A program made the translations under genes and the position numbers. From contig NJBH01000021.1 of the NCBI GenBank assembly GCA_005223125.1, forward strand, positions 1 to 63,024: a stretch of 63,024 nt of DNA. The letters run 5' to 3'. This stretch comes from Promethearchaeota archaeon Loki_b32. GTDB lineage: Archaea; Asgardarchaeota; Lokiarchaeia; Sigyniarchaeales; SOKP01. Below, in pieces: positions 1-63,024 of the stretch. Positions within the stretch are counted from its first letter, which is position 1, and each line of letters starts with the position of its first letter. Below the pieces are notes generated by a model. That model saw only the letters and a list, made by a program, of their open reading frames with translations, had not been told where the DNA came from and did no database searches.

Positions 1-969
1 ACCTAATTCTTCTGCTTTATTTTGTAGAAAAATCTTGTCTAACTGTTTAACTTTCTCTTCAAGTTCTATTTCTGTGTTAGCTTCTACTGTGTAAAACATT
101 GTACCCCTTTTTCTCTTTAAGTTTTCCCATAAAGGAAAAATTCCTTTTTCTGTGCCTACCCTTACTAATAAATCCATAAAATACATCGAATCGTAAACAT
201 CAATCCCTTTAAGCCTAAATTCAGTAAAAATTTTTGCTGATATTTCTTCAGATTTTCGAGGCATAAGAAATGTTTTATAATTCGCAAATGGAGGTTTTGG
301 AAAAACTTGTAATGATACTTGGGTTTTCACTCCAAAAATTCCGTTATCACCGCAAAAAAGACTTGCGAAGTCAGGACCGTTTCCGAATCTATTAAACGGC
401 AATTTTGAATATTTATTTGCTTGCGAACCTGTTTCAATTATTTCCCCAGTAGGTAGAACGACCTCTAAAGAAACTAATTGATTCGTACATGACCCATATT
501 TAGCACATCCCCCACCTCCAACTGATTGATGAGAGATACCGCCTCCAACTGAAGCTGTCAGTCCGGATCCAGGACCTAAACATCCTGTATATAATCCGAA
601 ATTGCATAAATAATCGTTTAATTTACCCCACGATATGCCTGCTTCGACGGTAACAATAAGATTTTCTTGGTCTAGATTAAGTACGTTGTTCATTCCCTTT
701 AAGTCCAAGACAATTCCACTATCACCAATGGGTTTGCTGCCACCAAATTCACAGTCACCACCTCCACGGGATATAACAGCTATATTTTCATCGTTAGCAA
801 CTTTAAGAATTTCAGAAACTTCTCGAGCATCCGTTGGTCTTATAACGATATCTGGAACCCCTTGTAATACGGGATCTACAGTCCTCGAATAAGCGTGTCT
901 TATATATAGATTATCTGAAATGCAATTTTTTGATACAATCTTTTCAAGTTTTTGATATAATTCTGACAA
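1..969 (-). CDS. FAD-binding oxidoreductase (GlcD/D-lactate dehydrogenase-like), 3' end outside the window
   Basis: Not in the ORF track. Open minus frame from TTG at 969 reads MSELYQKLEKIVSKNCISDNLYIRHAYSRTVDPVLQGVPDIVIRP...GDNGIFGVKT, a close paralog of 2857..4371. Confidence 0.9.
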   Translation of the reverse strand, partial: MSELYQKLEKIVSKNCISDNLYIRHAYSRTVDPVLQGVPDIVIRPTDAREVSEILKVANDENIAVISRGGGDCEFGGSKPIGDSGIVLDLKGMNNVLNLDQENLIVTVEAGISWGKLNDYLCNFGLYTGCLGPGSGLTASVGGGISHQSVGGGGCAKYGSCTNQLVSLEVVLPTGEIIETGSQANKYSKLPFNRFGNGPDFASLFCGDNGIFGVKTQVSLQVFPKPPFANYKTFLMPRKSEEISAKIFTEFRLKGIDVYDSMYFMDLLVRVGTEKGIFPLWENLKRKRGTMFYTVEANTEIELEEKVKQLDKIFLQNKAEELG

Positions 970-1008
970 GTCTTAAATCCTTTTAATTATGGATTAAAAT
1001 AATATATA

Positions 1009-1635
1009 ATGGAAAGCTTCCAATATATAATAATTACTTATGGCATTAGAAAATTGGAATTGAGTAGAAAATATCTGACTATTACCTTTGCAGTAATAAT
1101 CTTAATAGTTCCATTATTTTTTGGCATTTACACTGAATTCCTCATCGTTAATGATTTTTCTCTTTTTAATCTGGTATATTTACTTATAGGGTTTGTATTC
1201 CTTTTGGGTTTAGGAAAAGCGATGGAACATTTTATGTACAAAGGGGCAAGCAAAGAAACTATGAAACATCACGATGTAATTAACGCTCTATTGAATAAAG
1301 ATGGTAAAACCATCTTATTTGTTTTTTTTCCTCTAACTATGATAATGGAAGAATTCATCTTTCGCTATTATCTCATGGGACTATTATTATTCCAGCTAAA
1401 GTTAGGCTTAATCTTAGTAATTTTAATTTCGAGCGTGGTTTTTTCTCTCTATCATTTACATATCTGGTTTAAATTCAAAAATTTAAAAATCTTGATATCT
1501 TATCTCATATCCTCATTTCTATTAGCAATCTATAACGGATATCTTCTTATTACGCTCGGAATATTTGTGTGTATCATAGTTCATACTATTTTAGTATTTA
1601 TCTTATATTACAATTTTTACAAAAAACTTTCTTAA
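1009..1635 (+). CDS. CPBP/CAAX-family intramembrane glutamic protease
   Basis: Multi-TM protein with EEFIFR, FSLYH and C-terminal H motifs; paralog of 4835..5560. Confidence 0.85.
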   Translation: MESFQYIIITYGIRKLELSRKYLTITFAVIILIVPLFFGIYTEFLIVNDFSLFNLVYLLIGFVFLLGLGKAMEHFMYKGASKETMKHHDVINALLNKDGKTILFVFFPLTMIMEEFIFRYYLMGLLLFQLKLGLILVILISSVVFSLYHLHIWFKFKNLKILISYLISSFLLAIYNGYLLITLGIFVCIIVHTILVFILYYNFYKKLS

Positions 1636-1687
1636 TATTCTCTGATTATTGTTTCTATAATTAGGTTATTTATTATTAATTGAAATC

Positions 1688-2560
1688 ATGAAATTATATT
1701 TCCGAGATTTAACAAAAAAAGATATTCCGGCAATCTTAGACATCAGCAAAGATATATGGGAAGGTGATGATTATATTCCTGATGTTATAGAGAGATGGTT
1801 AAATGAAAAAGACAAATTGGCTTACGGTGCTTTTCTTGAAGAAGAAATGAAGGAATTAATTGGACTTGGAAGAGTAAAAATGTTTCCTAATGGAGTAGCT
1901 TGGTTAGAGGGTGGTCGAGTGAAGATAACTCATCAAAAGCAAGGAATTGGACGTGATTTGATGAAATATGCTATTGATTACTCAATTCAAGTAGGTGCAA
2001 AGATCGCTCAATACGATACATCCTCTAGAAACTTTGGTTCGAAATCTCTAGCAAAATTCCACGGATTTAAAGAGAAAAAAAGGATGGAAGTCTTAGAGTG
2101 TGATGTTAACAAGTTAAAGCTAAAAGAGTACAAGTTCTCTGATATACGAGAAATCTCTAATGAAGAAGCAAAAAAAGTTTATCAAAGAATGGATATTGGT
2201 CCTGGAGATGAAATAAATATCGGATGGTCGTATATTCCATTATCAAGTTTAGAAGACAAAAATTCTGTATGGTTAACAAATTCTCAAGCAATTTTGCAAA
2301 AAAGAGACATGGGAAGTCGTGACCTTCCTGAAAAACCGAGTGAAAGAGAAATATGGATAATAGTCTATGGGACTCCCGAAGCAATCCTTGATCTAATATC
2401 TTATACACTAAGCTTCGAAATTGATAAAAATGAAATTGATGTAGTTGAGCTTTACTGTAAGGCTGAAGTAGTAAAGTATGTAAAAGAATTAGGGTTTGAA
2501 GATCCCTCTTGGGAAGAAGAACCCGTAGCTGTAGTTCTTTATGAAAAAAAATTGACTTAA
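1688..2560 (+). CDS. GNAT-family N-acetyltransferase
   Basis: WLEGGRV..HQKQGIG acetyl-CoA-binding motif A; paralog of 7360..8226. Confidence 0.85.
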   Translation: MKLYFRDLTKKDIPAILDISKDIWEGDDYIPDVIERWLNEKDKLAYGAFLEEEMKELIGLGRVKMFPNGVAWLEGGRVKITHQKQGIGRDLMKYAIDYSIQVGAKIAQYDTSSRNFGSKSLAKFHGFKEKKRMEVLECDVNKLKLKEYKFSDIREISNEEAKKVYQRMDIGPGDEINIGWSYIPLSSLEDKNSVWLTNSQAILQKRDMGSRDLPEKPSEREIWIIVYGTPEAILDLISYTLSFEIDKNEIDVVELYCKAEVVKYVKELGFEDPSWEEEPVAVVLYEKKLT

Positions 2561-2589
2561 AATACTGATTGATAAATAAAAAAAGGAAA

Positions 2590-2799
2590 TTACATCTTTC
2601 TTAAAGCTTTTTTATCGACTTTGCCTACTGCCGTAAGAGGCAGCTCTTTTAGAAATTCAATGAATTTAGGAACTTTATACTTTGCTAAATTGTCTTGAGC
2701 ATATTTTAGTATGTCTGCTTTCACTTCTTCTGAAGCGTGGTAACCTTCTTTAAGCAGCACATACAATTTAACTATTTCTGAACCTGGACGATCTGCGTC
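2590..2799 (-). pseudogene. C-terminal remnant of an acyl-CoA ligase
   Basis: Minus frame reads DADRPGSEIVKLYVLLKEGYHASEEVKADILKYAQDNLAKYKVPKFIEFLKELPLTAVGKVDKKALRKM*, matching the C-terminus of 5452..7182; no start codon. Confidence 0.9.
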
Positions 2800-2854
2800 C
2801 CATGCAACTCATAATAGCCTTCCATTCTTTTTTTAAGTTTTTTAACTTGCTCAT
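2800..2854 (-). pseudogene. Probable N-terminal stub of a GlcF/HdrD-like Fe-S protein
   Basis: ATG 2 nt after the oxidoreductase stop; MSKLKNLKKEWKAIMSCMG resembles the start of 22417..23841 (LEELKKDIYRCIHC), then joins the ligase remnant out of frame. Confidence 0.55.
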
Positions 2855-2856
2855 TC

Positions 2857-4371
2857 TTATTTTTCACCCCAAAAGTTGAATTTTCCTCTACTTAAAATCA
2901 TTTTAGGATCTAATATTTTTTTAATTGATTTCATTAAATTATAATATTCTTCTGAATAAGCACCAATATCTACCATTAAACGCGACATAAAATCTCCCAT
3001 CATATACCATTGCACACCAGCCTCAGTAACTCTTTTTAATAATGATTCCCATAGCTTTTGATTTATATCATCTATAAATTTATGAACTTCTCCATTGTAA
3101 TAACTCCAGAAACTTGTAAATCCACATGTTATTTCCACATTATTGCCATCTATAAGCAAAACAGGACCACTTCCTGCTATAGAACGGATTTTGGTAATTT
3201 CAAATATTTTTCGTATATCCTCATTGTGTTCCATGTCCCATTGATCAATGTCATTTAATATAGCGGGATATTGATTTATGGGAGCAAAGCATTCTGCTGT
3301 TAATGGTTGCATTGATGGAAATATTCCCCAAAGATTATGATAAAATTGATAATTTCCCTCTGTATATTGCCATTTGCCAAGATTTCCATCAGAAATTTCA
3401 GGACCTAAAAACTCAGCTTTATTATTTAACATAATTTCATCTAATTGTTTGACTTTCTCATCTAATTCTGCTTCTGTGTTAGCTTCTATTGTGTAAAAAA
3501 TGACACCTCTCTTTTTCTTTAAATGTTGCCATAATGGCATGAAATTCTCTTCTATTCCATATCTTACAATAAGATCCATTATATACATCGTATCATAAAC
3601 ATCAATTCCTTTTTGTCTGATTTCAGTCATGATTTTAGCAGAGATTTCTCTTTCTTTACGTGGTAATTGGAATGTTTTATATTCTGCGAATTCTGGTTTT
3701 GGAAACACTTGTAGAGAAACTTTTGTCTTTACACCAAAGATACCATTATCCCCACAAAATAGACCTGCTAAATCAGGACCGTTACCAAATCTGTTGAATG
3801 GAAATTTTGAATATACGTTTGCTTGAGATCCTGTTTCAATGATCTCTCCAGTTGGTAAAACAACTTCTAATGAAACTAACTGATTAGTACAAACTCCATA
3901 TTTAGCACATCCACCGCCACCTACTGAATGATGAGAGATACCTCCACCTATAGACGCACTCATACCAGAACCGGGTCCCATGCAACCAGTATAAAGACCA
4001 TAATGGCAAAGATATTCATTTAATTTTCCCCAAGAAATTCCTGCTTCGACAGTTACTATAAGATTTTCCTCATCTAAATTCAGAATATTGTTCATTCTTT
4101 TCAAATATAATACAATTCCATTATCTCCAATTGGTTTACTTCCTCCAAACTCACAAATACCAGCTCCACGTGGAATAACAGCAATATTTTCTTCATTAGC
4201 AACTTTTAGAATTTCTGAGATTTCTTCTGCATCCTTTGGTCTTATTACAATATCTGGAACACCTTGTAAAACAAGATCTACATTTCGAGAATAAGCGTGA
4301 CGAACATAAATATCATTAGAAATATATTTATCAGTAACAATCTTCTCTAATTTATTATATAAATCTGACAT
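2857..4371 (-). CDS. FAD-binding oxidoreductase (GlcD-like)
   Basis: PDIVIRP, RGAG, VEAG, GDNGIFGV and C-terminal LDPKMILSRGK motifs. Confidence 0.9.
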   Translation of the reverse strand: MSDLYNKLEKIVTDKYISNDIYVRHAYSRNVDLVLQGVPDIVIRPKDAEEISEILKVANEENIAVIPRGAGICEFGGSKPIGDNGIVLYLKRMNNILNLDEENLIVTVEAGISWGKLNEYLCHYGLYTGCMGPGSGMSASIGGGISHHSVGGGGCAKYGVCTNQLVSLEVVLPTGEIIETGSQANVYSKFPFNRFGNGPDLAGLFCGDNGIFGVKTKVSLQVFPKPEFAEYKTFQLPRKEREISAKIMTEIRQKGIDVYDTMYIMDLIVRYGIEENFMPLWQHLKKKRGVIFYTIEANTEAELDEKVKQLDEIMLNNKAEFLGPEISDGNLGKWQYTEGNYQFYHNLWGIFPSMQPLTAECFAPINQYPAILNDIDQWDMEHNEDIRKIFEITKIRSIAGSGPVLLIDGNNVEITCGFTSFWSYYNGEVHKFIDDINQKLWESLLKRVTEAGVQWYMMGDFMSRLMVDIGAYSEEYYNLMKSIKKILDPKMILSRGKFNFWGEK

Positions 4372-4515
4372 TTCAGTAATATCCCATTATTTTTATATTA
4401 GAACAATTTATAATAGACACGTTTTATTACTTAAATATATTTCAAACTAAATTAATGTTAAATCTTTGAAGCAGTAACACAGATTCTAATAATAAGAAAG
4501 AGAAGGGTGTAAAAT

Positions 4516-4800
4516 ATCTATTATAGAGGTTACATACTAATTCGCTTAAAGGCAATTGGTACCGAGTGGAAAGTTGTGGAAAAATTAACTAATTTAAAAT
4601 CTATTGAACCAGATGAGGATTGGAAAATAACATATGCTACTCCGATTTATGGTGGTTGGGATGTAATCGTAGAGTGTTCCTTCTCTAAATTAAGAGATAT
4701 AGACAAAATAGTCACTTACTGTAGAGTAGATAAAGATTTATCTCAATGGATAGAGGAAACAACTACACTTATGGGCTCTAAAAATGATTATTCCGGTTAG
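4516..4800 (+). CDS. Small Lrp/AsnC ligand-binding-domain-like protein
   Basis: YGGWDVIVE and ETTT motifs. The frame stays open upstream of the called GTG at 4576 (YYRGYILIRL) back to ATC at 4516; start uncertain. Confidence 0.65.
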   Translation: MYYRGYILIRLKAIGTEWKVVEKLTNLKSIEPDEDWKITYATPIYGGWDVIVECSFSKLRDIDKIVTYCRVDKDLSQWIEETTTLMGSKNDYSG

Positions 4801-4834
4801 ACTACTCTTAATTAATGATTAGGTTTATTAAATT

Positions 4835-5560
4835 GTGATAAACATCAAGAAATACATTATCATTTGCATTATAACAATAATACTAACTATTCCAAAATTT
4901 TTCCGTGTTTTTATTGAATACTTTTTGATAAGTGTAATCAATTTAGTTTCAATCGTAATTTTAGTTTTTGGTATATCCAGTCTTCTGCTTATAGGAATTT
5001 TAATAGAAGTTTTTGCTTATAATAATCATCTTTTTGAAATAATACAAAATCACGATGTAATAAATGCTTTAATTCATAAGAATAATAGATTAATTGTATG
5101 GATTTTCTTTTCAATCACAATGATAATGGAAGAATTAATTTTCCGATATTATTCTATCAGTATTTTAAATTCATATTTGAATTCACAATATTTCTTAATC
5201 ATCCTTATTTCAAGTATAACTTTCTCTCTTTATCATATCCATATCTGGTTTTCTTTTAAGAATTTAAAAATACTGTTCATCAATCTGATTCATCCATTCT
5301 TAATGGGATTATATCTTGGATTTATTTTTTTTTCTCTTGGGTTTATTTCATGTGTTATTGCTCATTATACTATAGCCTTTTTTATGCATTACAACCTTTA
5401 TAGACGATATTATAAGAACCAAACCAAGAATAAAATTTTAAAAAAAAAAAATTATTTATTTCTCAAAAGTTTTTTATCTACCTTTCCAATAGAGGTTAGT
5501 GGCATTTCCTTTAGGATTTCGATGAATTTTGGAATTTTATATTTAGCTAGGTTTTCTTGA
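4835..5560 (+). CDS. CPBP/CAAX-family intramembrane protease
   Basis: EELIFR and FSLYH motifs; the 3' end runs through an A-tract and overlaps the ligase by about 110 nt, so the true stop may be earlier. Confidence 0.8.
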   Translation: MINIKKYIIICIITIILTIPKFFRVFIEYFLISVINLVSIVILVFGISSLLLIGILIEVFAYNNHLFEIIQNHDVINALIHKNNRLIVWIFFSITMIMEELIFRYYSISILNSYLNSQYFLIILISSITFSLYHIHIWFSFKNLKILFINLIHPFLMGLYLGFIFFSLGFISCVIAHYTIAFFMHYNLYRRYYKNQTKNKILKKKNYLFLKSFLSTFPIEVSGISFRISMNFGILYLARFS

Positions 5561-7182
5561 GCAAATTTTAGAATATCTGCTTTAATTTCTTCAGAGGGTT
5601 TATATCCCTCTTTTAATAATACGTATAATTTAACCATTTCAGAGCCGGGACGATCTGGATCGGGGATACCTACAGATGAACAGAGTTCAATTGCGGGATG
5701 TTTATTCATTTTATCATCTACTTCAACACTAAATACTTTATACCCACTAACAATAATCATATCTTTTGTACGGTCTACAATAGTAATATAACCATCCTCA
5801 TCCATTATACCAACATCTCCAGAATAGAACCACCCATCTTGAAGCGCATTTTCTGTTTCCTTAGGTTTATTCCAATAGCCTTTAAAAGTTTGAGGTCCTC
5901 TTATTACAATTTCACCAGGTTCTCCTATAGGAACTTCCCGGGTTCTATCAGAAACATCTACAAGTTTAACTTCTGTGTTTGGAAAAGGGACACCAACAGT
6001 TCCAATTTTTTTAGGTCCGAGAAAAGGATTCATCGTAACTCCTGGGCTATTCTCAGTCATTCCATAAGCTTCTATAACTTTTCCTTTACCAACTACCTCT
6101 TCAAATTCTTTGATATTTTCTGTAGGAAAAGGAGCTGCTCCAGAAATGTAACCTTGAACATCACTTAAATTTAATTTTTTAAACCTTCGATTTTTTAATA
6201 GAAGAAGATAGAGCGTAGGTACATTATAAAAAAGTGAAATTTTATCCTCATATTCTTTTATTTTACTTATCATATAATTTGTATCTCTCGGATCTGGAAC
6301 TAAAATTTGTGTAGCTCCTAAAAAGGTAGTTTGAAGGCAAAATTGAAGCCCAGCTAAATGAAAAAAAGGGAATCCAGAGATATATACCGCATTTCCAGGA
6401 TTCACACCTGGCTCAAACCAATGTTCTATTATTTGTAATAAAGATATTACGTTTCTATGAGTTAATATTGCTCCTTTGGGGGGTCCAGTTGTTCCACCAG
6501 TATATTGTAGTAATAATACATCATCAGGATCTATTACAACATCTGGTGGTTTTTCATTTGAATATTTTTCTAAAATTTCATTATAAGTATAATATTTTAA
6601 TCCATCAAGAGGATCAACTTTTCCAACAGGAACTTTTCCAATCTTAATTAGTTGTTCTTTCATTGCAGGTTCCAGATCTAATACATCCGATACATTAGTA
6701 GTAATGACAATCTTTACCTCAGTTGTACCTGTTTGTAATGCCTTTCGAACTTTTTCTTCATAAAATGAATCCAGAGTAATAATGGCTTTTGCTCCGCAAT
6801 CTTTTAGTTGATATACTATTTCATTTGGTTGCAAAAGAAAATTCACCCCTGTAACAGCACATCCCGCGTAAAATGTACCAAACATTGCTACAATAAATTG
6901 AGGAACATTCGGTAAATTTATAGCAACTCTATCACCTTTTTGTAATCCGTTCTCAATAAGGCAATTTGCAAAACTAGTAACATATTTTTCAGTTTCTTGG
7001 AAGGTTGCTCGTGAACCTTGAAAATCATAACATAAACTATCAGGAAATTTATTTACAATCCTTCTAAACATTTCAGCTAAGGAATAAACTTCAATATCGA
7101 TCTCGGGTTTTACATGTTTATCAAACGATTTTAACCAAATTTTTTCTGAATAAGGACTATTTTCCATCATTTTTTCTGTCAT
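5452..7182 (-). CDS. fadD: Long-chain fatty-acid--CoA ligase
   Basis: YTGGTTGPPKG AMP-binding motif, YGMTE, SGD..DEDGY..IVDRTKD, GKVDK. Confidence 0.9.
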   Translation of the reverse strand: MTEKMMENSPYSEKIWLKSFDKHVKPEIDIEVYSLAEMFRRIVNKFPDSLCYDFQGSRATFQETEKYVTSFANCLIENGLQKGDRVAINLPNVPQFIVAMFGTFYAGCAVTGVNFLLQPNEIVYQLKDCGAKAIITLDSFYEEKVRKALQTGTTEVKIVITTNVSDVLDLEPAMKEQLIKIGKVPVGKVDPLDGLKYYTYNEILEKYSNEKPPDVVIDPDDVLLLQYTGGTTGPPKGAILTHRNVISLLQIIEHWFEPGVNPGNAVYISGFPFFHLAGLQFCLQTTFLGATQILVPDPRDTNYMISKIKEYEDKISLFYNVPTLYLLLLKNRRFKKLNLSDVQGYISGAAPFPTENIKEFEEVVGKGKVIEAYGMTENSPGVTMNPFLGPKKIGTVGVPFPNTEVKLVDVSDRTREVPIGEPGEIVIRGPQTFKGYWNKPKETENALQDGWFYSGDVGIMDEDGYITIVDRTKDMIIVSGYKVFSVEVDDKMNKHPAIELCSSVGIPDPDRPGSEMVKLYVLLKEGYKPSEEIKADILKFAQENLAKYKIPKFIEILKEMPLTSIGKVDKKLLRNK

Positions 7183-7359
7183 TTTTGATCAAATTAGAAT
7201 TTTTTTAGTCAGATTTAATTAGTTTTAATAGTATTCTTATTGTCAGATCTATATTTAAAATTAATTATATATTTTTAGAGTGAATATCATAAAAGATAAA
7301 TTTTACAATGGGTATTAATTTACTAAAATTAATTGTTTAACGATTTTGAAAGAATTAGC

Positions 7360-8226
7360 ATGAAAGTTTATTTCCGTGAATTAACGAGTGAAGACATCCC
7401 CGCTATTAAAGATATTAGTAAAGATATTTGGGAAGGAGATGATTATATTCCATATGTTATCCAAGAGTGGTTACAAGAGAAAAATTGTATGAATTATGGA
7501 ACTTTTAATGATGAAAAAAAAACCGAATTAATCGGATTTGGAAGAGTGAAATTATATAATAAGGATATTGCTTGGTTAGAAGGAGGAAGAATAAAAGTAT
7601 CATTTCAGGGTCAAGGTATTGGTAAATTACAGCTAGGTTATGCAGTAGAATATGCTAAAAAAGTAGGAGCAAAAATCGCTCAATATGATACGTCATCAGG
7701 TAATTTCGCATCAATATCATTGGCTAAATATTTCGGTTTTACACGGAAAAAATGTATGGATCTTGTTATTGCAAATTCTGAAGATATTAAAATAACTAAG
7801 AATATAACTCCGAAGTTTGAAGAACTTTTTGCTAAAGATGTAAGAGAGCTCTACAAGGATTTTGACATTGGCACTGGAGATGAAATTTGTATTGGTTGGT
7901 CATTTATTCCACTAAAATATATTACTGACGAACATGGAACATGGATACATAATAAAGATGCGATCTTACAAAAAATGGAGTTTAAAAGATCTCATAAGTA
8001 TGAGTTTCCAACAGAACAAGAAGTTTGGATGATTGTTTATGGAAAACCTGAAGCAGCAAGTAATTTAATTAAATACACAATTCAAAAAGAGCTTGATACC
8101 AAAAAATCCAAATCTTTCGAAATTTTTTGTAATTCTAATGTCGTCAAGCTCATAAGTGAAATTGGATTTAAGTATCATGAAAATAAACGTTTTGGTGTAA
8201 TATTATTTGAAAAATTCTTAACTTAA
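7360..8226 (+). CDS. GNAT-family N-acetyltransferase
   Basis: WLEGGRI..FQGQGIG; ATG at 7360 (MKVYFREL) aligns with the paralog start MKLYFRDL. Confidence 0.85.
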   Translation: MKVYFRELTSEDIPAIKDISKDIWEGDDYIPYVIQEWLQEKNCMNYGTFNDEKKTELIGFGRVKLYNKDIAWLEGGRIKVSFQGQGIGKLQLGYAVEYAKKVGAKIAQYDTSSGNFASISLAKYFGFTRKKCMDLVIANSEDIKITKNITPKFEELFAKDVRELYKDFDIGTGDEICIGWSFIPLKYITDEHGTWIHNKDAILQKMEFKRSHKYEFPTEQEVWMIVYGKPEAASNLIKYTIQKELDTKKSKSFEIFCNSNVVKLISEIGFKYHENKRFGVILFEKFLT

Positions 8227-8325
8227 ATTACTTTACACTCATTCTTTATATATCTCATCTAATAAATAATAAAAATTGATGTATCCTCGAAAAGCCTTTA
8301 GAAAAAAAAATGAAAAAAAAAATTA

Positions 8326-8859
8326 TTAACTTTCGATACTCATTTGGTAGTCTTGAGTTTTCTTGTTTCCACAATGGATACAAAAAGCGACTCCTCTGTC
8401 TGAAAGGGTTTGAAGCATTGAATCTGTAAATTTATTACCACACTCATTACAAAAAGTTACTTCAGGCTGAACAATTTGTACGGTTTTTTGAATTGGAACA
8501 ATTGGCTCTTCTTCTTGTTTAACTTGTCTAACTTGAGGTGAGGCTTGTTGTACTGGTACTTGCTGTATCACGACAACTTGATTTTTTTCCGGTTTTGGTT
8601 TTCCTGAAATCGCGTAATATAATCCTTCAAATATCTTATAAAAGAGTAAACCAATTCCTTTCAAAAGATAATAAACACCTTTCAGTATATAGTAAACTAA
8701 ATAACCAACACCTTTCAAAATGTAATAAACTAAAATTACAGCGAGTGTTAACACCGCAAAAACTCCTATCAATACAAGAACTTGTGCGTAAATTGGCTGT
8801 ACTAAAAACCAATTAACAATTTCTTGCCAGGTGATACCAATAAAATATAAATCATCCAT
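8326..8859 (-). CDS. Membrane protein with C-terminal zinc ribbon
   Basis: Hydrophobic N-terminus with repeated VYYILKG, Q/P/V linker, CNECG...CIHCG. Confidence 0.7.
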   Translation of the reverse strand: MDDLYFIGITWQEIVNWFLVQPIYAQVLVLIGVFAVLTLAVILVYYILKGVGYLVYYILKGVYYLLKGIGLLFYKIFEGLYYAISGKPKPEKNQVVVIQQVPVQQASPQVRQVKQEEEPIVPIQKTVQIVQPEVTFCNECGNKFTDSMLQTLSDRGVAFCIHCGNKKTQDYQMSIES

Positions 8860-9003
8860 TATTTTATCACTCCAATATTTTATTTTTACTTAATTCAAAG
8901 GAGACTTAAATCAAATTAAAAAAATTTGGAGTCCAGTTTTTGAAATCGTAGTAAAAAAAAAGTAATAAATATTACTCATAAGTTTGTGTTTAATTTATTC
9001 AGG

Positions 9004-10398
9004 TTATTTCATTTTTCCAAACTCATACATCATTTTAAATGCTTTCATAGCGTGTTTTATTCTGCTCATTATTGGAATCTTAACTTCTGAATTAGATGAA
9101 GAGGCTGCTTTTCTTAGAAACTCAAATGTCCACCTGGAGCCATAACATACGCACACGCATGGCTTATTAAAGTTTTTCGTTAATTCTTTAATGAGATCAA
9201 ATTGTTGTATAGCCCATTGTGTTGCCATCGAACCCATCATTTGGAGTGGCCATCTAGGAACTGAAAAAATATATAAAATGCAATCTACATTTTTATCCCT
9301 AAAAATAGCATTAGCAGTTTTATCAAATGTCTGAAATATTGAAGGTCCTAAATCAATAGTACCTCTAATTGAAACCCAATTAGGAATTACTGATTTAATA
9401 AGAGAAATCGTGTTTTCACTTAGACTCGCAAGATTTAAATTTTGTTTTTCAATCTCATCACATGCTAAAGCCCCTAAACTACCAGAACCCGTAATAATAG
9501 CTACATTCTTCCCTTTAGGTATAGGTTGAGTAGCAAAAACATGGGCAATATTAAACATTTCATAGAAGTTATTAACTCGAAAGACTCTTGGATTCTGTTT
9601 AATGACAGCTTCATAAATTTTGTTGTTTCCCGCTATAGATCCCGTATGACTGTTAACTGCTTTTGAACCAATTTCACTTTTTCCATTTTTTAGTATTAAA
9701 ACAGGTTTTTCCATGTTCTTAAGTGTTGATATAAAATCTTTTCCTCGTTTCGTACCTTCTAAATAAAGTGTAATGATTTTGGTTTTAGGATCTTTATTCA
9801 AATAATTAAGAAGATCTACCTCATCAACATCTACTTTATTTCCTATTGTAATAGTTTTGGAAAATCCTATTCCTTTATCATGAGCCCAATCAATAAAGAT
9901 GTTTCCAAGGACACCTGATTGAGCAATAACAGCAATCTTTCCTTTAACCGCTTTATCAAAATCCATATCTGCTGATGAGAATTTATTATTAAAATCAGTC
10001 ACTCCTATACAATTTGGACCAATAATTCGGACTTGTGTCTCTTGTGCAATTTTTTCTATTTCATTTTGAATTCTAATATATTTTTCTACTCCTGTCTCAG
10101 AAAAACCTGCAGACTCTATAATTATACCTTTTACGCCTTTTTCAACACAATCTTTAACAGCTTGAAGTACGTGTTCATTTCCAACTAGTAGTATTGCTAG
10201 TTCAATTTCTTCAGGAATATCTTTTATGTTTTTATAGGTTTTATGACCATGTATTTCTTGTTTCTTGATGTTAATTGGATATGTTTTAAATTCTGATTCT
10301 AATAAATATTTCGTTGTGGCATATCCAAATTTAAAACTATCTGAAGCTCCAATTATTGCTACTGATTTAGGATTAAAAAAAACATTAAGTTCTTTCAT
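9004..10398 (-). CDS. ADP-forming acyl-CoA synthetase alpha subunit / CoA-binding protein
   Basis: FFNPKSVAIIGAS, GPNCIG, QSG, SHTGSIAG with the phospho-His. Confidence 0.9.
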   Translation of the reverse strand: MKELNVFFNPKSVAIIGASDSFKFGYATTKYLLESEFKTYPINIKKQEIHGHKTYKNIKDIPEEIELAILLVGNEHVLQAVKDCVEKGVKGIIIESAGFSETGVEKYIRIQNEIEKIAQETQVRIIGPNCIGVTDFNNKFSSADMDFDKAVKGKIAVIAQSGVLGNIFIDWAHDKGIGFSKTITIGNKVDVDEVDLLNYLNKDPKTKIITLYLEGTKRGKDFISTLKNMEKPVLILKNGKSEIGSKAVNSHTGSIAGNNKIYEAVIKQNPRVFRVNNFYEMFNIAHVFATQPIPKGKNVAIITGSGSLGALACDEIEKQNLNLASLSENTISLIKSVIPNWVSIRGTIDLGPSIFQTFDKTANAIFRDKNVDCILYIFSVPRWPLQMMGSMATQWAIQQFDLIKELTKNFNKPCVCVCYGSRWTFEFLRKAASSSNSEVKIPIMSRIKHAMKAFKMMYEFGKMK

Positions 10399-10633
10399 AA
10401 TAATATTTGGTTGATGATTTTAAATGAAAATGAGATAGATTATATGATTAATCATTGAAATTAAAGATTAATATTATATAATCAGAATAGAACAATAAAT
10501 TTATAAAAAAAATTATTTTTCTATTTAGCAGAAGTAAAAATTTGATATTTTTGGCAATAAACTTTTAATAACACATTCTTCTTAATTTTAAATATAAATA
10601 ACAATTTTTCTTTTAAAGTTTCATTTATTATAT

Positions 10634-10675
10634 TAATTTGATTTATTAAATCTATAATTTGATTTATTAAATCTA
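10634..10675. repeat. Perfect 21-bp tandem repeat (2 copies) with near-palindromic core; candidate operator
   Basis: TAATTTGATTTATTAAATCTA twice, 36 nt upstream of the ABC operon start; core GATTTATTAAATC. Confidence 0.7.
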
Positions 10676-10711
10676 CAGAATTATAAAGTAAATCCTTAAG
10701 AGCCTTAAATA

Positions 10712-11866
10712 ATGTATCTAGGCGGTTTAATACGAAAAGAATTCGGAAGAATTAGATCAGATAAGAGAACATTAATTTTATTATTTGTAATTCCAGTAAT
10801 ATTAATTTTTGTTTTTGGTCTAACTACTGGAGGAGGTCTTACAAAATTTTTTACATCGGCTATTATAACTCTTGATGATATGCCAACATATGATAACTTT
10901 CCTTCTAATTCTTCTGAATATGATGATACTTTTATATCAATAATGCAATATAATACTTCATCATGGGGATTTCATAGTTATTATAATGCAACAGATTTAG
11001 AAGAATATGATAATGCATTCCAGAATTGTTATGATATTTTAAGAAGTGGTGATATAGATATAATCATTGTTTTACCAAGAAATTTTTCAGAATCAGTGGA
11101 AAATAAAACTAATCCTGTTCTGATTTATCACATCGATGCATCTGATCCTGCTGCAATAACGGCAATTGAAGTTGCTATTCAAGAACCTATCGCTCTATTT
11201 AGAGCAGAAACAGATATGATTGCCAATTTTACAATTATGGTTCCATATTTAGAATTTGACGTCCCATTTTGGGAATCAGCAATTTTAAATTATGCACTCC
11301 CTTTAATCTTACCTATAATAATTCTTGGAACAACTATGAACTTAACCTCGCTTTCAATAGTCTCTGAAGGTCCACTTCCTCGAATGCTTATAACTCCAAC
11401 TGCTAAAAGAGAGATAATATTGAGTAAATTAATTGCTAATTCTGTAATTATGTTGCTTCAATCAACAGAGATTTTTGTATTAACTGCATTTTTTGGATTA
11501 TACAGTTTGGGGTCATTGTTTTATTTCTTTTTAGTTTTAATTATGATTGGCTTTAGTGGAATCTGTATTGGGTTATTTATTTCTGCATTAAGCCCGACAG
11601 AACAAAGCGCAAATCAAATGTATCTAATAATGTTTATAATTATAATCCTTTTTTCGGGAAGTATTCTTCCTTTAGGCGATATTGAAGGAGGAATGCAAAT
11701 TTTTATGAATATGCTCCCATTATCTAATGCTGTTCCTCTTATAACAGATATAACATTAAAAGGATTACCTCTAAATTTAACAAGTTTATTTTGGCTTAAC
11801 TTAAGTTCCTCGATTTATGTAATATTAGCTTATATCATCTACATGTTTAAGAAATTAGAGGTGTAA
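10712..11866 (+). CDS. ABC-2 type permease
   Basis: KEFGRIRSDKRTL N-terminus, single TM, large external loop, multi-TM C-terminus. Confidence 0.9.
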   Translation: MYLGGLIRKEFGRIRSDKRTLILLFVIPVILIFVFGLTTGGGLTKFFTSAIITLDDMPTYDNFPSNSSEYDDTFISIMQYNTSSWGFHSYYNATDLEEYDNAFQNCYDILRSGDIDIIIVLPRNFSESVENKTNPVLIYHIDASDPAAITAIEVAIQEPIALFRAETDMIANFTIMVPYLEFDVPFWESAILNYALPLILPIIILGTTMNLTSLSIVSEGPLPRMLITPTAKREIILSKLIANSVIMLLQSTEIFVLTAFFGLYSLGSLFYFFLVLIMIGFSGICIGLFISALSPTEQSANQMYLIMFIIIILFSGSILPLGDIEGGMQIFMNMLPLSNAVPLITDITLKGLPLNLTSLFWLNLSSSIYVILAYIIYMFKKLEV

Positions 11867-11867
11867 T

Positions 11868-13187
11868 ATGGCAAAATTGAAGAAGAAACCTTTAACATTA
11901 AATTTTAAAAAATTTAAAGATAAGATTTCAAAAATAAAACCAAATTTTGAAACCCTCAAAAATAAAATATCCAAACCAAAACCTAATTTTAAAAAATACA
12001 TTAAAAATATTTCAAATTTAAAAATTAATGCTCTTAGAATCTTAAAACAAGTTATAAAGGAATTTAGGCTTTTATGGACAGATAAATTCAATTTACTTCT
12101 TGCAATCGTGATCCCTCCTTTAATTATAGTAATGCTAGGTCTCACAATGACGGATGCACCCTCAGAAACACAATCTATACCATGCATGTTAATATCATAT
12201 GATTCTAATACATTTATCAATCCAAATAATTTTACAGAATCAAAATTAGATAATTATACAATGCCATATGTAGAGGCTGTAAATAAGTCTAGTATGCTTG
12301 AATTAGTCCGATTTTATAATGCAACTGAAGAGATTTATGCTATGGAAGCTGCTAGAAATGCTTTAATCTCTGGTGAAATCAAGGTTATATTATCATTACC
12401 GGTAGATTTTACTGAATTACTAGAATGGGGCTTACCTGGATTAATTGATTGTGTTCTTGATGCCTCAAATATCCAATATATTCAACAGAGTCTAAACTCT
12501 GTTTATGATTCAATTAAAATATTTGTAAATGATAATAATCTAACTCCTCAATTTCAACTCCAGGGGTTTGAAGAATTTACTATTCCAGAAGGATATAGTA
12601 ACAATTTCAATTCTAGTATAGTAATGGCTCTTTCCTTTATGGTTTTTGGGATTGCTCTTGTATTATCGATATTAGTAATCGTTCAAGAGAAACCAATAGC
12701 AAGATTATTACTTACTCCTGTAAAAAGATCAGAAATTTTACTATCTAAATATATTACATATACCCTTGTATTAGTACTTCAAGTTTCTTTATTAGTAATT
12801 AGTGGTTTGTCAATGGGGTTGTATATAGCTGGTACTTTAACAGATCTATTTATTGCTTTATTCATGATAGGATTTTCTGGATTAACAATGGGTGTTTTTA
12901 TTAGCTCACAAAGTAAAACAAAGACTCAAGCGAACCAATTATTTCTCGCTGTTTTTCTTGTTGCAGTTCTTTTAAGTGGTATATTCATCCCTATTGAAAA
13001 TATGCCATTATATCTACAAGTTATTGCCTATATTCTACCTTTATCTCATGGAGATCCTTTACTTCGGGGTATTATTCAAAAAGGTCAATCTATATTAGGG
13101 CTTCATTTCATTTGGTTATTAGTAATTAGTATAGTTTTGGTAATAATTTCATTTGTAATTTTTAAAAGAAGAAAATACGAGGTGTAG
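11868..13187 (+). CDS. ABC-2 type permease with Lys-rich N-terminal extension
   Basis: KEFRLLWTDK, RLLLTPV...EILLSK, LSGIFIPIENMP. Confidence 0.9.
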   Translation: MAKLKKKPLTLNFKKFKDKISKIKPNFETLKNKISKPKPNFKKYIKNISNLKINALRILKQVIKEFRLLWTDKFNLLLAIVIPPLIIVMLGLTMTDAPSETQSIPCMLISYDSNTFINPNNFTESKLDNYTMPYVEAVNKSSMLELVRFYNATEEIYAMEAARNALISGEIKVILSLPVDFTELLEWGLPGLIDCVLDASNIQYIQQSLNSVYDSIKIFVNDNNLTPQFQLQGFEEFTIPEGYSNNFNSSIVMALSFMVFGIALVLSILVIVQEKPIARLLLTPVKRSEILLSKYITYTLVLVLQVSLLVISGLSMGLYIAGTLTDLFIALFMIGFSGLTMGVFISSQSKTKTQANQLFLAVFLVAVLLSGIFIPIENMPLYLQVIAYILPLSHGDPLLRGIIQKGQSILGLHFIWLLVISIVLVIISFVIFKRRKYEV

Positions 13188-13218
13188 TAGGATTAGTTCG
13201 CCGAAATCAAAGAAGAGA

Positions 13219-14211
13219 ATGGTAGATGTCAATAATTTAAATGTTAAATTTGGTGAAAAGCATGTTGTTCATGATGTAAGTTTTACTGTTGATAAAGGAG
13301 AGATTATAGGGTTATTTGGAATCTCAGGAGCAGGAAAGACAACTATAGTTAGAGTATTGACATGTCAAATTGAAAAGAAGCATTGGACCGGAAATGTTAT
13401 GGTTACTGGTTTATCTCCTGAAAAAAAAAGCAATCATTCAAAGATTCTTAGCAATATTGGTTATGTTCCACAACTTGAGCTGTTAAATTTGTATTTCGAA
13501 TTAGATCCGATGGTAAACGTTGAAGTCTTTACGTCTACATATGGAATGAATAAGAAAAGAGCAAAAGAAACAGCAGAAGAATTGTTTAAAATCCTTGATA
13601 TCCCCCGAGATACATGGAAAAAGAGAGTTGAAAAGATGAGTGGGGGAGAAAAAAAGCGATTATCAATGGCTATCGGACTAATTCATAATCCGGATGTTTT
13701 ATTCCTAGATGAGCCAACAACAGGCGTTGATGCATCCAAACGCTATGATATATTAAGTTACTTAAAGAAATTAAACCAAAAATTAAATACTACGATGTTT
13801 ATAATTACTCATGATTTAGAATCTGCATTAATTTGTGATAAAGTTGCTATTTTAAAGGACGGCCGGTTGTTAGAATTTGACACTTCTCAAAACCTGATAT
13901 CTTCCTTGCCAAGTGAAGGATTAATAGCAAGGTTTACAATTGAAGATCTAAATGAAAAATTAATTGCATTTATTAAAAAATTTCCATCTATAAGAAGAAT
14001 AATAAGGGTTGGGAATGAGGCAATTGAAGTTTTAATGGAAAATTTTGAGGAAAATCTTCCAAAATTAATTGAATATATGGTTGATAATAATATAACAATT
14101 ACCTCAATGAGTAAAGATATTGCTACTTTTAGAAGATATTTTCAAATTAGAATTCAAAAGGAGGAAGAAGAAGAAAGTAGTTTGAAGGAAGTGAAGGTGA
14201 TTCGAAAATAA
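13219..14211 (+). CDS. ABC transporter ATP-binding protein
   Basis: Walker A GISGAGKT, MSGGE, FLDEPT, THD. Confidence 0.95.
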   Translation: MVDVNNLNVKFGEKHVVHDVSFTVDKGEIIGLFGISGAGKTTIVRVLTCQIEKKHWTGNVMVTGLSPEKKSNHSKILSNIGYVPQLELLNLYFELDPMVNVEVFTSTYGMNKKRAKETAEELFKILDIPRDTWKKRVEKMSGGEKKRLSMAIGLIHNPDVLFLDEPTTGVDASKRYDILSYLKKLNQKLNTTMFIITHDLESALICDKVAILKDGRLLEFDTSQNLISSLPSEGLIARFTIEDLNEKLIAFIKKFPSIRRIIRVGNEAIEVLMENFEENLPKLIEYMVDNNITITSMSKDIATFRRYFQIRIQKEEEEESSLKEVKVIRK

Positions 14212-14216
14212 TTGAG

Positions 14217-17200
14217 TTGAGTCGCAAATCAAAGCGATTGTTGAAAAATATAATAGCATTGGGCATTCTAGTTTGTGCACCTATATTATCTATAATTCTA
14301 GTGAATGTTAATTATATTGAATATATAGACGATAACGAGGTTCGATTCATTAAAGACAATGCTGTTTTTTTCACATGGACTCATCAAAATGATCATGGGT
14401 TGTTTATTGAACCTAGTTTAGATTCAAACTTCAGAGCGATTGATTCAATAAATTTCTCTTTTGTTAGCATATATTCATCCGATTTAATAAATCCAAATAA
14501 TGTTTCAAATGAACATGTAAAGGTAAATAAACCAAATATTTTTTTTGATTATATTTTTGAAAAACAAAATTCAGATGGTTCATATTCAGATATAGGTGGT
14601 TTTGGTAATATGATTTCTACACATCAAGCGATAAAAACTTTAGAGATCGCTAATGGATCTTATTTAAATAATAAAATGCAACAAGGAGATACCAATAATA
14701 TTATAAATTATTTAAAAAATTCCTTAAAAGAGGAGGGAGGGGGATTTATGTTGATTCCCTTTTTAAATGAATCTGATATAATATCTACTTCATGTGCGAT
14801 TGATTTAGCAAATACCTTAAATGGTGGTTCTGTTCTCGAAAATGATAATATTTCAATATTTATCAATTCAACTTGGGTAGATGGAAGTTACAAATTGTCG
14901 AATGATATTATGAGCATACCAACAGCAGAAACAACGTATTATGGAATTAACGCATTTTTAGGAATGAATATGACCTATACTACAGTGGAACTAAACGCTA
15001 CATGGTCATATTTTAATTTACTTTATAGTAGTATTGACGGTGGATTTTCAAATTTTATTGGTGAACCTTCTGATGTTCAATCGACATATTATGCCCTCTC
15101 GTCATTGAAAACACTAGGGCTAGGACTTCCTCCATTTTTTGATGAACAAAAGACTTTATCCTTTATATTTAGTTGTTCAAAGGTAGATGGGGGTTTTGGA
15201 TTTAGTTCAGAGCCAAGTGATAATTCAGATTTTAAATCTGGGTGGGCTGCTATGAAATCAATTGATATTCTGAAACAAGAAACCTTGACAGATAAAAATT
15301 ATTCTGATATTATTGATCTTACGATTGAGTATTACGATTGGCTTCATTTTTTTCAGGGTAAAAATTCATTATTTGGTAGTACCACTATTGAGGCAAATTA
15401 TTATGGTGTATCAGCCCTTTATAATTATAATCCTAAAATTTTTACTGAATTTATTAATAAAGAGATTATGAATAAGGAAATATTAGATAACATAATAAAA
15501 TTTGTTGATAAATGTTATAATCAATATGAGGGAGGTTTTGCTTCAACTCCAGATGAAAACGCGACTCTTTATGCAACTTTTTGTGGATTGAACATTTATA
15601 AACAACTTTTTCCCTTTACTAATAAATGGCCTGATGAGTATGAAATTGGGAATATAACAAATTATTTAGTAGATCTTCAAAATCCAGATGGCGGTTTTAG
15701 TGTAGGTCAAGATGTAGATGCTGTTTTAAGTATGTACGGAGCAGTCTATCAAATTTTCTTATATTTAATTAATTCAAATATTTCAACTATTGAAAGTACA
15801 AATTGGGCTTTAAATTCACTATATATCATTAATGGATTAAGTTATATCGATCATGTTAATCTTACTCATTGGATGAGATCGTGCCAAAATCCAGATGGTG
15901 GGTTTTCAGTATTTATAGGATTCCATAGTGATGTAATTTCAACATATTATGGTCTTGAGATATTTACTGATTTGTTACATTCTGAACCAATGTCTAAAAT
16001 AGCTGCTATTGAATTCCTAAAAAACTCACAAAATTCTGATGGCTCATTTTCAGTTTTACCCGCTCTAGGAGCTTTTCTAGACTTACCATCAAACTTTTTA
16101 ATCACATATTTTGGATCAAAAGGTCTTTATGATTATAGATTTCAACCAGAAAATATTAAGAATACCTTGAATTGGTATGCTCAATGTGTTAGTTTTAATA
16201 CAGGAGGAATTGGTGATAATCCTGGATTTGGGGGTGATTTAAGGAATGTAGCTAATGCTATTATTATAATAGATGAATTGCAATATGATCAGAGCTTTGA
16301 TTCTAAACCTTGGACCCAATTATTGACTTACATATTAATTATCGAAGGCGCTTGTATTGGTTTATTTATATTATTAAAATTATATCAAAGACTTTCAATA
16401 CCACAAAGAATAAAGCTATTATTAAGAATTGGTGGAAAACTTAATGAATCATATTTAAAAAAGTTTCCAGCTATTAATTGTGAAAATTTAAGTATCTTTG
16501 CAGGAGGAACATTAATTGTTGATTCAGTTTCTATGAATATAAAACATGGCAAAATTTTAGGAATTTTAGGAGAGAGCGGTGCTGGTAAATCAACGTTTAT
16601 TAAAGGTTTGTTGGGTATGAGAAAAACCACAGGTTTTTGTCAAATTTATGGAATGAATATGAATAAAAGAACTTCAAGAAGAATTAGACCAATATATGGT
16701 TATGTTCCACAAGATTTAGGAAAAATTTACCATAATTTTACAACCTTTGAGAATCTATTATATTTTGGAAATCAATACGGGCTTACCGAAAAAGAAATCA
16801 TGAGTAGAGCTAAAAGAATTTTAGGTAGCTTAGAAATTGAAGATAAAATGGATGAATTAGTCAAAAATCTTTCTGGTGGACAAAAAAGACGAGTTAGCAT
16901 TGCAATTGGTTTAATACATTCACCCATGTTTCTTATATTAGACGAACCTACATCAGGTTTAGATCCAGTTGTGAGAGAAAATTTGTGGTTAGTTTTTACC
17001 AAAATTAATGAACAATTTAAAACTACTTTAGTTGTAATTACTCACTATCCTGAAGAATCCCGATTTTGTAATCTTGTTGCAATATTTGGTAGAAAACGTG
17101 GAATGATAGATTTTGGACAACCAAAAACGCTTTTAGTTAATTTACCAGGAAAGGGAAGATCAATTGAGATTTCATTTACTGATGTAAAAGAAAATGTTAT

Positions 17201-17420
17201 TGCTAGACTTGAATTGATTGAAGGAATTGAGAAAGTTTTAGAAAACAAGGCAGGTATAAGTTTTTCAATATTTACTAATTCAAATCTCGATAAGGTGATT
17301 AAAAAAATAGAAGAAGAGATGGGTAAGAATTCAATTCAAGAAGTCAAACAAATAGATTCTAAAATGGAACAATATTTTCGTTATAAAGCAATGGAGGTGC
17401 CAAAAGTTGAAGAAATCTAG
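14217..17420 (+). CDS. Fusion of prenyltransferase/squalene-cyclase-type repeats, TM helix and ABC ATPase
   Basis: N-terminal TM, about 9 QxxDGGF-type repeats, second TM, then GESGAGKST / LSGGQ / LDEPT / THY. Confidence 0.85.
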   Translation: MSRKSKRLLKNIIALGILVCAPILSIILVNVNYIEYIDDNEVRFIKDNAVFFTWTHQNDHGLFIEPSLDSNFRAIDSINFSFVSIYSSDLINPNNVSNEHVKVNKPNIFFDYIFEKQNSDGSYSDIGGFGNMISTHQAIKTLEIANGSYLNNKMQQGDTNNIINYLKNSLKEEGGGFMLIPFLNESDIISTSCAIDLANTLNGGSVLENDNISIFINSTWVDGSYKLSNDIMSIPTAETTYYGINAFLGMNMTYTTVELNATWSYFNLLYSSIDGGFSNFIGEPSDVQSTYYALSSLKTLGLGLPPFFDEQKTLSFIFSCSKVDGGFGFSSEPSDNSDFKSGWAAMKSIDILKQETLTDKNYSDIIDLTIEYYDWLHFFQGKNSLFGSTTIEANYYGVSALYNYNPKIFTEFINKEIMNKEILDNIIKFVDKCYNQYEGGFASTPDENATLYATFCGLNIYKQLFPFTNKWPDEYEIGNITNYLVDLQNPDGGFSVGQDVDAVLSMYGAVYQIFLYLINSNISTIESTNWALNSLYIINGLSYIDHVNLTHWMRSCQNPDGGFSVFIGFHSDVISTYYGLEIFTDLLHSEPMSKIAAIEFLKNSQNSDGSFSVLPALGAFLDLPSNFLITYFGSKGLYDYRFQPENIKNTLNWYAQCVSFNTGGIGDNPGFGGDLRNVANAIIIIDELQYDQSFDSKPWTQLLTYILIIEGACIGLFILLKLYQRLSIPQRIKLLLRIGGKLNESYLKKFPAINCENLSIFAGGTLIVDSVSMNIKHGKILGILGESGAGKSTFIKGLLGMRKTTGFCQIYGMNMNKRTSRRIRPIYGYVPQDLGKIYHNFTTFENLLYFGNQYGLTEKEIMSRAKRILGSLEIEDKMDELVKNLSGGQKRRVSIAIGLIHSPMFLILDEPTSGLDPVVRENLWLVFTKINEQFKTTLVVITHYPEESRFCNLVAIFGRKRGMIDFGQPKTLLVNLPGKGRSIEISFTDVKENVIARLELIEGIEKVLENKAGISFSIFTNSNLDKVIKKIEEEMGKNSIQEVKQIDSKMEQYFRYKAMEVPKVEEI

Positions 17421-19161
17421 TATTTCAAAGAAAACTAGTACATTGAAGAAATCTAGAAACATCGAATTAGAACGTCTTAGATTAAAAATTTTAGATGCAG
17501 TTAGATTTTCCAAACGCTTTTGGATGACTTATAGGGAACACACATTTGGAATTGCATCAATTCTAAATTTAATTTATAAAAAATCCTTTTTCGAAGTATT
17601 GTTTTTTACTAACAAAGATGTAATGGGCAGGGGTGTACCTTTATTAAAAATTAACACTCCACTCTTAGATGAAATTGATTTCAATGAAATTATCGTTGAA
17701 CCTGATTTTGATGAGGATGGGCTTGTTAGTCCTAAAAAGATTATTGAACGTATGAGGAAACTCATTATAAATGAATTTCAAAAACATATAATGATACTAA
17801 ACAAAGAAGTAGAATTATTAGATGAAAGATTTGAAAATAACATAATTGAGAACAATCCTTACTATAGAGAGATTAGATTTTCTTTTCCTCATTTTGATAT
17901 AGAATTGAAAGTAAATTTCGAAAAATACCCTCTCTTACCATCGGTTTCTTTTTCAAGAACACTTTTAAAAATCATAGGTGAAAGAGAATTTAATAAGGAG
18001 GATATTATTAAAAATTGGAATGAGCTAAATCCTCCTCACATCTATCAATTAATCGAGAAAGTATGTAATATTGTTGCAAGCCATCTAAAATTGGACAAAT
18101 TATCCAATAATTCCCAACACTTAGTATTAAAAAATGTATCTATAGAGAATGGAATACAGAATATCTCTTTTAAGATTCATCGAGGAATATCATTAGGAAT
18201 ACTTTATGATGAAGAACAGTTATCTGATGTAGATCATAAATATGATTTATTTTATCTATTCTGGGCAATTTCTGGAAATTATGCTGATTTTTCAGGGAAA
18301 ATTGAGATTTTTGGAAAAGAAGTTCAATTTTTAAATAAAAAAGATTTAGCAAAAATAGTTATCTTGCCTGAAGCGTATGAATCAAAAATAATAAATATGA
18401 AAGTTAAGAAAGCAATTAAATATAAAATAAACATCAAGGAAATTCAAAAATCTAAAAAAAATAAACTGCAATTACTATTAAAAACTGCTGGTTTTGTACC
18501 AAAAATTGATGAAATAATGGGAGAAATATTTGTAAGACCTTCAAAGAGAATTATCTATAGAAAAACCAATATTAAAAATGCTTTAGAAGTTACTGGTTTG
18601 TCATTAAAGAAGAATCAAAAATGTTCCGAATTGAACCATTTAGATTTCCTCTTATTTTCAATTGCTAGAGCTTTAGTAAAAGTTCCCTCAATAATTATGT
18701 TCTTTATTCCCTTTGAAATATTAGATCGATTAGAATATGAAAAATTTAATAATTATATGCAAAAAATTAAAGAGAAGTTCCATGTGATTTTAATCTTTCA
18801 TGCTCCAGAAGGAATAATATCTAACTGCGATAATATATTAACTATTGGTAAAGAAGAATCAAAAATTGGAACATTCAATAAATTAATCGAAGAATTACCT
18901 CAATCAGGTGAAATTATTACAATACAATTAAATAATCCTGATAAAAGACTTATTAAAACCCTCTACAAATTTGATGAAATCGCTAAGATTCAAGAAGAAA
19001 GAAAAAATGAAAAATATAAAATATTTCTGAAAGACGACCCTAACAAGATGATAATTCGATTAACAAAATTATTTGGACAATATCTTTTCAGCTTTAAAAA
19101 GTATAAAGCATCATTAGAAGATTATAAAGAATTTTTTGAAAAAAGGTATAAATATAATTAA
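17407..19161 (+). CDS. UBC/RWD-like domain plus degenerate ABC ATPase domain
   Basis: LKVNFEKYPLLPSVSF...WNELNPPHIYQLIE, then an ABC-like scaffold (QNISFKIHRG, SGKIEIFG, SIARAL) lacking Walker A, LSGGQ and DE. Confidence 0.6.
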   Translation: MKKSSISKKTSTLKKSRNIELERLRLKILDAVRFSKRFWMTYREHTFGIASILNLIYKKSFFEVLFFTNKDVMGRGVPLLKINTPLLDEIDFNEIIVEPDFDEDGLVSPKKIIERMRKLIINEFQKHIMILNKEVELLDERFENNIIENNPYYREIRFSFPHFDIELKVNFEKYPLLPSVSFSRTLLKIIGEREFNKEDIIKNWNELNPPHIYQLIEKVCNIVASHLKLDKLSNNSQHLVLKNVSIENGIQNISFKIHRGISLGILYDEEQLSDVDHKYDLFYLFWAISGNYADFSGKIEIFGKEVQFLNKKDLAKIVILPEAYESKIINMKVKKAIKYKINIKEIQKSKKNKLQLLLKTAGFVPKIDEIMGEIFVRPSKRIIYRKTNIKNALEVTGLSLKKNQKCSELNHLDFLLFSIARALVKVPSIIMFFIPFEILDRLEYEKFNNYMQKIKEKFHVILIFHAPEGIISNCDNILTIGKEESKIGTFNKLIEELPQSGEIITIQLNNPDKRLIKTLYKFDEIAKIQEERKNEKYKIFLKDDPNKMIIRLTKLFGQYLFSFKKYKASLEDYKEFFEKRYKYN

Positions 19162-19184
19162 TAACCAAAAAGTAGGCAAATATT

Positions 19185-19988
19185 ATGTTAAAAAGTATTT
19201 ATTTCTTGAATGAGAATGGAATTTTATTATATTCCAAAAATTTTATGGAAAAAAAATATGATGAAGATATATTAATAGGCTTTTTCTCATCAATCGTCAA
19301 TTTTAGCAGAGAAGCACTAGGAAGTATAGTTAAAAATATTGATCTCGGGGAAAGTAATAAACTCATTTTAATTCCTCATTCAGAAGAACCAATTCTCGTA
19401 GCTGCTGTTGTAGACGCTAGCGATAATAACATTTTGGTAACATCAATTGTTACTAATACAATGCAAGATTTCGTTGATTCTTACTCTCCGGACTATGACC
19501 CTGAAACAATATTCCCTGATGAAATGGAAAGCAAAATTAATAATAATTTAAAAGGGAAAGTTATGCATTCTCCAATGATTAGAATATTATTATCATGGTT
19601 GATTGTTGGATCTATATCCTATTTTTTAATTCTTTTAAGTATAAATGCAACCTATTTCATATATGATTATTATAATTTAGGGCAATTCATTACTCAAGAG
19701 CAATTATTCACAAGATTCATGCCAATTTTAATATTATTATCAACAGTAAATATTATTATATTATTTTTACCTCCAAACCTTATTTTCGGTTTTCTGGCTC
19801 CCAATTGGAAAATTGCCCTTTTGAATTCTTTCATTTTTTTAGGTGTAACAATTACATTGTATTTCTATTCTATAGAACCTAATTTCGCTTATATTATTAT
19901 TGGACAATTACCATTGACGTTAATATTTTCTCTATTTTTTCTCTTTATTGGTATAAGATATTCATCAAAAATGTTCTTAAAAAGATAA
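19185..19988 (+). CDS. Longin/roadblock-like domain fused to about 4 TM helices
   Basis: IYFLNENGILLYSK...DEDILIGFFSSIVNFSRE pattern followed by a hydrophobic C-terminus. Confidence 0.65.
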   Translation: MLKSIYFLNENGILLYSKNFMEKKYDEDILIGFFSSIVNFSREALGSIVKNIDLGESNKLILIPHSEEPILVAAVVDASDNNILVTSIVTNTMQDFVDSYSPDYDPETIFPDEMESKINNNLKGKVMHSPMIRILLSWLIVGSISYFLILLSINATYFIYDYYNLGQFITQEQLFTRFMPILILLSTVNIIILFLPPNLIFGFLAPNWKIALLNSFIFLGVTITLYFYSIEPNFAYIIIGQLPLTLIFSLFFLFIGIRYSSKMFLKR

Positions 19989-20108
19989 TTTTTTATTCTT
20001 CTTTGTATATTAAGAGTATTTTGAAAAAATTGAGAATTACAGAAGTTTAAATATTCCAATTTAGAGATATATCAAATACTTGAAATCATTTTTATTTTGT
20101 GATTCCTA

Positions 20109-20648
20109 ATGAGCATTATTAAAAAAACAAATAAGATTCAAGTAATATGCCCTATCTGTAAGACAAGAGACCTCGTTGGCATATCGCGATCAAGCTTAAA
20201 TAGAAACTCTCAATTAACCACGATTTCAATCCAAAAAGGACTTATCTGCCCTCATCACTTTCAGTTTTTCATGGACAATCAGTTTCAAATTAGAGGATAT
20301 CAGAAAGTTGATTTGGAATTAAACCAAGAAAACTCTAAAATTTTAACGAATGGTGTAAAAGCTTTTAAACAAAATGAGAATCAAAGTAAGAATCTTTTTG
20401 AAAAACTAATAATCGATGATGATATTGTTAAATACCAACCATTAAATCGGAATAATATTAAGGAAAGGACTAATTCAACACCAGAAAGGATATCAAAAAG
20501 GAAAAAAATGACTCTAAAGGAAATTTATGAAGAATTCTGGGAATTCGTTGATGATGAAAATGAATTTTTTCATGAATTTATAATTAAAGATAATAGACGT
20601 CAAAAATCTTCAATAAATTCTAACAGAAATGAATATATAACTGTCTAA
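20109..20648 (+). CDS. Hypothetical protein with N-terminal Zn-binding motif
   Basis: CPIC...CPHHF. Confidence 0.7.
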   Translation: MSIIKKTNKIQVICPICKTRDLVGISRSSLNRNSQLTTISIQKGLICPHHFQFFMDNQFQIRGYQKVDLELNQENSKILTNGVKAFKQNENQSKNLFEKLIIDDDIVKYQPLNRNNIKERTNSTPERISKRKKMTLKEIYEEFWEFVDDENEFFHEFIIKDNRRQKSSINSNRNEYITV

Positions 20649-20879
20649 TATTAGATTAAAAAACTCAATATATAAGTTATTATTACTATATTGATGTTTA
20701 CACCACTCTTAAAAAATAATTTCGACTTTTAGAAATAAAACATAATTTCTATAAGAAAAAATCTTAGTTTATATGCAAAAGATATAAGAAAATTTAAAAT
20801 TCAGTACTTAATTTTCCAAAATAATAATTTCAATTATAAAAAATCAAAAATATAGAGATTAATTAATAGGTTGAAAAAT

Positions 20880-22396
20880 ATGAGTTATAAATTGCCAGAT
20901 AACAAGGACCTTGATGCTATGGTAGGCATTGTGGGAAAAGAGTACGCTACAAATAACAAAGCGATTACTGCGTCTTACTTGGCGAAATCAGTAATGGGTT
21001 TAGAAATCAATTATCCAAAATCGGATAATGACTAAAGAGCCAAATCCCTGATATCGTCATTCGACCTAAATACGTTGAAGAGATTCGCAAAATCTTAATC
21101 TACTGTTCCGCGGAGAAGATTGCAGTAAGTCCCGTCTCTGGTGGATTGTCTGGTGGATTTTCATGCCCAACAATCAAACCTGGCGGAGTTCTCCTTGATT
21201 TAGGAAGAATGAAAAGAATCATTGAAATCGATGAAGAAAATCGATTCGCAATTGTAGAACCTGGAGTAACAATAGGAGAACTCTGGGCATATATGCATAA
21301 AAATCATCCTGATTGGGCACCACCAATACCAGATGGAGCTCCACCAGCCTCTACAGTTATGGGTGATGCTATTGATAGAGGATTTTCATTATACACTTCA
21401 AGTGTGGGGCCACAAGGAGACAATTTTATGTGTGCTGAAGTTGTGTTTCCAAATGGCGATGTTTTAAGGACTGGTTCTTGGGCATTACCAACTGCGAAAC
21501 CATTCTACAAATATGGACTTGGTCCTGATATATGGTCTTTTTTGATGGGCAGTCAAGGGACTATGGGAGTAATCACAAAAGTGGTGGTAAAGATTTATCC
21601 ACATCCCGAATTTAAAACAGTAGTTGTATGGGGTATGTCAAATCCTTATGACATGCAGAATTTAACATTGGAAATCCAAAAGCAAGAATTTGGGATTGCA
21701 CATAATACTGTTATGGTGCAAGGTGGGAATTACCCTTTAGTAATGACCCGATGGCCTAAAGATAAAGTTCCACATGATTATGAATTCTATGAGGAAATAG
21801 GTATTTCGAAATGGTGGATGAATTTTGAAATATGGTGTCAAACCGCTGAGGAACTTGATTATGTGGTCAATAGAATTGATAAGATGGCAAAGGATTATAA
21901 GAAGAATAGAGCTAAAGACCCCGATTCAATAAAATCTCAGGAACTCCATCCAAAACAAATCGCAAGTAGATTAAAAAAGCCAAATAAAATTGCAATACCT
22001 TATGGTTTCTGGGACGCTGGTTTCTTATTTATTACTTGGTATACTCCATGGCCAGAATGTGCCCATTTCTGTGAAATATATTGTAACGCAATGGAAAAAT
22101 ATGGTTTTCCACCCACGATGTGGGTTGCTTCAATTGAGCGTGCTAGACAAGCAATTTGTATGCCTATCATTTGCTTTGATAGCACAAAGACAGAAGAACT
22201 CGAAAGAGTACAAGATTTGAATAGAGAGACTACTGAATATGGTCTGAAACAAGGATGGTTGAATTATCGACCAGATCCATACATTCACATCCAAGCTTAT
22301 TACCAAGCGGGAATGTACTGGAAATACTTGCGCATGTTTAAAAAACTGGTTGATCCAAATGGAATTTTACATCCTGGGAGGCTTGCTCTTCCATAA
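20880..22396 (+). CDS. FAD-binding oxidoreductase (GlcD-like), 494 aa, spliced: join(20880..21005,21038..22396)
   Basis: Exon 1 MSYKLPDNKDLDAMVGIVGKEYATNNKAITASYLAKSVMGLE joins in frame to SQIPDIVIRPKYVEEIRKIL after removal of 32 nt; GSQGTMGVIT and DPNGILHPG motifs. Confidence 0.88.
21006..21037 (+). other. 32-nt BHB intron in an mRNA
   Basis: GGU-[UUAG]-AA^A-UC(A)AUUAUCC-loop-GGAUAAUGA-[CUAA]-AG^A-GCC: 4-bp helix, two 3-nt bulges, paired flanks; removal fixes both frameshift and stop. Confidence 0.85.
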
Positions 22397-22416
22397 ATAA
22401 AGGAGGTTAATAAAAA

Positions 22417-23841
22417 ATGGCTAAAACAGGAATGGAAAGATTAGAAGAGTTAAAAAAAGATATATATCGTTGTATTCATTGTAAAGCTTGTAAATTTGCT
22501 TATTCTGGTGAACCAAGTAGAGAGGGAATTGGTGAATGGAAAGGTAAAACGGATAGAACCTTTTTATATGAAGGAATGGTGGATGCTTGTCCAGCAGGTA
22601 TCGAATATGGATGGGAAGCTTTCTGGAATGCAGGTAAAATGTGGATTGCCCGATCAATTTTAAGTGGGGACTTAGAATTTAGTGATGAAGTTAGGGATGT
22701 CATTCTACCATGCATTACGTGTGGTCAATGTACAGCTCAATGTGATAATAAAATTCGTACTGTTGATATTATTGAATCTTTAAGAGCAGCATGTATAGAA
22801 TCTGGAGTGCCAATGATAGAAAAACATGAATTAGTAGACAAACTAGTGAAAGAGCGAAATAACCCATACGGTGGTGCTGCTGCTGATAGATTTAAATGGG
22901 CTAAAGATGCCGGCCTGGAGAAGTTTATCAATAATAAAGATGCGAAAATTGCATATTATGTAGGATGTACAGCAAGTTACCGTCAAATAGAGGTTGCTGT
23001 TTCGACTGCTAAGTTATTCGAGCTATTTGGTATGAATTTTACGATAGTTGAAGATGAGGTATGTTGTGGAAGTCCATTTTTCAGGATAGGAGCAGTTGAT
23101 ACCGCACAGGGATTAATGAGGAAAAATCTTGAAGCTTTCAAAGATATAGACATGGTATATTTCAGCTGTGCTGGGTGTTATAGAACGCTTACCATTGATT
23201 ACCCCAAATGGATGGCTGAAGACGAAGAACTTCCTTTTAAAACACAACATGCATTTGAACTAGTAGCAAGGTTAGTCCAACAAGAGAAAATCAAATTCAA
23301 ACTAAATAAGGAATTAAAAGGAAAGGTGGTTACCTATCATGATCCCTGTCATACTGGTAGACATTTTGCAGTTGATATGGAACAAGATATAATCGCGAAA
23401 TCTAAGAATCTTTTGATGGACAGTCGAAAAATTAAAAGAGCAATTGATGAATGGTATGAGGTCCCACGTATTATTCTTAGAAAACTTGAAGAAGACGTAG
23501 GGATAGTATTCAAAGAGATGTATCGAATAAAAATTGATAGCATGTGTTGCGGGGCTGGTGGAGGTGTAAGAGCAGGATATCCTGAATTTTCTCTCAGAAC
23601 CGCAAGTCTTCGATGTGATGAAGCGAATGCAGTAGGTGCGGATATTCTAACAACCGAATGCCCATTTTGCTGGAGGAATTTATCCGATGCAAATGATATG
23701 TACAATCACGGTATGAAAGTTTTAGGAATTCTTCAGATGATCACAGAATATAATCTTTTGGAGATTTTAGAAAAGCCTAACGAGAAAGATTTCTTAACAC
23801 CATCTATTAGAGAAAATATGGAAGAGAAACCTAATAAATGA
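22417..23841 (+). CDS. Fe-S oxidoreductase (GlcF/HdrD-like)
   Basis: CIHCKAC...CP and CITCGQC...C ferredoxin motifs, two CCG domains (VCCGSP, MCCGAGGG), YHDPCH; GGAGG SD upstream. Confidence 0.9.
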   Translation: MAKTGMERLEELKKDIYRCIHCKACKFAYSGEPSREGIGEWKGKTDRTFLYEGMVDACPAGIEYGWEAFWNAGKMWIARSILSGDLEFSDEVRDVILPCITCGQCTAQCDNKIRTVDIIESLRAACIESGVPMIEKHELVDKLVKERNNPYGGAAADRFKWAKDAGLEKFINNKDAKIAYYVGCTASYRQIEVAVSTAKLFELFGMNFTIVEDEVCCGSPFFRIGAVDTAQGLMRKNLEAFKDIDMVYFSCAGCYRTLTIDYPKWMAEDEELPFKTQHAFELVARLVQQEKIKFKLNKELKGKVVTYHDPCHTGRHFAVDMEQDIIAKSKNLLMDSRKIKRAIDEWYEVPRIILRKLEEDVGIVFKEMYRIKIDSMCCGAGGGVRAGYPEFSLRTASLRCDEANAVGADILTTECPFCWRNLSDANDMYNHGMKVLGILQMITEYNLLEILEKPNEKDFLTPSIRENMEEKPNK

Positions 23842-24020
23842 GCAATGGCTCATTAAAATCTTATTTCTTTTTTTAAATTATCTAGAACTCAGGAATTTTA
23901 TTTTTTTGGTATTAAATAATCTTTAACATAGAAATGTTTTCAAATTGAGATATCACATTTAAAAATTAAATAATCTTAATGTTAATTTAGATAGTTTTAT
24001 TTTCTTGAGAGTGAAATTTC

Positions 24021-24891
24021 ATGGACCGTAAAAAATTAATACCAATTATAGCAGCAGGAATTATTGTGATACTGGTAATCGCCTTAATTGTAATATTTAT
24101 TCCACCCGGGGTAAAACCAACACCAGATACTCGGAAAGCAATCATACTCAGCAGTGCAAATGATTATTATAGAAGAGATGGGGAACCTGATTTTAATGAT
24201 GGAGAAGATGCGATATTTGATAGTGAACCTTTCCCTCCCAAGTGGATGGAAAATTACAGAAATAATAGTTATGGAGGAATTGATTCCTCTATACCGGTCA
24301 TGAGACTCCTGGAGTTATACAATTAATTGTATATAGTCCTGCTAATCCCAAATATGTTAATGCGGAGTTCGTATATAATTGGACAAAGTATTATCCATTA
24401 CTTAAATTTGCAGCATATAATCTTTCTGCTTGGGTTAATATAACAACTAATGCTTGGGCGCCTACTACAATAGTACCTCCAGGAACAGGGGCAAGAATAG
24501 GATTACGTTGGTTAAATTCTACTAATGATATTTTAAGAGAAGATTGGTCAATGGGTTTATTTAATACCTTTACAGGTTGGACTTTTCTAAATGTAACAGC
24601 CATAGCTGATAATTCCTCTCTAACCGAAATAACTCAATTACATTTAGTTTTAGCAGTTGAAGGTAATATGACTGGCACTGATATGGTACTTTTTGATGAT
24701 ATTCGAGTAGAAAGATGGTTCCCACCTCCAATTCCTATCCCAATTCCAAGTAATACAGATGCTGATGGCTTTCCTGCCCAAGCACTCCAGGTTTATTGGG
24801 TTTTAAAAAATCATATCTAGCACCTCTAATTCAAGATAATCTAGGTATAAAGGATACTTGGAGCTTCAATAACAGCAATCCACAATTATAA
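24021..24891 (+). pseudogene. Degraded membrane-anchored protein, possibly caspase/C13-peptidase-like
   Basis: One-base frameshift near 24297 links ORFs 24021 and 24551; after VYWVLKNH the sequence jumps to a C-terminal APLIQDNLGIKDTWSF...*. Confidence 0.6.
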
Positions 24892-25034
24892 TTAATTTTT
24901 ATTTTACATTTCTATATATTATTCTGGCAGTTCTTTTAAAAGAATTTTTTAAATATTAGTAAGTTTCTTGTAGTGGAGGATTTTTTAAACATTTATGGAT
25001 GGTATTACTTAAAATTTAAATTAATATTAGTCTT

Positions 25035-25392
25035 ATGTCCGATCATAGCTCGAATAAAGAGATTGCTGACGGGAATGTTACATTTCATTTCGAAGTAGAG
25101 GATAGTTATATCTCTGAAACAGAATTCTATTATAATAACCTCAACAACAGATGTTTTTGCATGGTTCTGGCGTGATAATAATAATGGAGATGGATTTGCG
25201 GGATCATGGTTCTTTCATCAATTTTGGAAGCAATTAAATCAGAGTCACACAATAGGAGACGCTTTCAATTTGGCAAGTAATTTCATTCCAGCAGGTCAGG
25301 TCAAATCTATATTTGAAATTCAATCTCCATTAATTCAAGATAATTTAGGAACTAAAGATGTTTGGAGTTTTACCAGTAATCCTCCGTTATAA
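25035..25392 (+). pseudogene. Second paralogous C-terminal remnant of the same family
   Basis: MSDHSS...SYISETEF, frame change, then FAGSWFFHQFW...IGDAF...QSPLIQDNLGTKDVWSF*. Confidence 0.6.
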
Positions 25393-25542
25393 ATCCTTTT
25401 CTTTTGGAATTATGGATTTTTAATATAGCATTGATAATTTCATTTTAATTGAGATTTCTGAACAAATGCAGTTATCTTCACTTAAATTTATATTACAATT
25501 ACAATTAATTCTAATTTAATACAACAATGACAAAAGATCATA

Positions 25543-26178
25543 ATGAAAAGAGTGTTGAAGAAGAATAATAAAAGGAATCTTCTTAAGCCAATTATCTTTA
25601 TAACACTATTTTTAGCAATTATATCTTTTCAGATTTTCAATTATTTAGGGAATCTAAACGAGAATCAAAACAACTACTTTAATAACGAAGATCTATTGAT
25701 CGCTCAAGACACTACAGCACCAATTATTATTTTTCTCCAACCACTTGTAAACAATACAATAATAAAACCTACCACATACACCATAAAAGCGAATATAAGT
25801 GATGATAACCCTCCATTGTATGGGAATGTTACACTACAAATGTCAAATCATACAGCCTTCTTATTCAATGTTACAATGGAGTATGATGGTGAAAATCTAT
25901 GGAGCTTTAAATGGGATAATATAAGCTCTTATTCTAACCTAGATGTATATATAATTCAGGTGTGGGCTAAGGATTCTTCCCCAGATGAAAATCAAGGTAA
26001 ATCGAATGAATTTTATATATATTTAAGTATTATAACTGATGCTCCAGGGATATTAACTATACTTCTTTATGTTTTCGCTGTTTCGATAATTTTTGCAGGA
26101 GTAATTGTATGTTTAAATAAAAAATTGATGCCTAAATCATTAAGAAAAAAAAGAGGGAAAGAATTAAAGGTGTTTTAA
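25543..26178 (+). CDS. Bitopic membrane protein with Ig-like domain
   Basis: N- and C-terminal TM helices; DTTAPIIIF...YIIQVWAKD beta-sandwich pattern. Confidence 0.7.
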   Translation: MKRVLKKNNKRNLLKPIIFITLFLAIISFQIFNYLGNLNENQNNYFNNEDLLIAQDTTAPIIIFLQPLVNNTIIKPTTYTIKANISDDNPPLYGNVTLQMSNHTAFLFNVTMEYDGENLWSFKWDNISSYSNLDVYIIQVWAKDSSPDENQGKSNEFYIYLSIITDAPGILTILLYVFAVSIIFAGVIVCLNKKLMPKSLRKKRGKELKVF

Positions 26179-26376
26179 AAGACTAGGAACCTTATTTTCA
26201 CTGGCTCTTATTTTGAACAAATATCAATAAATAAAAGGATAGTAATTAAACTTGTTGATGTTAACCCTTATATTAGAAAGTTCAATGAATCCCATATTTT
26301 CGATTCCAAAAAAATAAATGTATATATTTTCATTAATTACAAAAAATAAAATTAACTTCTTCGGGGATTTTTTACA

Positions 26377-29300
26377 TTGAGTAATGTGGAAAAGAAATTT
26401 GCTTATCCTTATATTACTAAATTTAAAAAGGAGCCATTTAAATCATTTACAAATATCAAAAGAAGAAAGATTCGAAACTATTATTATAGTGAATATAGTA
26501 AATTAGTTGAATTCTATCAACATTTTAATCACATCCTAGTAAATGATTTTAACCTCAATCTAGAGAATATTTTTTGGCTTATTTTACTAAGGAAATACCT
26601 CAAAGAAGAAAAGAGAAAAAATAGAGATGATATATTTAATTTCATTAAGAAGTGTGAAATTCGACAACATGATCAAATAGGATTCAAAAATACACCACTT
26701 TCTGAAAAAAAACCTGATATTTGTTCTACTTATTTTGCGTTATCCAGCTTAAAAAATCTAGGTCTTCTAAATGAATATCTAATTTCCGAAGGCCGGACTC
26801 AAGTAAAAGAACAAATAAAAAATTTCATGTTATCATTAATAAAGAATCACAGATTTTTACACTGTCAAGATAAGGAATGTGAGATTTGTAAAAGCATCTC
26901 ATCTACAAGATTGTTATTTTATGTCTTGGAAATTTTCACAATCCTCGGAGTTGATGTTCGTGTCAATAGGGATCAATTCCGCTCTTATGTGGATGAAAAA
27001 AAAAGAGATTCTTCTTTAATTTTTAGATTACTTTGTCTTAAATATTTAGATCTGGACTTAGAAGTAAAAGATAAAGAAATTCAATTGATTCAACAGCTTC
27101 AGAAGGAAAGTGGCGACTATAGTTTTGATCAGAGTGAAAATATTGATATCACTTTTTGGTCGGTTTATAGTCTTGAATTACATTCATGGCTATTGGATTA
27201 TAATCCTGCAGGAATCTATTCTTTTATTAATCGAAAATTAAAAGAAATCTTAATAACTCAAGATAATTGGAATCCTAGTTTATTAAATGAAACTTCAAAA
27301 TTAATCATTCTTTTATCCATTGTCTGGAAGAAGTTCATTGGAGAAATCGAAAGAGTGTTATTTAAGCATTTAGAAAGAGATAAATATATAGATATGAATC
27401 AGTTAAAGTCAACCTTTGGTTTAGCAGATAACATTGAGGAACTGGTTTTATATATTAACCTAAATTATAATTTTAAATTAAAGATTATAGATAATGAGAT
27501 TGAATTCAAGAATTATATTAATAATTTTAGTCAGGGTAAGAAAGAATTCTTTCAAAATTTCTATGATAAACTCAATAATAATAGTATCGTTTCTCTTTCT
27601 GATCTTTTTAAAAGATATAAAACACATGATCTAGAACCATTAAAATTGAAGGAAGAAGTTTTCCCAATAATCCGTGATATGGTTGAAAAAAGATTTTTTA
27701 TAGGTAACATTAGAACTAAGAAGGTTTTTTTTGGATTTAAAACAAGATATTTATTTTATTTAAAATTCTTATTAAAGAAAATAATTACAAGTGATGTAGA
27801 TTTAAATACGGAAAGTCTATATAAAGAAAAAGAAAAGTTGGATGATATTAAGAATGATATTTACAATATGACTTTAAAATTAAAAAATGTATCTTCTCAA
27901 ATACGAGAAGAAATAGAAAGCTATCTTTTAATTAATGAGGTTGATTATGCCAGGGCACGCTTAAAATTTATTCTACGCGATGCTTTAATGGAAGCCGATT
28001 TTTTAAATGAAAATATTGAGAGCTCTTTTAATGAAGTTCTTAAATATGTTAACATTCAAGCGAGTTTAGGTTCAGAGATTTCTCAATGGAAAAAAGCGTA
28101 TTCTATATTACAAAAAAGATTAATAGAAGTTGAATCATATCTCAAAGGAAAAATTCAAGAAAAGGAGGAATTAAGAAATTTAAATAGCTTATTAGAAAAT
28201 CTAAAAGAAAAAATTAATATCATAGAAGAAGATTTAATTAAAAAGTTAGATTCGTTCAGAAAAGATTTTACTGAAAACCTTGAAAAAGGATTTAATAACG
28301 AAATATTAGATCTCATTATTCAAAGTTTAGATAGACTTTCTCAGAATATAAGAAAGTATGACCACGTAATTTATAGTGTCTCTCAAAAGATTACTGTTAA
28401 AGAAAAAAAAATTGTTAAGAAGCACAAGAAAATAATAGATAATTGGATAAGAGTTAAAGAACAGTTTGATATCGAATTTAATTTTTATACCGATGGTTTC
28501 CAATTTTTTAACATTAACTTACAAAAAATTGACGAAATCAATGAGCGAATAAAATCGGATATAACAGAAATTGGAGTGAGAGCTAAAAGTAAAATAAAGG
28601 AGAATAAATTTCAGGAAGCATTCAATTTTACCAAAAGAGAATATGATCTTTTAATGAAAGATAGATTAACTGAAATTAAAGAACTTCAATCAATTACAAA
28701 ACATGAAATAAAAAAGAAGCAGAAACTCTATTTACTTTATCGTCACTTGCAAGAGAAGTTAAAGCATTTAGAAACTGAATTAATTGAATTAATAGCTAAT
28801 CAAGTAAAAACTTTAAAAAACTATATTATAGAAGAAAGAAATAAATCCAAAATAGAAGATTTTGATAATTTTATTTCACAAGAAAGTGTAAAATTAAAAT
28901 CTCAATTAAATCTGATCAAAAGAAATTTTGATCAATCTGATAGGTTAAAAATAGATTATGTTATTAAAGAATTTGATAATGTCCAGACTAATTTTAACAA
29001 AGTAGATAAATTGTATTCGAAAAAATTATATGATTGTAGTCGAAATATTGAGAATTTTAAGGAAAAGTCAGAATTAAGTATCATCCAATGGGAAAAATTC
29101 AAAGATTTTTTTAGCAACGAAATATCAGTTTTAAAAGATGATTATGTCAATAAAATTATTTCAAATAAAATTAACTTAATGGCAATTGAGAATAAAACAA
29201 ATGTTATTAAATTAGCTGATTTAAAGGATGAAGTAAATCTATCGTGCAAAGTTATTATAAATAGATTAAAAGAAATGATAGATATTTCAAAAATTAATGC

Positions 29301-30786
29301 AGAACTTAATGAAGAGGAAAAATTTATTTTGGTATATACAGAATACTATTATTTAAATAAAGAAATTAAGAACTATATTGATAATCAACTATTAAAATTA
29401 AACAGAGAGAGAATTGGTAAAATTTTAGCTTTATATGATTCAAGCATAAGGAATAGAACCTTAAATGTAAATATGTTAGAGCTTCAAAACAGAATTAATG
29501 AATTAAGAATTTTTGATGATTATTTCCCAAACCAATTCTATGAAAAAGTTAAAGAACTACGAATTAATCAAGAGAGAGAAGAATTCCTTGAAACCAAAAA
29601 ACGATTTGAGTCAATTTTAGAAAATGAGAGAACTGCAATAAATAATATAAAAAACAACTTGAGTTTGTTTAATAAAAAGCAAACCTTTATCGAAAAGCAA
29701 TTTACTACCCTGAATGTTAAATTAAGAGAATATGCTAATAAAGTTTTCACAAAAGTTGAAGGTTATGATAATTATATAAAAATTCAAGAGATATTTGAGA
29801 GTAAGAAACTAGAATTAAAGGATAATTTGAAAAAAGCTCAAGATAAAATTGATATGCAAATAAATTCAATTATGGAGGCAACACCAGATTCAAATAAGTT
29901 AATTCCTGAAATCAGAGAATCATATGTGAGAATAAAAAACTCTTTTACAAATGAATATGAAAATAAAATAAAAAAAATTAATGATCAGATTATTGTATTG
30001 AAGAATGAATCATTTCGCGAACAAATACTTAATATCATTAATGATACTAAAATACATTTGAGCCAATTACTTGGTAATTTAGAAAGAAAAGTAGAAGACA
30101 ACATTGAAATCAAAGAATTCAAGAAAATTAATATACTAATTCAAAGAAGAGCAAAAAGTATTGAATTGGAAACAAAGGAAGTTAAAAAACACATCTATGC
30201 CAAGTTTAAAAATTTTTCTAAAGAATCGAAAAATTTTAAACAAATATCAAAATTTATAATGGATGATTTTGATAAATTTATCGACGAATATTCAGAGATT
30301 TTAAATGAAAAAGTAAAAGCTTTGGAACGATTAATATTAAAATCATATATTGATATGACAATAAAGGCTGTAGCGAATGAATACTTGACAATTGGTTTTT
30401 TAAACAATGAATTGAAAATAAAAAAACAAAATATTCAAGATCATTTATTTTTCTTGATTAGTTCAGGAGAATTAAAAGGAAAGTTTGATCCTCGAATTTC
30501 CATATATTTCGAAAACCCAGAAATCTTAGATGAATTAGATGTAGCTGAATTAGAAGTAATAAAAAGTACTAACTATAAAGTAAATATGATGTTGCGCCAC
30601 ATAAAAAATTTAGCCAGTCAATATGGTAGTGTAATCGCTTTTTTTGCATCAATTATAACTATCTCGTATTATTTATTCCTTTTTAGTGGAAATAACCCTA
30701 CTGTAATTGCCATCCCTATAATTATTGCGATCCTTATTTTAGTGTTTTACGTTTTGAGAAAAGAAAAAGAGGACCAAGTTAAATGA
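26377..30786 (+). CDS. 1469-aa protein with prenyltransferase-like repeats, long coiled coil, PCI-like winged helices and 2 C-terminal TM helices
   Basis: PDICSTYFALSSL and LQKESGDYSF repeats; K/E heptads; LISSGELKGKFD; hydrophobic C-terminus. Confidence 0.7.
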   Translation: MSNVEKKFAYPYITKFKKEPFKSFTNIKRRKIRNYYYSEYSKLVEFYQHFNHILVNDFNLNLENIFWLILLRKYLKEEKRKNRDDIFNFIKKCEIRQHDQIGFKNTPLSEKKPDICSTYFALSSLKNLGLLNEYLISEGRTQVKEQIKNFMLSLIKNHRFLHCQDKECEICKSISSTRLLFYVLEIFTILGVDVRVNRDQFRSYVDEKKRDSSLIFRLLCLKYLDLDLEVKDKEIQLIQQLQKESGDYSFDQSENIDITFWSVYSLELHSWLLDYNPAGIYSFINRKLKEILITQDNWNPSLLNETSKLIILLSIVWKKFIGEIERVLFKHLERDKYIDMNQLKSTFGLADNIEELVLYINLNYNFKLKIIDNEIEFKNYINNFSQGKKEFFQNFYDKLNNNSIVSLSDLFKRYKTHDLEPLKLKEEVFPIIRDMVEKRFFIGNIRTKKVFFGFKTRYLFYLKFLLKKIITSDVDLNTESLYKEKEKLDDIKNDIYNMTLKLKNVSSQIREEIESYLLINEVDYARARLKFILRDALMEADFLNENIESSFNEVLKYVNIQASLGSEISQWKKAYSILQKRLIEVESYLKGKIQEKEELRNLNSLLENLKEKINIIEEDLIKKLDSFRKDFTENLEKGFNNEILDLIIQSLDRLSQNIRKYDHVIYSVSQKITVKEKKIVKKHKKIIDNWIRVKEQFDIEFNFYTDGFQFFNINLQKIDEINERIKSDITEIGVRAKSKIKENKFQEAFNFTKREYDLLMKDRLTEIKELQSITKHEIKKKQKLYLLYRHLQEKLKHLETELIELIANQVKTLKNYIIEERNKSKIEDFDNFISQESVKLKSQLNLIKRNFDQSDRLKIDYVIKEFDNVQTNFNKVDKLYSKKLYDCSRNIENFKEKSELSIIQWEKFKDFFSNEISVLKDDYVNKIISNKINLMAIENKTNVIKLADLKDEVNLSCKVIINRLKEMIDISKINAELNEEEKFILVYTEYYYLNKEIKNYIDNQLLKLNRERIGKILALYDSSIRNRTLNVNMLELQNRINELRIFDDYFPNQFYEKVKELRINQEREEFLETKKRFESILENERTAINNIKNNLSLFNKKQTFIEKQFTTLNVKLREYANKVFTKVEGYDNYIKIQEIFESKKLELKDNLKKAQDKIDMQINSIMEATPDSNKLIPEIRESYVRIKNSFTNEYENKIKKINDQIIVLKNESFREQILNIINDTKIHLSQLLGNLERKVEDNIEIKEFKKINILIQRRAKSIELETKEVKKHIYAKFKNFSKESKNFKQISKFIMDDFDKFIDEYSEILNEKVKALERLILKSYIDMTIKAVANEYLTIGFLNNELKIKKQNIQDHLFFLISSGELKGKFDPRISIYFENPEILDELDVAELEVIKSTNYKVNMMLRHIKNLASQYGSVIAFFASIITISYYLFLFSGNNPTVIAIPIIIAILILVFYVLRKEKEDQVK

Positions 30787-30814
30787 CGATTGATTTTGAT
30801 TTTCATTGTATAAA

Positions 30815-32965
30815 TTAATCATAATCCATAATAAATTGAATTTGATTATCTATTTTTTTAAGATATCCAAGATAGAACGCTTGATTTAGATGAACATAAA
30901 ACTTTTTATCATCAATATCTTCATCTTGAGCAAGTTCTTGAAATTTCTTGTAATCTAATGCTCCATTTATACTATAAGTCTTAACTATATTAATCAAAGA
31001 TTTTACATTTTTATTTAAATAGGTTTTATGTTTATTAGGTTGCTTACTTTTCTTACTTTTCAAATTTAGTATTTTTTCACGCAGAATAGGTTCATCAAAT
31101 TTTACTACATCAGAATAAAAAGTTATACCACAATTTTTGAGATTTTTATATTCATCACTATTACAGAAATCATCAAGCTGAATAAGAATATCTTCTATAG
31201 AGCGATTTGCTAAATATTTTAGTTCTAATTCTCTCCTTTCTCTAAAGTTTTTTATTTGAGGTATTAAACTTAAATCATTTTGTGGGGTTAATTCAATATT
31301 CTTACGTTTTAAACTGCTAATTAAAACTAATTGTTCAGGAGTAGATAGTATTGAATTCATAGAACGTTCTTTTCGTCTAGCAACGATATAAAAAGGAACA
31401 TCAACAGTTTCTTCTGTAACTAGTATATAGCATCTCCCCGGAGCATATCTGCCAGTTCTTCCCCGTCTTTGAATCAATCTGATTTCAGAAGGAACAGGCT
31501 CAAAAAAAATAATCGCATCAACATTTGGAATATCTAAACCTTCTTCAGCTACACTTGTAGCGATCAGAATGTTTATGAGTCCTTCTCTAAATTTTTCTAA
31601 TATTTCTATTTGTAATCGTTGGGAATATCCATTATCATTCATTTTAGTCGCTTGTCCAATGAATTTTTCAATTTTCAGTTGATTATTAAATTCTTTTTGT
31701 AATAGATTCTTAAGAAACTCTGCCATTTCACGATATTGTGTGAAAACAAGTATTTTTTTATTGTCAAATTCTTCAAATTCCTCTTTTATGATTGATATAA
31801 TCTTTTTTAATTTGGGATGAGAGAACTTAATTTGTTCTTCACTTTCAATTACTGAATTTATATGATTAAAGTGCTCTGAATTAATAATTCTTTTGGCAGA
31901 TAAAATATCTTTGCTTGCTTTATACTTAATTCTATCTAAAAAAGATTTAAAAAGAGTTATATCTTGAGTTTCTAATAAATCTTTAGCATGAAGTATAGAT
32001 ATACAACTAGAACAGTATGAGTATACAGAAGGAATATCAAGTTGATTTTCTTTAACTATATCAATAATTTTTGGTGATTTATAATATAACCTCTCAATAA
32101 ATTCTTCCTCGGATAATTCTAATCCATTTTCGTTTTCAAAATGTAAAGATAGTGTTAAATCACGAGAGATCCCTAAAAAATCTAATTTTGAATAGTATGG
32201 TTTATTTGGAGTAATAAGTTTATTTTTAATGAAAAATCTTAAATATTTTTCAAATAAATTGTACCATACAGCACTTAATTCCCTCAATTCGAGGGGTAAA
32301 TCAACTAAATTGATAAAAGTATCAATATCGTAAATATAATCTTTTACATCTTTATCTTGATAATTTTTAAAGACTATATTCTCAATATATAAGTTATCAC
32401 ATATTTGTTGAATGCGGTCATAATCCTTCCCTGGGGAAGCTGTTAATCCTAATATTAATGGATCGGAGCATGTACTAACATATTCTTCTGAGATAAAGGT
32501 ATAGGCATAATTGCCTTTAGTCTTATGGGCTTCATCGAAAATTATTAGTGAAACTTGCTTTAAATTGTATCTACCCCTCATTAAGTCATTTTTGATTACT
32601 TGCGGTGTAGATATTATAATCCTTGAGCTTTGAAATAAGGATATTCTTTTTTCGGGAGCAATTTTCCCTGTAAATGAAGTGATTTCTTTTAAATCAATAT
32701 CAAGGAATTTCTCACAAGAAGCCCTATGCTGTGAAACTAATGGTCGCGTTGGCGCAAGAATAATGATTTTTGCTTTTAAGTATTTTTTTAAACAATTAGA
32801 TATCAACAAAATACCAATTATTGTTTTTCCTAAACCAGTTGGTAAAACCACTAAAGAATTTTTGTTTTTACAATTAGTTACAATATTTTTCTGATAATCT
32901 CTATAAATAATAAGATTTTTTTTCAAAAAAGGTCCATTAATATATTGTATTAGCTCTTTTTGCAT
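30815..32965 (-). CDS. hef: Hef/FANCM-like DEAH-box helicase
   Basis: LPTGLGKT, DEAH, TASPG, TSVAEEGLD, IQRRGRTGR; no recognisable XPF nuclease motif. Confidence 0.85.
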   Translation of the reverse strand: MQKELIQYINGPFLKKNLIIYRDYQKNIVTNCKNKNSLVVLPTGLGKTIIGILLISNCLKKYLKAKIIILAPTRPLVSQHRASCEKFLDIDLKEITSFTGKIAPEKRISLFQSSRIIISTPQVIKNDLMRGRYNLKQVSLIIFDEAHKTKGNYAYTFISEEYVSTCSDPLILGLTASPGKDYDRIQQICDNLYIENIVFKNYQDKDVKDYIYDIDTFINLVDLPLELRELSAVWYNLFEKYLRFFIKNKLITPNKPYYSKLDFLGISRDLTLSLHFENENGLELSEEEFIERLYYKSPKIIDIVKENQLDIPSVYSYCSSCISILHAKDLLETQDITLFKSFLDRIKYKASKDILSAKRIINSEHFNHINSVIESEEQIKFSHPKLKKIISIIKEEFEEFDNKKILVFTQYREMAEFLKNLLQKEFNNQLKIEKFIGQATKMNDNGYSQRLQIEILEKFREGLINILIATSVAEEGLDIPNVDAIIFFEPVPSEIRLIQRRGRTGRYAPGRCYILVTEETVDVPFYIVARRKERSMNSILSTPEQLVLISSLKRKNIELTPQNDLSLIPQIKNFRERRELELKYLANRSIEDILIQLDDFCNSDEYKNLKNCGITFYSDVVKFDEPILREKILNLKSKKSKQPNKHKTYLNKNVKSLINIVKTYSINGALDYKKFQELAQDEDIDDKKFYVHLNQAFYLGYLKKIDNQIQFIMDYD

Positions 32966-33116
32966 CTTAAGAATAACTGAAGTTAATTGCTTTTAAAAAT
33001 AATATCGCTGTGAGATTTTTATAATATTATTCGATAAATTGATAATAGAAGTTATTTATTAATTTAGAAATAAGTCAACTGATCCATTATCAATTAAGGA
33101 TGTGGAAAATCCAACT

Positions 33117-33356
33117 TTACTCAACTGGGAAAAATAAAATTTTATTTTTTGCATCTTGTCGATTTACTAATTTCTTTTCTTCTAACATTTTTATAGTCAA
33201 AACAATCCATCCACGAGCAACTTGATGGAGAAATCTACTACGATTAGGATAAATGGCTCTAATAATGCTTTTTGGAGATATTCCATTTTCTGAATTTTCA
33301 TAAATTATATCTAATACTTGATTTTCTAGAGCTTTTAAATATTCAACAAAAAGTTT
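33117..33356 (-). pseudogene. Start-less C-terminal winged-helix-like remnant
   Basis: 80-codon frame KLFVEYLKALENQVLDIIYENSENGISPKSIIRAIYP...ARGWIVLTIKMLEEKKLV...FFPVE*. Confidence 0.55.
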
Positions 33357-33840
33357 TTAGCCTTTTTAAGGATTTTAGAGCTGAATCTTCTCCGACAATA
33401 TGGGTTCCTCATTGTACCCTCAGAATGTATGTTTAAAAGAAAAATATCGCAAAAAAAATTGATATAATCAAAGAAGAGATTATTCTGAAAAAAGAAAAAC
33501 CTTTTTTAAATCACTACTAAAACAATTTCACTTGTTAAATTTGAAAAAAATCCTTGGAAAATTGATTTTTGGTTAAATTATGCACTTAAAGGATGAATTT
33601 TTTAAAATGCTTTAATTTTCTAAAAAGTAAAATAAAAAAAAATATCTAAAAGAGGACTAAAGAATAGTCAGATTCTGAATTGCTAAAGTAATTTTCGACT
33701 AAATTCATTATATCAAAATTTCTTTTCTTTATTTTTTGTATAATACTATAAATTTTTATAGGTGAAAAATTATTCTTTTCATTAATTATTCTTTGAATTT
33801 ACAATAATCAAAGTTATAAAGTTAAAAAACGAGTGTAAAA

Positions 33841-35304
33841 ATGTTTTCATCTTTTAAAAAAAAAAAGGTTTTGTTTTGCATTTTAATGCTTCTTTTAACA
33901 GTATATATATTCATCCCAAGTAAATTTGATATTACTGATAATAACATTCTGATTAATAAAGATAAAGAAAATCCTTTTTTGATAAATTCCGTTTTTTATA
34001 ATCTTACAGGATCTTCAATATTTATTGATGATTTAGATCCTGAATATAATTGGAGTAAAACTGCAGCTGAAAATGACTGGTGTAGCGGCACAGGTACATG
34101 GAATGACCCTTATATTATTGAAAATGTTATAATTGATGCTAAAAATCCTTTTAATATTGAGACAGTTATTATTGATCTTGAAAACTCTACATCTTGCATT
34201 ACTATACAAAATTCTAATGTCAATTTTATTATTAGAAATTGTACAATTTGCAATTCAGGAGCAAGATTTTTAGATAGTGGAATTAAGCTGATTAATGTCA
34301 ATAATAGCCGATTAATTAATAATAATTGTTCGTCAAATACTTATGGAATGATTTTAATTTTAGATTATAATAACTCAATATCCAACTACAATAGTAATAA
34401 CACAATTTCTTATAATATTTTACAGAATAACTATGCCGGAGTAGCTTCTTATAGTAATAACAATACAATTTCAAATAATATTATTACAAGCAACCTTATT
34501 GGTCTAGTTGAATCGGGAATGAATGATATAATTTCTTTAAATTTATTAGATAATAACTATGCTGGGATATTTCTATTTGATGGTTATAAAAATAAAATTT
34601 CTAAAAATAACTTAACTCATAATATCGAGGGTCTAAGGTTGCTATATTCTAATAATAACTCAATAATTGAAAATTCTATAAATAATAATGAAGAAAATGG
34701 AATTTTCTTACAAACTAGTCATTATAACAATATCTCTAAAAATGAGTGCAACAGTAATAGAAATAATGGAATCCATTTACAAGGAGGATTTTACCCTTAT
34801 ATGGGACCATATCAGTCCTGTGATTATAATTGGATCTCAGAAAATAATCTATATAATAATTCATGTGGCATTCTGCTTAACTATACAAAATTTAATCATA
34901 TCATTAATAATATAATAAATTATAACGAATTTAGTGGTATTGAATTAAACAATAGTGATAATATCGACATTTTAAACAATAAAATTGATGGAAATTACTA
35001 TGGAATCAATATGAAAGAATCAAATTGGAATGACATTATCCAAAACACTATAAATAATAATTATTATGGAATATCTCTTACTTCTTCCCATTTGAATAGT
35101 ATAATTGGAAATGTACTGCATTATAATCGGATCTGTTATATAGAAAATGACTATTGTAGTGGTAATAGGTATGAAGATAATGATTGCATAGAAATAAAAA
35201 TTAATGAAATTAATTGGGTGTTAATTTTTATAATTATTTCATTAATTGGGTTAGTAGTTTTATTATTTGTTCTCTTGGGACGAAAAAGAACAACAATTGA
35301 TTAA
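33841..35304 (+). CDS. Surface right-handed beta-helix (NosD/CASH-repeat) protein
   Basis: Signal/TM, GTGTWNDPYIIEN, many GIxL...NxIxxN repeats, C-terminal TM. Confidence 0.9.
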   Translation: MFSSFKKKKVLFCILMLLLTVYIFIPSKFDITDNNILINKDKENPFLINSVFYNLTGSSIFIDDLDPEYNWSKTAAENDWCSGTGTWNDPYIIENVIIDAKNPFNIETVIIDLENSTSCITIQNSNVNFIIRNCTICNSGARFLDSGIKLINVNNSRLINNNCSSNTYGMILILDYNNSISNYNSNNTISYNILQNNYAGVASYSNNNTISNNIITSNLIGLVESGMNDIISLNLLDNNYAGIFLFDGYKNKISKNNLTHNIEGLRLLYSNNNSIIENSINNNEENGIFLQTSHYNNISKNECNSNRNNGIHLQGGFYPYMGPYQSCDYNWISENNLYNNSCGILLNYTKFNHIINNIINYNEFSGIELNNSDNIDILNNKIDGNYYGINMKESNWNDIIQNTINNNYYGISLTSSHLNSIIGNVLHYNRICYIENDYCSGNRYEDNDCIEIKINEINWVLIFIIISLIGLVVLLFVLLGRKRTTID

Positions 35305-35440
35305 TAGAATTAATAGGATTAAAATTAGTTCAATTTACATCTGAATTTCTATTTTAATAGTGCAAACTAATATAAAAAAGGGTTTTTTATACCTAAATAT
35401 TTTTCAATAACGCCTTGGATTTCTTGTTTTGTGCCAAAAT

Positions 35441-35608
35441 TTAGTTTACTTCCCCAATTAAATGTTTTATTGCTTTTTTTGTTCCATAACCGGCATCATA
35501 GATTATGCCATCAGAACCAGCTAAAACATAGATATTTTCGGGTGGTTTTATTGCTCCAGAAGTCCCTTTTTCTTTTATTAAAAAAATACCGGGATAAAAT
35601 TCAATCAC
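35441..35608 (-). pseudogene. N-terminal remnant of an MBL-fold metallo-hydrolase
   Basis: VIEFYPGIFLIKEKG...PENIYVLAGSDGIIYDAGYG; stops before the HxHxDH motif. Confidence 0.6.
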
Positions 35609-35811
35609 GAATTTAATAAATTATAGTAGAAAAAAAATTTTATGATTCAAAACAACCTCTTTCTTATTGTGCTCAAAACGATTACGTAGTATGTTATTGC
35701 AAGTAATAAAATTTGATTCTTCATTTCTTGCACATTTAAATTTGAAAGTTACTTTATTTATTTTATATTTAATAATAAAGGTAAATTCAACAATTTAAAT
35801 TAGGAATTAAA

Positions 35812-36225
35812 ATGTATTGTACAAAATGCGGTTCTGAAATACCTGATGATGCAAAATTTTGTCCTTTTTGTGCAGAACTTATTGATCGCTCAACTAGCCC
35901 TCAAATTCAACCGACCTCTCAGGCTCAACCAACACCAACACCCTATCAGGGACCCACCCATATACCTCTAAAGTCATCAAGTTCTACAGGCGCAAAAATA
36001 GCTGTTGTTCTCGTGGTAATAATAATTGGAATTGTTTTAATATATGCTGGATTCCAAACAATGTTTAGAGTACCTACTACTGGTATCACCATGCTTATAA
36101 TAGGTATTATAATACTTTGTATAGTATGTACTGTAAGTAGTTCGGGATCACGCCGTGGAGGATATAGTGGTGGTGGTTGCGATTGTAGTGGATGTGATTG
36201 TGATTGTGGAGATTGTGGTAGTTAG
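35812..36225 (+). CDS. Zinc-ribbon protein with 2 TM helices and Cys-rich tail
   Basis: CTKCG...FCPFC; tail CDCSGCDCDCGDCGS. Confidence 0.8.
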   Translation: MYCTKCGSEIPDDAKFCPFCAELIDRSTSPQIQPTSQAQPTPTPYQGPTHIPLKSSSSTGAKIAVVLVVIIIGIVLIYAGFQTMFRVPTTGITMLIIGIIILCIVCTVSSSGSRRGGYSGGGCDCSGCDCDCGDCGS

Positions 36226-36271
36226 ATATCATTTTCTTACGAGAGAGATATAAAATTAACAATCGAACAAA

Positions 36272-36778
36272 ATGATGGATAACCAAAAAGATAAACGTCA
36301 AAATGATAAAAAAGTAATTATCAATTGGTTAGCACATCATAATCCAAATCGCAATGATTTCGATGATCACGTAATTTATATATTTAACCATGCTATATGT
36401 TTAGGATGTTTTGCTTTTCTTTTAGGAGCTACTGTCGCGTTAATAATAGGAAATGGATTTTATTTTTACATTATAAATTTTATTAGTCTGCCTATTACTC
36501 TCATGTTCTTCTTGTTATGTTGGAGCCCCTCAATTTTCCAGTATTTAATTCAAATAATAAGAAATAAGCCATTCAAAAATCGAAGAGTAAAATTCCTATG
36601 TCGTGTACTTTACCCAATTGGGAGTATCATATTTGTATTTAAATCTCCATTCTGGGGTCTAGGTATTTCTATTGCTGCTGGTTATATGATAATAGGTATT
36701 AGAAAAATATTCTATAAAAACAAAACTTTAATCTCAAAACGTAAATTAAGAAATCAAAATTTTACTCCAGAAATCTAA
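36272..36778 (+). CDS. Membrane protein with His/Cys motif (DUF2085-like)
   Basis: AHH...H...ICLGC followed by TM helices. Confidence 0.6.
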   Translation: MMDNQKDKRQNDKKVIINWLAHHNPNRNDFDDHVIYIFNHAICLGCFAFLLGATVALIIGNGFYFYIINFISLPITLMFFLLCWSPSIFQYLIQIIRNKPFKNRRVKFLCRVLYPIGSIIFVFKSPFWGLGISIAAGYMIIGIRKIFYKNKTLISKRKLRNQNFTPEI

Positions 36779-37034
36779 GACTTTGTCATGCGAGGCTATT
36801 TTTTTTTAGTATTGATATCAGAAAATCAACAGTTCAAATAATTAATTTTTATCTAAGATTTTAGAAGCTGATTAGTAGAATCTGATGAGAATTTAATAAC
36901 ACTTTTCTTTAAAATTAAAGAAATAAATTTATAAAATGATAACAATTTTAATAATTTCTTAACGACTATTGCTTAAAACAAAGGAAATAATAAAAAAAAA
37001 GAAAAATTAGGATTTTGTATTAAAATGGGATGAT

Positions 37035-37244
37035 TTAAAAATACTTAATTGCAAGTAAAATGTCGTCCCTTGTTATTTTCTTACGCTTTGCATGCTTCGT
37101 GAGTGTTAGGGCAGTTTTGGTAAGTTTTTCAGCGCTTTTACTCATCCAATCAACTAACTCATTAACGGCATCTCGAGCAACAATAACAGCTCCATTGTGC
37201 TTCATTAGCCGTCTGATAGGACTCCACGAAATATATTCGGCCAT
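37035..37244 (-). CDS. Archaeal histone, intron-less copy
   Basis: SPIRRLMK...VARDA...HAKRKKITRDDI histone fold. Confidence 0.95.
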   Translation of the reverse strand: MAEYISWSPIRRLMKHNGAVIVARDAVNELVDWMSKSAEKLTKTALTLTKHAKRKKITRDDILLAIKYF

Positions 37245-37324
37245 TTTTTTTTTCCTCTACTATATAGTTATTTTCTTTAATTTTTATTGAAATTTGTTAT
37301 TTTTTAAGAGTTTGTTACATACAT

Positions 37325-37576
37325 ATACATCTTTTAGATATTTAAAGATTTTTATTCATACATAGTTTTATGGAGAAAAAAATAGAAACAATTGAACGAC
37401 AAAATTCGGAATTAAGAAGATGATCAATCTCGTGAAAGTTAAGATTTTTTCATGGAAATTATTATTTCTGCTTGAAATTGAAACTGTGTATTATATTATC
37501 TTTTCAATTTTCTGTCAGTTATGCAAAAAAAGTAAAATTGAAAAAAATAAAGAAAAAATAATCAAATTGTGAAACG
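37325..37576. repeat. Duplicated non-coding upstream region, copy 1 (copy 2 at about 38226..38475)
   Basis: Shared blocks TATTTAAAGATTTTTATTCATAC, AACGACAAAATTCG, TCAATCTCGTG, ATTATTTCTGCTTGAAATTGA, AAAAATAATCAAAT. Confidence 0.85.
37339..37346 (-). promoter_or_regulatory. Putative TATA box of histone copy 1
   Basis: TTTAAATA preceded by an A-rich BRE-like stretch; identical upstream of copy 2. Confidence 0.55.
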
Positions 37577-37907
37577 TAAAATTATCTTTTTTTTAAGAAT
37601 CTGTGACATAAAAACTGATATTTTCATATTAAAAATTAGAGCGATAGAGTCATTAACATTAAAGAATTAGGGATAAGTATTCTGTTAATAAACTCTTCCT
37701 CAGTAAAAGATGCTTTTTCAATCAACCCCTCATATTCAAAGAAACTAGTTGCCCAGTAAATTCCGTATTATATTATTTGTATAAATTTAACTATTTTGTT
37801 AGGAAAAGATTATCAACTAAAAAATCAAGAATAGAAAAAAAAAGAAAAAATTATAAGATTTTTATAGGTTCATTAATTTCCTCGAAGGCTTGGCTGAACC
37901 AAAAAAG

Positions 37908-38147
37908 CTAAAAATACTTAATTGCAAGTAAAATGTCGTTCCTTGTTATTTTCTTACGCTTTGCATGTTTTGTGAGTGTTAGGGCTGTTTTGGTAAGTTT
38001 TTCAGCGCTTTTACTCATCCAATCAACTAACTCATTAACGGCATCTCGGGCAACAATTTTAGCTGGCGAATAAGAGTTTTATTAACCTAAAGCTCCATTG
38101 TGCTTCATTAGCCGTCTAATAGGACTCCAACTAATATAATCTGACAT
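37908..38147 (-). CDS. Archaeal histone, 69 aa, spliced: complement(join(37908..38058,38089..38147))
   Basis: Missing from the ORF track. Spliced product MSDYISWSPIRRLMKHNGALIVARDAVNELVDWMSKSAEKLTKTALTLTKHAKRKKITRNDILLAIKYF differs from copy 1 at 4 of 69 residues. Confidence 0.85.
38059..38088 (-). other. 30-nt BHB/BHL intron in histone mRNA
   Basis: [AGCU]-UU^A-GGUUAAUAA-AACUC-UUAUUCGCC-[AGCU]-AA^A; contains in-frame UAA UAA; absent from the adjacent paralog. Confidence 0.8.
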
Positions 38148-38239
38148 AATAAATTTTTCCTCCACGTTTTTTTATTTTTGATTTTAATTTTTAATTTTTG
38201 ATTAAATTAAATTAACTAAATATATATAGATCTTTTGTA

Positions 38240-38247
38240 TATTTAAA
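38240..38247 (-). promoter_or_regulatory. Putative TATA box of histone copy 2
   Basis: TTTAAATA in the same context as copy 1. Confidence 0.55.
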
Positions 38248-38671
38248 GATTTTTATTCATACTTAGTGTAATAGAAAAAAAAATAAAAAAGATCAAACGA
38301 CAAAATTCGAAATTATAAAAATATTCAATCTCGTGTAAGTTAGAACATTTTCATGGAATTATTATTTCTGCTTGAAATTGAGACTTTGAATTATATTATC
38401 GTTTCAAAATTCTCTCAGATATGCAAAAAAGATGATGGTGAAAAAAACAAAGGAAAAATAATCAAATAGTGAAACACAGGATAAATAAATTTTTGAAGAT
38501 CTACTATATGATTTAATTTTAAAATTAGGGACTATAGCTTCTTTAAGATTAAATTACTCTATCATATTGAAAAAATTGAAGAAAATTTTAATGTAATACC
38601 ATTTAACTTAATCAATTTTTAATTGAAAAGAAAATTCAATTAAATTATTACAGTTAAGAATTTAAGTACAC

Positions 38672-39115
38672 TTAATATCTTGGTAAATCTTTCGTTTCTT
38701 GATAATATGATTCGATACCTATTTCTTTCATTCGATTATTAATTTGAATCCATCTTTGCTTAAGATGGGAATCAAAATTAGTTTTTTCGCAAGGAAACTC
38801 ATCACATTGGAAGCAAAAATCTACACCTTTATCTTCATAACAGTCTCTAACACCACAGTCAGGATACAAGCAAGAACCTTTTCTACATCCAAGACAATTC
38901 TCTTCTGTTAAATAAGTGAGTAATGCTTTGAAAGAAGGATATTCTTTAAATATCGGGAGGAATGATGAAAATCTTTCAGCGTATATATCGAAGGACCCTA
39001 ATAGCTCTTGAAGTTTAACACTACTTTTTCTTATTCCACCTTCAGAGTTAGCAAAACATTTATAACAATTAAGCCCACATGGGGCAAGCTTGTTTAATAT
39101 ATCTTTATATTCCAT
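38672..39115 (-). CDS. DUF3795-like Cys-rich protein
   Basis: APCGLNCYKC, CLGCR, FCFQCDEFPC. Confidence 0.8.
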   Translation of the reverse strand: MEYKDILNKLAPCGLNCYKCFANSEGGIRKSSVKLQELLGSFDIYAERFSSFLPIFKEYPSFKALLTYLTEENCLGCRKGSCLYPDCGVRDCYEDKGVDFCFQCDEFPCEKTNFDSHLKQRWIQINNRMKEIGIESYYQETKDLPRY

Positions 39116-39238
39116 TTTCTTTTCTTATTTCATTTTTTTTCTTATTTTATACGTGAGTAATTGAAATATTCACAAGAAGATTTACCTTGTCTATAGAAGA
39201 TTTTAAATAGGTAAATTAAAAATATTGTTTTAATCTTT

Positions 39239-40240
39239 TTACCAGACGTTTTGTTCGTAATTACAATTTTGACATTCAACAGACTCGTTTTTTTGAGGAA
39301 AATACGGAAGAATTGCTCCACAATTCTTACACTCTAAATCATGAACTTTATCTTTAGAGTTTACAACTCCATTCAATATCAAAAATTGTTTGAAATCATT
39401 TGTAACTTGGGTTAAAAAGGATATTAATAGATATTGATTTGGTGATGAAGCTATTATTTCAATTTTATTTGACACTATTCGTCCGACTGCTAGAATATCT
39501 TCTTTAATTACAGATTCCGTACCAAAATACCATAATATTCTTTTTTCAACATCTTTAGCAACTAACTGAAAATTATGGATTGAAAAAAGTTGTTCTAAAA
39601 TGTCATAAATTATTTCAGAATGTACTTGGTGCTCAATTCCGATGCCCATACTCTTAATAACTTTCTTAATTCTCGGTTGTTGTGAGAATTCTCTTATGTA
39701 ACTTGAAGGAACTACTTTAGGCTCAATTGATATTTTATCAATAGATATTTCTACTGGTCTTGAATCCAATACTCTAACGGTATCTTTATTATTTACATAA
39801 GTAACAATTGTTCTAAGTTCTCCTGTTTTATCTAGAGCATTTGGGGCAAGATGAAGATGAATTTGTTTACTGCTCTTTTCATTTAATTCATCGAATTCTA
39901 AATTTATTTGATTAGTATCTTCATCAGATGTCATACGAGGAATACTGATTGTAGGAGGAAAGGCTCTTATGAGTGTTAAAAATTCTGGTAACTTTATTTT
40001 AATTTTCATTTCGGTTATGGGGGCTAAACTTTGATTAACGATTAATATTGAGTATCGGAAATGACCTCCAAAAGGAGAATAAGTACACCTGCACAAAATT
40101 TTATTCTCTTGATCTACACTCTCAAATGAGTATTGATCTGCTTTTTTTCTTTTAGTATCTTCTTTCTCTTTAAAAAGTACTAAATCCTGTGTCTTGAATT
40201 GGCTTAATCCTTTCTCTTTTTTAGGCATAATATTATACAA
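39239..40240 (-). CDS. Ig-like sandwich plus platform-like domain plus zinc ribbon (adaptin-appendage-like, tentative)
   Basis: Beta-rich YSILIVN...ITEMKIKI...TIVTY, alpha/beta segment, CKNCGA...CQNC. Confidence 0.5.
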   Translation of the reverse strand: MYNIMPKKEKGLSQFKTQDLVLFKEKEDTKRKKADQYSFESVDQENKILCRCTYSPFGGHFRYSILIVNQSLAPITEMKIKIKLPEFLTLIRAFPPTISIPRMTSDEDTNQINLEFDELNEKSSKQIHLHLAPNALDKTGELRTIVTYVNNKDTVRVLDSRPVEISIDKISIEPKVVPSSYIREFSQQPRIKKVIKSMGIGIEHQVHSEIIYDILEQLFSIHNFQLVAKDVEKRILWYFGTESVIKEDILAVGRIVSNKIEIIASSPNQYLLISFLTQVTNDFKQFLILNGVVNSKDKVHDLECKNCGAILPYFPQKNESVECQNCNYEQNVW

Positions 40241-40347
40241 AAATTTCTTGTCATGGATTGCTGAATTGAATTTTCGGAGACTAGATAATTAATAAAATTA
40301 CATTCTGATTTAAATTTTTTTTTAACTTATATTATTTAATTATATAC

Positions 40348-41034
40348 TTGATTGCAATAATGTTTGAAGAATTAGATACTTTATTCCAAAGTCCTACAAT
40401 AAAGCCATCATTTGAAAAAGTCCATGTTATTTTAGCTTTATTTATATTTGAGGAAAATAAGGACGGTATTGGAAGATATCGTTTACAAAAAGAATTATTA
40501 ATTGGTTCTGGAACAGCAAGATCTCTTATTAAGAAATTGAACGAAATTATTAATTTTATAACAGTATTAGATGATGAAAATAAGAAAAAAGGTCATGTTC
40601 TTACTAAAAATGGTATGAATTTCCTAAAAAGAATTAAACAGAAAATCCCACTAATAGAGGGGGGAGATCCATCAGAATTAGAGGATATAATTATTAAATC
40701 AGAAGGTTTTAATCCTTGTTTTTGCTTAATAAGAAATGCTTCTAATAAAATAACAAATGGAATTGAGCAGAGAGATGCTGCTATTAAAATTGGTGGTGTT
40801 GGAGCAACTTGTTTGATCTTTAATGGTAGAGATTTAATTTTTCCTTCACAAATAATTTCTGAAAATGAAAAAGATCAAATGAGAGTTGCAAATACAACTT
40901 TCAATTATATCGTTAATCTATTTGATAAGAAAAATTCTCAATTAGAAGAAAATGATGTTGTTATTATAGGACTAGACGAGAATCCTGAAAAAGCAAGGTT
41001 AGCAGCTCTGAATGCTGCTTTAACAATATTGTAA
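40348..41034 (+). CDS. Winged-helix protein (DUF4443-like)
   Basis: IGRYRLQKELLIGSGTARSL; GIEQRDAAIKIG..GAT. Confidence 0.75.
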   Translation: MIAIMFEELDTLFQSPTIKPSFEKVHVILALFIFEENKDGIGRYRLQKELLIGSGTARSLIKKLNEIINFITVLDDENKKKGHVLTKNGMNFLKRIKQKIPLIEGGDPSELEDIIIKSEGFNPCFCLIRNASNKITNGIEQRDAAIKIGGVGATCLIFNGRDLIFPSQIISENEKDQMRVANTTFNYIVNLFDKKNSQLEENDVVIIGLDENPEKARLAALNAALTIL

Positions 41035-41058
41035 TATAGGGGGTTAGATGTTTATCAA

Positions 41059-41550
41059 TTGAAAGTTGAAAAAGATATAATTCTATTTGTCAATCTTGAC
41101 GTTTTAGACGAAATTAAACGATGTGTTAAGAAAGCGTACCCTAATGAAGCCTGTGGCTTAATTTTTGGTACAATTCTTGAAAAAAAAAAACTCAATAGTG
41201 AAAATGAATATTCTTATCACTATTATGGTTATAAATTTGAATGTATTGAATCTTCACGAAAAAGTCCAGTTGCTTTTTTAATGGATGATTATAATAAATT
41301 AGTAGAAATCTCGAGTAAATATTCTAATGACTACAATTATCAATTACTTAGTATATTTCATTCTCATCCGGGTAGTGCTTATCCAAGTGGAGTAGATATT
41401 CCATATATGAAAAGTTATTATAAGAGTGGTATATCTAAATTTAAATATTTAATTTGGACCATTATGGATATGAATAGTGAAGAATTAAATGGGTTTATAT
41501 ATATTTTTGATGAACTTAAGCAAATATCAATTCAGATTAAAAAAGAATAA
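41059..41550 (+). CDS. JAMM/MPN+ metalloprotease
   Basis: PNEACG and FHSHP...PSGVD. Confidence 0.9.
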   Translation: MKVEKDIILFVNLDVLDEIKRCVKKAYPNEACGLIFGTILEKKKLNSENEYSYHYYGYKFECIESSRKSPVAFLMDDYNKLVEISSKYSNDYNYQLLSIFHSHPGSAYPSGVDIPYMKSYYKSGISKFKYLIWTIMDMNSEELNGFIYIFDELKQISIQIKKE

Positions 41551-41565
41551 TCTATTAAAAAAGAA

Positions 41566-42207
41566 TCATTCCGTTTGAGAAAAACCGTTTTTATCAATTG
41601 TACATAATTGAATTTTATATCCAGAGCCAGCATCTCTTTCTCGGGAGCTAGAAATTGCTGTTTTTATAAGCTCAATACCCTTAGCTTTAGTTAAATTAGG
41701 CTTCCAGTCCGCTTCTAGCACACCAAGACTAAAAGGGCTACCGCTTCCAAATGATATAAAGCTATCCTCCTCATACAACGTACCTAGAAGATCGATCCCA
41801 TAAAGTTTTCCAGATTTTTCTTTACGTGAAAAACCGCCGATTAAGATCATTGAAACGAAAAAACTTCTGCCGCTGAATAATATATTACGACAAATGCTAG
41901 CTACATATTTTGGTTCGGGAACTCTCTCTTCCTCAACTTCTTTTAACCGAGATAATGCCTTTAATTGATTAACTACATATGAACAATCTGCCACACCCCC
42001 GGCAATAGTTGCAGCGGTATATTTATTAATTTCAAATAACTTCTGGGCTTGTTTGGACACTACGAAGGTTCCTGCAGTCGCCTGACTATCTGTGGCAACA
42101 ACTACTCCGTCTTTAATCATAATCCCGACTGTTGTTGTTCCTGTTTGAAGCATCTTCTCATATTGTTCATGATCCAATTGTTTCTTATTAAAATTATTTT
42201 CCATCAT
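41566..42207 (-). CDS. psmB: Proteasome beta subunit
   Basis: Propeptide followed by TGTTTVG, GSGS, RDAGSG. Confidence 0.95.
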   Translation of the reverse strand: MMENNFNKKQLDHEQYEKMLQTGTTTVGIMIKDGVVVATDSQATAGTFVVSKQAQKLFEINKYTAATIAGGVADCSYVVNQLKALSRLKEVEEERVPEPKYVASICRNILFSGRSFFVSMILIGGFSRKEKSGKLYGIDLLGTLYEEDSFISFGSGSPFSLGVLEADWKPNLTKAKGIELIKTAISSSRERDAGSGYKIQLCTIDKNGFSQTE

Positions 42208-42386
42208 TTTGCTTAGATTTAGAAACTGTTTTATTGAATAGCTAAATTAGTGATACATAATAAATAAAAATTTGTTCTATATTTATTTTACTTTAATAAA
42301 TCATAACTCACTGATATTTACAAAAAATTTTAAAGATATAATTTCTTATCTTACCTATTAAATGGAATAAGTTTGGTAATTCTTAA

Positions 42387-42764
42387 ATGGCTCGTAGTCA
42401 AGCGCGGAGTAGAAGAAAATATACTGGAAAAAAATATAAGCATTTTAGAAAGAAAAGAAAAAGAGAATTAGAACGTCCTAGAATAGCTACCATCATAGGC
42501 GAAGAGAAAAAAAAGAAAGAACGTGTCTTAGGTGGTAATATGAAGCTAAAATTATTTTCTACGAAGTTTATTAATGTAACAGATCTGAGTACAAATAAAA
42601 CTCAAAAGGTTAGAATATTAAGCTTTGAAGAGAATCTTGCTTCAAAAGATTTTAATCGAAGGCACATCCTAACAAAAGGAGCCATAGTTGAAACAGAATT
42701 AGGTAATGTAAAAATTACAAGTCGTCCTGGTCAACATGGAGTTCTAAATGGGGTTCTAGAATAA
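42387..42764 (+). CDS. rps8e: 30S ribosomal protein S8e
   Basis: TKGAIVETELG..KITSRPGQHG. Confidence 0.97.
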   Translation: MARSQARSRRKYTGKKYKHFRKKRKRELERPRIATIIGEEKKKKERVLGGNMKLKLFSTKFINVTDLSTNKTQKVRILSFEENLASKDFNRRHILTKGAIVETELGNVKITSRPGQHGVLNGVLE

Positions 42765-42932
42765 GAATTCAAAAACATTGATTTAGAACGTTTTTCACTA
42801 CTTCAATCTTGGTACTTGATATTGAGTACCAGGTACCCCAAGTCCTTCTTTTACAGGAATTTTTTTTTACCATATAAGTAGCAGTAGAAAATTTCATAAA
42901 ACTTTTTGAAAAGGGGTAAATAGTGATCAAAA

Positions 42933-43304
42933 TTATTCTTGAATTTTAATATTCTTTACATTTGCTTTTTTACCTTCAATTATTTCTGTATTATTACTCC
43001 CACAATGAGAACACTTGAATAACTGAAGTCCGGTCAATTGTGCTTCTCGAGTCAAAGATATTTCTGAAGTTTTATTACATTCTCGACATTTGACTTTACC
43101 AGGAGTTATTTTAATTACTAATTCTGCACCTTCTGCAATTGATCCTTTCGTAGCCATTTCAAAAGATCGTTGAAGGAGTTCAGGAACTATAAGTGTTAAC
43201 TCCCCAATTTCAAGTAAGACTTCAGAAATTTTTTTAGCATTATATTTTAGTGCTGTAGCTTCAGCCACCTTAAAAATATTATAAGCAAAGGCAAATTCAT
43301 GCAT
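42933..43304 (-). CDS. hypA: Hydrogenase maturation nickel metallochaperone
   Basis: Start set at the MHE motif (43304); CREC and CSHC Zn ligands. Confidence 0.92.
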   Translation of the reverse strand: MHEFAFAYNIFKVAEATALKYNAKKISEVLLEIGELTLIVPELLQRSFEMATKGSIAEGAELVIKITPGKVKCRECNKTSEISLTREAQLTGLQLFKCSHCGSNNTEIIEGKKANVKNIKIQE

Positions 43305-43314
43305 GATAGGAAAA

Positions 43315-43635
43315 TTAAGCTTTCGTGTGTAGCTTTCTAATTTCTTTAGCAACTTCAAGCAGTACTTTATTCTTTTTTTTGCCTTTTAAATCTATTAACA
43401 CTCTTCCAGCGTCATCCCACCATGTTCTAGAATATTTATAATTTCTCTCTATTTCCACATTATAACCAAGATTCCTTGCTGCTTTAGATATATCTTCTAA
43501 ACTCACTTTATCGATCGCAAATTTTTTAGAAAGTCGTCTTCCATTACTCCGGCTTCTTTTTGCATCAAAATATTGCGGCCAAAAGATAATATATGGTTTT
43601 CTAGAACGCATGATTTTAATTAATATAGAAAACAA
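43315..43635 (-). CDS. srp19: Signal recognition particle protein SRP19
   Basis: IFWPQYFDAKRSRSNGRRL, YSRTWW..GRV. Confidence 0.93.
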   Translation of the reverse strand: MFSILIKIMRSRKPYIIFWPQYFDAKRSRSNGRRLSKKFAIDKVSLEDISKAARNLGYNVEIERNYKYSRTWWDDAGRVLIDLKGKKKNKVLLEVAKEIRKLHTKA

Positions 43636-43895
43636 AAATATAGAATTTAATATAAAAAACCCTTAAAAGAATATAAAAATTATCAGAATAGTTAATTTGT
43701 TTTATTTTATTTGAACTTAAAGTTTTATATGGTATAATAAAAAACATAATTTTTAACGGTAAAACTCTTTTATAATATTAGTTTTACTTGTCTATACCAG
43801 CACTTTAATAAGATTAGTTATTTAATTCTTTGATTATCTCTTGATTATAAGAGATAATTGATAAAATCTTTGAAAAGAGAAGCCTGTTTAGCAAA

Positions 43896-43999
43896 GGGAG
43901 GGTGGTCTAGCTTGGTATGATACTCGGCTGGGGGCCGAGTGGTCGGGGGTTCAACGGGCTTCCCGTTTCGGGCATCCCGAAAAAATCCCCCCTCTCCCA
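43896..43999 (+). tRNA. tRNA-Pro(GGG) with a 30-nt intron at position 58/59
   Basis: Acceptor GGGAGGG/CTCTCCC, anticodon arm CTCGG-CTGGGGG-CCGAG; T arm GGGGG-TTCAA|AT-CCCCC restored by removing 43955..43984. Confidence 0.9.
43955..43984 (+). other. Non-canonical T-loop tRNA intron with relaxed BHB
   Basis: [GUUC]-AA^C-GGG...CCC-[GAAA]-AA^A-U; one G.A mismatch in the central helix. Confidence 0.8.
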
Positions 44000-44106
44000 T
44001 TTTTTTTTCAATAATTCCCAAATGACATAAATTACTTTTCCTTGAGTATCTTAATATTTTTTACAGTGTATTATTGTTAATTACTCAAAATAATTAAAAA
44101 CAGAGA

Positions 44107-44331
44107 ATGGGGTTGTTAAAAATTATACAAATAGAAGATTTTCAAGATTATGAATGGGCAAATGATTGGAATACTATCGTAGAATTATTTAATGTGATTA
44201 AGAAATTGAAAGAATTATTTAATTGTTTAGATGTCCCTTATCTTCGAGAAGTAGAGCAGAGAATTCTAATATTAAATCTTGAAAAATATGTATGTTCCCT
44301 ACAAAACTATATAATTGAAAAATACTCTTAA
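44107..44331 (+). CDS. Hypothetical protein
   Basis: 74-aa ORF filling an intergenic gap. Confidence 0.6.
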   Translation: MGLLKIIQIEDFQDYEWANDWNTIVELFNVIKKLKELFNCLDVPYLREVEQRILILNLEKYVCSLQNYIIEKYS

Positions 44332-44464
44332 TTTCTTTTCATATGAGATAAGCAAAACCTTCTACCATATATTAATGGAGTCTTATTTATTTAGTTAAAA
44401 TTTATAAATTTACGTAGTCTATTTTTTGATAAAAAACACATAAAAAAATAAAGTTGAGTTTAAA

Positions 44465-44767
44465 ATGGTATGGAGTAAGTTGCAAGCGTCTGATAAATTA
44501 ATGTGTGTTGTAGCCATAATTGGTGGAATTATAAGTCTAATAGAATCAGGATTACATATGTTAGATTTATTTGAATTTTGGAGTTTTGGAATAATCTTTG
44601 ACCTAATTGCTCTTGTCCTCGCAATCATTGCAATATTATTAGGAATAAAACCAGTACATTATACTCCCTCGATTTTAGTATTACTAGGACTATTTTTGAT
44701 TATATTTGGAAGTTGGATTGGTGGAATAGTCGTACTAATCGCCGCGCTTATTGGAATTCTAAGTTAA
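44465..44767 (+). CDS. Small membrane protein
   Basis: 3-4 hydrophobic helices. Confidence 0.7.
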   Translation: MVWSKLQASDKLMCVVAIIGGIISLIESGLHMLDLFEFWSFGIIFDLIALVLAIIAILLGIKPVHYTPSILVLLGLFLIIFGSWIGGIVVLIAALIGILS

Positions 44768-44936
44768 TTATTTTTTTTCCTATTTTTTGTTTTAACCTTT
44801 AGTGGTGTTCTTCTAATGTCTTTAAAAAAAATTAAAAAAATTGTTCAGACTATTTCAATTTATAAATATTCGTAATATATAACCATAATATATTTGCATA
44901 ATTTGAAGTAAAACTAGTCAATCTTTAAGATCTATA

Positions 44937-45806
44937 ATGAGATTACGAAAATTAGGGAAAACAGGTTTAGAAGTAAGTGAAATTGGTTTGGGAACGGAAT
45001 TTTTACGAGAGCAATCGAAGAATACTGTTATTTCTGTAATACAAGAGGCTATAAAACACGGTATTAATTATTTTGATATTGTTTTTAATATTTCTGAATA
45101 CATTAATAATATCAGTTTAGCCATTAAGGATTATAGAGATCAAATAATACTTACTTGTCATTTAGGAGCAATAGAAAAAAACGGTAAACATCAAAGAACA
45201 CGGAGTATTGAAGCATGTGAACAAACTTTTTTAAAAACCCTTTCACAATTTGGAAAAGGTTATATCGATATTGTAAATATACAATTTGTTAAGGAAAATG
45301 AATATGAATCAATAATTGCTTCAGGAGGTTTATTAGATCTAGCAAAAAGGTTACAGCAAGAAGGAAAAGCAAAATTTATAGGGATAAGTACACATGATAT
45401 TTCCATATGCCAAAAAGCAGTCATGAGTGGTCATTTTGATCTAATAATGAATCAGATAAATTTAGCAAATCATACACTGCCAGGAAGAAAAGTCTTTTTA
45501 GAAACATGCAAGAAAGAAGAGGTGGGTCTTGTAGCCATGAAACCCTTTGCAAGGGGAAAATTACTACAAAGAAATAGAACTGTAAATATAGCAAAATATC
45601 AATCGGGAGGTATTAGTATTAAGAAGAAAATACCTCGAGATATTACACCAATAAAATGCTTAAGTTATACTCTTTCTCAAACGAGTGTTTCAACAACTAT
45701 CCCTGGAGTTAAAAATATTCAAGAATTAAAAGAGAACCTTACATATTTAAATGCTTCAGATGAAGAAAAGGATTTTACGAGTATAATAAATGAATTTAGT
45801 GTGTAA
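44937..45806 (+). CDS. Aldo/keto reductase
   Basis: LGKTGLEVSEIGLG, GINYFD, IGISTH, AMKPFA. Confidence 0.9.
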   Translation: MRLRKLGKTGLEVSEIGLGTEFLREQSKNTVISVIQEAIKHGINYFDIVFNISEYINNISLAIKDYRDQIILTCHLGAIEKNGKHQRTRSIEACEQTFLKTLSQFGKGYIDIVNIQFVKENEYESIIASGGLLDLAKRLQQEGKAKFIGISTHDISICQKAVMSGHFDLIMNQINLANHTLPGRKVFLETCKKEEVGLVAMKPFARGKLLQRNRTVNIAKYQSGGISIKKKIPRDITPIKCLSYTLSQTSVSTTIPGVKNIQELKENLTYLNASDEEKDFTSIINEFSV

Positions 45807-45846
45807 TTAAATCTTTGTTTTTAAAATTTTTGATAAAAATTTATAA

Positions 45847-46704
45847 TTATTTTGATAAAGCAAGTGCTAATAATAAAGCTCCATGTATTTCAGAAAAATC
45901 ACCTACTCGAGATGTGTCTATAATTGTATGCTTTAATCCCATGTAAATAGCACCATATGCCTTTCCCCCTCCTAAGTGAACTAATGTACGATAAATCAGG
46001 TTTCCAGAGATACCGTCAGGAGCTATAATTAAATTCGATTTATTTTCGATAGCTTTTTCTATTAATATTTCATCATGAGTTACCGTTATGTTAACAAATT
46101 TCCTTTTCATTAATTCAACAATTTTATTGGCATCCTGAATGGTTTTATCAACTTTGGCATCTCTTCCAGTATCACTGATTCTACCCCCACTTAAAACACT
46201 TATTTTTGGAATAATATTAATTTCATTTAATTCTCTTACGGCTAATTCTAAGAATTTAATTTTTTTTTCTAGATTATTACACTCATCAATCCCAACCGGA
46301 CCGTAGAAGAATTGATAATTATTATATGTTTCCAATAAGGCTAATCTATTAATTTCTCTTGAATTTAAATATATTTTGAGATTCTTAAGGAATTTAGTTG
46401 AGCTTATAGAACCTCTTACAATAGAATTGATAGACTTGTTAAGTAAATATTCAAAAATAGATTTCTCTGGTTCTTGACATTCAATAAATTTCAATTGTAA
46501 TTCAATATTGCTTATTTGCATTTGTTCACGAACTTTATTCACAGAACTTTTTTTTCCAAAAATAAAAACGCTGGAATTTCGTGTTTCTAAAAAATTCAAA
46601 CTTGCTTTCAAGATTTTATTATTATGGTATTCAGAATCTCCTAATCCAATTCCAATATTACTCTTTTTTTCTTTTGCGGCTTCTTCAAATTTCTGTAGTA
46701 TCAT
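45847..46704 (-). CDS. MtxX/Mmp4-like (phosphotransacylase-fold) protein
   Basis: PVGIDE, LSGGR, APDGISGNLIYRTL, DTSR. Confidence 0.8.
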   Translation of the reverse strand: MILQKFEEAAKEKKSNIGIGLGDSEYHNNKILKASLNFLETRNSSVFIFGKKSSVNKVREQMQISNIELQLKFIECQEPEKSIFEYLLNKSINSIVRGSISSTKFLKNLKIYLNSREINRLALLETYNNYQFFYGPVGIDECNNLEKKIKFLELAVRELNEINIIPKISVLSGGRISDTGRDAKVDKTIQDANKIVELMKRKFVNITVTHDEILIEKAIENKSNLIIAPDGISGNLIYRTLVHLGGGKAYGAIYMGLKHTIIDTSRVGDFSEIHGALLLALALSK

Positions 46705-46723
46705 ATTAGATTAAGAATAATAA

Positions 46724-47848
46724 TTAGAATATATTATAAAAAAAGAAAGCTAGAATAATAGTTAGTGCATTATATACACCATGCGTAATTATGACTGCTA
46801 TTAAATTTTCCTTACGCCAATAATAAATTAGCCCTAATAAAAGCGAGATTGCGAAATAAGGTAAAAATGATAGAAGAAATGAGATAAATAAAACTAATGG
46901 GCTTTCTAATATATATAGAAACACTACTAATACATGAATCATTGCAAAAATAAAAGCAGTAATTAATATTCCACCCCATTTCCCTAAGCTTCGGGTTAAT
47001 CCTTTTTGCATAAAACCTCGAAATAAAATTTCTTCAGAGGTTCCGATAATAAGTATCATTATTAACGATAAGAGGACTAAACTAAGAATATCTGAAGAAG
47101 ATATTAATATATCTACATCAGATGTGGCACCACTAACATCTCTAATAATCTCACTATCAAAAATAGATTCCAGAAGTATTGCAGTTAAAATTGTAATTCC
47201 AAATACTATTATTACTCCTGCTATTGCGAATCCTAAACCTATTAGAATTTCTTTAATTAAACCTACTCTATTAAAACCTTTTCGAGTAAATCCTAGTAAT
47301 CCTAATCTATTTTTTAGAGTAGGCCTTTGGAGATATTTTCCTACATATAATACTGGAACTAATATAAAAATCAGTTCAAAAAATGAACTAAAAATTAAAA
47401 AATAGGGATTTGAAATGAGATCATATAGAATCTCTAAATTAAAGGAAAAGAAAACTATTATAACGATTAATCCAGCAGTTATAAAATCCATTAAAAGAAA
47501 AGCACCTAAAGGAACCCCAATCGAAGGCATTGTTCCCCATAATTCATGATCTTTTGTATTAAGTATTTCTTCGTCTAAAATTTTTTTAGGTCCAATTTTA
47601 ATTGGATGGCGATAGGATTGGGGAGATAGAGTTGGGATTATATAAGGATTTAATACTTTTTTTGGGTGTAATTGTTTATGTTCCCTAATATATTGAAGAT
47701 TTACACCGCAACTTATGCAAAATTTAAGTTTATTAATTTCAGGAATCTTTTTTCCACAAACTGGACAAAATGACCATTTTTTTTCGACTATTTTAATTCC
47801 TTTTTTAGAATTTGTGGAATCTTGAACATCTTTATTGTTCATTTTCAA
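46724..47848 (-). CDS. Zinc ribbon plus CPBP intramembrane protease
   Basis: CPVC..CISC; EEILFRG, FAMIH, HGVYN. Confidence 0.9.
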   Translation of the reverse strand: MKMNNKDVQDSTNSKKGIKIVEKKWSFCPVCGKKIPEINKLKFCISCGVNLQYIREHKQLHPKKVLNPYIIPTLSPQSYRHPIKIGPKKILDEEILNTKDHELWGTMPSIGVPLGAFLLMDFITAGLIVIIVFFSFNLEILYDLISNPYFLIFSSFFELIFILVPVLYVGKYLQRPTLKNRLGLLGFTRKGFNRVGLIKEILIGLGFAIAGVIIVFGITILTAILLESIFDSEIIRDVSGATSDVDILISSSDILSLVLLSLIMILIIGTSEEILFRGFMQKGLTRSLGKWGGILITAFIFAMIHVLVVFLYILESPLVLFISFLLSFLPYFAISLLLGLIYYWRKENLIAVIITHGVYNALTIILAFFFYNIF

Positions 47849-47911
47849 AATAAAAAAAGAAATTAAATTACTAAAAGATTTACATTTCTAATTAGACTTA
47901 TAGGGAAACAT

Positions 47912-49876
47912 TTAAATATAATTTCTTATAAATTTGACTCTATTAACTTCAATCTCACCTTGAAATAGACTTGAACTTGGTATTTGATAATAATTATATT
48001 TAACAAGTTCTTCAGCTCTTTCTACTTCAAATTCTAGTTTTATTGAAGGCATCCAAAATGTTTTATTAGTGAGCTGATATTCTGCCATTACCAAAAAAAG
48101 AGAGGTTCCTGGAGCTTTTGGGATAATTTTTGTTTTGATTTTTCTCCTTTCGTTTGCTTTTAATCTCTTAATATTTGTAAATTTCAATTTGGATTGAAAC
48201 GAGTTTGGCATAAAAAAGTAAATTTTTATATCTTTTATATCAGTCAAATTTGGATTCTCTATAATTAGGCTAATAATTTCTGGATGATTCAACTTTAATT
48301 TCTTATTTTCTACTTTTATATCGAAAAAAAGAGGGTATGATAATACTTTCTCATCTAAATTAAAACTTGAATTAAGGAGTTTTTTAAGATTAGGTTTTAA
48401 TTCTAAGCTGAATTGATTTTTCTGTTCTTCCAAGGATAAGATTTTTTTACTTCTAATTTCTTCGAAATTTAGAAATATACGATTAACATATTTTAAGATA
48501 TATTTGTCAAATTCAGTATGTTTAACTGAAATAAGAGAAATAAATTTCTTACAATATTCTGATTTAAAATTTCGAAGTAATGGCTTTTGAAAAATATCTT
48601 TAATAAATTTCTTTAATAGTTCATCTAAATTTAATAAATCCTTATATTCAATTTCAGTTCTCTCAATAACTTTCTCATTAAAGATGTCATCTTGTAAAAA
48701 ATCACTCAGAGTGTTCATTAGTTCAACTGCTTCAGAGTTGTAAACTTCAAAAGCCTTTATAATCATATCTTCTAACAAACTATTGAACTTCTTAATATTT
48801 TTATTATTATAATTAATAAATTCTGTACGATATGATTCTAAATAATTTATTAATTTTCCAGAATGTAATTTTAAAAGGTCTCTTTGATAAATTTGATATT
48901 TTTCAGAAATATCTTTTATCCAATTTCTAACATTATTTAATTTTTCAAGATTTTCCTCAGTATTAAATATAATATTTTCTTCTACAGAATAAGAAGAAGA
49001 AAAAGGATTATCTATTTTCACTTTTTCTAATAATACACTAGTATCGCGTACCAGTTGATAGATACTTTCAATTTGAGAATATAAATTATATTTCTGAAAA
49101 TCTTCTGTTTCAATTTTGTTTAGTTTATTTAATAATAATTCGAATTTTTCTGAATAGTACTTAGGGTTTTTATTCAAGATTCCCCGTAATATTGCAGCAA
49201 ACTCGGTAATAATCTCATATATTTCTTTTTTCTTACATATTTTAGAATAATTATTTTCTAATCTTGTAATATTACAAAAATCAACAATATTTTTATAATT
49301 CCTTTCAGCAAGTTGATAGTATTCAGTGCATTTTTCAAGATAAGATGATTTTTTGGCTAGATAACTATAATATAATCCCAATAATGATTTGTTAATTATG
49401 TAAGAGAGATCTTTATACTCTTGATATTTTTTTCTAATATTTTCTTCTTGTAAATGAGTTAATAGAAATTCTTCTACTATAATCTCAAAATTACCAGCAG
49501 AACGAATTAAATAATACAATTTTATAGGATCAATATTAATGTTGTCTAATTTTGTTATAATTAAATGTCTATACTCATTAAAATCAGTATTTAGCTTATA
49601 AAAAAAAGATTGAATTAAAGATTTACGTCTTTCGATTTCTGAATCTTTAATATTTCCTTTCTGTTTTATTGATGTAAGATGTAGAATTTCATTCAAATAA
49701 TATTTGAAAGAGTATAATGATTCCATATATAAAGTTTTGGCACCACAATAAGGACACTTAGCTACTGAGCCTTTTAAAATAGGGAGACCGCAACCACATT
49801 TCTTACATGGGAAATACAGAATCAAGACTAGAGTTCCTACTGAAAGTAATTTATTATATTTCTTATAGAGTAACAA
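47912..49876 (-). CDS. Hypothetical protein: zinc ribbon, helical region, C-terminal Ig-like domain
   Basis: CKKC...CPYC; IENPNLTDIKDIKI; start uncertain. Confidence 0.65.
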   Translation of the reverse strand: MLLYKKYNKLLSVGTLVLILYFPCKKCGCGLPILKGSVAKCPYCGAKTLYMESLYSFKYYLNEILHLTSIKQKGNIKDSEIERRKSLIQSFFYKLNTDFNEYRHLIITKLDNINIDPIKLYYLIRSAGNFEIIVEEFLLTHLQEENIRKKYQEYKDLSYIINKSLLGLYYSYLAKKSSYLEKCTEYYQLAERNYKNIVDFCNITRLENNYSKICKKKEIYEIITEFAAILRGILNKNPKYYSEKFELLLNKLNKIETEDFQKYNLYSQIESIYQLVRDTSVLLEKVKIDNPFSSSYSVEENIIFNTEENLEKLNNVRNWIKDISEKYQIYQRDLLKLHSGKLINYLESYRTEFINYNNKNIKKFNSLLEDMIIKAFEVYNSEAVELMNTLSDFLQDDIFNEKVIERTEIEYKDLLNLDELLKKFIKDIFQKPLLRNFKSEYCKKFISLISVKHTEFDKYILKYVNRIFLNFEEIRSKKILSLEEQKNQFSLELKPNLKKLLNSSFNLDEKVLSYPLFFDIKVENKKLKLNHPEIISLIIENPNLTDIKDIKIYFFMPNSFQSKLKFTNIKRLKANERRKIKTKIIPKAPGTSLFLVMAEYQLTNKTFWMPSIKLEFEVERAEELVKYNYYQIPSSSLFQGEIEVNRVKFIRNYI

Positions 49877-50005
49877 ATTTATAATTACTTATTAAAATGT
49901 TATCCTTATACTTCTTAAAATCAGAATATTTTGATAGATTTTTAAAGGTAATAAAAAAAAAGATTCATTTGATAAAAATAACACTTTGAATATAAAAAGA
50001 ATTAA

Positions 50006-51766
50006 TTAGTGAGTAAAATAACAATAAAGATGATTTTTTTCAAGTCGATCAGGATTTACAAATCCATAACGTTCGAATTGAATTGTCTTATTCATAGGTA
50101 TTTTTAACAGATCTATCTCACCATTTCCTTTCGAAATTGTTCCATCTGGTTGAAGAATAGAAACTTTTACATTTTCATCCTTTGGAACCCATTGAATAAT
50201 TGAAAATTCACGATTTAGTTCCTTACTATGATATATTGCTTCTAAATTTTTATTAGCGATATCAATAGAGGATATTTGAATATTTATTAAGTCTTTTAAT
50301 CGAATTACTTGATCTTTTTTTAGAGTTTTGACATCTGATAGGGTTATTAACAATCTCAATTGATTATTTTTAGGAGTACATTTAATTCTTCTCTTTCCTT
50401 TTTCTGGACTTGTTGGAAGTAAAAATGGTTCAGCAATATATATACCATTTGGAATTTGATTTATCGTAAGTGAAACTGGATCTTCTACGTAAAAATATCG
50501 GTTGGAAATATCATCAATAATATCTTGATTTTTTGAATATAACCAATTAACTGAAAAATTTATACTTGACTGAGACATTGATAAATCCAATAAACTTTCT
50601 TTCAGGGCTTCTGGTTTTATTCCTCTTCTTTTAAGTGATTGCAAACTCCAAGTTCTCGGATCATCCCACCCATCATATATCCCTTTTTGGATTTGATTTC
50701 TAGCCTCAGTTTTGCTTAATTTTAGATCAGGGAATTTTAATCTACCATAATAAAGTAATTCTGCTTTTTTCCAACCAAAATGATCCCAAATAAATTCTTC
50801 GATAATGCCTTCCTTTACTAAATCTATTCCTCGTATAATATGAGACGCATCTATTAAATGATCATCAATAGCCCACGAATATTCTAACAGTGGCCACACA
50901 ATATATTTATTACCTACTTTTGGATGTTCCGCTTCAGAAATTCTCATTATTATTTGATCTCTTAAAGCAGGATCTTTTTGATCCATACCTGTTCTTAGTC
51001 TTACAACTGCCTCACCCTCATGGTATTTCCTATTAAGCATATTTTCCCATTCTTCAAGGTTTTTTTCAATTGAATGATTTCTATGTGGACAATCTTTTTT
51101 ATTTTTTTTATATTCTTCCCTAAATTTATTTGCGGAACAAAAACAAACATAAGCGATATTATCTTGAATTAATTTTTCGCAGTACTCATAAAATATTTCT
51201 AATCGATCACTTTTATAATATATTTTACTATATTTTACCCCCAACCACTCTAGTCCTTCTTTAATTAAATCATAAGATTCAGTTAATACATACTTAGCTT
51301 TAGGACTATCACGTAATGATTTTGGGCTTCCAATTGTATCATCATAGAAGAGGATAAGTTCTCCATTATACTTTTTTACATATTCATCATTCAGTACAAT
51401 CATCCTAGCATTTCCAATATGTAATGCCCCACTTGGATAAGGAGCTAAACGCATAACAATTTTTTTATAATTAGAAACATTAGGTAAATCTGGTAATACT
51501 TTTGTATCTTCAATTTTTTCTTCCTTATCTAACGCATGTGGGTCTAATTCTAATAACCGTTCTTCCTGTTGTTCAATAGATAGATTTAAAATTTCCTCAA
51601 TAATTTGATCTAAAATAGGAATAATAATTTTAGCTTTAGATCTTAAATCAGGTTTTGTAGCCATAAGTTTTCCCATTATTGCCTTTTTATTTGGTTTTCC
51701 ATTGAATTTAACTGCATTCTTCAAACCGCTTAACCATAAGATCTTTCTTATTTCTTCATCATTCAT
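50006..51766 (-). CDS. gltX: Glutamate--tRNA ligase, archaeal type
   Basis: RLAPYPSGALHIGN, LSKT, GWDDPR, QFERYGF. Confidence 0.95.
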   Translation of the reverse strand: MNDEEIRKILWLSGLKNAVKFNGKPNKKAIMGKLMATKPDLRSKAKIIIPILDQIIEEILNLSIEQQEERLLELDPHALDKEEKIEDTKVLPDLPNVSNYKKIVMRLAPYPSGALHIGNARMIVLNDEYVKKYNGELILFYDDTIGSPKSLRDSPKAKYVLTESYDLIKEGLEWLGVKYSKIYYKSDRLEIFYEYCEKLIQDNIAYVCFCSANKFREEYKKNKKDCPHRNHSIEKNLEEWENMLNRKYHEGEAVVRLRTGMDQKDPALRDQIIMRISEAEHPKVGNKYIVWPLLEYSWAIDDHLIDASHIIRGIDLVKEGIIEEFIWDHFGWKKAELLYYGRLKFPDLKLSKTEARNQIQKGIYDGWDDPRTWSLQSLKRRGIKPEALKESLLDLSMSQSSINFSVNWLYSKNQDIIDDISNRYFYVEDPVSLTINQIPNGIYIAEPFLLPTSPEKGKRRIKCTPKNNQLRLLITLSDVKTLKKDQVIRLKDLINIQISSIDIANKNLEAIYHSKELNREFSIIQWVPKDENVKVSILQPDGTISKGNGEIDLLKIPMNKTIQFERYGFVNPDRLEKNHLYCYFTH

Positions 51767-51866
51767 TTAAAATTTACATCTAATCTATTATTTTGAGACT
51801 TGTATTCTAAATTTATAATTATAAATGGTTCAACGCTAAAAAATAATTTTCCCTCTTAGTATATAT

Positions 51867-52832
51867 TTATGATTTAAAAAGATTTTGAACAATATCAGTA
51901 GCTTCTTTCATGATTTGGTCAATTAATTCTTTAACGGTAGGGATATTGTGAATAAGTCCTACACCTTGGCCACATGAAACTATTCCAGCAGTTAAATCTC
52001 CTTGTTCATACATGAGTTTCGATTTGGAGCCCGCGGCGATATCGAATATCTCCATCTGGTCGATTTTTGAAGATTCTAATTCGAGAACTTTCTTTGCTAC
52101 CTGATTATTCCACACTCGATGAGCGGCACCAAGTGATCGCATGACTAGAGTTGTATCATAAATTGTAGCGTTTAAAAGTGCTTGTTTTAATTTATCATGA
52201 ATAGGACATTCCTGTGTGGTTAAAAGACGAGTACCTATTAATGCCGCTTCAGCTCCTAATGCTAAAGCTGCCACCACACCTCTTCCATCTGAAATCCCTC
52301 CTCCAGCGACAACAGGAATATTTAAGGCATCAACAGTGGCAGGTGTTAACACAAGTGTTCCGATATCAAAAAGTCCTACTGAACCCCCATTTTCCCAGCC
52401 GACTACTTCAACAATATCAGCTCCTAATGACGCTGCTTTTTTTGCATATCTCACACCGGCACATTTATGAATCCAAATTATATCATTCTTTTTAAATAAT
52501 GGAATATATTTTTCAGGAGCTTGATGACCAGAAGTTTCAATAATTTTAACACCCTCCTCAATCATAACTTTAACTAAATCAATTTGCTTTATAGGTTTAA
52601 GCATAGGAAATAAATTTACATTAACTGCGAATGGATTATTAGTTAAATTAAATAATTCATTTAGTGCTTGACGTAGGGGCTCAGGTTTACGGTACATCAC
52701 TGAAGCAAGGATTCCAAGTGCTCCAGAATTTGAACACTTAGCCGTAAAGGAAGGATAACTTATATTCATCATAGTTCCACAAAAAATTGGGTATTTTATA
52801 CCTAAAAGTTCAGTTACTTTTGTTTTTAACAT
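51867..52832 (-). CDS. Nitronate monooxygenase/FabK-family flavoprotein
   Basis: LLGIKYPI, IPVVAGGGISDGRG, GTR, GQGVGLI. Confidence 0.88.
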   Translation of the reverse strand: MLKTKVTELLGIKYPIFCGTMMNISYPSFTAKCSNSGALGILASVMYRKPEPLRQALNELFNLTNNPFAVNVNLFPMLKPIKQIDLVKVMIEEGVKIIETSGHQAPEKYIPLFKKNDIIWIHKCAGVRYAKKAASLGADIVEVVGWENGGSVGLFDIGTLVLTPATVDALNIPVVAGGGISDGRGVVAALALGAEAALIGTRLLTTQECPIHDKLKQALLNATIYDTTLVMRSLGAAHRVWNNQVAKKVLELESSKIDQMEIFDIAAGSKSKLMYEQGDLTAGIVSCGQGVGLIHNIPTVKELIDQIMKEATDIVQNLFKS

Positions 52833-52961
52833 AATCTCATTTTATCCACTTTTTTTTCTTATCGTATTAAATTACATTTTTAATATTGAAATATTAAGAT
52901 AAATTAAATACTTATTATAGAAAAGTATTATTTATCAAAAATTACACATAAACATTTTAAA

Positions 52962-53036
52962 GGCCTGGTAGTCTAGTATGGATAGGGCGCTGGCTTGCGG
53001 AGCCAGATAGCGAGGGTTCAAATCCCCCCCAGGCCA
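52962..53036 (+). tRNA. tRNA-Arg(GCG), no intron
   Basis: GGCCTGG/CCAGGCC acceptor, CTGGC-TTGCGGA-GCCAG anticodon arm, GGTTCAAATCC; CCA not encoded. Confidence 0.92.
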
Positions 53037-53073
53037 CTAAATTTTAAATTCCTTTCTTATCATAAAATTTAAT

Positions 53074-53844
53074 CTATTCGATGACATCTAAGATTTCAGA
53101 GATATTACTGATTTTTCTTAGATTTGATATATTAATTTCTTTCTCAAAAGGAAATTTGTATTTCCTTTCAAGTAAAATTGATTGTAAATTAGCTCTTTGA
53201 GCGCCAATAATATCAGCATATTCATCTCCACACACAATCACCGAATTAGCATGATTTTTTAAGCCCATTTTCTCGAGAGTGAAGAGAAATATATCGGGAT
53301 CTGGTTTCCTTTTCCCATATTTGGCAGATGTCATTATATAATTAAAATAAATCGCTAAATCATGCTTATTTAGCATGTTTTCTATTGTTTGGTGATTAGG
53401 ATGATTAGAAATTAAAGCGATCTTTATATTCTTTTCTGAAAGTGTTTTTAGTGTCTCTCTTGTGTTTTCAAAAGGTTCCCACTCATCTTCCTCGCAGGAG
53501 TGGTAAATTTCAGCTAATTTATCATAAGTATGTTGATCGATATGATCTATGCCATTAATGATATTTTCTTCTCTAAGCGATTCTAATACATTTTGAAAAA
53601 TCAAAGATGTAGGAAATTCAGTTTTAGTCTTAATACTTTTTCTAAAAAAATGTTCTCTCCTTTTAGTAAACTTCTTAATAAACGCCTCATTCGATACTTC
53701 TTCCCTCCAAATTTGCTTTTCTTTTAAAATATCAATGGATTTCACCAATCCTTTTTTAAAACATTCATAATATCTTTCAACTGAAGGATTATCAAAGTAG
53801 AATAAAGTAAAGCCGAAATCAAAAATAATTCCTTTAACCATCAT
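53074..53844 (-). CDS. HAD-family hydrolase
   Basis: FDFGFTL, ISN, KPDP, GD...DI.GA. Confidence 0.9.
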   Translation of the reverse strand: MMVKGIIFDFGFTLFYFDNPSVERYYECFKKGLVKSIDILKEKQIWREEVSNEAFIKKFTKRREHFFRKSIKTKTEFPTSLIFQNVLESLREENIINGIDHIDQHTYDKLAEIYHSCEEDEWEPFENTRETLKTLSEKNIKIALISNHPNHQTIENMLNKHDLAIYFNYIMTSAKYGKRKPDPDIFLFTLEKMGLKNHANSVIVCGDEYADIIGAQRANLQSILLERKYKFPFEKEINISNLRKISNISEILDVIE

Positions 53845-53970
53845 CGTGCTAATAATTATAAAGATTGATTCTCAATTTTAATTTATCTGAAATAAATTGT
53901 AGGTAATATTTCTTTCGTTTCTGTTAAATACTTAATAAAAAATAAATTATTAACATAGAAATTAATAATA

Positions 53971-54516
53971 ATGAGACTTAACATGTCGATCGATAAATGG
54001 ATCTCCGATAAAGATTCTAAGGAAGAGAGAATTAAAAGAGAGAAAGCTTTTAAGCAACTTTCAAAGGAAGAAGTCCAGGAGTTAAAAAAAACTAAAATTC
54101 GAGATATTGTTAAAAAAGAAGAACAAAAAACTGGTGAAGATTCAGAAAGGGAAAAATTAATACATGGTATAAATGAATTTAAAAATTGGTTAAACCAGAG
54201 AACTTATCTAAAAGGAGATATCGATAAAATCGAAACATGGATTAAAAATCTTTATTTAACAGTCAAACTTGACTCTGAGCAGAAGTCTAAACTAGCGTTA
54301 TCTAATGAAAAAAAGAAAATTGTTGAAAAATATAAAGAAATTCCACCAACATTTTTGGATGAAAAAACAAGAGTAGCCTTAAACAAACTTTTACGTGGTA
54401 CAAAAAGAACTAATTCAGATACATATTATTTAAGAAAGTTGAAAAGAAATATTCAAGAAAAGCTAAAGGAAGCAGAATATTATAAGCTTTTAAGTGAAAT
54501 ATTAAAGATATTTTGA
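53971..54516 (+). CDS. Hypothetical charged helical protein
   Basis: 181-aa ORF with no recognised motif. Confidence 0.65.
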   Translation: MRLNMSIDKWISDKDSKEERIKREKAFKQLSKEEVQELKKTKIRDIVKKEEQKTGEDSEREKLIHGINEFKNWLNQRTYLKGDIDKIETWIKNLYLTVKLDSEQKSKLALSNEKKKIVEKYKEIPPTFLDEKTRVALNKLLRGTKRTNSDTYYLRKLKRNIQEKLKEAEYYKLLSEILKIF

Positions 54517-54602
54517 AATTACCAGAAAAATTCAAAATACTTTTTATTTTATAGAATTTTATATCTTCTATATTAAAAATTAGACTTCTCTTGAATTAAT
54601 AT

Positions 54603-55691
54603 ATGTGGCTTATTTGTCCTATTGCTGGCGTTGGCAAAAGATTGCAACCTTTTACCTATTCTAAGCCAAAAGCCTTCATAAAAATAGCAGGAAAACGGTT
54701 AATTGATCATATTTTAATAAAACTGAAAAGTTCTTTTCCAAAAGGAACAAATATCTGTTTTATTGTTGGTTATAAAAAAAGACAGATAACTGAATACCTT
54801 AAAAAAAATCATTCAGATTATTTTAATCTTCATTTTATAGAACAGAAACCATTAGGATATGAGGCAGATACACCATATTTTAGTGGTCTTGGAGATGCTA
54901 TATTATTAACTAAAAGTCTTACTGAAAATGATGACTGTTTTATATTTTTGAGTGATAGGCTTCCATTAGAAGATTATTCACAAATCTTATTAAATTTTCA
55001 TCAAGATATTTGTGATGGTGTAATTAATGTTAAGCAGGTTGAGAATCCACAATTTTATGGTGTAATTGAATTAGATGAAAATGGAACTGTTAAAAGTATT
55101 GTTGAGAAACCTAAAAATCCTAAATCTAATTATGCCGTATCTGGGGCATATTTGTTTGGAATGAATATGACACCACGATTATTTGAGTTATTAGAGAAAC
55201 AAAATAAGATACCACTAGAAAATGGGCAAGAACATGCCATCACACCTATCATACAGCAATTAATTGAAGAAGGTTTTAAATTAAAAATAAATGAAATGAA
55301 AAAAGAGATATTAGATTTTGGCCGACCTGAAAGCTTAATAGCCGGCAATCGTCTTTTACTAGCAGAAGTTAAAATACAGGATCCCACTTATGAAAAATTG
55401 TATCAATCTGGTAATATAGTTGATTCGAAAATCGTTCCTCCTGTTCTCATTGGTGAGAATACCAAAATAATTGATTCAGTTATAGGTCCAAATGTCTCTA
55501 TTGGAGATAATGTAGTTTTAGAAAAATGTATTTTATCTGAATCCGTTATTGGAGATGGAGCAAACTTGAAAAAAATAATTTCTTCAGTGAGTATTGTTGG
55601 TGATTATACAATTTTAGAGGATTTAATTAAGAAAAGCATTACTATTGGAGATTCATCATATATTACTACTTCTAATATGAAATCTTTTTAG
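54603..55691 (+). CDS. Sugar-phosphate nucleotidyltransferase with left-handed beta-helix
   Basis: AGVGKRLQP...PK, GLGDAI, EKP, DFG, hexapeptide repeats. Confidence 0.9.
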   Translation: MWLICPIAGVGKRLQPFTYSKPKAFIKIAGKRLIDHILIKLKSSFPKGTNICFIVGYKKRQITEYLKKNHSDYFNLHFIEQKPLGYEADTPYFSGLGDAILLTKSLTENDDCFIFLSDRLPLEDYSQILLNFHQDICDGVINVKQVENPQFYGVIELDENGTVKSIVEKPKNPKSNYAVSGAYLFGMNMTPRLFELLEKQNKIPLENGQEHAITPIIQQLIEEGFKLKINEMKKEILDFGRPESLIAGNRLLLAEVKIQDPTYEKLYQSGNIVDSKIVPPVLIGENTKIIDSVIGPNVSIGDNVVLEKCILSESVIGDGANLKKIISSVSIVGDYTILEDLIKKSITIGDSSYITTSNMKSF

Positions 55692-55711
55692 AATTTAAAA
55701 AAAAAAGGAAT

Positions 55712-57133
55712 TTAATCAAATTTTGGTTTTTTATCTTGCCAAGGAGAAATTTCTTCAAAAGCTTTAGATACTTGAAGTACAGTTAAATCATCAAATCTTT
55801 TTCCAATTATTTGCATACCAATCGGTAAACCCCCACTCGACCAGCCACAAGGAATTGAGGCTGCAGGATTACCAATTAAATTAACAGGGAATGAAAATGC
55901 TTGCCATGCTGTAGGCGAGACATTTTTTTCATTTATTTTAGTGGGAAAACTTATTCCAATGTCAAATGCAGGTATCGCAGTTGTAGGTGTTATTAGAATA
56001 TCATAATCCTTGAATACCTTATAGAAACCCTCATAAACTGCTTTTCTCGCTTTCATAGAAGTAATTATAGCCATTCCATCATACCCCAATCCACCCTCAA
56101 CCATTTTAAGTAGTGCGGGATCTATTTTGTCCCGCCATTCTTTTAATTTTGGTTTTAAACTAAATGCAATTTCTGAAGTCCATATCGTATAAAATGGTAA
56201 TTCTGGTTTTCTAAGCCTCATTTTAACGTGTTCTGGTTCCCATCCATATTTAGTGAACTTCTCTAGAGCACTAAGAATTGCCTTTTCAACTTCAGAGTCA
56301 ATTACTTTAGCATATCCCATATTTAGTGAGTAGGCTATTTTTAATTTTTCTGGTTTCTCATCAGTTCGTTCAAAATAGCTGATTTTATCACTTGGAAGGG
56401 AATATCTATATCCTTCAAAAGGTCCTTTCATCACATCTAACATTAGAGCCGCGTCTTTCACATATCGAGTAAGGGGTCCTACAGCTTCTAATGTATGAGC
56501 AAAAATATATTCTTTAGGGTAAACTGGGACCCTTCCAAAGGTAGGTTTTATCCCATAAATACCATTCAAACAAGCTGGGATTCTTATTGAACCTCCACCG
56601 TCAGATCCTTGAGCTAAAGGACTAATTCCTGAGGCAACCGCAGCTGCCGCTCCTCCACTTGAGCCTCCACAAGTTTTATTCAGATTCCATGGATTATAAG
56701 TTTCACCAAAAATAGCATTATCCGTAACGCCTTTAAATCCGAATTCGGGAGTATTAGTCTTTCCTAAAATTACACAACCTGCATCTTTCAATCTTGTAAC
56801 ATACACACTATCTTCATTAGGGATAAAATTTTCATAAATTTTTGAACCAAATGTGGTCCGTATCCCCTTAGTCAAGGATAAATCTTTTATAGATATTGGA
56901 ATACCATTAATTATACCCCCTTCACTGCTTTTTACAGAATTATCAGCATTTTTCGCCATTTCTCTTGCTAAATCAAAAGTCAGTGTACAGTATGCATTCA
57001 ATTTAGGGTTGATTTCCTCAATCCTTTCTATTATGACCTCTGTGATTTCTACTGAACTTAATTCTTGTGTTTTTATTTTCTCTGCCATTTCATAGGCAGA
57101 CATATAACAAATATCTTCTTTATTCATCTTCAT
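55712..57133 (-). CDS. Amidase-signature family enzyme
   Basis: IKD, GGSSGG, GSDGGGSIRIPA. Confidence 0.92.
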   Translation of the reverse strand: MKMNKEDICYMSAYEMAEKIKTQELSSVEITEVIIERIEEINPKLNAYCTLTFDLAREMAKNADNSVKSSEGGIINGIPISIKDLSLTKGIRTTFGSKIYENFIPNEDSVYVTRLKDAGCVILGKTNTPEFGFKGVTDNAIFGETYNPWNLNKTCGGSSGGAAAAVASGISPLAQGSDGGGSIRIPACLNGIYGIKPTFGRVPVYPKEYIFAHTLEAVGPLTRYVKDAALMLDVMKGPFEGYRYSLPSDKISYFERTDEKPEKLKIAYSLNMGYAKVIDSEVEKAILSALEKFTKYGWEPEHVKMRLRKPELPFYTIWTSEIAFSLKPKLKEWRDKIDPALLKMVEGGLGYDGMAIITSMKARKAVYEGFYKVFKDYDILITPTTAIPAFDIGISFPTKINEKNVSPTAWQAFSFPVNLIGNPAASIPCGWSSGGLPIGMQIIGKRFDDLTVLQVSKAFEEISPWQDKKPKFD

Positions 57134-57241
57134 TTTCCTTTTTAATATTTATAATAGGATAAATTGTGATATTAAATAATATAAAAATTTCTCTTTAAAA
57201 TAAGGATCTAGAAAATTAATTTTTTTCATTTTTAATTTATC

Positions 57242-57649
57242 TTAAAATTTAAAATCAGATTGCCACTTTTTATAGCCAATTTGCCATAACTTCAATCGAG
57301 GTTTATTCACTTTATTATCCAATTCAATCCCAGGTTTAGGATTATTCATCAACTCACGGTAGCGAAAATAATATTCATTTGCACTTGGATTCTCTCTAAT
57401 TAAATCCAAGATTGCTTTTTCAGTGAAATATAAAATCAAATCTGGTTTAATTCCTGGATTTTCTTTTGTCATCTCTAAATGATTTTCATCTTTTTTATAT
57501 AAAAAATAGTGTAATTTAGTGATTTCTTCGTATGTAGAATATTCAGTAATTAAATACTCCCAACAAGCATTAATTTTAAGATGTCTCATTAAATCTGAAT
57601 TATTTGGAAAATAAGATTTCAATTTATGATACAATTCTTCGGGCTCCAT
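57242..57649 (-). CDS. Hypothetical protein, possibly SCP2-like
   Basis: PDLILYFTEKAILDLI; resembles 59205..59672. Confidence 0.5.
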   Translation of the reverse strand: MEPEELYHKLKSYFPNNSDLMRHLKINACWEYLITEYSTYEEITKLHYFLYKKDENHLEMTKENPGIKPDLILYFTEKAILDLIRENPSANEYYFRYRELMNNPKPGIELDNKVNKPRLKLWQIGYKKWQSDFKF

Positions 57650-57661
57650 CGCAAATTAGAC

Positions 57662-59155
57662 TTATTTTATTTTTTCTAAATTCAGCGGTGTACCATCATA
57701 AATATATTTTCCATAAACTAATTCCTGAGGATAATATTTACAACCTGCGGGATAAGCAGAATCTTTAATTCCGCCTAATGAAACTGTAATGTCTACAAGC
57801 ATAGGTCTTGCGTTAATATAAATGTTTGCAGCTTCTAATTGATTCTTAAAAACATCAATATTTTTTAAATTAGAAGTGTAAACTACTGCTCTCATACCGT
57901 AATTACTCGCATTTGCTAACCTTATTGCATCTTTCATGTCTTTAGCTTTAGTAACAGATCGAACTGGTCCAAAAGCCTCTTCTCGCCATAAAAATGGAGC
58001 TTTAGTTAGATCTTCACACAATTCAGGTTTTATTTCTACCAAAGTAGGCTTGTAAAATAACCCATAATCTTCACCAGTATCGATCTTATCACCACCTGTA
58101 TATATTTTGGCATTGTATTTCTTTGCATCTTCTACCATTACCTCCATCATCATCAAGATTCTCCTACTTCCCAACGGCCCGATATCCACATCTGGATCGG
58201 TTGGATCTCCGTATTTTAACTTTTCAATTTCTTTTATAAGACATTCTATATATTCATCATATATATCTTGGTGGATTATAATTCGCTTCATTGAAAAACA
58301 TTGTTGTCCAGAATTAGTATAACTAGCCATGACATTCCATTTTGCTACTTTTTCTAAATTTACGTCATCCATAACTATACCTGCATCGTTACCAGCACAT
58401 TCGAAAAAAAAGTTTTTAAATGGCTGAGTATACATAGCAACACCCATTGATTTATCAACAGTCTTTTTTAGGAATCTACCATAACGTACTAAGATATCTT
58501 TTGCCGTATGAGACGATGTAATCGTCATTATAGTTTTAATTAAGGGGGATTTGAGGAATTCATCTACGGCCCATTCTCCAGGAGCTATAACTATATTTAA
58601 GGCTTCAAGACCAGGTAAATTCATTTCTTCCATCATAGAATAAGCTTCTAACATAGTTAGAGGACATGCTGTAGATGGTTTCACTATAGCCCCGTTTCCA
58701 ACTAAATAGTTTGCACCCAATTGATAGAGGGGTAGACTTAGTGGAGTGTTACGAGGAGAAATACAGGCGGCCATACCATGTGGGATATATCTAATTTTGA
58801 CGAGTTGTTCTCCTTCTATACTTGTTAAAGATTTTTCTTCTAAGAACTGGTAATACCAATCACAAAATTTAAAACCGGTCATTACAATGTTTAGTTCCCA
58901 TTCAGAATACTTGATTGGTAACCCACCTTCTGCAACAACCAAATCCTTCAATTGGGCTTTTTTAAAACGCAATTTAGTAGCAAATTTAGAAAGAAGTTGA
59001 GAACGTTCAAAAAAATCCATTTCTTTTAATAGATGTTCATTCCTATGTGCTTTTTTTATTTTTGCACGAACTGTTTCCGGTGTGTCGGCTGGTATAGTTC
59101 TTATAACCTCACCGGTGTATTTATTTTTAATTTCTAATTCTTGTGATTTTGACAT
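57662..59155 (-). CDS. Aldehyde dehydrogenase family protein (divergent)
   Basis: PRN, VKPS, ECAGND, SGQQC, EEAFGPV. Confidence 0.88.
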   Translation of the reverse strand: MSKSQELEIKNKYTGEVIRTIPADTPETVRAKIKKAHRNEHLLKEMDFFERSQLLSKFATKLRFKKAQLKDLVVAEGGLPIKYSEWELNIVMTGFKFCDWYYQFLEEKSLTSIEGEQLVKIRYIPHGMAACISPRNTPLSLPLYQLGANYLVGNGAIVKPSTACPLTMLEAYSMMEEMNLPGLEALNIVIAPGEWAVDEFLKSPLIKTIMTITSSHTAKDILVRYGRFLKKTVDKSMGVAMYTQPFKNFFFECAGNDAGIVMDDVNLEKVAKWNVMASYTNSGQQCFSMKRIIIHQDIYDEYIECLIKEIEKLKYGDPTDPDVDIGPLGSRRILMMMEVMVEDAKKYNAKIYTGGDKIDTGEDYGLFYKPTLVEIKPELCEDLTKAPFLWREEAFGPVRSVTKAKDMKDAIRLANASNYGMRAVVYTSNLKNIDVFKNQLEAANIYINARPMLVDITVSLGGIKDSAYPAGCKYYPQELVYGKYIYDGTPLNLEKIK

Positions 59156-59204
59156 AATTCTTATTCAGTTTTTTAATTATAATTTAAAAGAAAAAGTTTA
59201 ATTC

Positions 59205-59672
59205 TTATTTATCGTCGTCATCTTCGAGGATACCAGCAGTTTTAGCAAATCTTCCATAACCCATATTAATTAAGGTTTGTGTTCTTTTGTGCAAGACAAA
59301 ATCAATCCATCCCTTTTTCTCATCTGGATTATTATAAAAAGATCCAAGAAGTTTTGCATATTCCTCTTTTGTTTTTGTTTGGATTAATTTTTCAATAGCA
59401 TCTATTGATAGTGCGAGTTCTAGATCTGAATCAACAGCGCACCCTGGTTTTATTTCAATACCATTTCCATTTCTATACACATTAAAGATATCCACAGGAG
59501 ATTCTTTAATATAGGATTCAAGTGAATCATAAAGAGCAAAATCAAAATCTGACCCAAAAATAAGATCAGAAAAAATCTCAGGATATTGTGACAGAAATGT
59601 GGTGTATTTTCTGGCTATTTCTGTCTTATATGCTTTTTTATCTATAATTTGACTCGTTAATTCTTCTTCCAA
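59205..59672 (-). CDS. Hypothetical protein, possibly SCP2-like
   Basis: IEIKPG...SDLELALSIDAIEKLI; shares EY...NNP...GY pattern with 57242..57649. Confidence 0.5.
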   Translation of the reverse strand: MEEELTSQIIDKKAYKTEIARKYTTFLSQYPEIFSDLIFGSDFDFALYDSLESYIKESPVDIFNVYRNGNGIEIKPGCAVDSDLELALSIDAIEKLIQTKTKEEYAKLLGSFYNNPDEKKGWIDFVLHKRTQTLINMGYGRFAKTAGILEDDDDK

Positions 59673-59676
59673 AATT

Positions 59677-60711
59677 TTAACACATCCTTATTCCTATTTT
59701 TTTTTTATTTTTTCCATTGATTTTAATAAAATCCTTATACCATTCGACAGTGTTCATCAAACCTTCACGAATAGGAGTGATTTGGTATCCCAATTTTTCA
59801 ATCGCACTTTTTGAAGTAAAGGCCCAATTGTATTTCATTCCTATAATCATATCAGGAGTTATATAAGGGATTCTTTTTTTTGATATGTTTGCTTTAAATC
59901 TACAAAATCGTCCATATAGAAGTCCTGCCCACATTGGAAGCTTTCTAGGCTTTTTAACTTCAGCTAATTCAGCAATTAAATTAAGAAATTCTACTATTTT
60001 TATATTTTCACCACCTAAAACAAAACCTTGCCCAATTAAGTCCTCTCTATCAATAACACTAATCATTCCATTAATAACATCATCAAAATATGACATACAA
60101 AAGAGTGATTCCCCATTCCCAGGAAGCCCTAAAAATTGCCCTGCTACGATATCGAACACCATCTCACCATATATATTGAAATCCCCAGGACCATACACAA
60201 ATCCAGGATAAAATATTACGGTTTTAAGACCCTTTTCAATATATTCGTTTATTTTTTCACGTCCAAGAAATTTAGTTCTTTCATATTCATTAATAAAGAA
60301 GTCAGCATGAGGAAAGGATTCGTCTGTTGGTTCCGTGCTATTTTTTGGATTTGTGCCAAGTGCTCCAAAAGAACTCATATAAAATAGAACTAAATTATTC
60401 TTTAGAGCTACTTCTGCAATATTTTCTGTTCCCTGAACATTTATGTCGTAAAAATCTTTTTTATCTTTTGCCCAAACTTGAACTTGTCCTGCTAGATGAT
60501 AAATAATTTGAACACCATTTATTGCATCATATAAGCTATCGATATCCCGAACATCACCAACAATATATTCAATATTTTTAAGCTCTTGGAAAGGTGTTAT
60601 ATCACTCGTATCTCGTATTAATAGTTTTAAGTTATGTCCTAAACTTTGTAGCTTTTTTACTAAAGGAACTCCAATAAAACCCGTACCACCAGTTATTAAT
60701 ATAGTTGCCAT
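59677..60711 (-). CDS. NAD-dependent epimerase/dehydratase (HpnA/3-beta-HSD-like SDR)
   Basis: TGGTGFIG, HLAG, YERTK, VYGPGD. Confidence 0.9.
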   Translation of the reverse strand: MATILITGGTGFIGVPLVKKLQSLGHNLKLLIRDTSDITPFQELKNIEYIVGDVRDIDSLYDAINGVQIIYHLAGQVQVWAKDKKDFYDINVQGTENIAEVALKNNLVLFYMSSFGALGTNPKNSTEPTDESFPHADFFINEYERTKFLGREKINEYIEKGLKTVIFYPGFVYGPGDFNIYGEMVFDIVAGQFLGLPGNGESLFCMSYFDDVINGMISVIDREDLIGQGFVLGGENIKIVEFLNLIAELAEVKKPRKLPMWAGLLYGRFCRFKANISKKRIPYITPDMIIGMKYNWAFTSKSAIEKLGYQITPIREGLMNTVEWYKDFIKINGKNKKKIGIRMC

Positions 60712-60938
60712 GACTAGAATGCTAATGCAATAAAAAGAAATTTTAAAATATTAAAAGGTTACATCGTATTAAAGTTAGATCTTAGAGATGTATAGGTTTT
60801 ATACCTTTTAATATTAGGAAACCTCGGAATAAATCTTAATATATTTTATTGTCAATTTCAGAAGGCATTTATTAAAGAAATTCAATTATTATATCTTAGA
60901 TCTTCCATAATTTTAACAAAAAGGTTAATGAATATAGA

Positions 60939-61496
60939 TTGAAAAAGAAACAAAAGAATTTTGAGAAATTTCATTCACAATTAGATTTACCATTTTTAGA
61001 GACAGATAATGAATTTATAAAAGAGATATTTCAAACTCTTGAGTTTGAATTTGGCTTGAAAAGTAACTCAAAACAAAAATTGATTGATTTAGGGGTAGGA
61101 AATGGAACCATTGTGATTTTTTCTGCTTTAAATCATAATATTAAATCCTATGGAATTGAAATTAATCAGAAATTAATCAATGAGGCAAAAATCCGAATAA
61201 AATCATTGAAAAAAGAAGGTAATTATAAAAAGAAACTTTTTAAAAAAATAAAAATTAAGCAGGGAGATTTTTATTTACTTAATTTAAAATTTTATGATTT
61301 TATTTATATCTATTCTTTACCTACGATGCAGAGATATCTTAAACATGTATTTAATACAGCAAAAAAAAATGCAGTTATTATTTCTTTTAAATATCAACTA
61401 AAAAATTTTAATTCTATATTTACGCTTCAAAAAAGATTAATCCTTAATAAAAATAAAAAAGAATTTAGCACGTTTTTTTATAAAAAAATTTCATAA
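60939..61496 (+). CDS. Class I SAM-dependent methyltransferase
   Basis: IDLGVGNG, GIEIN, GDF. Confidence 0.85.
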   Translation: MKKKQKNFEKFHSQLDLPFLETDNEFIKEIFQTLEFEFGLKSNSKQKLIDLGVGNGTIVIFSALNHNIKSYGIEINQKLINEAKIRIKSLKKEGNYKKKLFKKIKIKQGDFYLLNLKFYDFIYIYSLPTMQRYLKHVFNTAKKNAVIISFKYQLKNFNSIFTLQKRLILNKNKKEFSTFFYKKIS

Positions 61497-61661
61497 AATC
61501 GAGAGTATTACCAGCGAAATTCTAACTTAAAAGTAATATTTCTACAAATAATATATGCTTTTAATACAGCAAAAAATATAATTATAAATAAAATCAAAAT
61601 AAATAAATATATAATTTTAAAAATTGAATAATTTATGCTATAAAATAAGGTGTAATATGAA

Positions 61662-62363
61662 ATGGTAATTCATTTTGAAGGTATATTAGATGGAACAACG
61701 GCAACTTTAATTATTCTTTCTTCAACGATTTTTGGGTTATTATCATTATATAAATCAATAAAATTAAAGGCTAAACTTCTTACTATAGCAGCATTGATGA
61801 TGTTTTTTGTTGGCTGTTTATGGTTAGGACCAACAGTAGATTTTTTTATGGTTTTATTGTCGGGGGAGAATATTAGTCCAATTGAAGTGTATTCCTTATT
61901 AAGTTATCTTTGGGTTGCTCCCGCGTTGATTTTCGCGATTTGGCTTGGTGGTGAGCTAATTTTTCCGAAAAGAAAATGGATTTTCGTTGGGATTTTTATA
62001 GTCTTAGGAGTAATCTTTGAATACTTTTTATGGTTTCAAACAGATGCTTCATTTACATGGGAATTAGTAAATCCAGGTGAAGATTTAATAGATGCTCATT
62101 TTGTACGAACTCATCCAACATTTTTAATGATTGCTGTTTTTCTAGTATCCGCACTTGTGTTTTTAGGTATTGGTTTTGCAATAAAGGCGAAGCAATCAAC
62201 AGGACAATTGAGAAGAAAATTTACGTATTTGTCTATAGGAAATATAATATTTGTATTATGCGGTGCTTTAGATTCAATTCTTACAATACCTCTTGCTATA
62301 GGGGTTGTTAGAATCGTAATGGCTACGTTTGCTTTATGGATGTATTTGGGTTTGAAAACCTAA
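61662..62363 (+). CDS. Multi-pass (about 7 TM) membrane protein
   Basis: Seven hydrophobic segments; AGGTG SD-like motif upstream. Confidence 0.75.
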   Translation: MVIHFEGILDGTTATLIILSSTIFGLLSLYKSIKLKAKLLTIAALMMFFVGCLWLGPTVDFFMVLLSGENISPIEVYSLLSYLWVAPALIFAIWLGGELIFPKRKWIFVGIFIVLGVIFEYFLWFQTDASFTWELVNPGEDLIDAHFVRTHPTFLMIAVFLVSALVFLGIGFAIKAKQSTGQLRRKFTYLSIGNIIFVLCGALDSILTIPLAIGVVRIVMATFALWMYLGLKT

Positions 62364-62434
62364 AAGAGTTTAATTAATTTTTCTTTTCTTTTTTTTATTT
62401 TTTATATCATTCAATAACCGTAGTCCATAAAGAA

Positions 62435-62918
62435 TCAAGCTTCATTAAGTTTTATAACGAGTTCTTTCAAATACAATTTCATGAAATATCTTTGATTATT
62501 ACAAAAATCAAGTTTCTGTATATTATTCAATTCCGGGCAATTAGATAAAATCGAGTGGATATCATTTGATATGGCTAGATATTCATTTTTAGAGTCGTTT
62601 AAATCATAATCCAATGTTTTAAATTTATTATTATGAATTTTCTCAATACTGAATTCCTTCTGTTCAGTATAATTCTCAATTGAAAGATTATTTTTATATT
62701 CACTGAGAGAAGAAATTAATAATTCTGAAATGTAACTAAAAGATTCTTGAGAGTTTATATGGTTAAATAACTCCGAGACAAGTTCAGTAATTACATTATT
62801 ATTTTTATTTTGAAGTCTGTTTTCATTGAAATTTTCTCTTTTTAATAGTGTTGGATTTTTTTCTGATGCTATTTCAGTATGTTCTTTATTAATAAAGCCT
62901 TTTGAAATTATATTTCAT
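62435..62918 (-). pseudogene. 159-codon open frame with its ATG one base out of frame
   Basis: Frame 62914..62435 is stop-free (NIISKGFINKEHTE...KLNEA*); ATG at 62918 is followed by one extra A. Confidence 0.5.
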
Positions 62919-63024
62919 CTCAGAGAAAATTCAATTTGATATATGAAAAATCAATTTGGTATTTAAAAAAAAAGCCTCTCTGAATTTAGTGGAAATTTGA
63001 ACAACTAGAAGTTAGATTATATCG

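Follow-up and report, generated by a model that had tools for sequence, protein, structure and literature searches.

The question raised by this locus is whether six genes packed together on one strand of a Lokiarchaeial contig encode a single membrane machine and, if so, of what kind. Within the window (the whole 63,024-nt stretch of DNA analyzed here), g1 to g6 are co-directional open reading frames on the + strand, spanning 10712-19988 with intergenic gaps of 1, 31, 5, -14, and 23 nt. The original prediction had described six tightly coupled genes with three different NBD-type subunits; their exact coordinates and strand were reproduced, and all six domain assignments were borne out, including the UBC/RWD-like and longin-like domains that had been guessed from the letters alone. 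The NBD-type subunits are indeed three, two of them intact (g3 and g4) and one dead (g5). The genes and their borders are as follows.

10399 to 10711, + strand: AT-rich spacer of 313 nt, 5' of the g1 ATG; presumed promoter region
10712 to 11866, + strand: g1, ABC-2 permease, 384 aa (Pfam ABC2_membrane_3, 1.5e-26, above cut-off)
11868 to 13187, + strand: g2, second ABC-2 permease, 439 aa (Pfam ABC2_membrane_3, 2.4e-27)
13219 to 14211, + strand: g3, intact DrrA-like ABC ATPase, 330 aa (Pfam ABC_tran, 2.6e-24)
14217 to 17420, + strand: g4, TM segment, toroid ectodomain, TM segment, and ABC ATPase (Pfam Prenyltrans, 2.5e-36; ABC_tran, 2.8e-27)
17407 to 19161, + strand: g5, tandem RWD/UBC-like domains, dead ABC ATPase, and C-terminal domain, 584 aa
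19185 to 19988, + strand: g6, longin domain (residues 1-126) and four TM helices (about 134-255), 267 aa
19989 to 20005, + strand: T-rich tract directly 3' of the g6 stop

The upstream neighbor is a divergent acetyl-CoA synthetase-like gene (9004-10398, minus strand). At the other border, the operon likely ends at the T-rich tract; the next gene downstream (20109-20648) has its own TATA-like box and is retained in place in genomes that do not have the operon. Public records label the six genes “prenyltransferase/squalene oxidase repeat-containing,” “ATP-binding cassette domain-containing,” or “hypothetical,” and nothing else.

Homology shows the core of an ABC-2 system, in which g1 and g2 are the predicted heterodimeric membrane domain and g3 and g4 supply two intact ATPase domains. 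For PF12698 (cut-off 31.6), the scores were 93.8 bits for g1 and 96.4 bits for g2, and PF01061 and PF12679 likewise exceeded their cut-offs. Hydropathy predicts that g1 has one TM segment, an extracellular domain of about 150 aa, and then TM2-TM6 (six hydrophobic segments, at residues 21-39, 191-209, 245-263, 272-290, 303-321, and 358-376), and that g2 also has six TM segments, with an extracellular domain of about 160 aa between TM1 and TM2. The second permease, a paralog of the first (approximately 30-33% identical), is extended by 75 aa at its N-terminus; among solved structures, only an ABCG23-like (ABCG/ABCH-like) transporter is related to it (9e-11). All ATPase motifs are readable in g3: Walker A (GISGAGKTT), Q-loop (YVPQ), signature (MSGGE), Walker B (LFLDEPT), and H-loop (ITHD). 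Alignment of g3 to the drrA subfamily model spans positions 2-292 of the 302 in the profile, and both g3 (196.5 bits) and g4 (158.2 bits) gave near-full-model alignments to TIGR01188 (drrA) with scores under its cut-off of 312.45. Membership of g3 and g4 in the DrrA subfamily is thus rejected by the NCBI threshold, and the two are related to it only. Scores of the cassette for the NCBIfam drrA, SagH, and lantibiotic-type models were all far below cut-offs, as they were for all equivalogs.

The g4 protein joins an intact ATPase to a large domain on the other side of the membrane. Its parts are a TM anchor (residues 11-29), an ectodomain of about 670 aa, a second TM segment (702-720), and an ATPase with a DrrA-like C-terminal domain (approximately 750-1067).

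14304 to 16319, + strand: g4 ectodomain, residues 30-701, between the two TM segments; predicted extracellular

Because two TM segments flank this toroid and the NBD is necessarily cytoplasmic, an extracellular location is predicted for the toroid; the basic charge of the N-terminus and of a stretch that follows TM2 likewise puts the NBD inside. The NBD motifs (Walker A, Q-loop, signature, Walker B, H-loop) are intact and invariant among 14 orthologs of 35-81% identity, and its best solved relatives are the NBDs of ABCA3, ABCA4, ABCA1, and ABCA7 (E 1e-51 to 1e-38; 1e-51 to 1e-42 for the first three). The fusion of toroid and ATPase is kept in 120 of the 120 homologs listed, of 168 found, one of which has a TED Pfam match.

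The ectodomain itself consists of prenyltransferase-beta-like alpha/alpha-toroid repeats, with seven DG[GS][FWY] repeats, a PF00432 score of 126.1 bits (cut-off 26.5) in three stretches, and similarity to RabGGTase beta (6o60_B, 1.2e-10). It resembles the beta subunits of RabGGTase and FTase and the terpene cyclases in the sequence of these repeats ((Q)xxDGGF, seven times). Unlike them, it is predicted to be on the extracellular side rather than in the cytoplasm with access to prenyl diphosphates, has an ABC ATPase fused to it, and is without the invariant His, the Asp-x-Cys Zn site, and DxDD. Residues 1-720 contain no DxDD motif, the ectodomain has no CGEQ, the 14 aligned orthologs share no invariant His for a Zn site (an alignment-based rather than structural result), and the only invariant cysteines, C433 and C657, are not in a D-x-C context. 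The absence of the Asp-Cys-His Zn ligands and of DxDD speaks against a role as a prenyltransferase or cyclase enzyme. Since these catalytic motifs are missing, the ectodomain is probably a non-enzymatic binding module or scaffold.

The third NBD-type subunit, g5, starts at a TTG, overlaps the end of g4 by 14 nt, and comprises three predicted parts.

17416 to 17697, + strand: RWD-like unit 1, residues 4-97, a long helix and four strands in the AF2 model
17731 to 18084, + strand: RWD/UEV-like unit 2, residues 109-226, with a YPxxxP motif and no conserved Cys
18124 to 19158, + strand: pseudo-NBD, residues 240-584, which aligns with the g4 NBD

Neither g5 nor g6 matched any Pfam family (for g5 at E 0.01), the RWD, UQ_con, and UBC_like models included; in structure models, the accessory domains of both do adopt the RWD/UBC-like and longin folds that had been proposed. 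The N-terminal half of g5 (AF2 pLDDT 88.8) forms two tandem alpha-beta4 units. Foldseek matched the two-domain model best to the double-RWD proteins FANCL, Knl1, and CENP-O, at a marginal E of 1.5e-3 and weaker. Unit 2 (residues 123-229) superimposes on the VPS37A UEV-like domain, E2s, the GCN2 RWD, and the Tsg101 UEV (Z 7.3-8.9, rmsd 2.7-3.9 Å; for VPS37A, the E2s, and GCN2, Z 7.9-8.9 over 97-107 residues), and nearly all of its best 50 structural matches share the RWD/UEV/UBC fold. A 559-aa Lokiarchaeial protein with matches to UQ_con (8e-10) and RWD (6e-5) contains a domain to which hhalign also aligns unit 2, at 96.9% probability. For unit 1, which matched the Ltn1 RWD region (Z 8.3 over model residues 1-129), the RWD assignment from the model is less well supported than that of unit 2.

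Like RWD/UEV domains, unit 2 has YPxxxP (sequence FEKYPLLPSVSF) and no catalytic Cys; P175 and P178 are invariant in 30 sequences, and W204 is conserved alongside them. The cysteines of g5 are at 220, 406, and 474; none is invariant, and residues 1-250 contain no conserved Cys, so the domain is RWD/UEV-like and a role as an E2 enzyme is ruled out. With tandem-RWD proteins (FANCL central domain, Knl1 C-terminus, CENP-O/P), g5 shares two consecutive alpha-beta4(-alpha) units, whereas the orientation between its domains differs (rmsd 10-12 Å over both units). To our knowledge, such a tandem arrangement has so far been described for eukaryotic proteins (kinetochore proteins, FANCL). For Asgard archaea, E2, UEV-like, and one RWD-like protein have already been reported (PMC6601020). 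Fusion to a pseudo-ABC ATPase sets g5 apart from RWD, UEV, and E2 proteins, and a tandem RWD joined to such an ATPase was not found in the literature searched.

The C-terminal half of g5 is a degenerate NBD (NCBIfam GldA, 2.5e-6; PDB 7kyo_B, 6e-4). It aligned by hhalign with the NBD and C-terminal domain of g4 at 96.8% probability over 278 columns, and less well with g3 (85.8%, 190 columns). Where g4 has GESGAGKST, LSGGQ, and LILDEPT, g5 has YDEEQLSDVD, LNHLD, and IMFFIPF, respectively; in 15 of 15 orthologs, the residues at these three motifs (Walker A, signature, and Walker B) vary or depart from the canonical ones, in line with the dead ATPase originally described.

The last gene, g6, combines a longin fold with a membrane domain. 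Its AF2 model (pLDDT 82.5, pTM 0.74) has the beta-beta-alpha-beta-beta-beta-alpha-alpha topology of a longin sandwich, with DSSP elements E2-9, E14-19, H27-48, E51-55, E58-64, E70-77, H82-100, and H111-122. Structural matches were led by AP-3 mu (Z 13.0), the SYBL1/VAMP7 longin (12.7), Sec22 (12.1), and sedlin (11.8), with roadblock/MglB matches lower (8.4-10.3); Foldseek returned AP sigma/mu, TRAPP, and zeta-COP (E 8e-5 to 5e-3), and atlas neighbors include Fuz/Mon1 longin and AP sigma clusters. No family was matched in Pfam (Longin, Clat_adaptor_s, Sedlin_N, Fuz_longin) or NCBIfam, and the likeness is at the level of the fold only. Over approximately 115-120 residues (Z 12-13), g6 has the topology of longin proteins (AP mu/sigma, VAMP7/Sec22/Ykt6, TRAPP Bet5/sedlin, Mon1-Ccz1, SRX). 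Unlike them it has no SNARE motif, and four TM helices rather than a tail anchor or a place in a soluble complex. A longin SNARE was rejected, as the four helices follow the longin domain directly and no coiled-coil segment is present.

Comparison of public genomes indicates that these genes belong together. The order g1-g6 is kept in all 62 public loci where the contig is long enough, with g5 identity as low as approximately 36%, which argues that the arrangement is not due to chance. Lack of synteny in other genomes would have counted against the original prediction, and synteny holds. In the deepest families of the class (f5-f7) the order is rearranged, and g1-g5 are still clustered; in some cases g5 is divergent from g3-g4-g1-g2, and in others g1-g6 are colinear at 22-50% identity. 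At every locus examined, rearranged ones included, g5 adjoins g1-g4, and g3 always lies directly beside g4, as in g3-g4-g1-g2. Strong g5 and g6 matches co-occur by genome and by contig, and the whole block is cleanly missing from between the same flanking genes in three genomes (G002, G005, and G217). In family f5, g6 is unlinked to the operon. In one genome (G033), a g6 ortholog and a truncated g5-like gene are neighbors, and the approximately 9 kb to each side of them contain none of g1-g4. Longin-TM and RWD paralogs are scattered through these genomes.

Judged by the g5 N-terminal profile, about 22 of the 53 genomes in the genus of the window carry the cassette, and some others of the genus lack it as a clean block, which marks it as accessory rather than core machinery. 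Matches to this profile are confined to the window's own class (families f1-f7), and none was found in 239 genomes from other families of the phylum. The system is thus Lokiarchaeial rather than pan-Asgard, and its original description as an “Asgard” machine was too wide.

On balance, we lean toward reading the six genes as one accessory Lokiarchaeial ABC-2 (type V, ABCA/ABCG-like) exporter of a hydrophobic substrate, with g5 and g6 as non-catalytic parts. It shares with ABC-2/type V exporters (DrrAB, ABCA1/3/4/7, ABCG/ABCH, Wzm-Wzt, RbbA-YhhJ) the ABC2_membrane_3 permeases of TM1-ectodomain-TM2-6 layout and DrrA-like ATPases with a C-terminal domain, and its closest solved relatives are ABCA for the NBDs and ABCG23-like for the TMD. 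In contrast to the one or two NBDs of those exporters, the cassette has three NBD-type subunits, an ATPase that one TM helix joins to an ectodomain of 670 aa, and a fully dead NBD with tandem RWD plus an extra longin-4TM subunit.

In the proposed exporter, g1 and g2 would each bear an outward-facing domain of 150-160 aa between TM1 and TM2, and g3 would pair with g4 as the catalytic heterodimer. NBDs of ABC proteins dimerize head to tail, forming composite ATP sites. As g5 is without Walker A, Walker B, and signature, no dimer that contains it would have a canonical composite site, and the catalytic pair would therefore be g3 and g4. The toroid, tethered to its own ATPase by one TM segment, would sit beside the permease ectodomains and may act as a non-catalytic receiver or holder of the substrate. 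The analogy with ABCA ectodomains makes an isoprenoid lipid, or a compound linked to a lipid, the most plausible cargo, and lipid/isoprenoid export is a reasonable reading. The earlier link to ABCA/ABCG lipid exporters is borne out by the matches of the g4 NBD to ABCA3, ABCA4, and ABCA1 and of g2 to an ABCG/ABCH-like protein; for the membrane remodeling also proposed, or for a part in trafficking, nothing was found in favor.

A duplication of the g4 ATPase would have given rise to g5, with loss of canonical ATP binding and hydrolysis. Together with g6 it would form a non-catalytic module at the cytoplasmic face, its RWD and the g6 longin domain possibly giving the transporter surfaces for regulation or for the docking of proteins. 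Retention of an impaired NBD under selection beside intact ones is also seen in TAP1/2, CFTR, and TM287/288, whose degenerate NBDs retain Walker A and bind ATP. In contrast, the g5 NBD has lost Walker A, Walker B, and signature, and comes as the third of its kind in the set, not as half of a pair. It speaks against a single complex that g1 and g2 with a homodimer of g3 would be a complete transporter on their own, and the unlinked g6 of f5 and the lone g5-like/g6 pair of G033 suggest that g5 and g6 may work apart from the transporter.

It is unlikely, in our estimation, that the operon instead encodes two machines, with g1-g3 an ordinary ABC-2 exporter and g4-g6 a separate ATP-driven mechanotransducer. 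Mechanotransduction has precedents in MacB, FtsEX, and LolCDE; here the two TM segments of g4 and four of g6 would form a six-helix unit, and a g5-braced g4 ATPase would move the toroid while nothing crosses the membrane. One ATPase with two permease genes is a common and complete ABC-2 layout, but g3 adjoins g4 at every locus, even where the order has changed. The g5 NBD is closest to that of g4 and their genes overlap by 14 nt, yet without a g5 signature a g4:g5 dimer has no complete ATP site. The TM counts (2 + 4) equal the six of an ABC2_membrane_3 domain, and the g6 ortholog in G033, where the g5-like/g6 pair stands alone, has a sub-threshold match to that family (5e-6, 26.3 bits vs. a cut-off of 31.6); however, hhalign of the g6 family against g1 and g2 gave no similarity, and the unlinked g6 in f5 does not fit such a unit.

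Returning to a single exporter, its cargo could be an antimicrobial or xenobiotic, in the style of DrrAB, LanFEG, or BcrAB. The toroid ectodomain would then capture the compound at the surface, with g5 and g6 accessory or sensing. We regard this efflux or immunity role as decidedly unlikely. Patchiness inside a single genus (about 22 of 53 genomes) fits it as well as it fits lipid export, and such presence with precise absences is typical of resistance and immunity loci; however, no biosynthetic, bacteriocin, or regulator genes adjoin, and the flanks are housekeeping-type genes in conserved synteny. The NBDs fall with the DrrA subfamily, albeit with drrA, SagH, and lantibiotic-type NCBIfam scores far under cut-offs, and a PADLOC search gave generic similarity to ABC ATPases but no defense family. 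As a fold, the toroid is part of the six-hairpin clan, in which we also count LanC-like and thioester-domain binders, and the single TED match among g4 homologs points the same way. Last, that g5 and g6 are Asgard “eukaryotic signature” proteins that merely happen to lie downstream is highly improbable, and for g5 already largely refuted: the f5 and G033 arrangements and the scattered paralogs would allow it, but g5 is itself an ABC NBD paralog of g4, overlaps it, stands beside g1-g4 at every locus examined, and is lost with g6 and g1-g4 as a single block.

A bolder version of the lipid-exporter reading, which we consider a long shot, is that g5 and g6 form a eukaryote-style regulatory platform on an ABCA-like exporter, coupling GTPase or ubiquitin-like signaling to isoprenoid-lipid export. 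Docking partners in other systems are small GTPases for longin domains and, for RWD/UEV domains, proteins of the ubiquitin system or partner RWD proteins. If this is true, regulated lipid trafficking would have a prokaryotic precedent, in a lineage akin to the ancestor of eukaryotes, and a tandem-RWD module would be known outside eukaryotes for the first time. The significance is bounded by a cassette that is accessory, restricted to one class, and of inferred function. ABC-2 transporters in general are well known, and longin and RWD/UEV folds are counted among Asgard eukaryotic signature domains. For the whole architecture, with its tethered toroid ATPase, dead RWD-ATPase, and longin membrane subunit, we found no description in the literature searched. 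The genetic tie seen here of longin and RWD domains to a defined, biochemically tractable machine offers a concrete probe of their archaeal role.

The source organism is known from metagenome bins only. RNA-library contigs of a close relative (approximately 97-99% identical) span g1 into g2, g2, and the g4 NBD, one of them covering 10728-11962 in the g1 region, a weak sign that the operon is expressed.

Six consecutive genes of the window, g1 to g6, form a tightly spaced cassette in which an ABC-2 transporter is joined to three further parts. Intergenic distances are 1, 31, 5, -14, and 23 nt. The reading frames and the gene that follows them are listed here.

Features of the cassette and its downstream neighbor
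10712-19988, plus strand: the six cassette genes, in the order below
g1, 384 aa: ABC-2 permease
g2, 439 aa: ABC-2 permease
g3, 330 aa: DrrA-like ATPase
g4, 1067 aa: predicted toroid ectodomain and ATPase
g5, 584 aa: predicted tandem RWD/UEV-like domains and dead ATPase
g6, 267 aa: predicted longin-like domain and four transmembrane (TM) helices
20109-20648, plus strand, 179 aa: Zn-ribbon-like gene with CPIC...CPHH

Between g1 and a divergent acetyl-CoA-synthetase-like gene lie 313 nt of AT-rich spacer. A T run lies directly 3' of the g6 stop, the following gene has its own TATA-like box, and an Rfam scan of 10000-21000 returned no RNA family.

With one genome scanned per species, 62 loci were recovered, and wherever the contig was long enough the order g1-g2-g3-g4-g5-g6 was kept on one strand, with g5 identity falling to ~36-45% and variable flanks; the six-gene operon of the original prediction is thus syntenic elsewhere. 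The most deeply branching families of the class also keep g1 to g5 clustered, at 22-56% identity. In genomes G169 and G170 the five genes are colinear with g6; in G163 and G164 the arrangement is altered, with g5 divergent from g3-g4-g1-g2 and g6-like genes located elsewhere. The cassette occurs in ~22 of the 53 genomes of the window's genus. In three genomes (G002, G005, and G217) the acetyl-CoA synthetase directly abuts the Zn-ribbon-like gene and the next gene, without the cassette, so the six genes behave as one dispensable block.

The Zn-ribbon-like gene, which matched no family, lies just 3' of the cassette in the window and just 5' of g1 in many other lineages; the side on which the cassette lies thus differs between lineages. 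Since most loci have this gene right beside the cassette, 5' or 3', it was considered as a seventh member; it was rejected because it persists in cassette-less genomes and has its own promoter-like box.

The permeases g1 and g2 are paralogs (PF12698, 1.5e-26 and 2.4e-27), and in each of them six TM segments are predicted, with TM1 and TM2 joined by a loop of 150-160 aa. All catalytic motifs of g3 are intact. In g4, a TM segment (11-29) is followed by ~670 residues of prenyltransferase-beta repeats, a second TM segment (702-720), and a complete ATPase carrying a DrrA-type C-terminal domain; the ATPase motifs are invariant across 14 orthologs (35-81% identity). Homology identifies g1 and g2 as a putative heterodimeric ABC-2 membrane domain, g3 and g4 as intact ATPases, and g5 as a dead one. 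The solved proteins nearest the g4 ATPase are ABCA3, ABCA4, ABCA1, and ABCA7 (1e-51 to 1e-38), and the sole solved relative of g2 is an ABCG23-like transporter, so at the sequence level the proposed link to ABCA/ABCG exporters is upheld.

The g4 repeats match PF00432 (2.5e-36) and RabGGTase beta (1.2e-10) and comprise seven DGGF-type repeats. Because the g4 ATPase must be cytoplasmic, an outward orientation is predicted for this toroid domain. It lacks DxDD, the thioester CGEQ, and any invariant histidine, and its only invariant cysteines are C433 and C657, which makes a prenyltransferase or cyclase unlikely; we read the domain as a probable binding scaffold.

Pfam assigned g5 to no family, and the similarity of its C-terminal 335 residues to ABC ATPases is weak. 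The family profile of these residues aligns with the whole g4 ATPase plus C-terminal domain (278 columns, probability 96.8%) and more poorly with g3 (190 columns, 85.8%). Between g4 and g5, Walker A changes from GESGAGKST to YDEEQLSDVD, the signature from LSGGQ to LNHLD, and Walker B from LILDEPT to IMFFIPF. As all three positions are non-canonical in 15 of 15 orthologs, g5 is, by its sequence, a g4-type ATPase duplicate that has lost its nucleotide chemistry. In an ABC dimer, the ATP site of one subunit is completed by the signature of its partner; given this geometry and the missing signature, g5 should also be unable to complete a partner's site. Some g5 orthologs were flagged with one internal TAA; in tblastn and profile searches they matched over nearly their full length, with no internal stop.

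The N-terminal 250 residues of g5 have only 32 representative relatives in 1.8 billion proteins. A model built from a 30-sequence alignment (pLDDT 88.8) has two consecutive units, each of one helix and four strands. Foldseek ranked highest the central double-RWD of FANCL, the C-terminal double RWD of Knl1, and CENP-O, followed by many E2 enzymes, at marginal E-values (1.5e-3 and weaker). A search independent of Foldseek matched unit 2 to the UEV-like domain of VPS37A, E2s, the GCN2 RWD, and the Tsg101 UEV (Z 7.3-8.9, rmsd ~3 A over ~100 residues), and unit 1 to the RWD region of Ltn1 (Z 8.3); a protein atlas feature search with the N-terminus gave no usable match. Unit 2 carries a YPxxxP motif with invariant prolines and lacks a conserved cysteine. 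Its profile matches a domain of a 559-aa Lokiarchaeial protein that also contains Pfam UQ_con and RWD (probability 96.9%), as well as the N-terminus of a JAB-domain protein in the window's genome; these profile matches are independent support for an RWD-like assignment. The N-terminal half of g5 is thus modeled as a tandem, non-catalytic RWD/UEV-like pair. Together with the lost ATPase motifs, the folds, the YPxxxP motif without a conserved cysteine, and the profile matches bear out the earlier label of a UBC/RWD-like domain plus dead ATPase.

Both proteins are Lokiarchaeial paralogs that have the g5 RWD unit in common. The 559-aa protein (L088:6491-8170, genome G008, contig 33) has Pfam UQ_con, RWD, and UBC_like matches, its middle domain is a homolog of g5 unit 2, and similar proteins are found in nearly all genomes of the family. 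In the other, a 225-aa protein (L089:5025-5702, contig 5 of the window's own genome), a Prok-JAB domain is joined to an RWD-like N-terminus.

Family searches with g6 found no match. Its model (28 sequences, pLDDT 82.5) places a beta-beta-alpha-beta-beta-beta-alpha-alpha domain at residues 1-126 and four TM helices after it. The domain matches the longin domains of AP-3 mu, VAMP7/SYBL1, Sec22, sedlin, and Mon1-Ccz1 at Z 10-13, against lower scores (Z 8.4-10.3) for roadblock/MglB proteins, which align over the first 100 residues only. An Atlas search returned the Promethearchaeota cluster to which g6 itself belongs (TM 0.79), along with archaeal longin-GTPase fusions and eukaryotic AP sigma. Modeling thus confirms a predicted longin-like fold for the N-terminal domain, as originally called, and the reading of the domain content of all six genes was right. 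A longin SNARE was rejected since g6 has no coiled-coil segment. In a VIA search of the model, longin domains filled the matches and left the TM part uncovered. As for the helices being a cut-down ABC-2 domain, hhalign found no similarity between the g6 family and g1 or g2, and the lone hint of ABC-2 likeness is a sub-threshold Pfam match (ABC2_membrane_3, 5e-6) in one distant ortholog (G033). Proteins of g6 type (longin plus TM, 280-340 aa) have multiplied in some Lokiarchaeial families (f5-f7, genomes G163-G169), with up to 14 profile matches per genome, some in tandem (G168:C2:73081-74875, G165:C176:7198-8996).

All homologs of g4, g5, and g6 are labeled Promethearchaeota or Lokiarchaeia, and strong g5 and g6 matches fall in the same genomes and on the same contigs. 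The lipid export or membrane-remodeling machine first proposed is only partly supported, and its Asgard-wide scope is too broad: the g5 N-terminal profile has full-length matches only in seven families of the window's class (f1-f7), while 239 genomes from the phylum's other families gave none. The G033 ortholog of g6 (single-contig genome of another family; L021:9311-10947, 27% identity) adjoins a 267-aa gene whose match to the g5 pseudo-ATPase is confined to the C-terminal half (profile 376-574, 8.6e-28), and ~9 kb on either side contain no g1-g4.

We propose that g3 and g4 would form the catalytic dimer, that the ectodomains of g4 and the permeases may receive a hydrophobic substrate at the outer face, as ABCA ectodomains do, and that g5 and g6 may constitute a non-catalytic inner-face module that recruits or responds to other proteins through its RWD and longin surfaces. 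Taken whole, this model is somewhat probable; a lipid or isoprenoid substrate class, on its own, is at best tentative. The complex prediction for g5 and g6 scored 0.00, which speaks neither for nor against binding. That one operon encodes two machines, with g4, g5, and g6 acting as a mechanotransducer, seems unlikely. An efflux or immunity pump we consider quite improbable: a defence-system reading is unsupported, PADLOC giving only generic ABC-ATPase similarity (mad3, mad8, AriA) for g3 and g4 and no match for g1, g2, g5, or g6. That g5 and g6 are mere neighbors of a transporter is very improbable, and for g5 essentially excluded.

Judged by its permeases and ATPases, the cassette encodes an ABC-2 transporter; it falls below the cut-off for every NCBI named subfamily. 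Searches of the literature on Asgard ABC, prenyltransferase, longin, and RWD proteins found no description of this six-gene system and no counterpart for its three extra parts. E2 and UEV-like proteins and a single RWD-like protein have been reported from Asgard archaea (PMC6601020), whereas neither a tandem RWD nor an RWD fused to an ABC domain turned up in the literature searched.

Contigs from RNA libraries (three metatranscriptome runs of one study) match 10728-11962 (g1 into g2), 12021-13021 (g2), and 16510-17342 (g4 ATPase) at ~97-99% identity. Because these are assembled contigs, in which DNA carry-over is possible, they are a weak sign of transcription, and uncovered parts of the operon do not indicate silence. 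In the best DNA-holding run, the promoter spacer has a 21-nt and a 1-nt deletion relative to the window (positions 10634 and 10505), which looks like strain variation.

Eight g3 orthologs have a 31-32-nt insert exactly within the Walker-B/D-loop codons LDEPTT^GVD, corresponding to the T168/G169 codon boundary of the window's g3 (near 13722), which itself has no insert.

Inserts in and before g3 in related loci
L064:6279-6309: g3 insert; same site in L030, L043, L044, L054, and L058
L068 and L069: g3 insert of different sequence, same site
L058:3812-5790, L069:4861-6310, L043:4769-5859: extra DNA between g2 and g3

The insert length is not a multiple of three, stop codons lie inside, and a 9-10-bp hairpin has paired stem changes between the two sequence classes; in the folded L068 insert, the exon ends (ACCU/AGGU) pair around the hairpin. 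We regard it as a candidate intron of the splicing-endonuclease type, here within a protein-coding gene. Loci with the insert also have at least 1 kb of extra DNA between g2 and g3. In L044, L054, and L064, the 3.8-5.8 kb that precede g3 gave no match to g1 or g2, and the 5.7 kb upstream in L064 are almost without long ORFs. L058 and L069 have a second copy of the first 33-58 g3 codons ahead of the gene. The extra DNA could be a mobile-element insertion.

Follow-up and report, generated by a model that had tools for sequence, protein, structure and literature searches.

A probable bulge-helix-bulge intron in the coding sequence of a GlcD-like FAD oxidoreductase of the Asgard archaeon Loki_b32

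The cbf5 pre-mRNA of Desulfurococcales and Sulfolobales contains a bulge-helix-bulge (BHB) intron, the splicing of which has been shown experimentally (Watanabe 2002; Yokobori 2009, PMC2738675), and in the literature that we searched, BHB introns in archaeal coding sequences are reported for crenarchaeal cbf5 only (PMC2738675). In Haloferax volcanii, the 5' UTR of HVO_1309 contains a BHB intron of 46 nt, which a 2020 study verified through circRNA-seq and cleavage in vitro, naming cbf5 as the only other mRNA case (Schwarz 2020, PMC7714728). In Asgard archaea, tRNA genes carry non-canonical BHB introns that have been gained repeatedly and whose route of arrival is not known; the report describing them does not mention introns in mRNAs or coding sequences (bioRxiv 10.64898/2026.10.13.758758).

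Here we describe a 32-nt insert (positions 21006-21037) in the coding sequence of a GlcD-like FAD oxidoreductase of Loki_b32 that is very probably a BHB intron of the hBHBh' type, spliced by the tRNA-splicing endonuclease EndA and the ligase RtcB. Like the cbf5 intron, it is short, lies within a coding sequence, restores the reading frame when removed, presumably through EndA cleavage and joining by the tRNA ligase, and is patchily distributed among relatives with both gain and loss; its host likewise seems to have a heteromeric EndA, of the kind called broad-specificity in PMC5829648. Unlike in cbf5, the host gene encodes a metabolic oxidoreductase (PF01565), the lineage is Loki-type Asgard and not Crenarchaeota, the intron appears to move between species together with short exon tracts, and its splicing is predicted from sequence. 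The two introns are alike in mechanism but belong to separate intron families. The HVO_1309 intron is also an EndA substrate inside an mRNA, as is predicted here, but it is located in an untranslated leader and interrupts no reading frame. With the tRNA introns of Asgard archaea, the Loki_b32 insert shares lineage, motif and similar sizes, although those interrupt tRNAs and this one a coding sequence. Among eukaryotes, the splicing of HAC1 and XBP1 by IRE1 and RtcB offers another likeness, being the spliceosome-independent removal of a short, frame-changing mRNA intron with RtcB-type ligation; in contrast to EndA, IRE1 recognises stem-loops rather than BHB motifs, and HAC1/XBP1 splicing is stress-regulated. 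The FAD locus adds clear evidence that such an intron is spread laterally, and lost, together with short tracts of exon, as well as a helix formed by the two exons that clamps the motif.

The interrupted gene and its annotation

The Loki_b32 genome (4.13 Mb in 71 contigs, 30% G+C, 95% complete) includes contig NJBH01000021.1, of which positions 1-63,024 were analysed and are referred to below as the window. The interrupted gene opens at ATG 20880 on the forward strand. The 42 codons that follow from this ATG finish with ...GGT TTA GAA at 21005, and frame 1 is terminated by TAA at 21033-21035, while the frame encoding SQIPDIVIRPK..., with the conserved PDIVIRP motif, is a different one that is open from 21032 only; start, stop and displaced motif were found where the first-pass annotation had placed them. 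Exon 1 (20880-21005, + strand; MSYKLPDNKDL...SVMGLE) is collinear with residues 1-42 of uninterrupted orthologs, and exon 2 (21038-22396, + strand) consists of 452 codons and the stop. From its residue 4 onward, exon 2 encodes the PCMH-type FAD_binding_4 domain (Pfam PF01565, E = 1.1e-22, profile positions 1-139), whereas the NCBIfam models give only a distant GlcD-like match, far under the cut-offs. Because the domain begins at that residue, a protein initiated at any canonical codon inside exon 2 would miss the 36 N-terminal residues of the domain.

Excision of 21006-21037 joins GAA to AGC (...GLE|SQIPD...) and yields a protein of 494 aa, for which the predicted spliced junction is GGTTTAGAA|AGCCAAATC and the predicted peptide SVMGLESQIPDIVIRPK. 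The alignment of this product with both paralogs encoded in the window crosses the junction and is gap-free there, which agrees with the collinearity claimed earlier for the 494-aa protein; both paralogs are uninterrupted at the equivalent site. These GlcD-like FAD-binding proteins are encoded at 2857-4371 (-) and 1-969 (-) and show 32-34% identity to the spliced protein over its residues 17-234.

A purine-rich motif, AGGTTGA (20868-20874, + strand), is located 6-12 nt 5' of the ATG and, in an alignment of 19 orthologous 5' regions, is kept by nearly every ortholog, intron-bearing or not; it probably represents the ribosome-binding site for exon 1. Inspection of the sequence and of the ortholog alignment revealed neither a comparable purine-rich motif nor a canonical start on the 5' side of exon 2. 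The public annotation (P0128) gives a 450-aa protein at 21044-22396, with the non-canonical ATC at 21044 read as Met and 44 residues missing. The earlier statement that gene callers reduce this gene to 416 aa thus holds for the open reading frame from the first canonical start of the SQIPDIVIRPK frame (TTG 21146) but not for the public call. Intron-bearing genes are systematically mis-called. The genes of several relatives are likewise annotated from a non-canonical start or as 'partial'.

Only 21 nt past the stop of the FAD gene begins a gene for an Fe-S protein with the CCG domain (22417-23841, + strand; HdrD/TfrB/GlcF-like, Pfam PF02754 and PF13183, with an NCBIfam TfrB-like match at 1.7e-55 that is under the cut-off). 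This partner is probably co-transcribed with the FAD gene. Upstream, an open reading frame at 20109-20648 (+) encodes 179 aa rich in lysine and asparagine, with CxxC...CPHH motifs.

Structure of the insert

All parts of the motif lie on the + strand, and those listed by the first-pass annotation (both outer strands, the central helix, both bulges and the 7-bp portion of the inner stem) could be re-read in the sequence without change. The outer helix is formed by GGU (20997-20999) and GCC (21039-21041), with pair probabilities of 0.84-0.85; it has only 3 bp, one of which is a G-U pair. The central 4-bp helix pairs UUAG (21000-21003), which is invariant in 17 sequences, with CUAA (21032-21035). 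The 5' bulge AAA (21004-21006) is the same in all alleles, while the 3' bulge AGA (21036-21038) is replaced by AUA in several; the predicted cuts, past the second base of each bulge, fall at 21005/21006 and 21037/21038. The inner stem (21007-21016/21023-21031) consists of UC/GA, one bulged A (21009) and AUUAUCC/GGAUAAU, that is, 2 + 7 bp, and is closed by a loop of 6 nt (21017-21022). Our own strict scanner detects the motif at 21005/21037, with a 3-nt bulge on each strand and exactly 4 bp between the two, as in an EndA substrate, and helices flank both bulges. On either strand of the motif the 4-bp helix precedes the bulge, the arrangement also seen in the canonical tRNA intron at position 37/38.

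Beneath the BHB, exon 1 and exon 2 can pair with each other to form a clamp helix of 11 bp, the 5' strand of which is UGGCGA-A-AUCAG (20980-20991) and the 3' strand CUGAU-A-UCGUCA (21048-21059). Folding predicts the same helix for most of the nine further intron alleles, with a partial rearrangement in G042, and 97.9% of its cells are paired. The minimum-free-energy fold of 106 nt has z = -3.83, and none of 200 shuffles was as stable. This fold contains a competing pairing in which the two 3-nt bulges are not drawn, the conformer with BHB plus clamp being 1.8 kcal/mol above it; in the protein-free ensemble the outer and inner helices have a pair probability of about 0.85 and the central 4-bp helix one of only 0.09-0.18.

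Across 13 distinct alleles, 98.3% of the pair cells are standard pairs and six cells are unpaired. The changes comprise five one-sided substitutions that keep pairing through wobble: GCC to GUC in the outer helix of one allele, where a G-U pair is retained, U-A to U-G, C-G to U-G and A-U to G-U in the inner stem, and an alternation of U-G and U-A at the base of the clamp. Compensatory double changes are absent among the 13 alleles, and a shuffle control is uninformative for alleles of one origin. Because of that single origin, the evidence for the structure is one of conservation, mostly invariance, and not of covariation.

The insert contains no open reading frame, and with it no homing endonuclease of the LAGLIDADG or any other type. 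A blastn-short search of its own genome found no further copies, so it is not a dispersed repeat.

We also estimated how readily such a motif arises by chance. To pass the strict scanner, a site must combine a central helix of four Watson-Crick pairs with two bulges of 3 nt, no fewer than three outer and two inner pairs, and a length of 14-80. A single strand of the window yields 425 matches and the genome 45,865, a frequency of about 8e-5 to 1e-4 per site-length combination in this AT-rich (30% G+C) genome. By itself the BHB motif is therefore cheap in DNA of such composition; a motif placed exactly on the boundaries defined by orthologs is not. Four indel offsets preserve collinearity, so that a chance fit of a BHB is expected at about 4e-4, and the 9-bp inner stem makes this expectation still lower. 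A genome scan for strict BHBs that join two open frames gave 528 matches versus 448 at random sites with the same lengths, and 36 versus 30 when at least 100 codons were required on each side. Its matches are mostly junctions of adjacent genes; the scan recovers the 21006-21037 intron but cannot count others.

Orthologs, exon constraint and other readings of the insert

In whole-genome searches, 38 of 41 relatives had an ortholog, as did 43 of 54 genomes from the genus. In ten members of the genus, Loki_b32 among them, the open frame encodes only about 454 aa and the 32-nt insert is found at the same place, whereas some 25 other members and every sister-family ortholog found have an uninterrupted gene of about 500 aa. 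In the nucleotide alignment the presence/absence difference is exactly 32 nt, and the uninterrupted genes read ...ATG GGN YTN GAR TCN/AGY CAR ATH CC... (GLESQIP). Removing the 32 nt converts all ten intron-bearing genes into intact frames of 494-496 aa free of internal stops, and the cuts predicted for EndA produce the same GLESQIP, through GAA|AGC, as in the approximately 25 uninterrupted orthologs. The alignment of intron-less orthologs, which the first-pass annotation had named as a check of its proposal, thus bore it out across the genus and the sister families. The same intron is also present in seven metagenome contigs, and two of these show new variants.

Selection appears to act on the exons in the same way whether or not the insert is present. 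In intron alleles, pN/pS is 0.084 for exon 1, 0.10 for codons 43-78 and 0.12 for the rest of the gene; the corresponding values for uninterrupted alleles (0.070, 0.088 and 0.12) are indistinguishable from these. Synonymous divergence among the intron alleles is substantial (pS of about 0.45-0.64). When the insert is read in frame, seven of its eight variable sites would alter the residue, revealing no coding constraint. Given the equal pN/pS, the retention of the 5' motif in both classes of genes and the lack of coding constraint in the insert, exon 1 is most readily understood as being translated within the protein and the insert as not being translated, which argues against a pseudogene, a truncated start and a read-through insertion alike. 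An EndA-type BHB intron in this mRNA, as originally proposed, is supported by the ortholog indel, the ten intact products and the strong purifying selection on exon 1, with splicing itself predicted from these sequence comparisons.

A gene that is simply split or truncated would accommodate part of these data. The insert would then be tolerated in the unspliced message, and the protein would start at ATC 21044 without its first 44 residues, in keeping with the 450-aa NCBI annotation, or would be made as two polypeptides of 54 and 450 aa, in which case constraint on exon 1 could persist provided that the N-terminal peptide, made separately, still joined the remainder of the enzyme. A search of the metagenome contig collection gave no match to the spliced junction, a negative that is compatible with this alternative but uninformative, as the collection may hold no matching RNA. 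However, exon 2 is preceded by neither a canonical start nor a conserved motif, and the 12-aa tail that the short peptide would carry is the unconstrained stretch in which seven of eight changes alter the residue. A split gene also leaves unexplained why the boundaries of the insert coincide with a strict BHB, a coincidence expected at about 4e-4 by chance, and why the same kind of insert is present in a single-copy ribosomal protein gene.

This second case is the sole uL11 (rpl11) gene of Loki_b32 (G000 C57:12362-12566; L048:1501-1705), in which the L11_N domain is split between profile positions 26 and 27, with the two parts in different frames. The insert comprises 28 nt (approximately C57:12440-12467) with a strict BHB (GCAU/AUGC, bulges AAA and AUA). 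Since uL11 is essential and encoded once, the presence of the same kind of insert suggests that the organism splices such introns from mRNA. A full-length uL11 of 164 aa with 98% identity is found among database proteins (P0137). Taken with the points above, the uL11 gene makes a split or truncated FAD gene improbable.

Lower still is the probability that the 32-nt insertion has inactivated this copy, its paralogs making the loss tolerable. The genome does contain several paralogs, so that the loss of one copy might be borne, and every intron allele has a broken frame. Yet ten species and seven environmental contigs keep both exons with no extra stop or indel at a synonymous divergence of about 0.45, the pN/pS of 0.08-0.12 is that of the uninterrupted orthologs, and in G042 the insert appears to have moved into an otherwise intact allele. 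We regard a pseudogene as very unlikely.

Translational recoding, either as bypass of the 32 nt of the kind known from T4 gene 60 or as a frameshift near 21032-21035, could draw on the stable hairpin in the gap. For a bypass, however, the codons do not match, since take-off would be at GAA while AAG precedes AGC at the landing site, and the codon past the take-off site is ATC instead of a stop. A frameshift would be confined to the 4-nt window between TGA 21029-21031 and TAA 21033-21035, which lacks a slippery sequence, and would add about 12 unconserved residues beside the FAD domain. Recoding by either route therefore has a slight probability, a little below that of a pseudogene. A sequencing or assembly artefact is refuted for practical purposes by the recurrence of the same insert, with its own substitutions, in ten independent genomes and seven metagenome contigs.

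Splicing enzymes and mobility of the intron

As would be required for excision of a BHB intron, the genome encodes an endonuclease and a ligase, namely two proteins with the EndA domain (PF01974, over the cut-off) and one RtcB (PF01139). The EndA paralog of 202 aa (G000 C18:184174-184782; L037:1165-1773) most resembles the catalytic subunit of the heterotetrameric enzyme from Aeropyrum pernix, with Tyr, His and Lys retained at their positions. The second paralog, of 205 aa (G000 C2:78221-78838, - strand; L038:1423-2040), aligns with the EndA of Methanocaldococcus (M.) jannaschii, but its catalytic His is replaced. As one paralog is alpha-like and the other is devoid of the catalytic His, the two likely form an (alpha-beta)2 heterotetramer, one of two EndA types reported to cut non-canonical introns with broad specificity (PMC5829648). 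Aragorn detected only 11 uninterrupted tRNA genes in this 4.13-Mb, 95%-complete genome, and additional calls in its intron mode look unreliable; most tRNA genes of Loki_b32 are presumably interrupted. The count of 11 fits the intron-rich Asgard tRNAs described previously (bioRxiv 10.64898/2026.10.13.758758).

These components suggest the following course of expression. Transcription would begin 5' of ATG 20880, and in the transcript the 11-bp exonic clamp, together with the 3-bp outer helix, would present the BHB motif. The tRNA-splicing endonuclease, most likely the (alpha-beta)2 enzyme, would cut past the second base of each 3-nt bulge in vivo, after which RtcB would ligate GAA|AGC and probably circularise the intron. 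The ligated mRNA would encode the 494-aa enzyme, while unspliced RNA would give rise to the 54-aa peptide only, a canonical start codon being absent ahead of the FAD domain.

On a tree of the part of the gene lying over 110 nt 3' of the junction, the intron has a patchy distribution that demands at least four changes on well-supported branches. The intron-bearing G042 is placed, at 99% support, within the intron-less alleles of G012 and G063, to which it is approximately 95% identical along the gene, but in columns 24-153 of the alignment (the junction being at 126) it has 11 consecutive informative sites of the intron haplotype, a run not obtained in any of 200,000 permutations. The converse is seen in the intron-less G021 and G046, which have 96% overall identity to their intron-bearing sisters but only 78-82% in columns 91-150, where they carry the intron-less haplotype with the TCN serine codon. 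The identity windows were picked after viewing the alignment; the run-length permutation test is independent of them. For the mosaicism of G003, G021 and G046, strict informative-site rules left too few sites for a Fisher test, and window identities were used instead.

The mosaic G042 and the converse mosaics of G021 and G046 point to gain and loss of the intron via short-patch homologous recombination. The co-conversion of some 60-130 nt of flanking exon with either event indicates recombination between alleles, and judging from these tracts the losses are not precise deletions. Selection on structure alone does not explain the tract, because it reaches beyond the clamp helix. The best explanation is a single origin of the intron within the Loki-type genus, followed by its gain and loss between species; as opposed to homing-endonuclease introns, its mobility would consist in the recombination of flanking exon tracts.

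A broader reading, to which we give about an even chance, is that the FAD-gene intron exemplifies a process still under way, in which tRNA-type introns are spreading into protein genes of Loki-type Asgard archaea. Such introns would need no enzyme of their own, would travel by short-patch recombination with 60-130 nt of exon and would be kept because a clamp formed by the exons offers a strict BHB to an EndA of broad specificity. In that event, these relatives of eukaryotes would routinely have to stop ribosomes from completing unspliced mRNAs, and there would be a prokaryotic precedent for the separation of splicing from translation. Where transcription and translation are coupled, an intron in an mRNA poses the problem of how unspliced messages escape translation, which bears on the origins of introns and of the nucleus. 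The locus would add an Asgard case in an ordinary metabolic gene and suggests that introns of the tRNA type are able to enter mRNAs and to spread through recombination with no homing enzyme. Its alleles, differing by exactly 32 nt within one genus, constitute a clean natural experiment, and the region, at about 90 nt, offers a compact substrate on which Asgard EndA and RtcB can be assayed. For annotation, it illustrates how gene callers mis-annotate such genes, the public record here having lost its N-terminal residues to the ATC start.

Recombination within the FAD gene appears to be frequent across the genus. Outside the intron tract, in columns 1-40 and 160-230 (L001, L006, L024), there are haplotype blocks common to different species, for example to Loki_b32 (G000) with G003 and G046.

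Follow-up and report, generated by a model that had tools for sequence, protein, structure and literature searches.

At least 14 protein genes of the Asgard archaeon Promethearchaeota archaeon Loki_b32 (Lokiarchaeia) are interrupted by inserts of ~30 bases with a tRNA-intron-like shape. These inserts are very probably archaeal bulge-helix-bulge (BHB) introns, with the tRNA-splicing machinery acting as a low-frequency mRNA splicing system for tens of genes per genome. Judging from the DNA, the mRNAs of the interrupted genes almost certainly need to be cut and rejoined by tRNA-splicing enzymes. The window analyzed here (the 63,024-nt contig NJBH01000021.1) has three inserts of this kind, in an FAD-linked oxidoreductase gene, a histone gene, and a tRNA-Pro gene. 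A preliminary description had reported three unrelated inserts of 30–32 nt whose removal restores the host exactly, and all three were confirmed (32, 30, and 30 nt, respectively), with canonical BHB cuts restoring each host exactly.

The gene for the FAD-linked oxidoreductase (FAD_binding_4 family) is located on the forward strand. Exon 1 (20880–21005; 42 codons from the ATG at 20880) is followed by a frameshifting intron of 32 nt that holds an in-frame TAA (21006–21037) and by exon 2 (21038–22396). Removal of the insert gives a 494-aa product that matches intron-less orthologs. The insert borders form a strict BHB motif (hBHBh′, 20997–21041), with a 3-bp outer helix (20997–20999 with 21039–21041), the central helix TTAG/CTAA (21000–21003 with 21032–21035), two bulges of 3 nt each (21004–21006 and 21036–21038), and an inner hairpin. 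The intron was present in 7 of 29 congeneric genomes and exactly absent from the other 22. The spliced genes of the carriers are intact (dN/dS 0.045–0.108, with dS up to 2.1), and none of the seven complete carriers has a second lesion. At one shared site in this gene (L256), the intron sequence differs and the helix is kept. Among the relatives compared, 15 positions with BHB inserts of 28–37 nt were found in this gene; their introns span codons 130–460. With mid-gene introns also present in the Loki_b32 genome, the 5′ location noted earlier for the two mRNA introns does not hold as a rule.

One genome (G035) carries four introns within its FAD gene, but the expectation that its introns would be dense throughout the genome was not upheld, as no further clear case was detected across 296 kb of its aligned sequence. 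In the covariation test across relatives, the FAD intron stem was 97% paired, with a double-sided change at no pair, and local folds by ViennaRNA gave the central helix a pairing probability of just 0.1–0.2. A scan of JGI metagenome contigs for the spliced FAD junction, run without a positive control, found none. Exact look-up of truncated FAD products, which bears on the mis-annotation as pseudogenes suggested earlier, returned no match. The downstream CCG-domain/4Fe-4S gene (22414–23841, forward strand), a likely operon partner, has no visible intron. Distant paralogs of the FAD gene occur in the genome.

The interrupted histone gene lies on the reverse strand, with exon 1 at 38147–38089 (ATG at 38147), a 30-nt intron at 38088–38059, and exon 2 at 38058–37908. 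The intron is in frame, contains two TAA codons, and has a relaxed HBh′ motif, in which the central helix AGCT/AGCT is accompanied by a 3-bp inner helix and a directly stacked outer helix is absent. ViennaRNA gave this central helix a pairing probability of 0.95–0.99. After removal of the insert, the product is a 69-aa histone with 94% identity to that of an intron-less paralog of 69 aa located 0.7 kb away (37244–37035, reverse strand), which served as an internal reference. An identical histone intron was found in JGI contig Ga0209977_10002650, whose exons differ synonymously, and another genome (G076) has an intron of different sequence at the identical site with the helix retained. Five positions with BHB inserts of 28–37 nt were found in this gene among the relatives compared.

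The tRNA-Pro(GGG) gene (43896–43999, forward strand; 74 nt once spliced) contains a non-canonical intron of 30 nt in the T-loop, at ~58/59 (43955–43984). Its removal restores the cloverleaf. The site is not 37/38, and its borders are of the BHB type, with a central helix GTTC/GAAA that includes one G·A mismatch and has a pairing probability of ~0 in ViennaRNA local folds. A tRNA-Pro of another genome (G023) has an intron of other sequence at the matching site. ARAGORN misplaces the end of this tRNA, and Rfam misses it.

The geometry shared by the inserts was evaluated at 15 independent sites found by alignment alone, with the motif unused. The 4-bp central helix was complete at 13 of these sites, compared with 0.23 under a best-of-10 null (P = 2.6e-7), and the first base of the 3′ bulge was A in 18 of 18 cases. 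The helix of the RNase HII intron is weak, with three G·U pairs. In the uL11 intron, 96% of stem pairing is kept, with double-sided changes at two pairs; the covariation score was reached by 1 of 500 shuffles, which leave the relatedness of the sequences uncontrolled. Group I, group II, and spliceosomal introns were rejected as assignments: the lengths are 28–53 nt, the borders are not GT-AG, and there is no Rfam match in the window. An assembly artefact was also rejected because 7 of 29 congeners share the FAD intron and the histone intron is found in an independent JGI contig.

The preliminary description had postulated a relaxed EndA and an RtcB-type ligase, and the genome encodes candidates for both. 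There are two EndA paralogs: an alpha paralog with Tyr143, His151, and Lys183, and a second paralog without the His. The best PDB match of the alpha paralog is the alpha subunit of A. pernix (E = 2e-35), and its Lys60-Pro61-Arg62 corresponds in the alignment to the loop of Crenarchaea-specific type in A. pernix (K44-P45-R46; PMC12397907). These features predict a two-subunit, (alpha-beta)2-type EndA of broad specificity with a catalytic alpha and a structural beta subunit. RtcB is also encoded (E = 1e-170). Its gene lies at C48:37 kb of the assembly, and the two EndA genes lie at C18:184 kb and C2:78 kb. We infer that four exon bases of the pre-mRNA would pair with four bases near the 3′ end of the intron, leaving a 3-nt bulge after each strand of the central helix. 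The (alpha-beta)2-type EndA would then cut each bulge behind its second base, with RtcB ligating the exons and so restoring the reading frame. Introns are gained at many independent sites, with gain and loss between species probably proceeding via homologous replacement of short gene tracts.

Outside the window, 12 further coding introns were verified, bringing the genome to the 14 or more interrupted protein genes. The only gyrB, pyrG, uL11, and RNase HII genes of the genome, all single-copy core genes, are among them. Since the inserts bring frameshifts or stops into hosts under purifying selection, and into such core genes, the suggested dependence of expression on insert removal is upheld. 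Introns without a counterpart in reference genomes were estimated at 19 (95% range, 6–44), to which shared ones are additional. The load is therefore roughly tens per genome, not hundreds, or ~0.5–1% of genes; the expectation of such introns elsewhere in the genome was borne out, but not that they would be frequent. Genome-wide motif-first scans gave counts not above controls: 133 sites with a dicodon filter versus 138–159 in mirror and frame-shift controls, and 15 sites in a refined scan versus 10–20. The four strongest refined sites were all real, and exact absence in relatives was confirmed for three sites predicted from the motif only. The sensitivity of the scan was poor, the refined list having missed the FAD and uL11 introns, so this null was not counted against the introns; still, the scan gave no sign of hundreds. 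The cbf5 gene of this genome is uninterrupted, and neither it nor any of four ThiF/E1 genes has an internal stop.

We considered whether the inserts are insertion scars, such as MITE or repeat footprints, that form incidental hairpins in pseudogenes. Every insert is indeed a hairpin, and loss of the two mRNA hosts in the window might be tolerable given the intact histone twin and the distant FAD paralogs. This explanation is largely refuted, however, and retains almost no probability: the FAD carriers show the low dN/dS and freedom from second lesions described above, and single-copy genes are affected. No target-site duplication (equivalent shifts, 0–3 nt) or related second copy in the genome was found; the best local score among 19 intron sequences was 10, and searches for donor copies within the genome and for similarity among introns yielded nothing above chance. 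When real inserts were transplanted to random coding sites, the helix formed in only 1.4%. Removal from the DNA itself in a fraction of the population, by site-specific excision or phase variation, with the assemblies representing the inserted state, is just as improbable. Close relatives nested among the carriers lack the FAD intron exactly, as excision would predict, but the flanking codons are swapped in these intron-less relatives, which indicates allele replacement instead of clean excision. The inserts also have no common recombination site, and the motif works on the sense strand only, with RNA handedness; mirror and antisense geometries gave four pairs at none of the predicted cuts.

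Retention of the inserts in the mRNA and their skipping during translation, in the style of T4 gene 60, is very unlikely. The inserts do look like bypassing signals, being brief gaps in the coding sequence that hold a hairpin and a stop codon, and bypassing would also account for purifying selection. Nevertheless, each of the three codon phases is represented among the inserts, which have no matching pair of take-off and landing codons, and the untranslated tRNA carries an insert of equal length class and geometry. A helix formed between exon and intron and flanked by two bulges of 3 nt is typical of EndA, not of bypassing. If splicing is real, it could still be a regulated switch that gates expression under stress, as in IRE1-HAC1/XBP1. 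The stops and frameshifts in the introns, the core genes hit, and the intron-less twin adjoining the interrupted histone gene would fit a switch, which we nonetheless regard as unlikely in view of patchy positions, fast turnover, and functionally unrelated targets. Most relatives manage without any given intron, and EndA is a housekeeping enzyme. Of the parallel to IRE1/HAC1 drawn in the preliminary description, only the RtcB-type ligation is upheld.

Beyond the single genome, BHB splicing of mRNAs probably extends to Lokiarchaeia in general, as a spliceosome-free system using the tRNA endonuclease and ligase on tens of core or eukaryote-signature genes per genome, with introns ever arising at new sites, up to four per gene, and spreading between species by homologous tract exchange. 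If so, a living population of protein-gene introns would exist in close prokaryotic relatives of eukaryotes. The suggested bearing on intron origins near eukaryogenesis is unsupported because most intron positions are patchy within one genus; nothing ties these introns to spliceosomal intron origins, which they do not explain alone. With cbf5 as the exception, protein genes of archaea are taken to lack introns. If the introns are spliced, a major Asgard lineage would need mRNA splicing for gyrase B, CTP synthase, a ribosomal protein, and RNase HII, and likewise for a proteasome subunit, ubiquitin E2, and histone. The substrate range of EndA and RtcB would be broader, and gene calls, marker-gene completeness, and eukaryote-signature inventories could err at such sites. 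Intron gain and loss can also be studied conveniently here: independent gains of recent date number in the dozens and have sister alleles that lack the intron.

Stress activates IRE1, a kinase-RNase that has no relationship to EndA and cleaves at two stem-loops. Its targets XBP1 and HAC1 share with the present introns a short, frameshifting sequence excised independently of the spliceosome (PMC13149111, PMC10630183), and in metazoans RtcB ligates the XBP1 exons, whereas yeast HAC1 uses Trl1. IRE1 has one regulated target per cell; here, there are many targets with a BHB motif, and the predicted cuts fall within the bulges of that motif instead of in a pair of separate loops. The closest analogy is the cbf5 intron of Crenarchaeota (Desulfurococcales and Sulfolobales; Watanabe 2002, Yoshinari 2006, Yokobori 2009, PMC2738675), and the introns described here appear to work like it, extended to many genes. 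Both are short coding-sequence introns with BHB or relaxed BHB borders, cut (as predicted here) after the second bulge base by a hetero-oligomeric EndA, and gained and lost among relatives. For cbf5, cDNA confirms an intron at a single site of a single gene, whereas the introns of Loki_b32, known from DNA sequence, interrupt at least 14 genes in this one genome, and in this different phylum there are up to four introns per gene and many independent positions. In the literature searched, cbf5 was the only archaeal coding sequence with a confirmed BHB intron, and coding-sequence BHB introns in Asgard archaea had no report, subscription journals forming little of that literature. Haloferax HVO_1309 likewise has an mRNA as substrate of the archaeal splicing endonuclease, but it is a single case with the BHB intron in the 5′ UTR and no dependent reading frame (PMC7714728). 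The T-loop intron of tRNA-Pro is an ordinary member of the non-canonical tRNA introns of Asgard archaea and Thermoproteales, with which it shares a non-canonical site, BHB borders, repeated gains, and two EndA paralogs. A preprint on Asgard tRNA introns (bioRxiv 10.64898/2026.10.13.758758) treats tRNA genes only, mentioning neither mRNA nor cbf5; the median length of its introns is 22–23 nt, compared with 28–37 nt for the introns here.

The FAD_binding_4 oxidoreductase gene starting at 20880 (+ strand) was interrupted after codon 42 by a 32-nt insert (21006-21037, + strand) that shifts the frame and contains a TAA. The RNA could form a strict bulge-helix-bulge (BHB), the archaeal tRNA-intron border motif, in which a 3-bp outer helix and an inner hairpin accompany the central helix TTAG/CTAA and its two 3-nt bulges. 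Cuts behind the second base of each bulge yield a 494-aa product. As a point against this geometry, the pairing probability of the central helix in local folding was low (0.1-0.2). Three FAD-linked oxidoreductase paralogs are located in the window (1-972, 2857-4386, and 20880-22396), and the intron was found in the last only. Among 30 congeneric orthologs, the codon-43 insert was present in eight, including that of the host genome (G000), and exactly those 32 bases were missing in the other 22; four further inserts of 28-32 nt occurred at other positions, and one genome's copy held four. Across 80 named loci of this gene, 16 carried inserts at 11 positions, with a range extending to Jordarchaeales, although one of these inserts (120 nt) is mostly N and uninterpretable. 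At codon 43 of one locus, a different 31-nt sequence retained the helix. An apparent 26-nt insert in the G022 gene (L059:2412) was rejected as an N-filled assembly duplication. In addition, in-frame 30-nt BHB inserts without a stop were observed in orthologs L278, L282, and L286 and at L062:2216-2245; unspliced, these would add ten residues and so escape pseudogene screens.

The histone gene (38147-37908, - strand) contained 30 nt (38088-38059, - strand) that are extra relative to its intron-less twin (37244-37035) and include two in-frame TAA codons. The central helix is AGCT/AGCT and the inner helix 3 bp, and the stacked outer helix is absent. An identical intron was present on a JGI contig with synonymous differences in the exons, indicating that the insert is not an assembly error. 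Across the genus, histone genes carried inserts at five positions, every one 30-31 nt, and that of G076 lies at the window's site with a different sequence. The tandem pair (37035-38200) is alike in upstream and coding sequence; among the relatives, few loci showed a second tandem copy. In the tRNA-Pro(GGG) gene (43896-43999), a 30-nt insert occupies the T-loop (43955-43984), and its central helix has one G.A mismatch. Relatives' tRNA-Pro genes have introns at the same and at other non-canonical sites. A second tRNA-Pro-like gene (G000 C45:35732-35906) apparently has two introns. ARAGORN found just 15 tRNAs in the whole genome, so most tRNA genes are probably masked by non-canonical introns. 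All three inserts reported in the preliminary description were confirmed in place and length, as were the stops in both mRNA introns.

That description had also noted a helix and bulge geometry at all three inserts, and such geometry was more frequent than chance predicts. At 15 independent sites identified from alignment alone, all pairs of the 4-bp helix formed in 13 and three of the four in the other two. The complete-helix rate at random coding positions was 0.027, rising to 0.226 for the best of ten registers (P 2.6e-7); the latter is the fair null because the cut register was picked by eye or motif score within the range that the alignment permits. Real inserts transplanted to random coding sites gave a rate of 0.014, and mirror and antisense geometries failed at the predicted cuts. 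The first base of the 3' bulge was A in 18/18 cases (A in genome, 0.35), with one exception among later loci (L256), and inner hairpins averaged -5.2 versus -0.9 kcal/mol. Natural frame-preserving indels from the same pipeline were mostly 12-27 or >60 nt and lacked the motif. For stem covariation, proposed as a check, double changes were observed at two pairs of the uL11 intron; the window's FAD intron showed wobble changes but no double-sided covariation.

Outside the window (contig C27), 12 more interrupted genes were found in G000 (4.13 Mb, 30% GC, 95.5% complete). Eight were recognized by exact absence of the insert in relatives: uL11, an EF-2 paralog (intron within the P-loop), a nucleotide-sugar epimerase/decarboxylase, ubiquitin E2, a small Cys-rich protein, CdhD, and two unnamed genes. 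The other four, RNase HII, pyrG, gyrB (C56:37059-37007, L332; 53 nt, longer), and the proteasome alpha subunit (C4:22685-22713, L333; 29 nt), were recognized by restoration of a conserved motif. The only uL11 gene carries a 28-nt frameshifting BHB intron (C57:12438-12465, L208), and no second copy of gyrB, pyrG, uL11, or RNase HII was found in the assembly. Introns at three positions occurred in 18/30 congeneric uL11 loci (L346-L375), with three in one gene in G005 and G064. The E2 gene (31-nt BHB intron; C30:11080-11110, L211) encodes a eukaryote-signature protein and lies ~3 kb from a ThiF/E1-like gene. An alignment census covered 1.14 Mb of G000; the 1.09 Mb not on the window contig held five introns, giving an extrapolated total of 19 (95% range 6-44). 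This count is blind to introns that the reference has too (RNase HII in G028) and to closely spaced ones (2/4 in G035), and DNA that cannot be aligned may differ. Motif-first scans of G000 gave no bulk excess, though three of their top predictions were afterwards confirmed. Such introns, suggested earlier to be possibly frequent genome-wide, number in the tens and recur in particular genes; they do not reach hundreds.

Spliced FAD genes were intact in all seven complete carriers (493-494 aa), with dN/dS of 0.045-0.108 at dS as high as 2.1. Nine junction-flanking codons were invariant across the seven carriers and variable among non-carriers, which is weak alone, as the six closest carriers also share unchanged stretches of 10-11 codons elsewhere. 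G031 and G021 are nested within the carrier clade and lack the intron; their codons 30-65 are 85-86% identical to the nearest carrier versus 95-99% downstream. Conversely, G003 lies outside the clade yet has the intron, with 98% identity to G000 at codons 30-65 and 77-78% downstream, local identity there being partly constraint on the motif itself. This mosaic along the gene (L042 of G003, L039 of G031, and L041 of G021) suggests that recombination of short tracts is frequent among species of the genus, and the FAD intron was probably gained and lost by allele replacement through such tracts in both directions. Kinship among introns, a donor copy in the genome, and target duplication were not found; these mutually unrelated introns nonetheless fall in a narrow length range.

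A relaxed tRNA splicing endonuclease (EndA) and the ligase RtcB had been proposed as the machinery, and genes for both were found in G000. Of the two EndA paralogs, one lacks the His, and the other combines a Tyr/His/Lys triad with a Lys-Pro-Arg loop. This loop aligns with its Crenarchaea-specific counterpart in the A. pernix alpha subunit (E 2e-35) and has been associated with relaxed recognition of substrates (PMC12397907). The pair would form (alpha-beta)2 and act on these RNAs. We consider it very probable that the inserts are real mRNA introns spliced by EndA/RtcB. In exact restoration of the reading frame, in helix and bulge geometry, and in selection on the host gene, the inserts match the crenarchaeal cbf5 pre-mRNA intron, and they would work like it. 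According to PMC2738675, splicing of cbf5 was the sole confirmed archaeal pre-mRNA case, others having been predicted; one further mRNA case is a 5' UTR intron (PMC7714728). A 2026 Asgard preprint (bioRxiv 10.64898/2026.10.13.758758) deals with tRNA introns only, so the tRNA-Pro insert is of an already known kind. What is new here is the step, within an Asgard lineage, from a single known gene to a system that spans many genes and turns over fast. The suggested parallel with IRE1 splicing of HAC1/XBP1 is restricted to RtcB ligation, as in metazoa, and its regulatory side is unsupported; nor was a bearing on intron origins near eukaryogenesis supported. Nothing here connects the inserts to spliceosomal introns.

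Elsewhere in the window, a 1476-codon open frame (26356-30786) encodes a product without a Pfam match. The region at 24015-25392, not flagged as a BHB intron by the scans, contains broken-up ORFs with an internal ~70-nt repeat and has the look of a gene that has decayed or lost its frame.

Follow-up and report, generated by a model that had tools for sequence, protein, structure and literature searches.

A predicted 30-nt endonuclease-type intron in one of two tandem histone genes of a Loki-type Asgard archaeon

The DNA analysed here (the window) is a stretch of 63,024 nt, equivalent to contig C27 of a 4.13-Mb genome with a completeness of 95.5%; its encoded proteins have matches among Lokiarchaeota/Promethearchaeota entries, and it carries two histone genes in tandem on its minus strand. 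Both lie inside a duplication of approximately 900 bp (37036-38502, comprising a gene and about 350 bp of upstream sequence), whose units are approximately 93% identical in the coding part and approximately 80% identical upstream. Copy 1 (37035-37244, 210 nt) encodes an uninterrupted protein of 69 aa with an HMf-type histone fold (40.1 bits against PF00808, for a cut-off of 21.4), and the genome contains five matches to HMf-type histone paralogues. Copy 2 (37908-38147, 240 nt) consists of the same gene plus 30 nt, and the repeat spacing in the alignment of the twins jumps from 873 to 903 across this insert. Copy 2 is preceded by a Shine-Dalgarno-like GTGGAGG (38159-38165, minus strand), conserved in relatives, and by a putative TATA-like box (38240-38247, minus strand), the same motif being found for copy 1 at 37346-37339; a sigma-70 promoter scan was discarded as not applicable to archaea. 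At 37258, within the ribosome-binding motif of copy 1, the window has A where other strains and relatives have G, and copy 2 is the better match here. Elsewhere in the window, the segment 33326-35608, in which a NosD/beta-helix gene occupies 33841-35304 and a short ORF resembling a remnant occupies 35441-35608, differs from strains L094-L098, where an intact gene for a 335-aa protein of the metallo-beta-lactamase fold is located.

The insert in copy 2 is predicted to be an intron of the tRNA-endonuclease (EndA) type at 38059-38088 (minus strand), built of one nucleotide, a 23-nt hairpin, a 4-nt helix strand and a terminal AA. It separates exon 1 (38089-38147, 59 nt, codons 1-19 and two bases of codon 20) from exon 2 (37908-38058, 151 nt, ending in TAG), and because it contains TAA twice in frame (38084-38079), the unspliced gene reads ...HNGALG followed by two stops. 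In the predicted fold, an exon strand AGCU (38094-38091) pairs with an intron strand AGCU (38064-38061) to form the central helix; the 5' bulge UU|A (38090-38088) would be cut at 38089/38088; the intron hairpin (38087-38065) has nine positions, one U-C mismatch and a 5-nt loop; and the relaxed 3' bulge or loop AA|A (38060-38058) would be cut at 38059/38058. Beyond the intron the exons pair with each other over 38038-38115, with 38101-38097 opposite 38057-38053 and a distal helix of 38115-38111 with 38042-38038. Folding of copy 2 thus recovered each of the elements that an earlier note had proposed from the letters alone, namely the 30 nt additional to the twin with their two UAA codons, the AGCU/AGCU helix, the UUA bulge, the nine-position stem with a single mismatch, and an A-rich second bulge or loop behind ACAAU/AUUGU, which takes the form of a 2x3 internal loop. 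In the relatives, pairing is slightly better in an outer register whose 3' bulge has 4 nt (96% of cells paired, versus 90% for ACAAU/AUUGU). Cuts after the second base of each bulge excise 38088-38059 and leave Leu at position 20, while registers placed on the AGCT repeat lead to Lys, and one register leads to a stop. The joined protein differs from copy 1 at four residues, all of which are present in intact relatives.

The central helix of 4 bp, the 3-nt bulge on the 5' side with an intron helix closing it, and the restoration of the product by the predicted cuts are features of the bulge-helix-bulge (BHB) and relaxed bulge-helix-loop (BHL) classes; the 3' side of the insert is a 2x3 internal loop or 4-nt bulge in place of a second 3-nt bulge with a direct exon-exon closing helix, so that on the modelled fold it is of the relaxed BHL type and not a strict BHB. 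The fold energy of the insert alone is within the range expected by chance (z -1.64, with 17 of 200 shuffles equally stable), and the insert ranks 23rd among 2,166 BHB-shaped candidates in a scan of the window; the case therefore rests on comparison. Folding of whole mRNAs was uninformative, as the probability of the central helix varied between 0 and 1 depending on the temperature and the gene, and copy 2 of the window and the near-identical allele in contig L075 behaved oppositely. No Rfam match to the insert was found up to an E value of 1, nor, in its mere 30 nt, a ribozyme core or an encoded nuclease, and its size and the absent match rule out a group I, group II or homing-endonuclease intron. 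Assembly error is ruled out as well, because the insert is identical in the independent metagenome contig L075 and is spanned by contigs of two more runs (X3 and X4, both probably DNA) from a different strain.

Comparison was extended to 54 genomes of the genus, followed by pattern scans of metagenomes and species genomes. Stop-containing copies of the copy 2 histone family were found in G007, G019, G020, G067, G076 and G077, and an interrupted copy occurs in 7 of the 54 genus genomes among the matches listed. The survey of related histone loci that the earlier note had called for yielded 26 inserts in 16 distinct histone genes, at five sites: codon 16, codon 20 (site A, that of copy 2 in the window), after codon 53, codon 59 and codon 62. 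The inserts are 29-31 nt long and have a common build of one base, a hairpin of 22-24 nt, four exon-pairing bases and an AA end; the AA is present in all 26, and the central helix is fully paired (4/4) in 25. When the reconstructed proteins were scored against 109 intact homologues, the canonical register was among the best for every one of the 26 inserts, and was the sole best for the 30-nt inserts at site B and for every insert at site C, where it alone yields the majority residue Arg59 and naive deletion yields Lys. Lys at position 20 occurs in none of the 109 intact proteins. The four pairing bases vary with the host site, and in exchanges of introns between sites none of 20 reached 4/4. 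Given an estimated background of 0.025 for 4/4 in any one register, and two to four registers allowed at each of five sites, simple arithmetic puts the chance of the observed pairing at about 2e-6. Inserts of 29 or 31 nt put the following codons out of frame, so that the protein is recovered only if they are removed, and read-through is excluded.

The family is interrupted in the only copies found in G007, G020 and G077. Although the family is otherwise strongly conserved, no copy was found in the search of the genus genomes for G006 (a single-contig genome), G015, G027 and G028, which may reflect loss, assembly gaps or heavier interruption, and the histone family is therefore not proven essential. 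Support in a tree of the 201-nt gene is too weak for counting intron gains. Split matches to copy 2 in the DNA search were rejected as artefacts of the insert in the query itself. In L041 (G025:C45), the 3' half of the histone gene recurs approximately 1.3 kb downstream (1630-1746), an arrangement resembling an integration site.

In an alignment, the introns at site A of the window, G076 and G077 are about two-thirds identical. Three pairs, within the hairpin, have changed on both sides, and the central helix is paired in 100% of cells, in an alignment of only four sequences (those of the four site-A genes); the pattern is suggestive of homology among the introns of three species, with compensatory changes. 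The exon-exon duplex, built from synonymous codon choices, reaches -15 to -18 kcal/mol in the site-A genes, compared with -3 to -10 kcal/mol for the same region in intron-less relatives, excepting the converted twin in the window and one distant intron-less gene, which reaches -13.8 kcal/mol. The first 93 nt of copy 2 differ from L040 (in G076) at 4 positions and the last 108 nt at 35, and this near-identity around the intron would mean either that exon pairing is strongly selected or that the intron passed from one species to another together with its flanking sequence. Judged by these comparisons, the intron of copy 2 is both old and structured.

In G077, the gene (L036) contains two stop-containing introns. 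In comparison with its syntenic intron-less orthologue L089, 27 nt differ in 26 codons with no change of amino acid, which argues that the gene is not dead; by this measure it is under purifying selection and does not behave as a pseudogene. Copy 2 itself differs from L091 by 31 silent and 5 replacement codons, a weaker test given gene conversion. The twins of the window differ by six silent codons versus four amino-acid changes (A2S, E3D, V20L and D60N, from copy 1 to joined copy 2), which is what the earlier description of their differences as mostly synonymous amounts to, and it carries little weight since the twins are gene-converted; the conclusion that copy 2 is no ordinary pseudogene is nevertheless supported. 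P0053 equals the spliced product of L036 but was rejected as a transcript, since the contig that holds it is an intron-less orthologue from another species.

Naturally intron-less alleles exist in close strains. The scaffold L094, whose assembly is labelled METAG and whose flanks are 97-98% identical to those of the window, has both histones intact; at the orthologous position copy 2 reads Gly-Ala-Leu-Ile-Val, with the exact bases left by the canonical cuts, and copy 1 has Val. The same intron-less Leu junction was found in L093, from a different run whose type is not on record. A Val twin and an intron-bearing copy cannot yield this Leu junction in an assembler. Intron-bearing and exactly intron-less alleles thus coexist in strains 97-99% identical, and the natural junction is Leu, neither the Lys expected from slippage or the AGCT repeat nor the Val of the twin, in agreement with the earlier prediction that canonical cuts would give Leu and a simple AGCT duplication Lys. 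Together with the insert family and the covariation, this exact junction bears out the assignment of the insert to the BHB/BHL-type introns.

We infer that the intron-less Leu allele arose by precise loss and is not an ancestral empty site, because its flanking codons are the intron-associated ones common to G076. Precise intron loss is usually explained by a spliced-RNA template. A search of the genome, at its completeness of 95.5%, turned up no RVT_1 reverse transcriptase, and the junction of L093 and L094 could also derive from a rare DNA deletion filtered by selection. As to where the intron came from, no source was found elsewhere in the genome (the best match, 21 of 30 positions, equals that of shuffles) or in a search of viral contigs.

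Sequence has also moved between the twins. In L075, L104 and L105 the codons of copy 1 at positions 11-18 and 26 are the ordinary ones, whereas copy 1 of the window has the codons of copy 2 at these positions yet keeps Val20 and lacks the intron; this pattern shows that copy 1 of the window received copy 2 sequence, evidently by gene conversion. In the group of L093, L094 and L097, even the leader of copy 1 is copy-2-like. Residues 2, 3, 20, 60 and 64 occur in differing combinations among strains, and since the residues that distinguish the twins are reshuffled by gene conversion, neither copy represents a stable histone variant. In L075, from a strain 97% identical, the twins are separated by a 1.5-kb insertion with transposase-like ORFs (L075:5630-7173).

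The genome encodes the enzymes that such an intron would require: two EndA paralogues and one RtcB. The catalytic EndA is closest to PDB 3p1z_B, retains the Tyr, His and Lys, and has an aligned loop lysine, which we take to be that of the crenarchaeal-specific loop. Two-subunit EndA with a lineage-specific loop is known to cut relaxed motifs (PMC12397907). Other genes of the genome carry similar inserts, including 30 nt in the G1 motif of EF-2 (G000:C3:75804, plus strand) and 28 nt in rpL11 (G000:C57:12438, plus strand), the removal of which restores a conserved motif in each case; in the window, an FAD oxidoreductase gene starting at 20880 contains 32 nt (21006-21037, plus strand) with a 4/4 central helix, and canonical removal restores the frame into a PDIVIRP motif. 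Several tRNA genes are about 28-30 nt too long (43896-43999, plus strand, in the window, and others on C24, C38, C48, C61 and C64), consistent with introns at non-canonical positions, the scripted boundaries being ambiguous. A genome-wide BHB scan recovered EF-2 and rpL11 but missed the copy 2 histone and is thus no census; the lengths of its candidates showed no excess at 30 nt, whether or not they were filtered for the joining of ORFs.

From these observations we propose that a histone mRNA is here interrupted by a genuine archaeal intron of the endonuclease type, spliced out by EndA and RtcB, and we hold this explanation to be very probable. Copy 2 would be transcribed from its own promoter, and its pre-mRNA would fold into two bulges separated by four base pairs between exon and intron. 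Two-subunit EndA would then cleave each bulge behind its second base, at 38089/38088 and 38059/38058, and the exons would be ligated by RtcB to give a message for a normal 69-aa histone with Leu20; a message left unspliced would stop after 21 codons, giving a 21-residue fragment. The intron would belong to a family of mini-introns of about 30 nt that arise at different sites, are tolerated since the tRNA machinery takes them out, and are now and then lost with precision.

RNA evidence is available from the contigs of one metatranscriptome, run X1. A 99-nt contig covering 38019-38117 without differences, at a depth of 15.2, contains the whole intron; the piece assigned to copy 1 has a depth of 11.9 and the piece common to both copies a depth of 30. 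The earlier note had named the spliced joint as its check and a finding of unspliced transcripts only as the contrary result: the contigs of X1 contain the unspliced form and no joint 38058/38089, an outcome that goes part of the way towards the contrary result, although such contigs drop minority forms. The contigs suggest that unspliced copy 2 RNA is common, though RNA libraries can hold DNA, so that the result limits splicing without excluding it; it is the main reason that our confidence in the splicing explanation goes no higher. The end of X1 record 5 at 38117, the point at which a spliced path would rejoin, is not used as evidence, because such a path should also break the contig at 38058, and an A/G variant at 38118 or a hidden neighbour gives the same end. 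Gaps in RNA cover between the histone genes were likewise set aside.

The unspliced contig leaves room for an unlikely alternative, in which the insert is an intron by descent that is now spliced poorly or not at all, so that copy 2 makes little histone and looks intact through conversion by its twin. Its assembly from RNA in unspliced form only, at a depth near that of copy 1, would fit, as would the relaxed loop on the 3' side and the demonstrated conversion between twins, an intact twin making copy 2 dispensable. However, copy 2 departs from copy 1 in exon 1 and in the leader, and yet both parts are intact in all strains seen; its intron is the same in the window and in L075, the direction of conversion is from copy 2 to copy 1, and relatives with a homologous intron are under strict purifying selection.

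Slightly less probable again is regulation, an addition to splicing rather than an alternative to it, whereby histone dosage or a variant is tuned by splicing efficiency, as the earlier note had supposed. An apparently abundant unspliced RNA and a relaxed motif are what such a gate might produce, and the intron-less twin could supply a basal level. The distribution of the intron speaks against it: it varies within a species, being missing from copy 2 of L094; it is absent from most of the genus, and the inserts fall at five unrelated sites; the residues that could define a variant are shuffled among strains; and unrelated housekeeping genes carry similar introns. The supposition is therefore not supported, and the intron is best read as a tolerated passenger, a regulatory role having no positive support beyond the unspliced contig.

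Improbable and already largely refuted is the idea that a duplicate gene was killed by an insertion, of chance origin or from a mobile element, which duplicated AGCT at its target. AGCT does stand on both sides of the insert, and the fold is inside the range of shuffles, but the homologous inserts of G076 and G077 keep their pairing although the repeat has been lost in G076 (AGCT/GGTT), sites B-E are without such a repeat, the interrupted relative has changed 26 codons and no amino acid, and the natural intron-less allele has Leu where the repeat predicts Lys. Least credible of all is retention of the insert in the RNA with ribosome bypass or read-through, to which the unspliced RNA and the in-frame length of 30 nt would lend themselves, but which fails on the inserts of 29 and 31 nt, the ten residues that read-through would put into the histone fold, the endonuclease geometry of the boundaries at all five sites, and the same architecture in tRNAs, which are untranslated.

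Removal by EndA and RtcB, the reading we prefer, would make the copy 2 intron resemble in its working both the cbf5 intron and the tRNA introns of Asgard archaea. The cbf5 pre-mRNA of Desulfurococcales and Sulfolobales contains an intron of 16-44 bp (Watanabe 2002; Yoshinari 2006; Yokobori 2009, PMC2738675) that is cut between the second and third base of the bulge (PMC2738675). The two systems have in common a short intron in a coding sequence, an often unconventional BHB, the same rule of cutting (predicted for the histone), a hetero-oligomeric endonuclease and lineage-specific loss. They differ in that cbf5 has one site in one gene, whereas here five sites are found in a 69-codon histone, along with other genes, in an Asgard lineage; in that presence and absence vary here within a species, next to an intron-less twin; and in that splicing of cbf5 was established with cDNA, while the histone case is known from DNA comparison and an unspliced RNA contig. 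Non-canonical tRNA introns of Asgard archaea are likewise short BHB inserts with repeated independent gains, two EndA paralogues and no known route of arrival (PMC11291895; bioRxiv 10.64898/2026.10.13.758758), and the tRNAs of the present genome have similar inserts of 28-30 nt. Those papers deal with tRNA genes only, the preprint making no mention of mRNA, whereas the present intron sits in an mRNA, where the reading frame determines its boundaries.

As a protein, the histone is of a familiar kind: the 69-aa, tail-less fold and the presence of several paralogues are common to HMf-type archaeal histones and their variants (PF00808; PMC12993045), but the differences between the twins move between copies and so do not amount to stable variants. 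A 2026 review of Asgard archaea makes no mention of introns or splicing (PMC12993045). In a literature search covering few subscription journals, confirmed splicing of an archaeal coding sequence was found only for cbf5, and no paper was found on such introns in Asgard protein genes. The IRE1-cut intron of XBP1/HAC1 is another short mRNA intron that is excised by a protein endonuclease and closed by a tRNA ligase, its removal changing the product. That system, named in PMC13149111, has a different nuclease and motif and is a conserved, regulated switch, whereas regulation of the histone intron is unsupported.

What this locus adds to the known cases is an intron-less twin, gene conversion, an allele with the exact junction in sister strains, and an unspliced RNA contig. 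It is a good test case: alleles with and without the intron are available, the twin provides an internal control for RNA and peptides, and archaeal intron gain and loss become directly testable. On a wider reading, which we advance tentatively and hold at a little short of even, Loki-type Asgard archaea would practise routine mRNA splicing by the tRNA endonuclease in many protein genes, histones included; the gain and precise loss of mini-introns would be continuing within species, apparently by way of spliced RNA as template, although the genome yielded no reverse transcriptase, and the twins described here would show that turnover in progress. The interruption of histone genes by tRNA-type introns in the archaea nearest to eukaryotes would make the histone counts and other gene inventories of these genomes wrong, as gene callers miss interrupted genes, and would show that the spread of mRNA introns needs no spliceosome.
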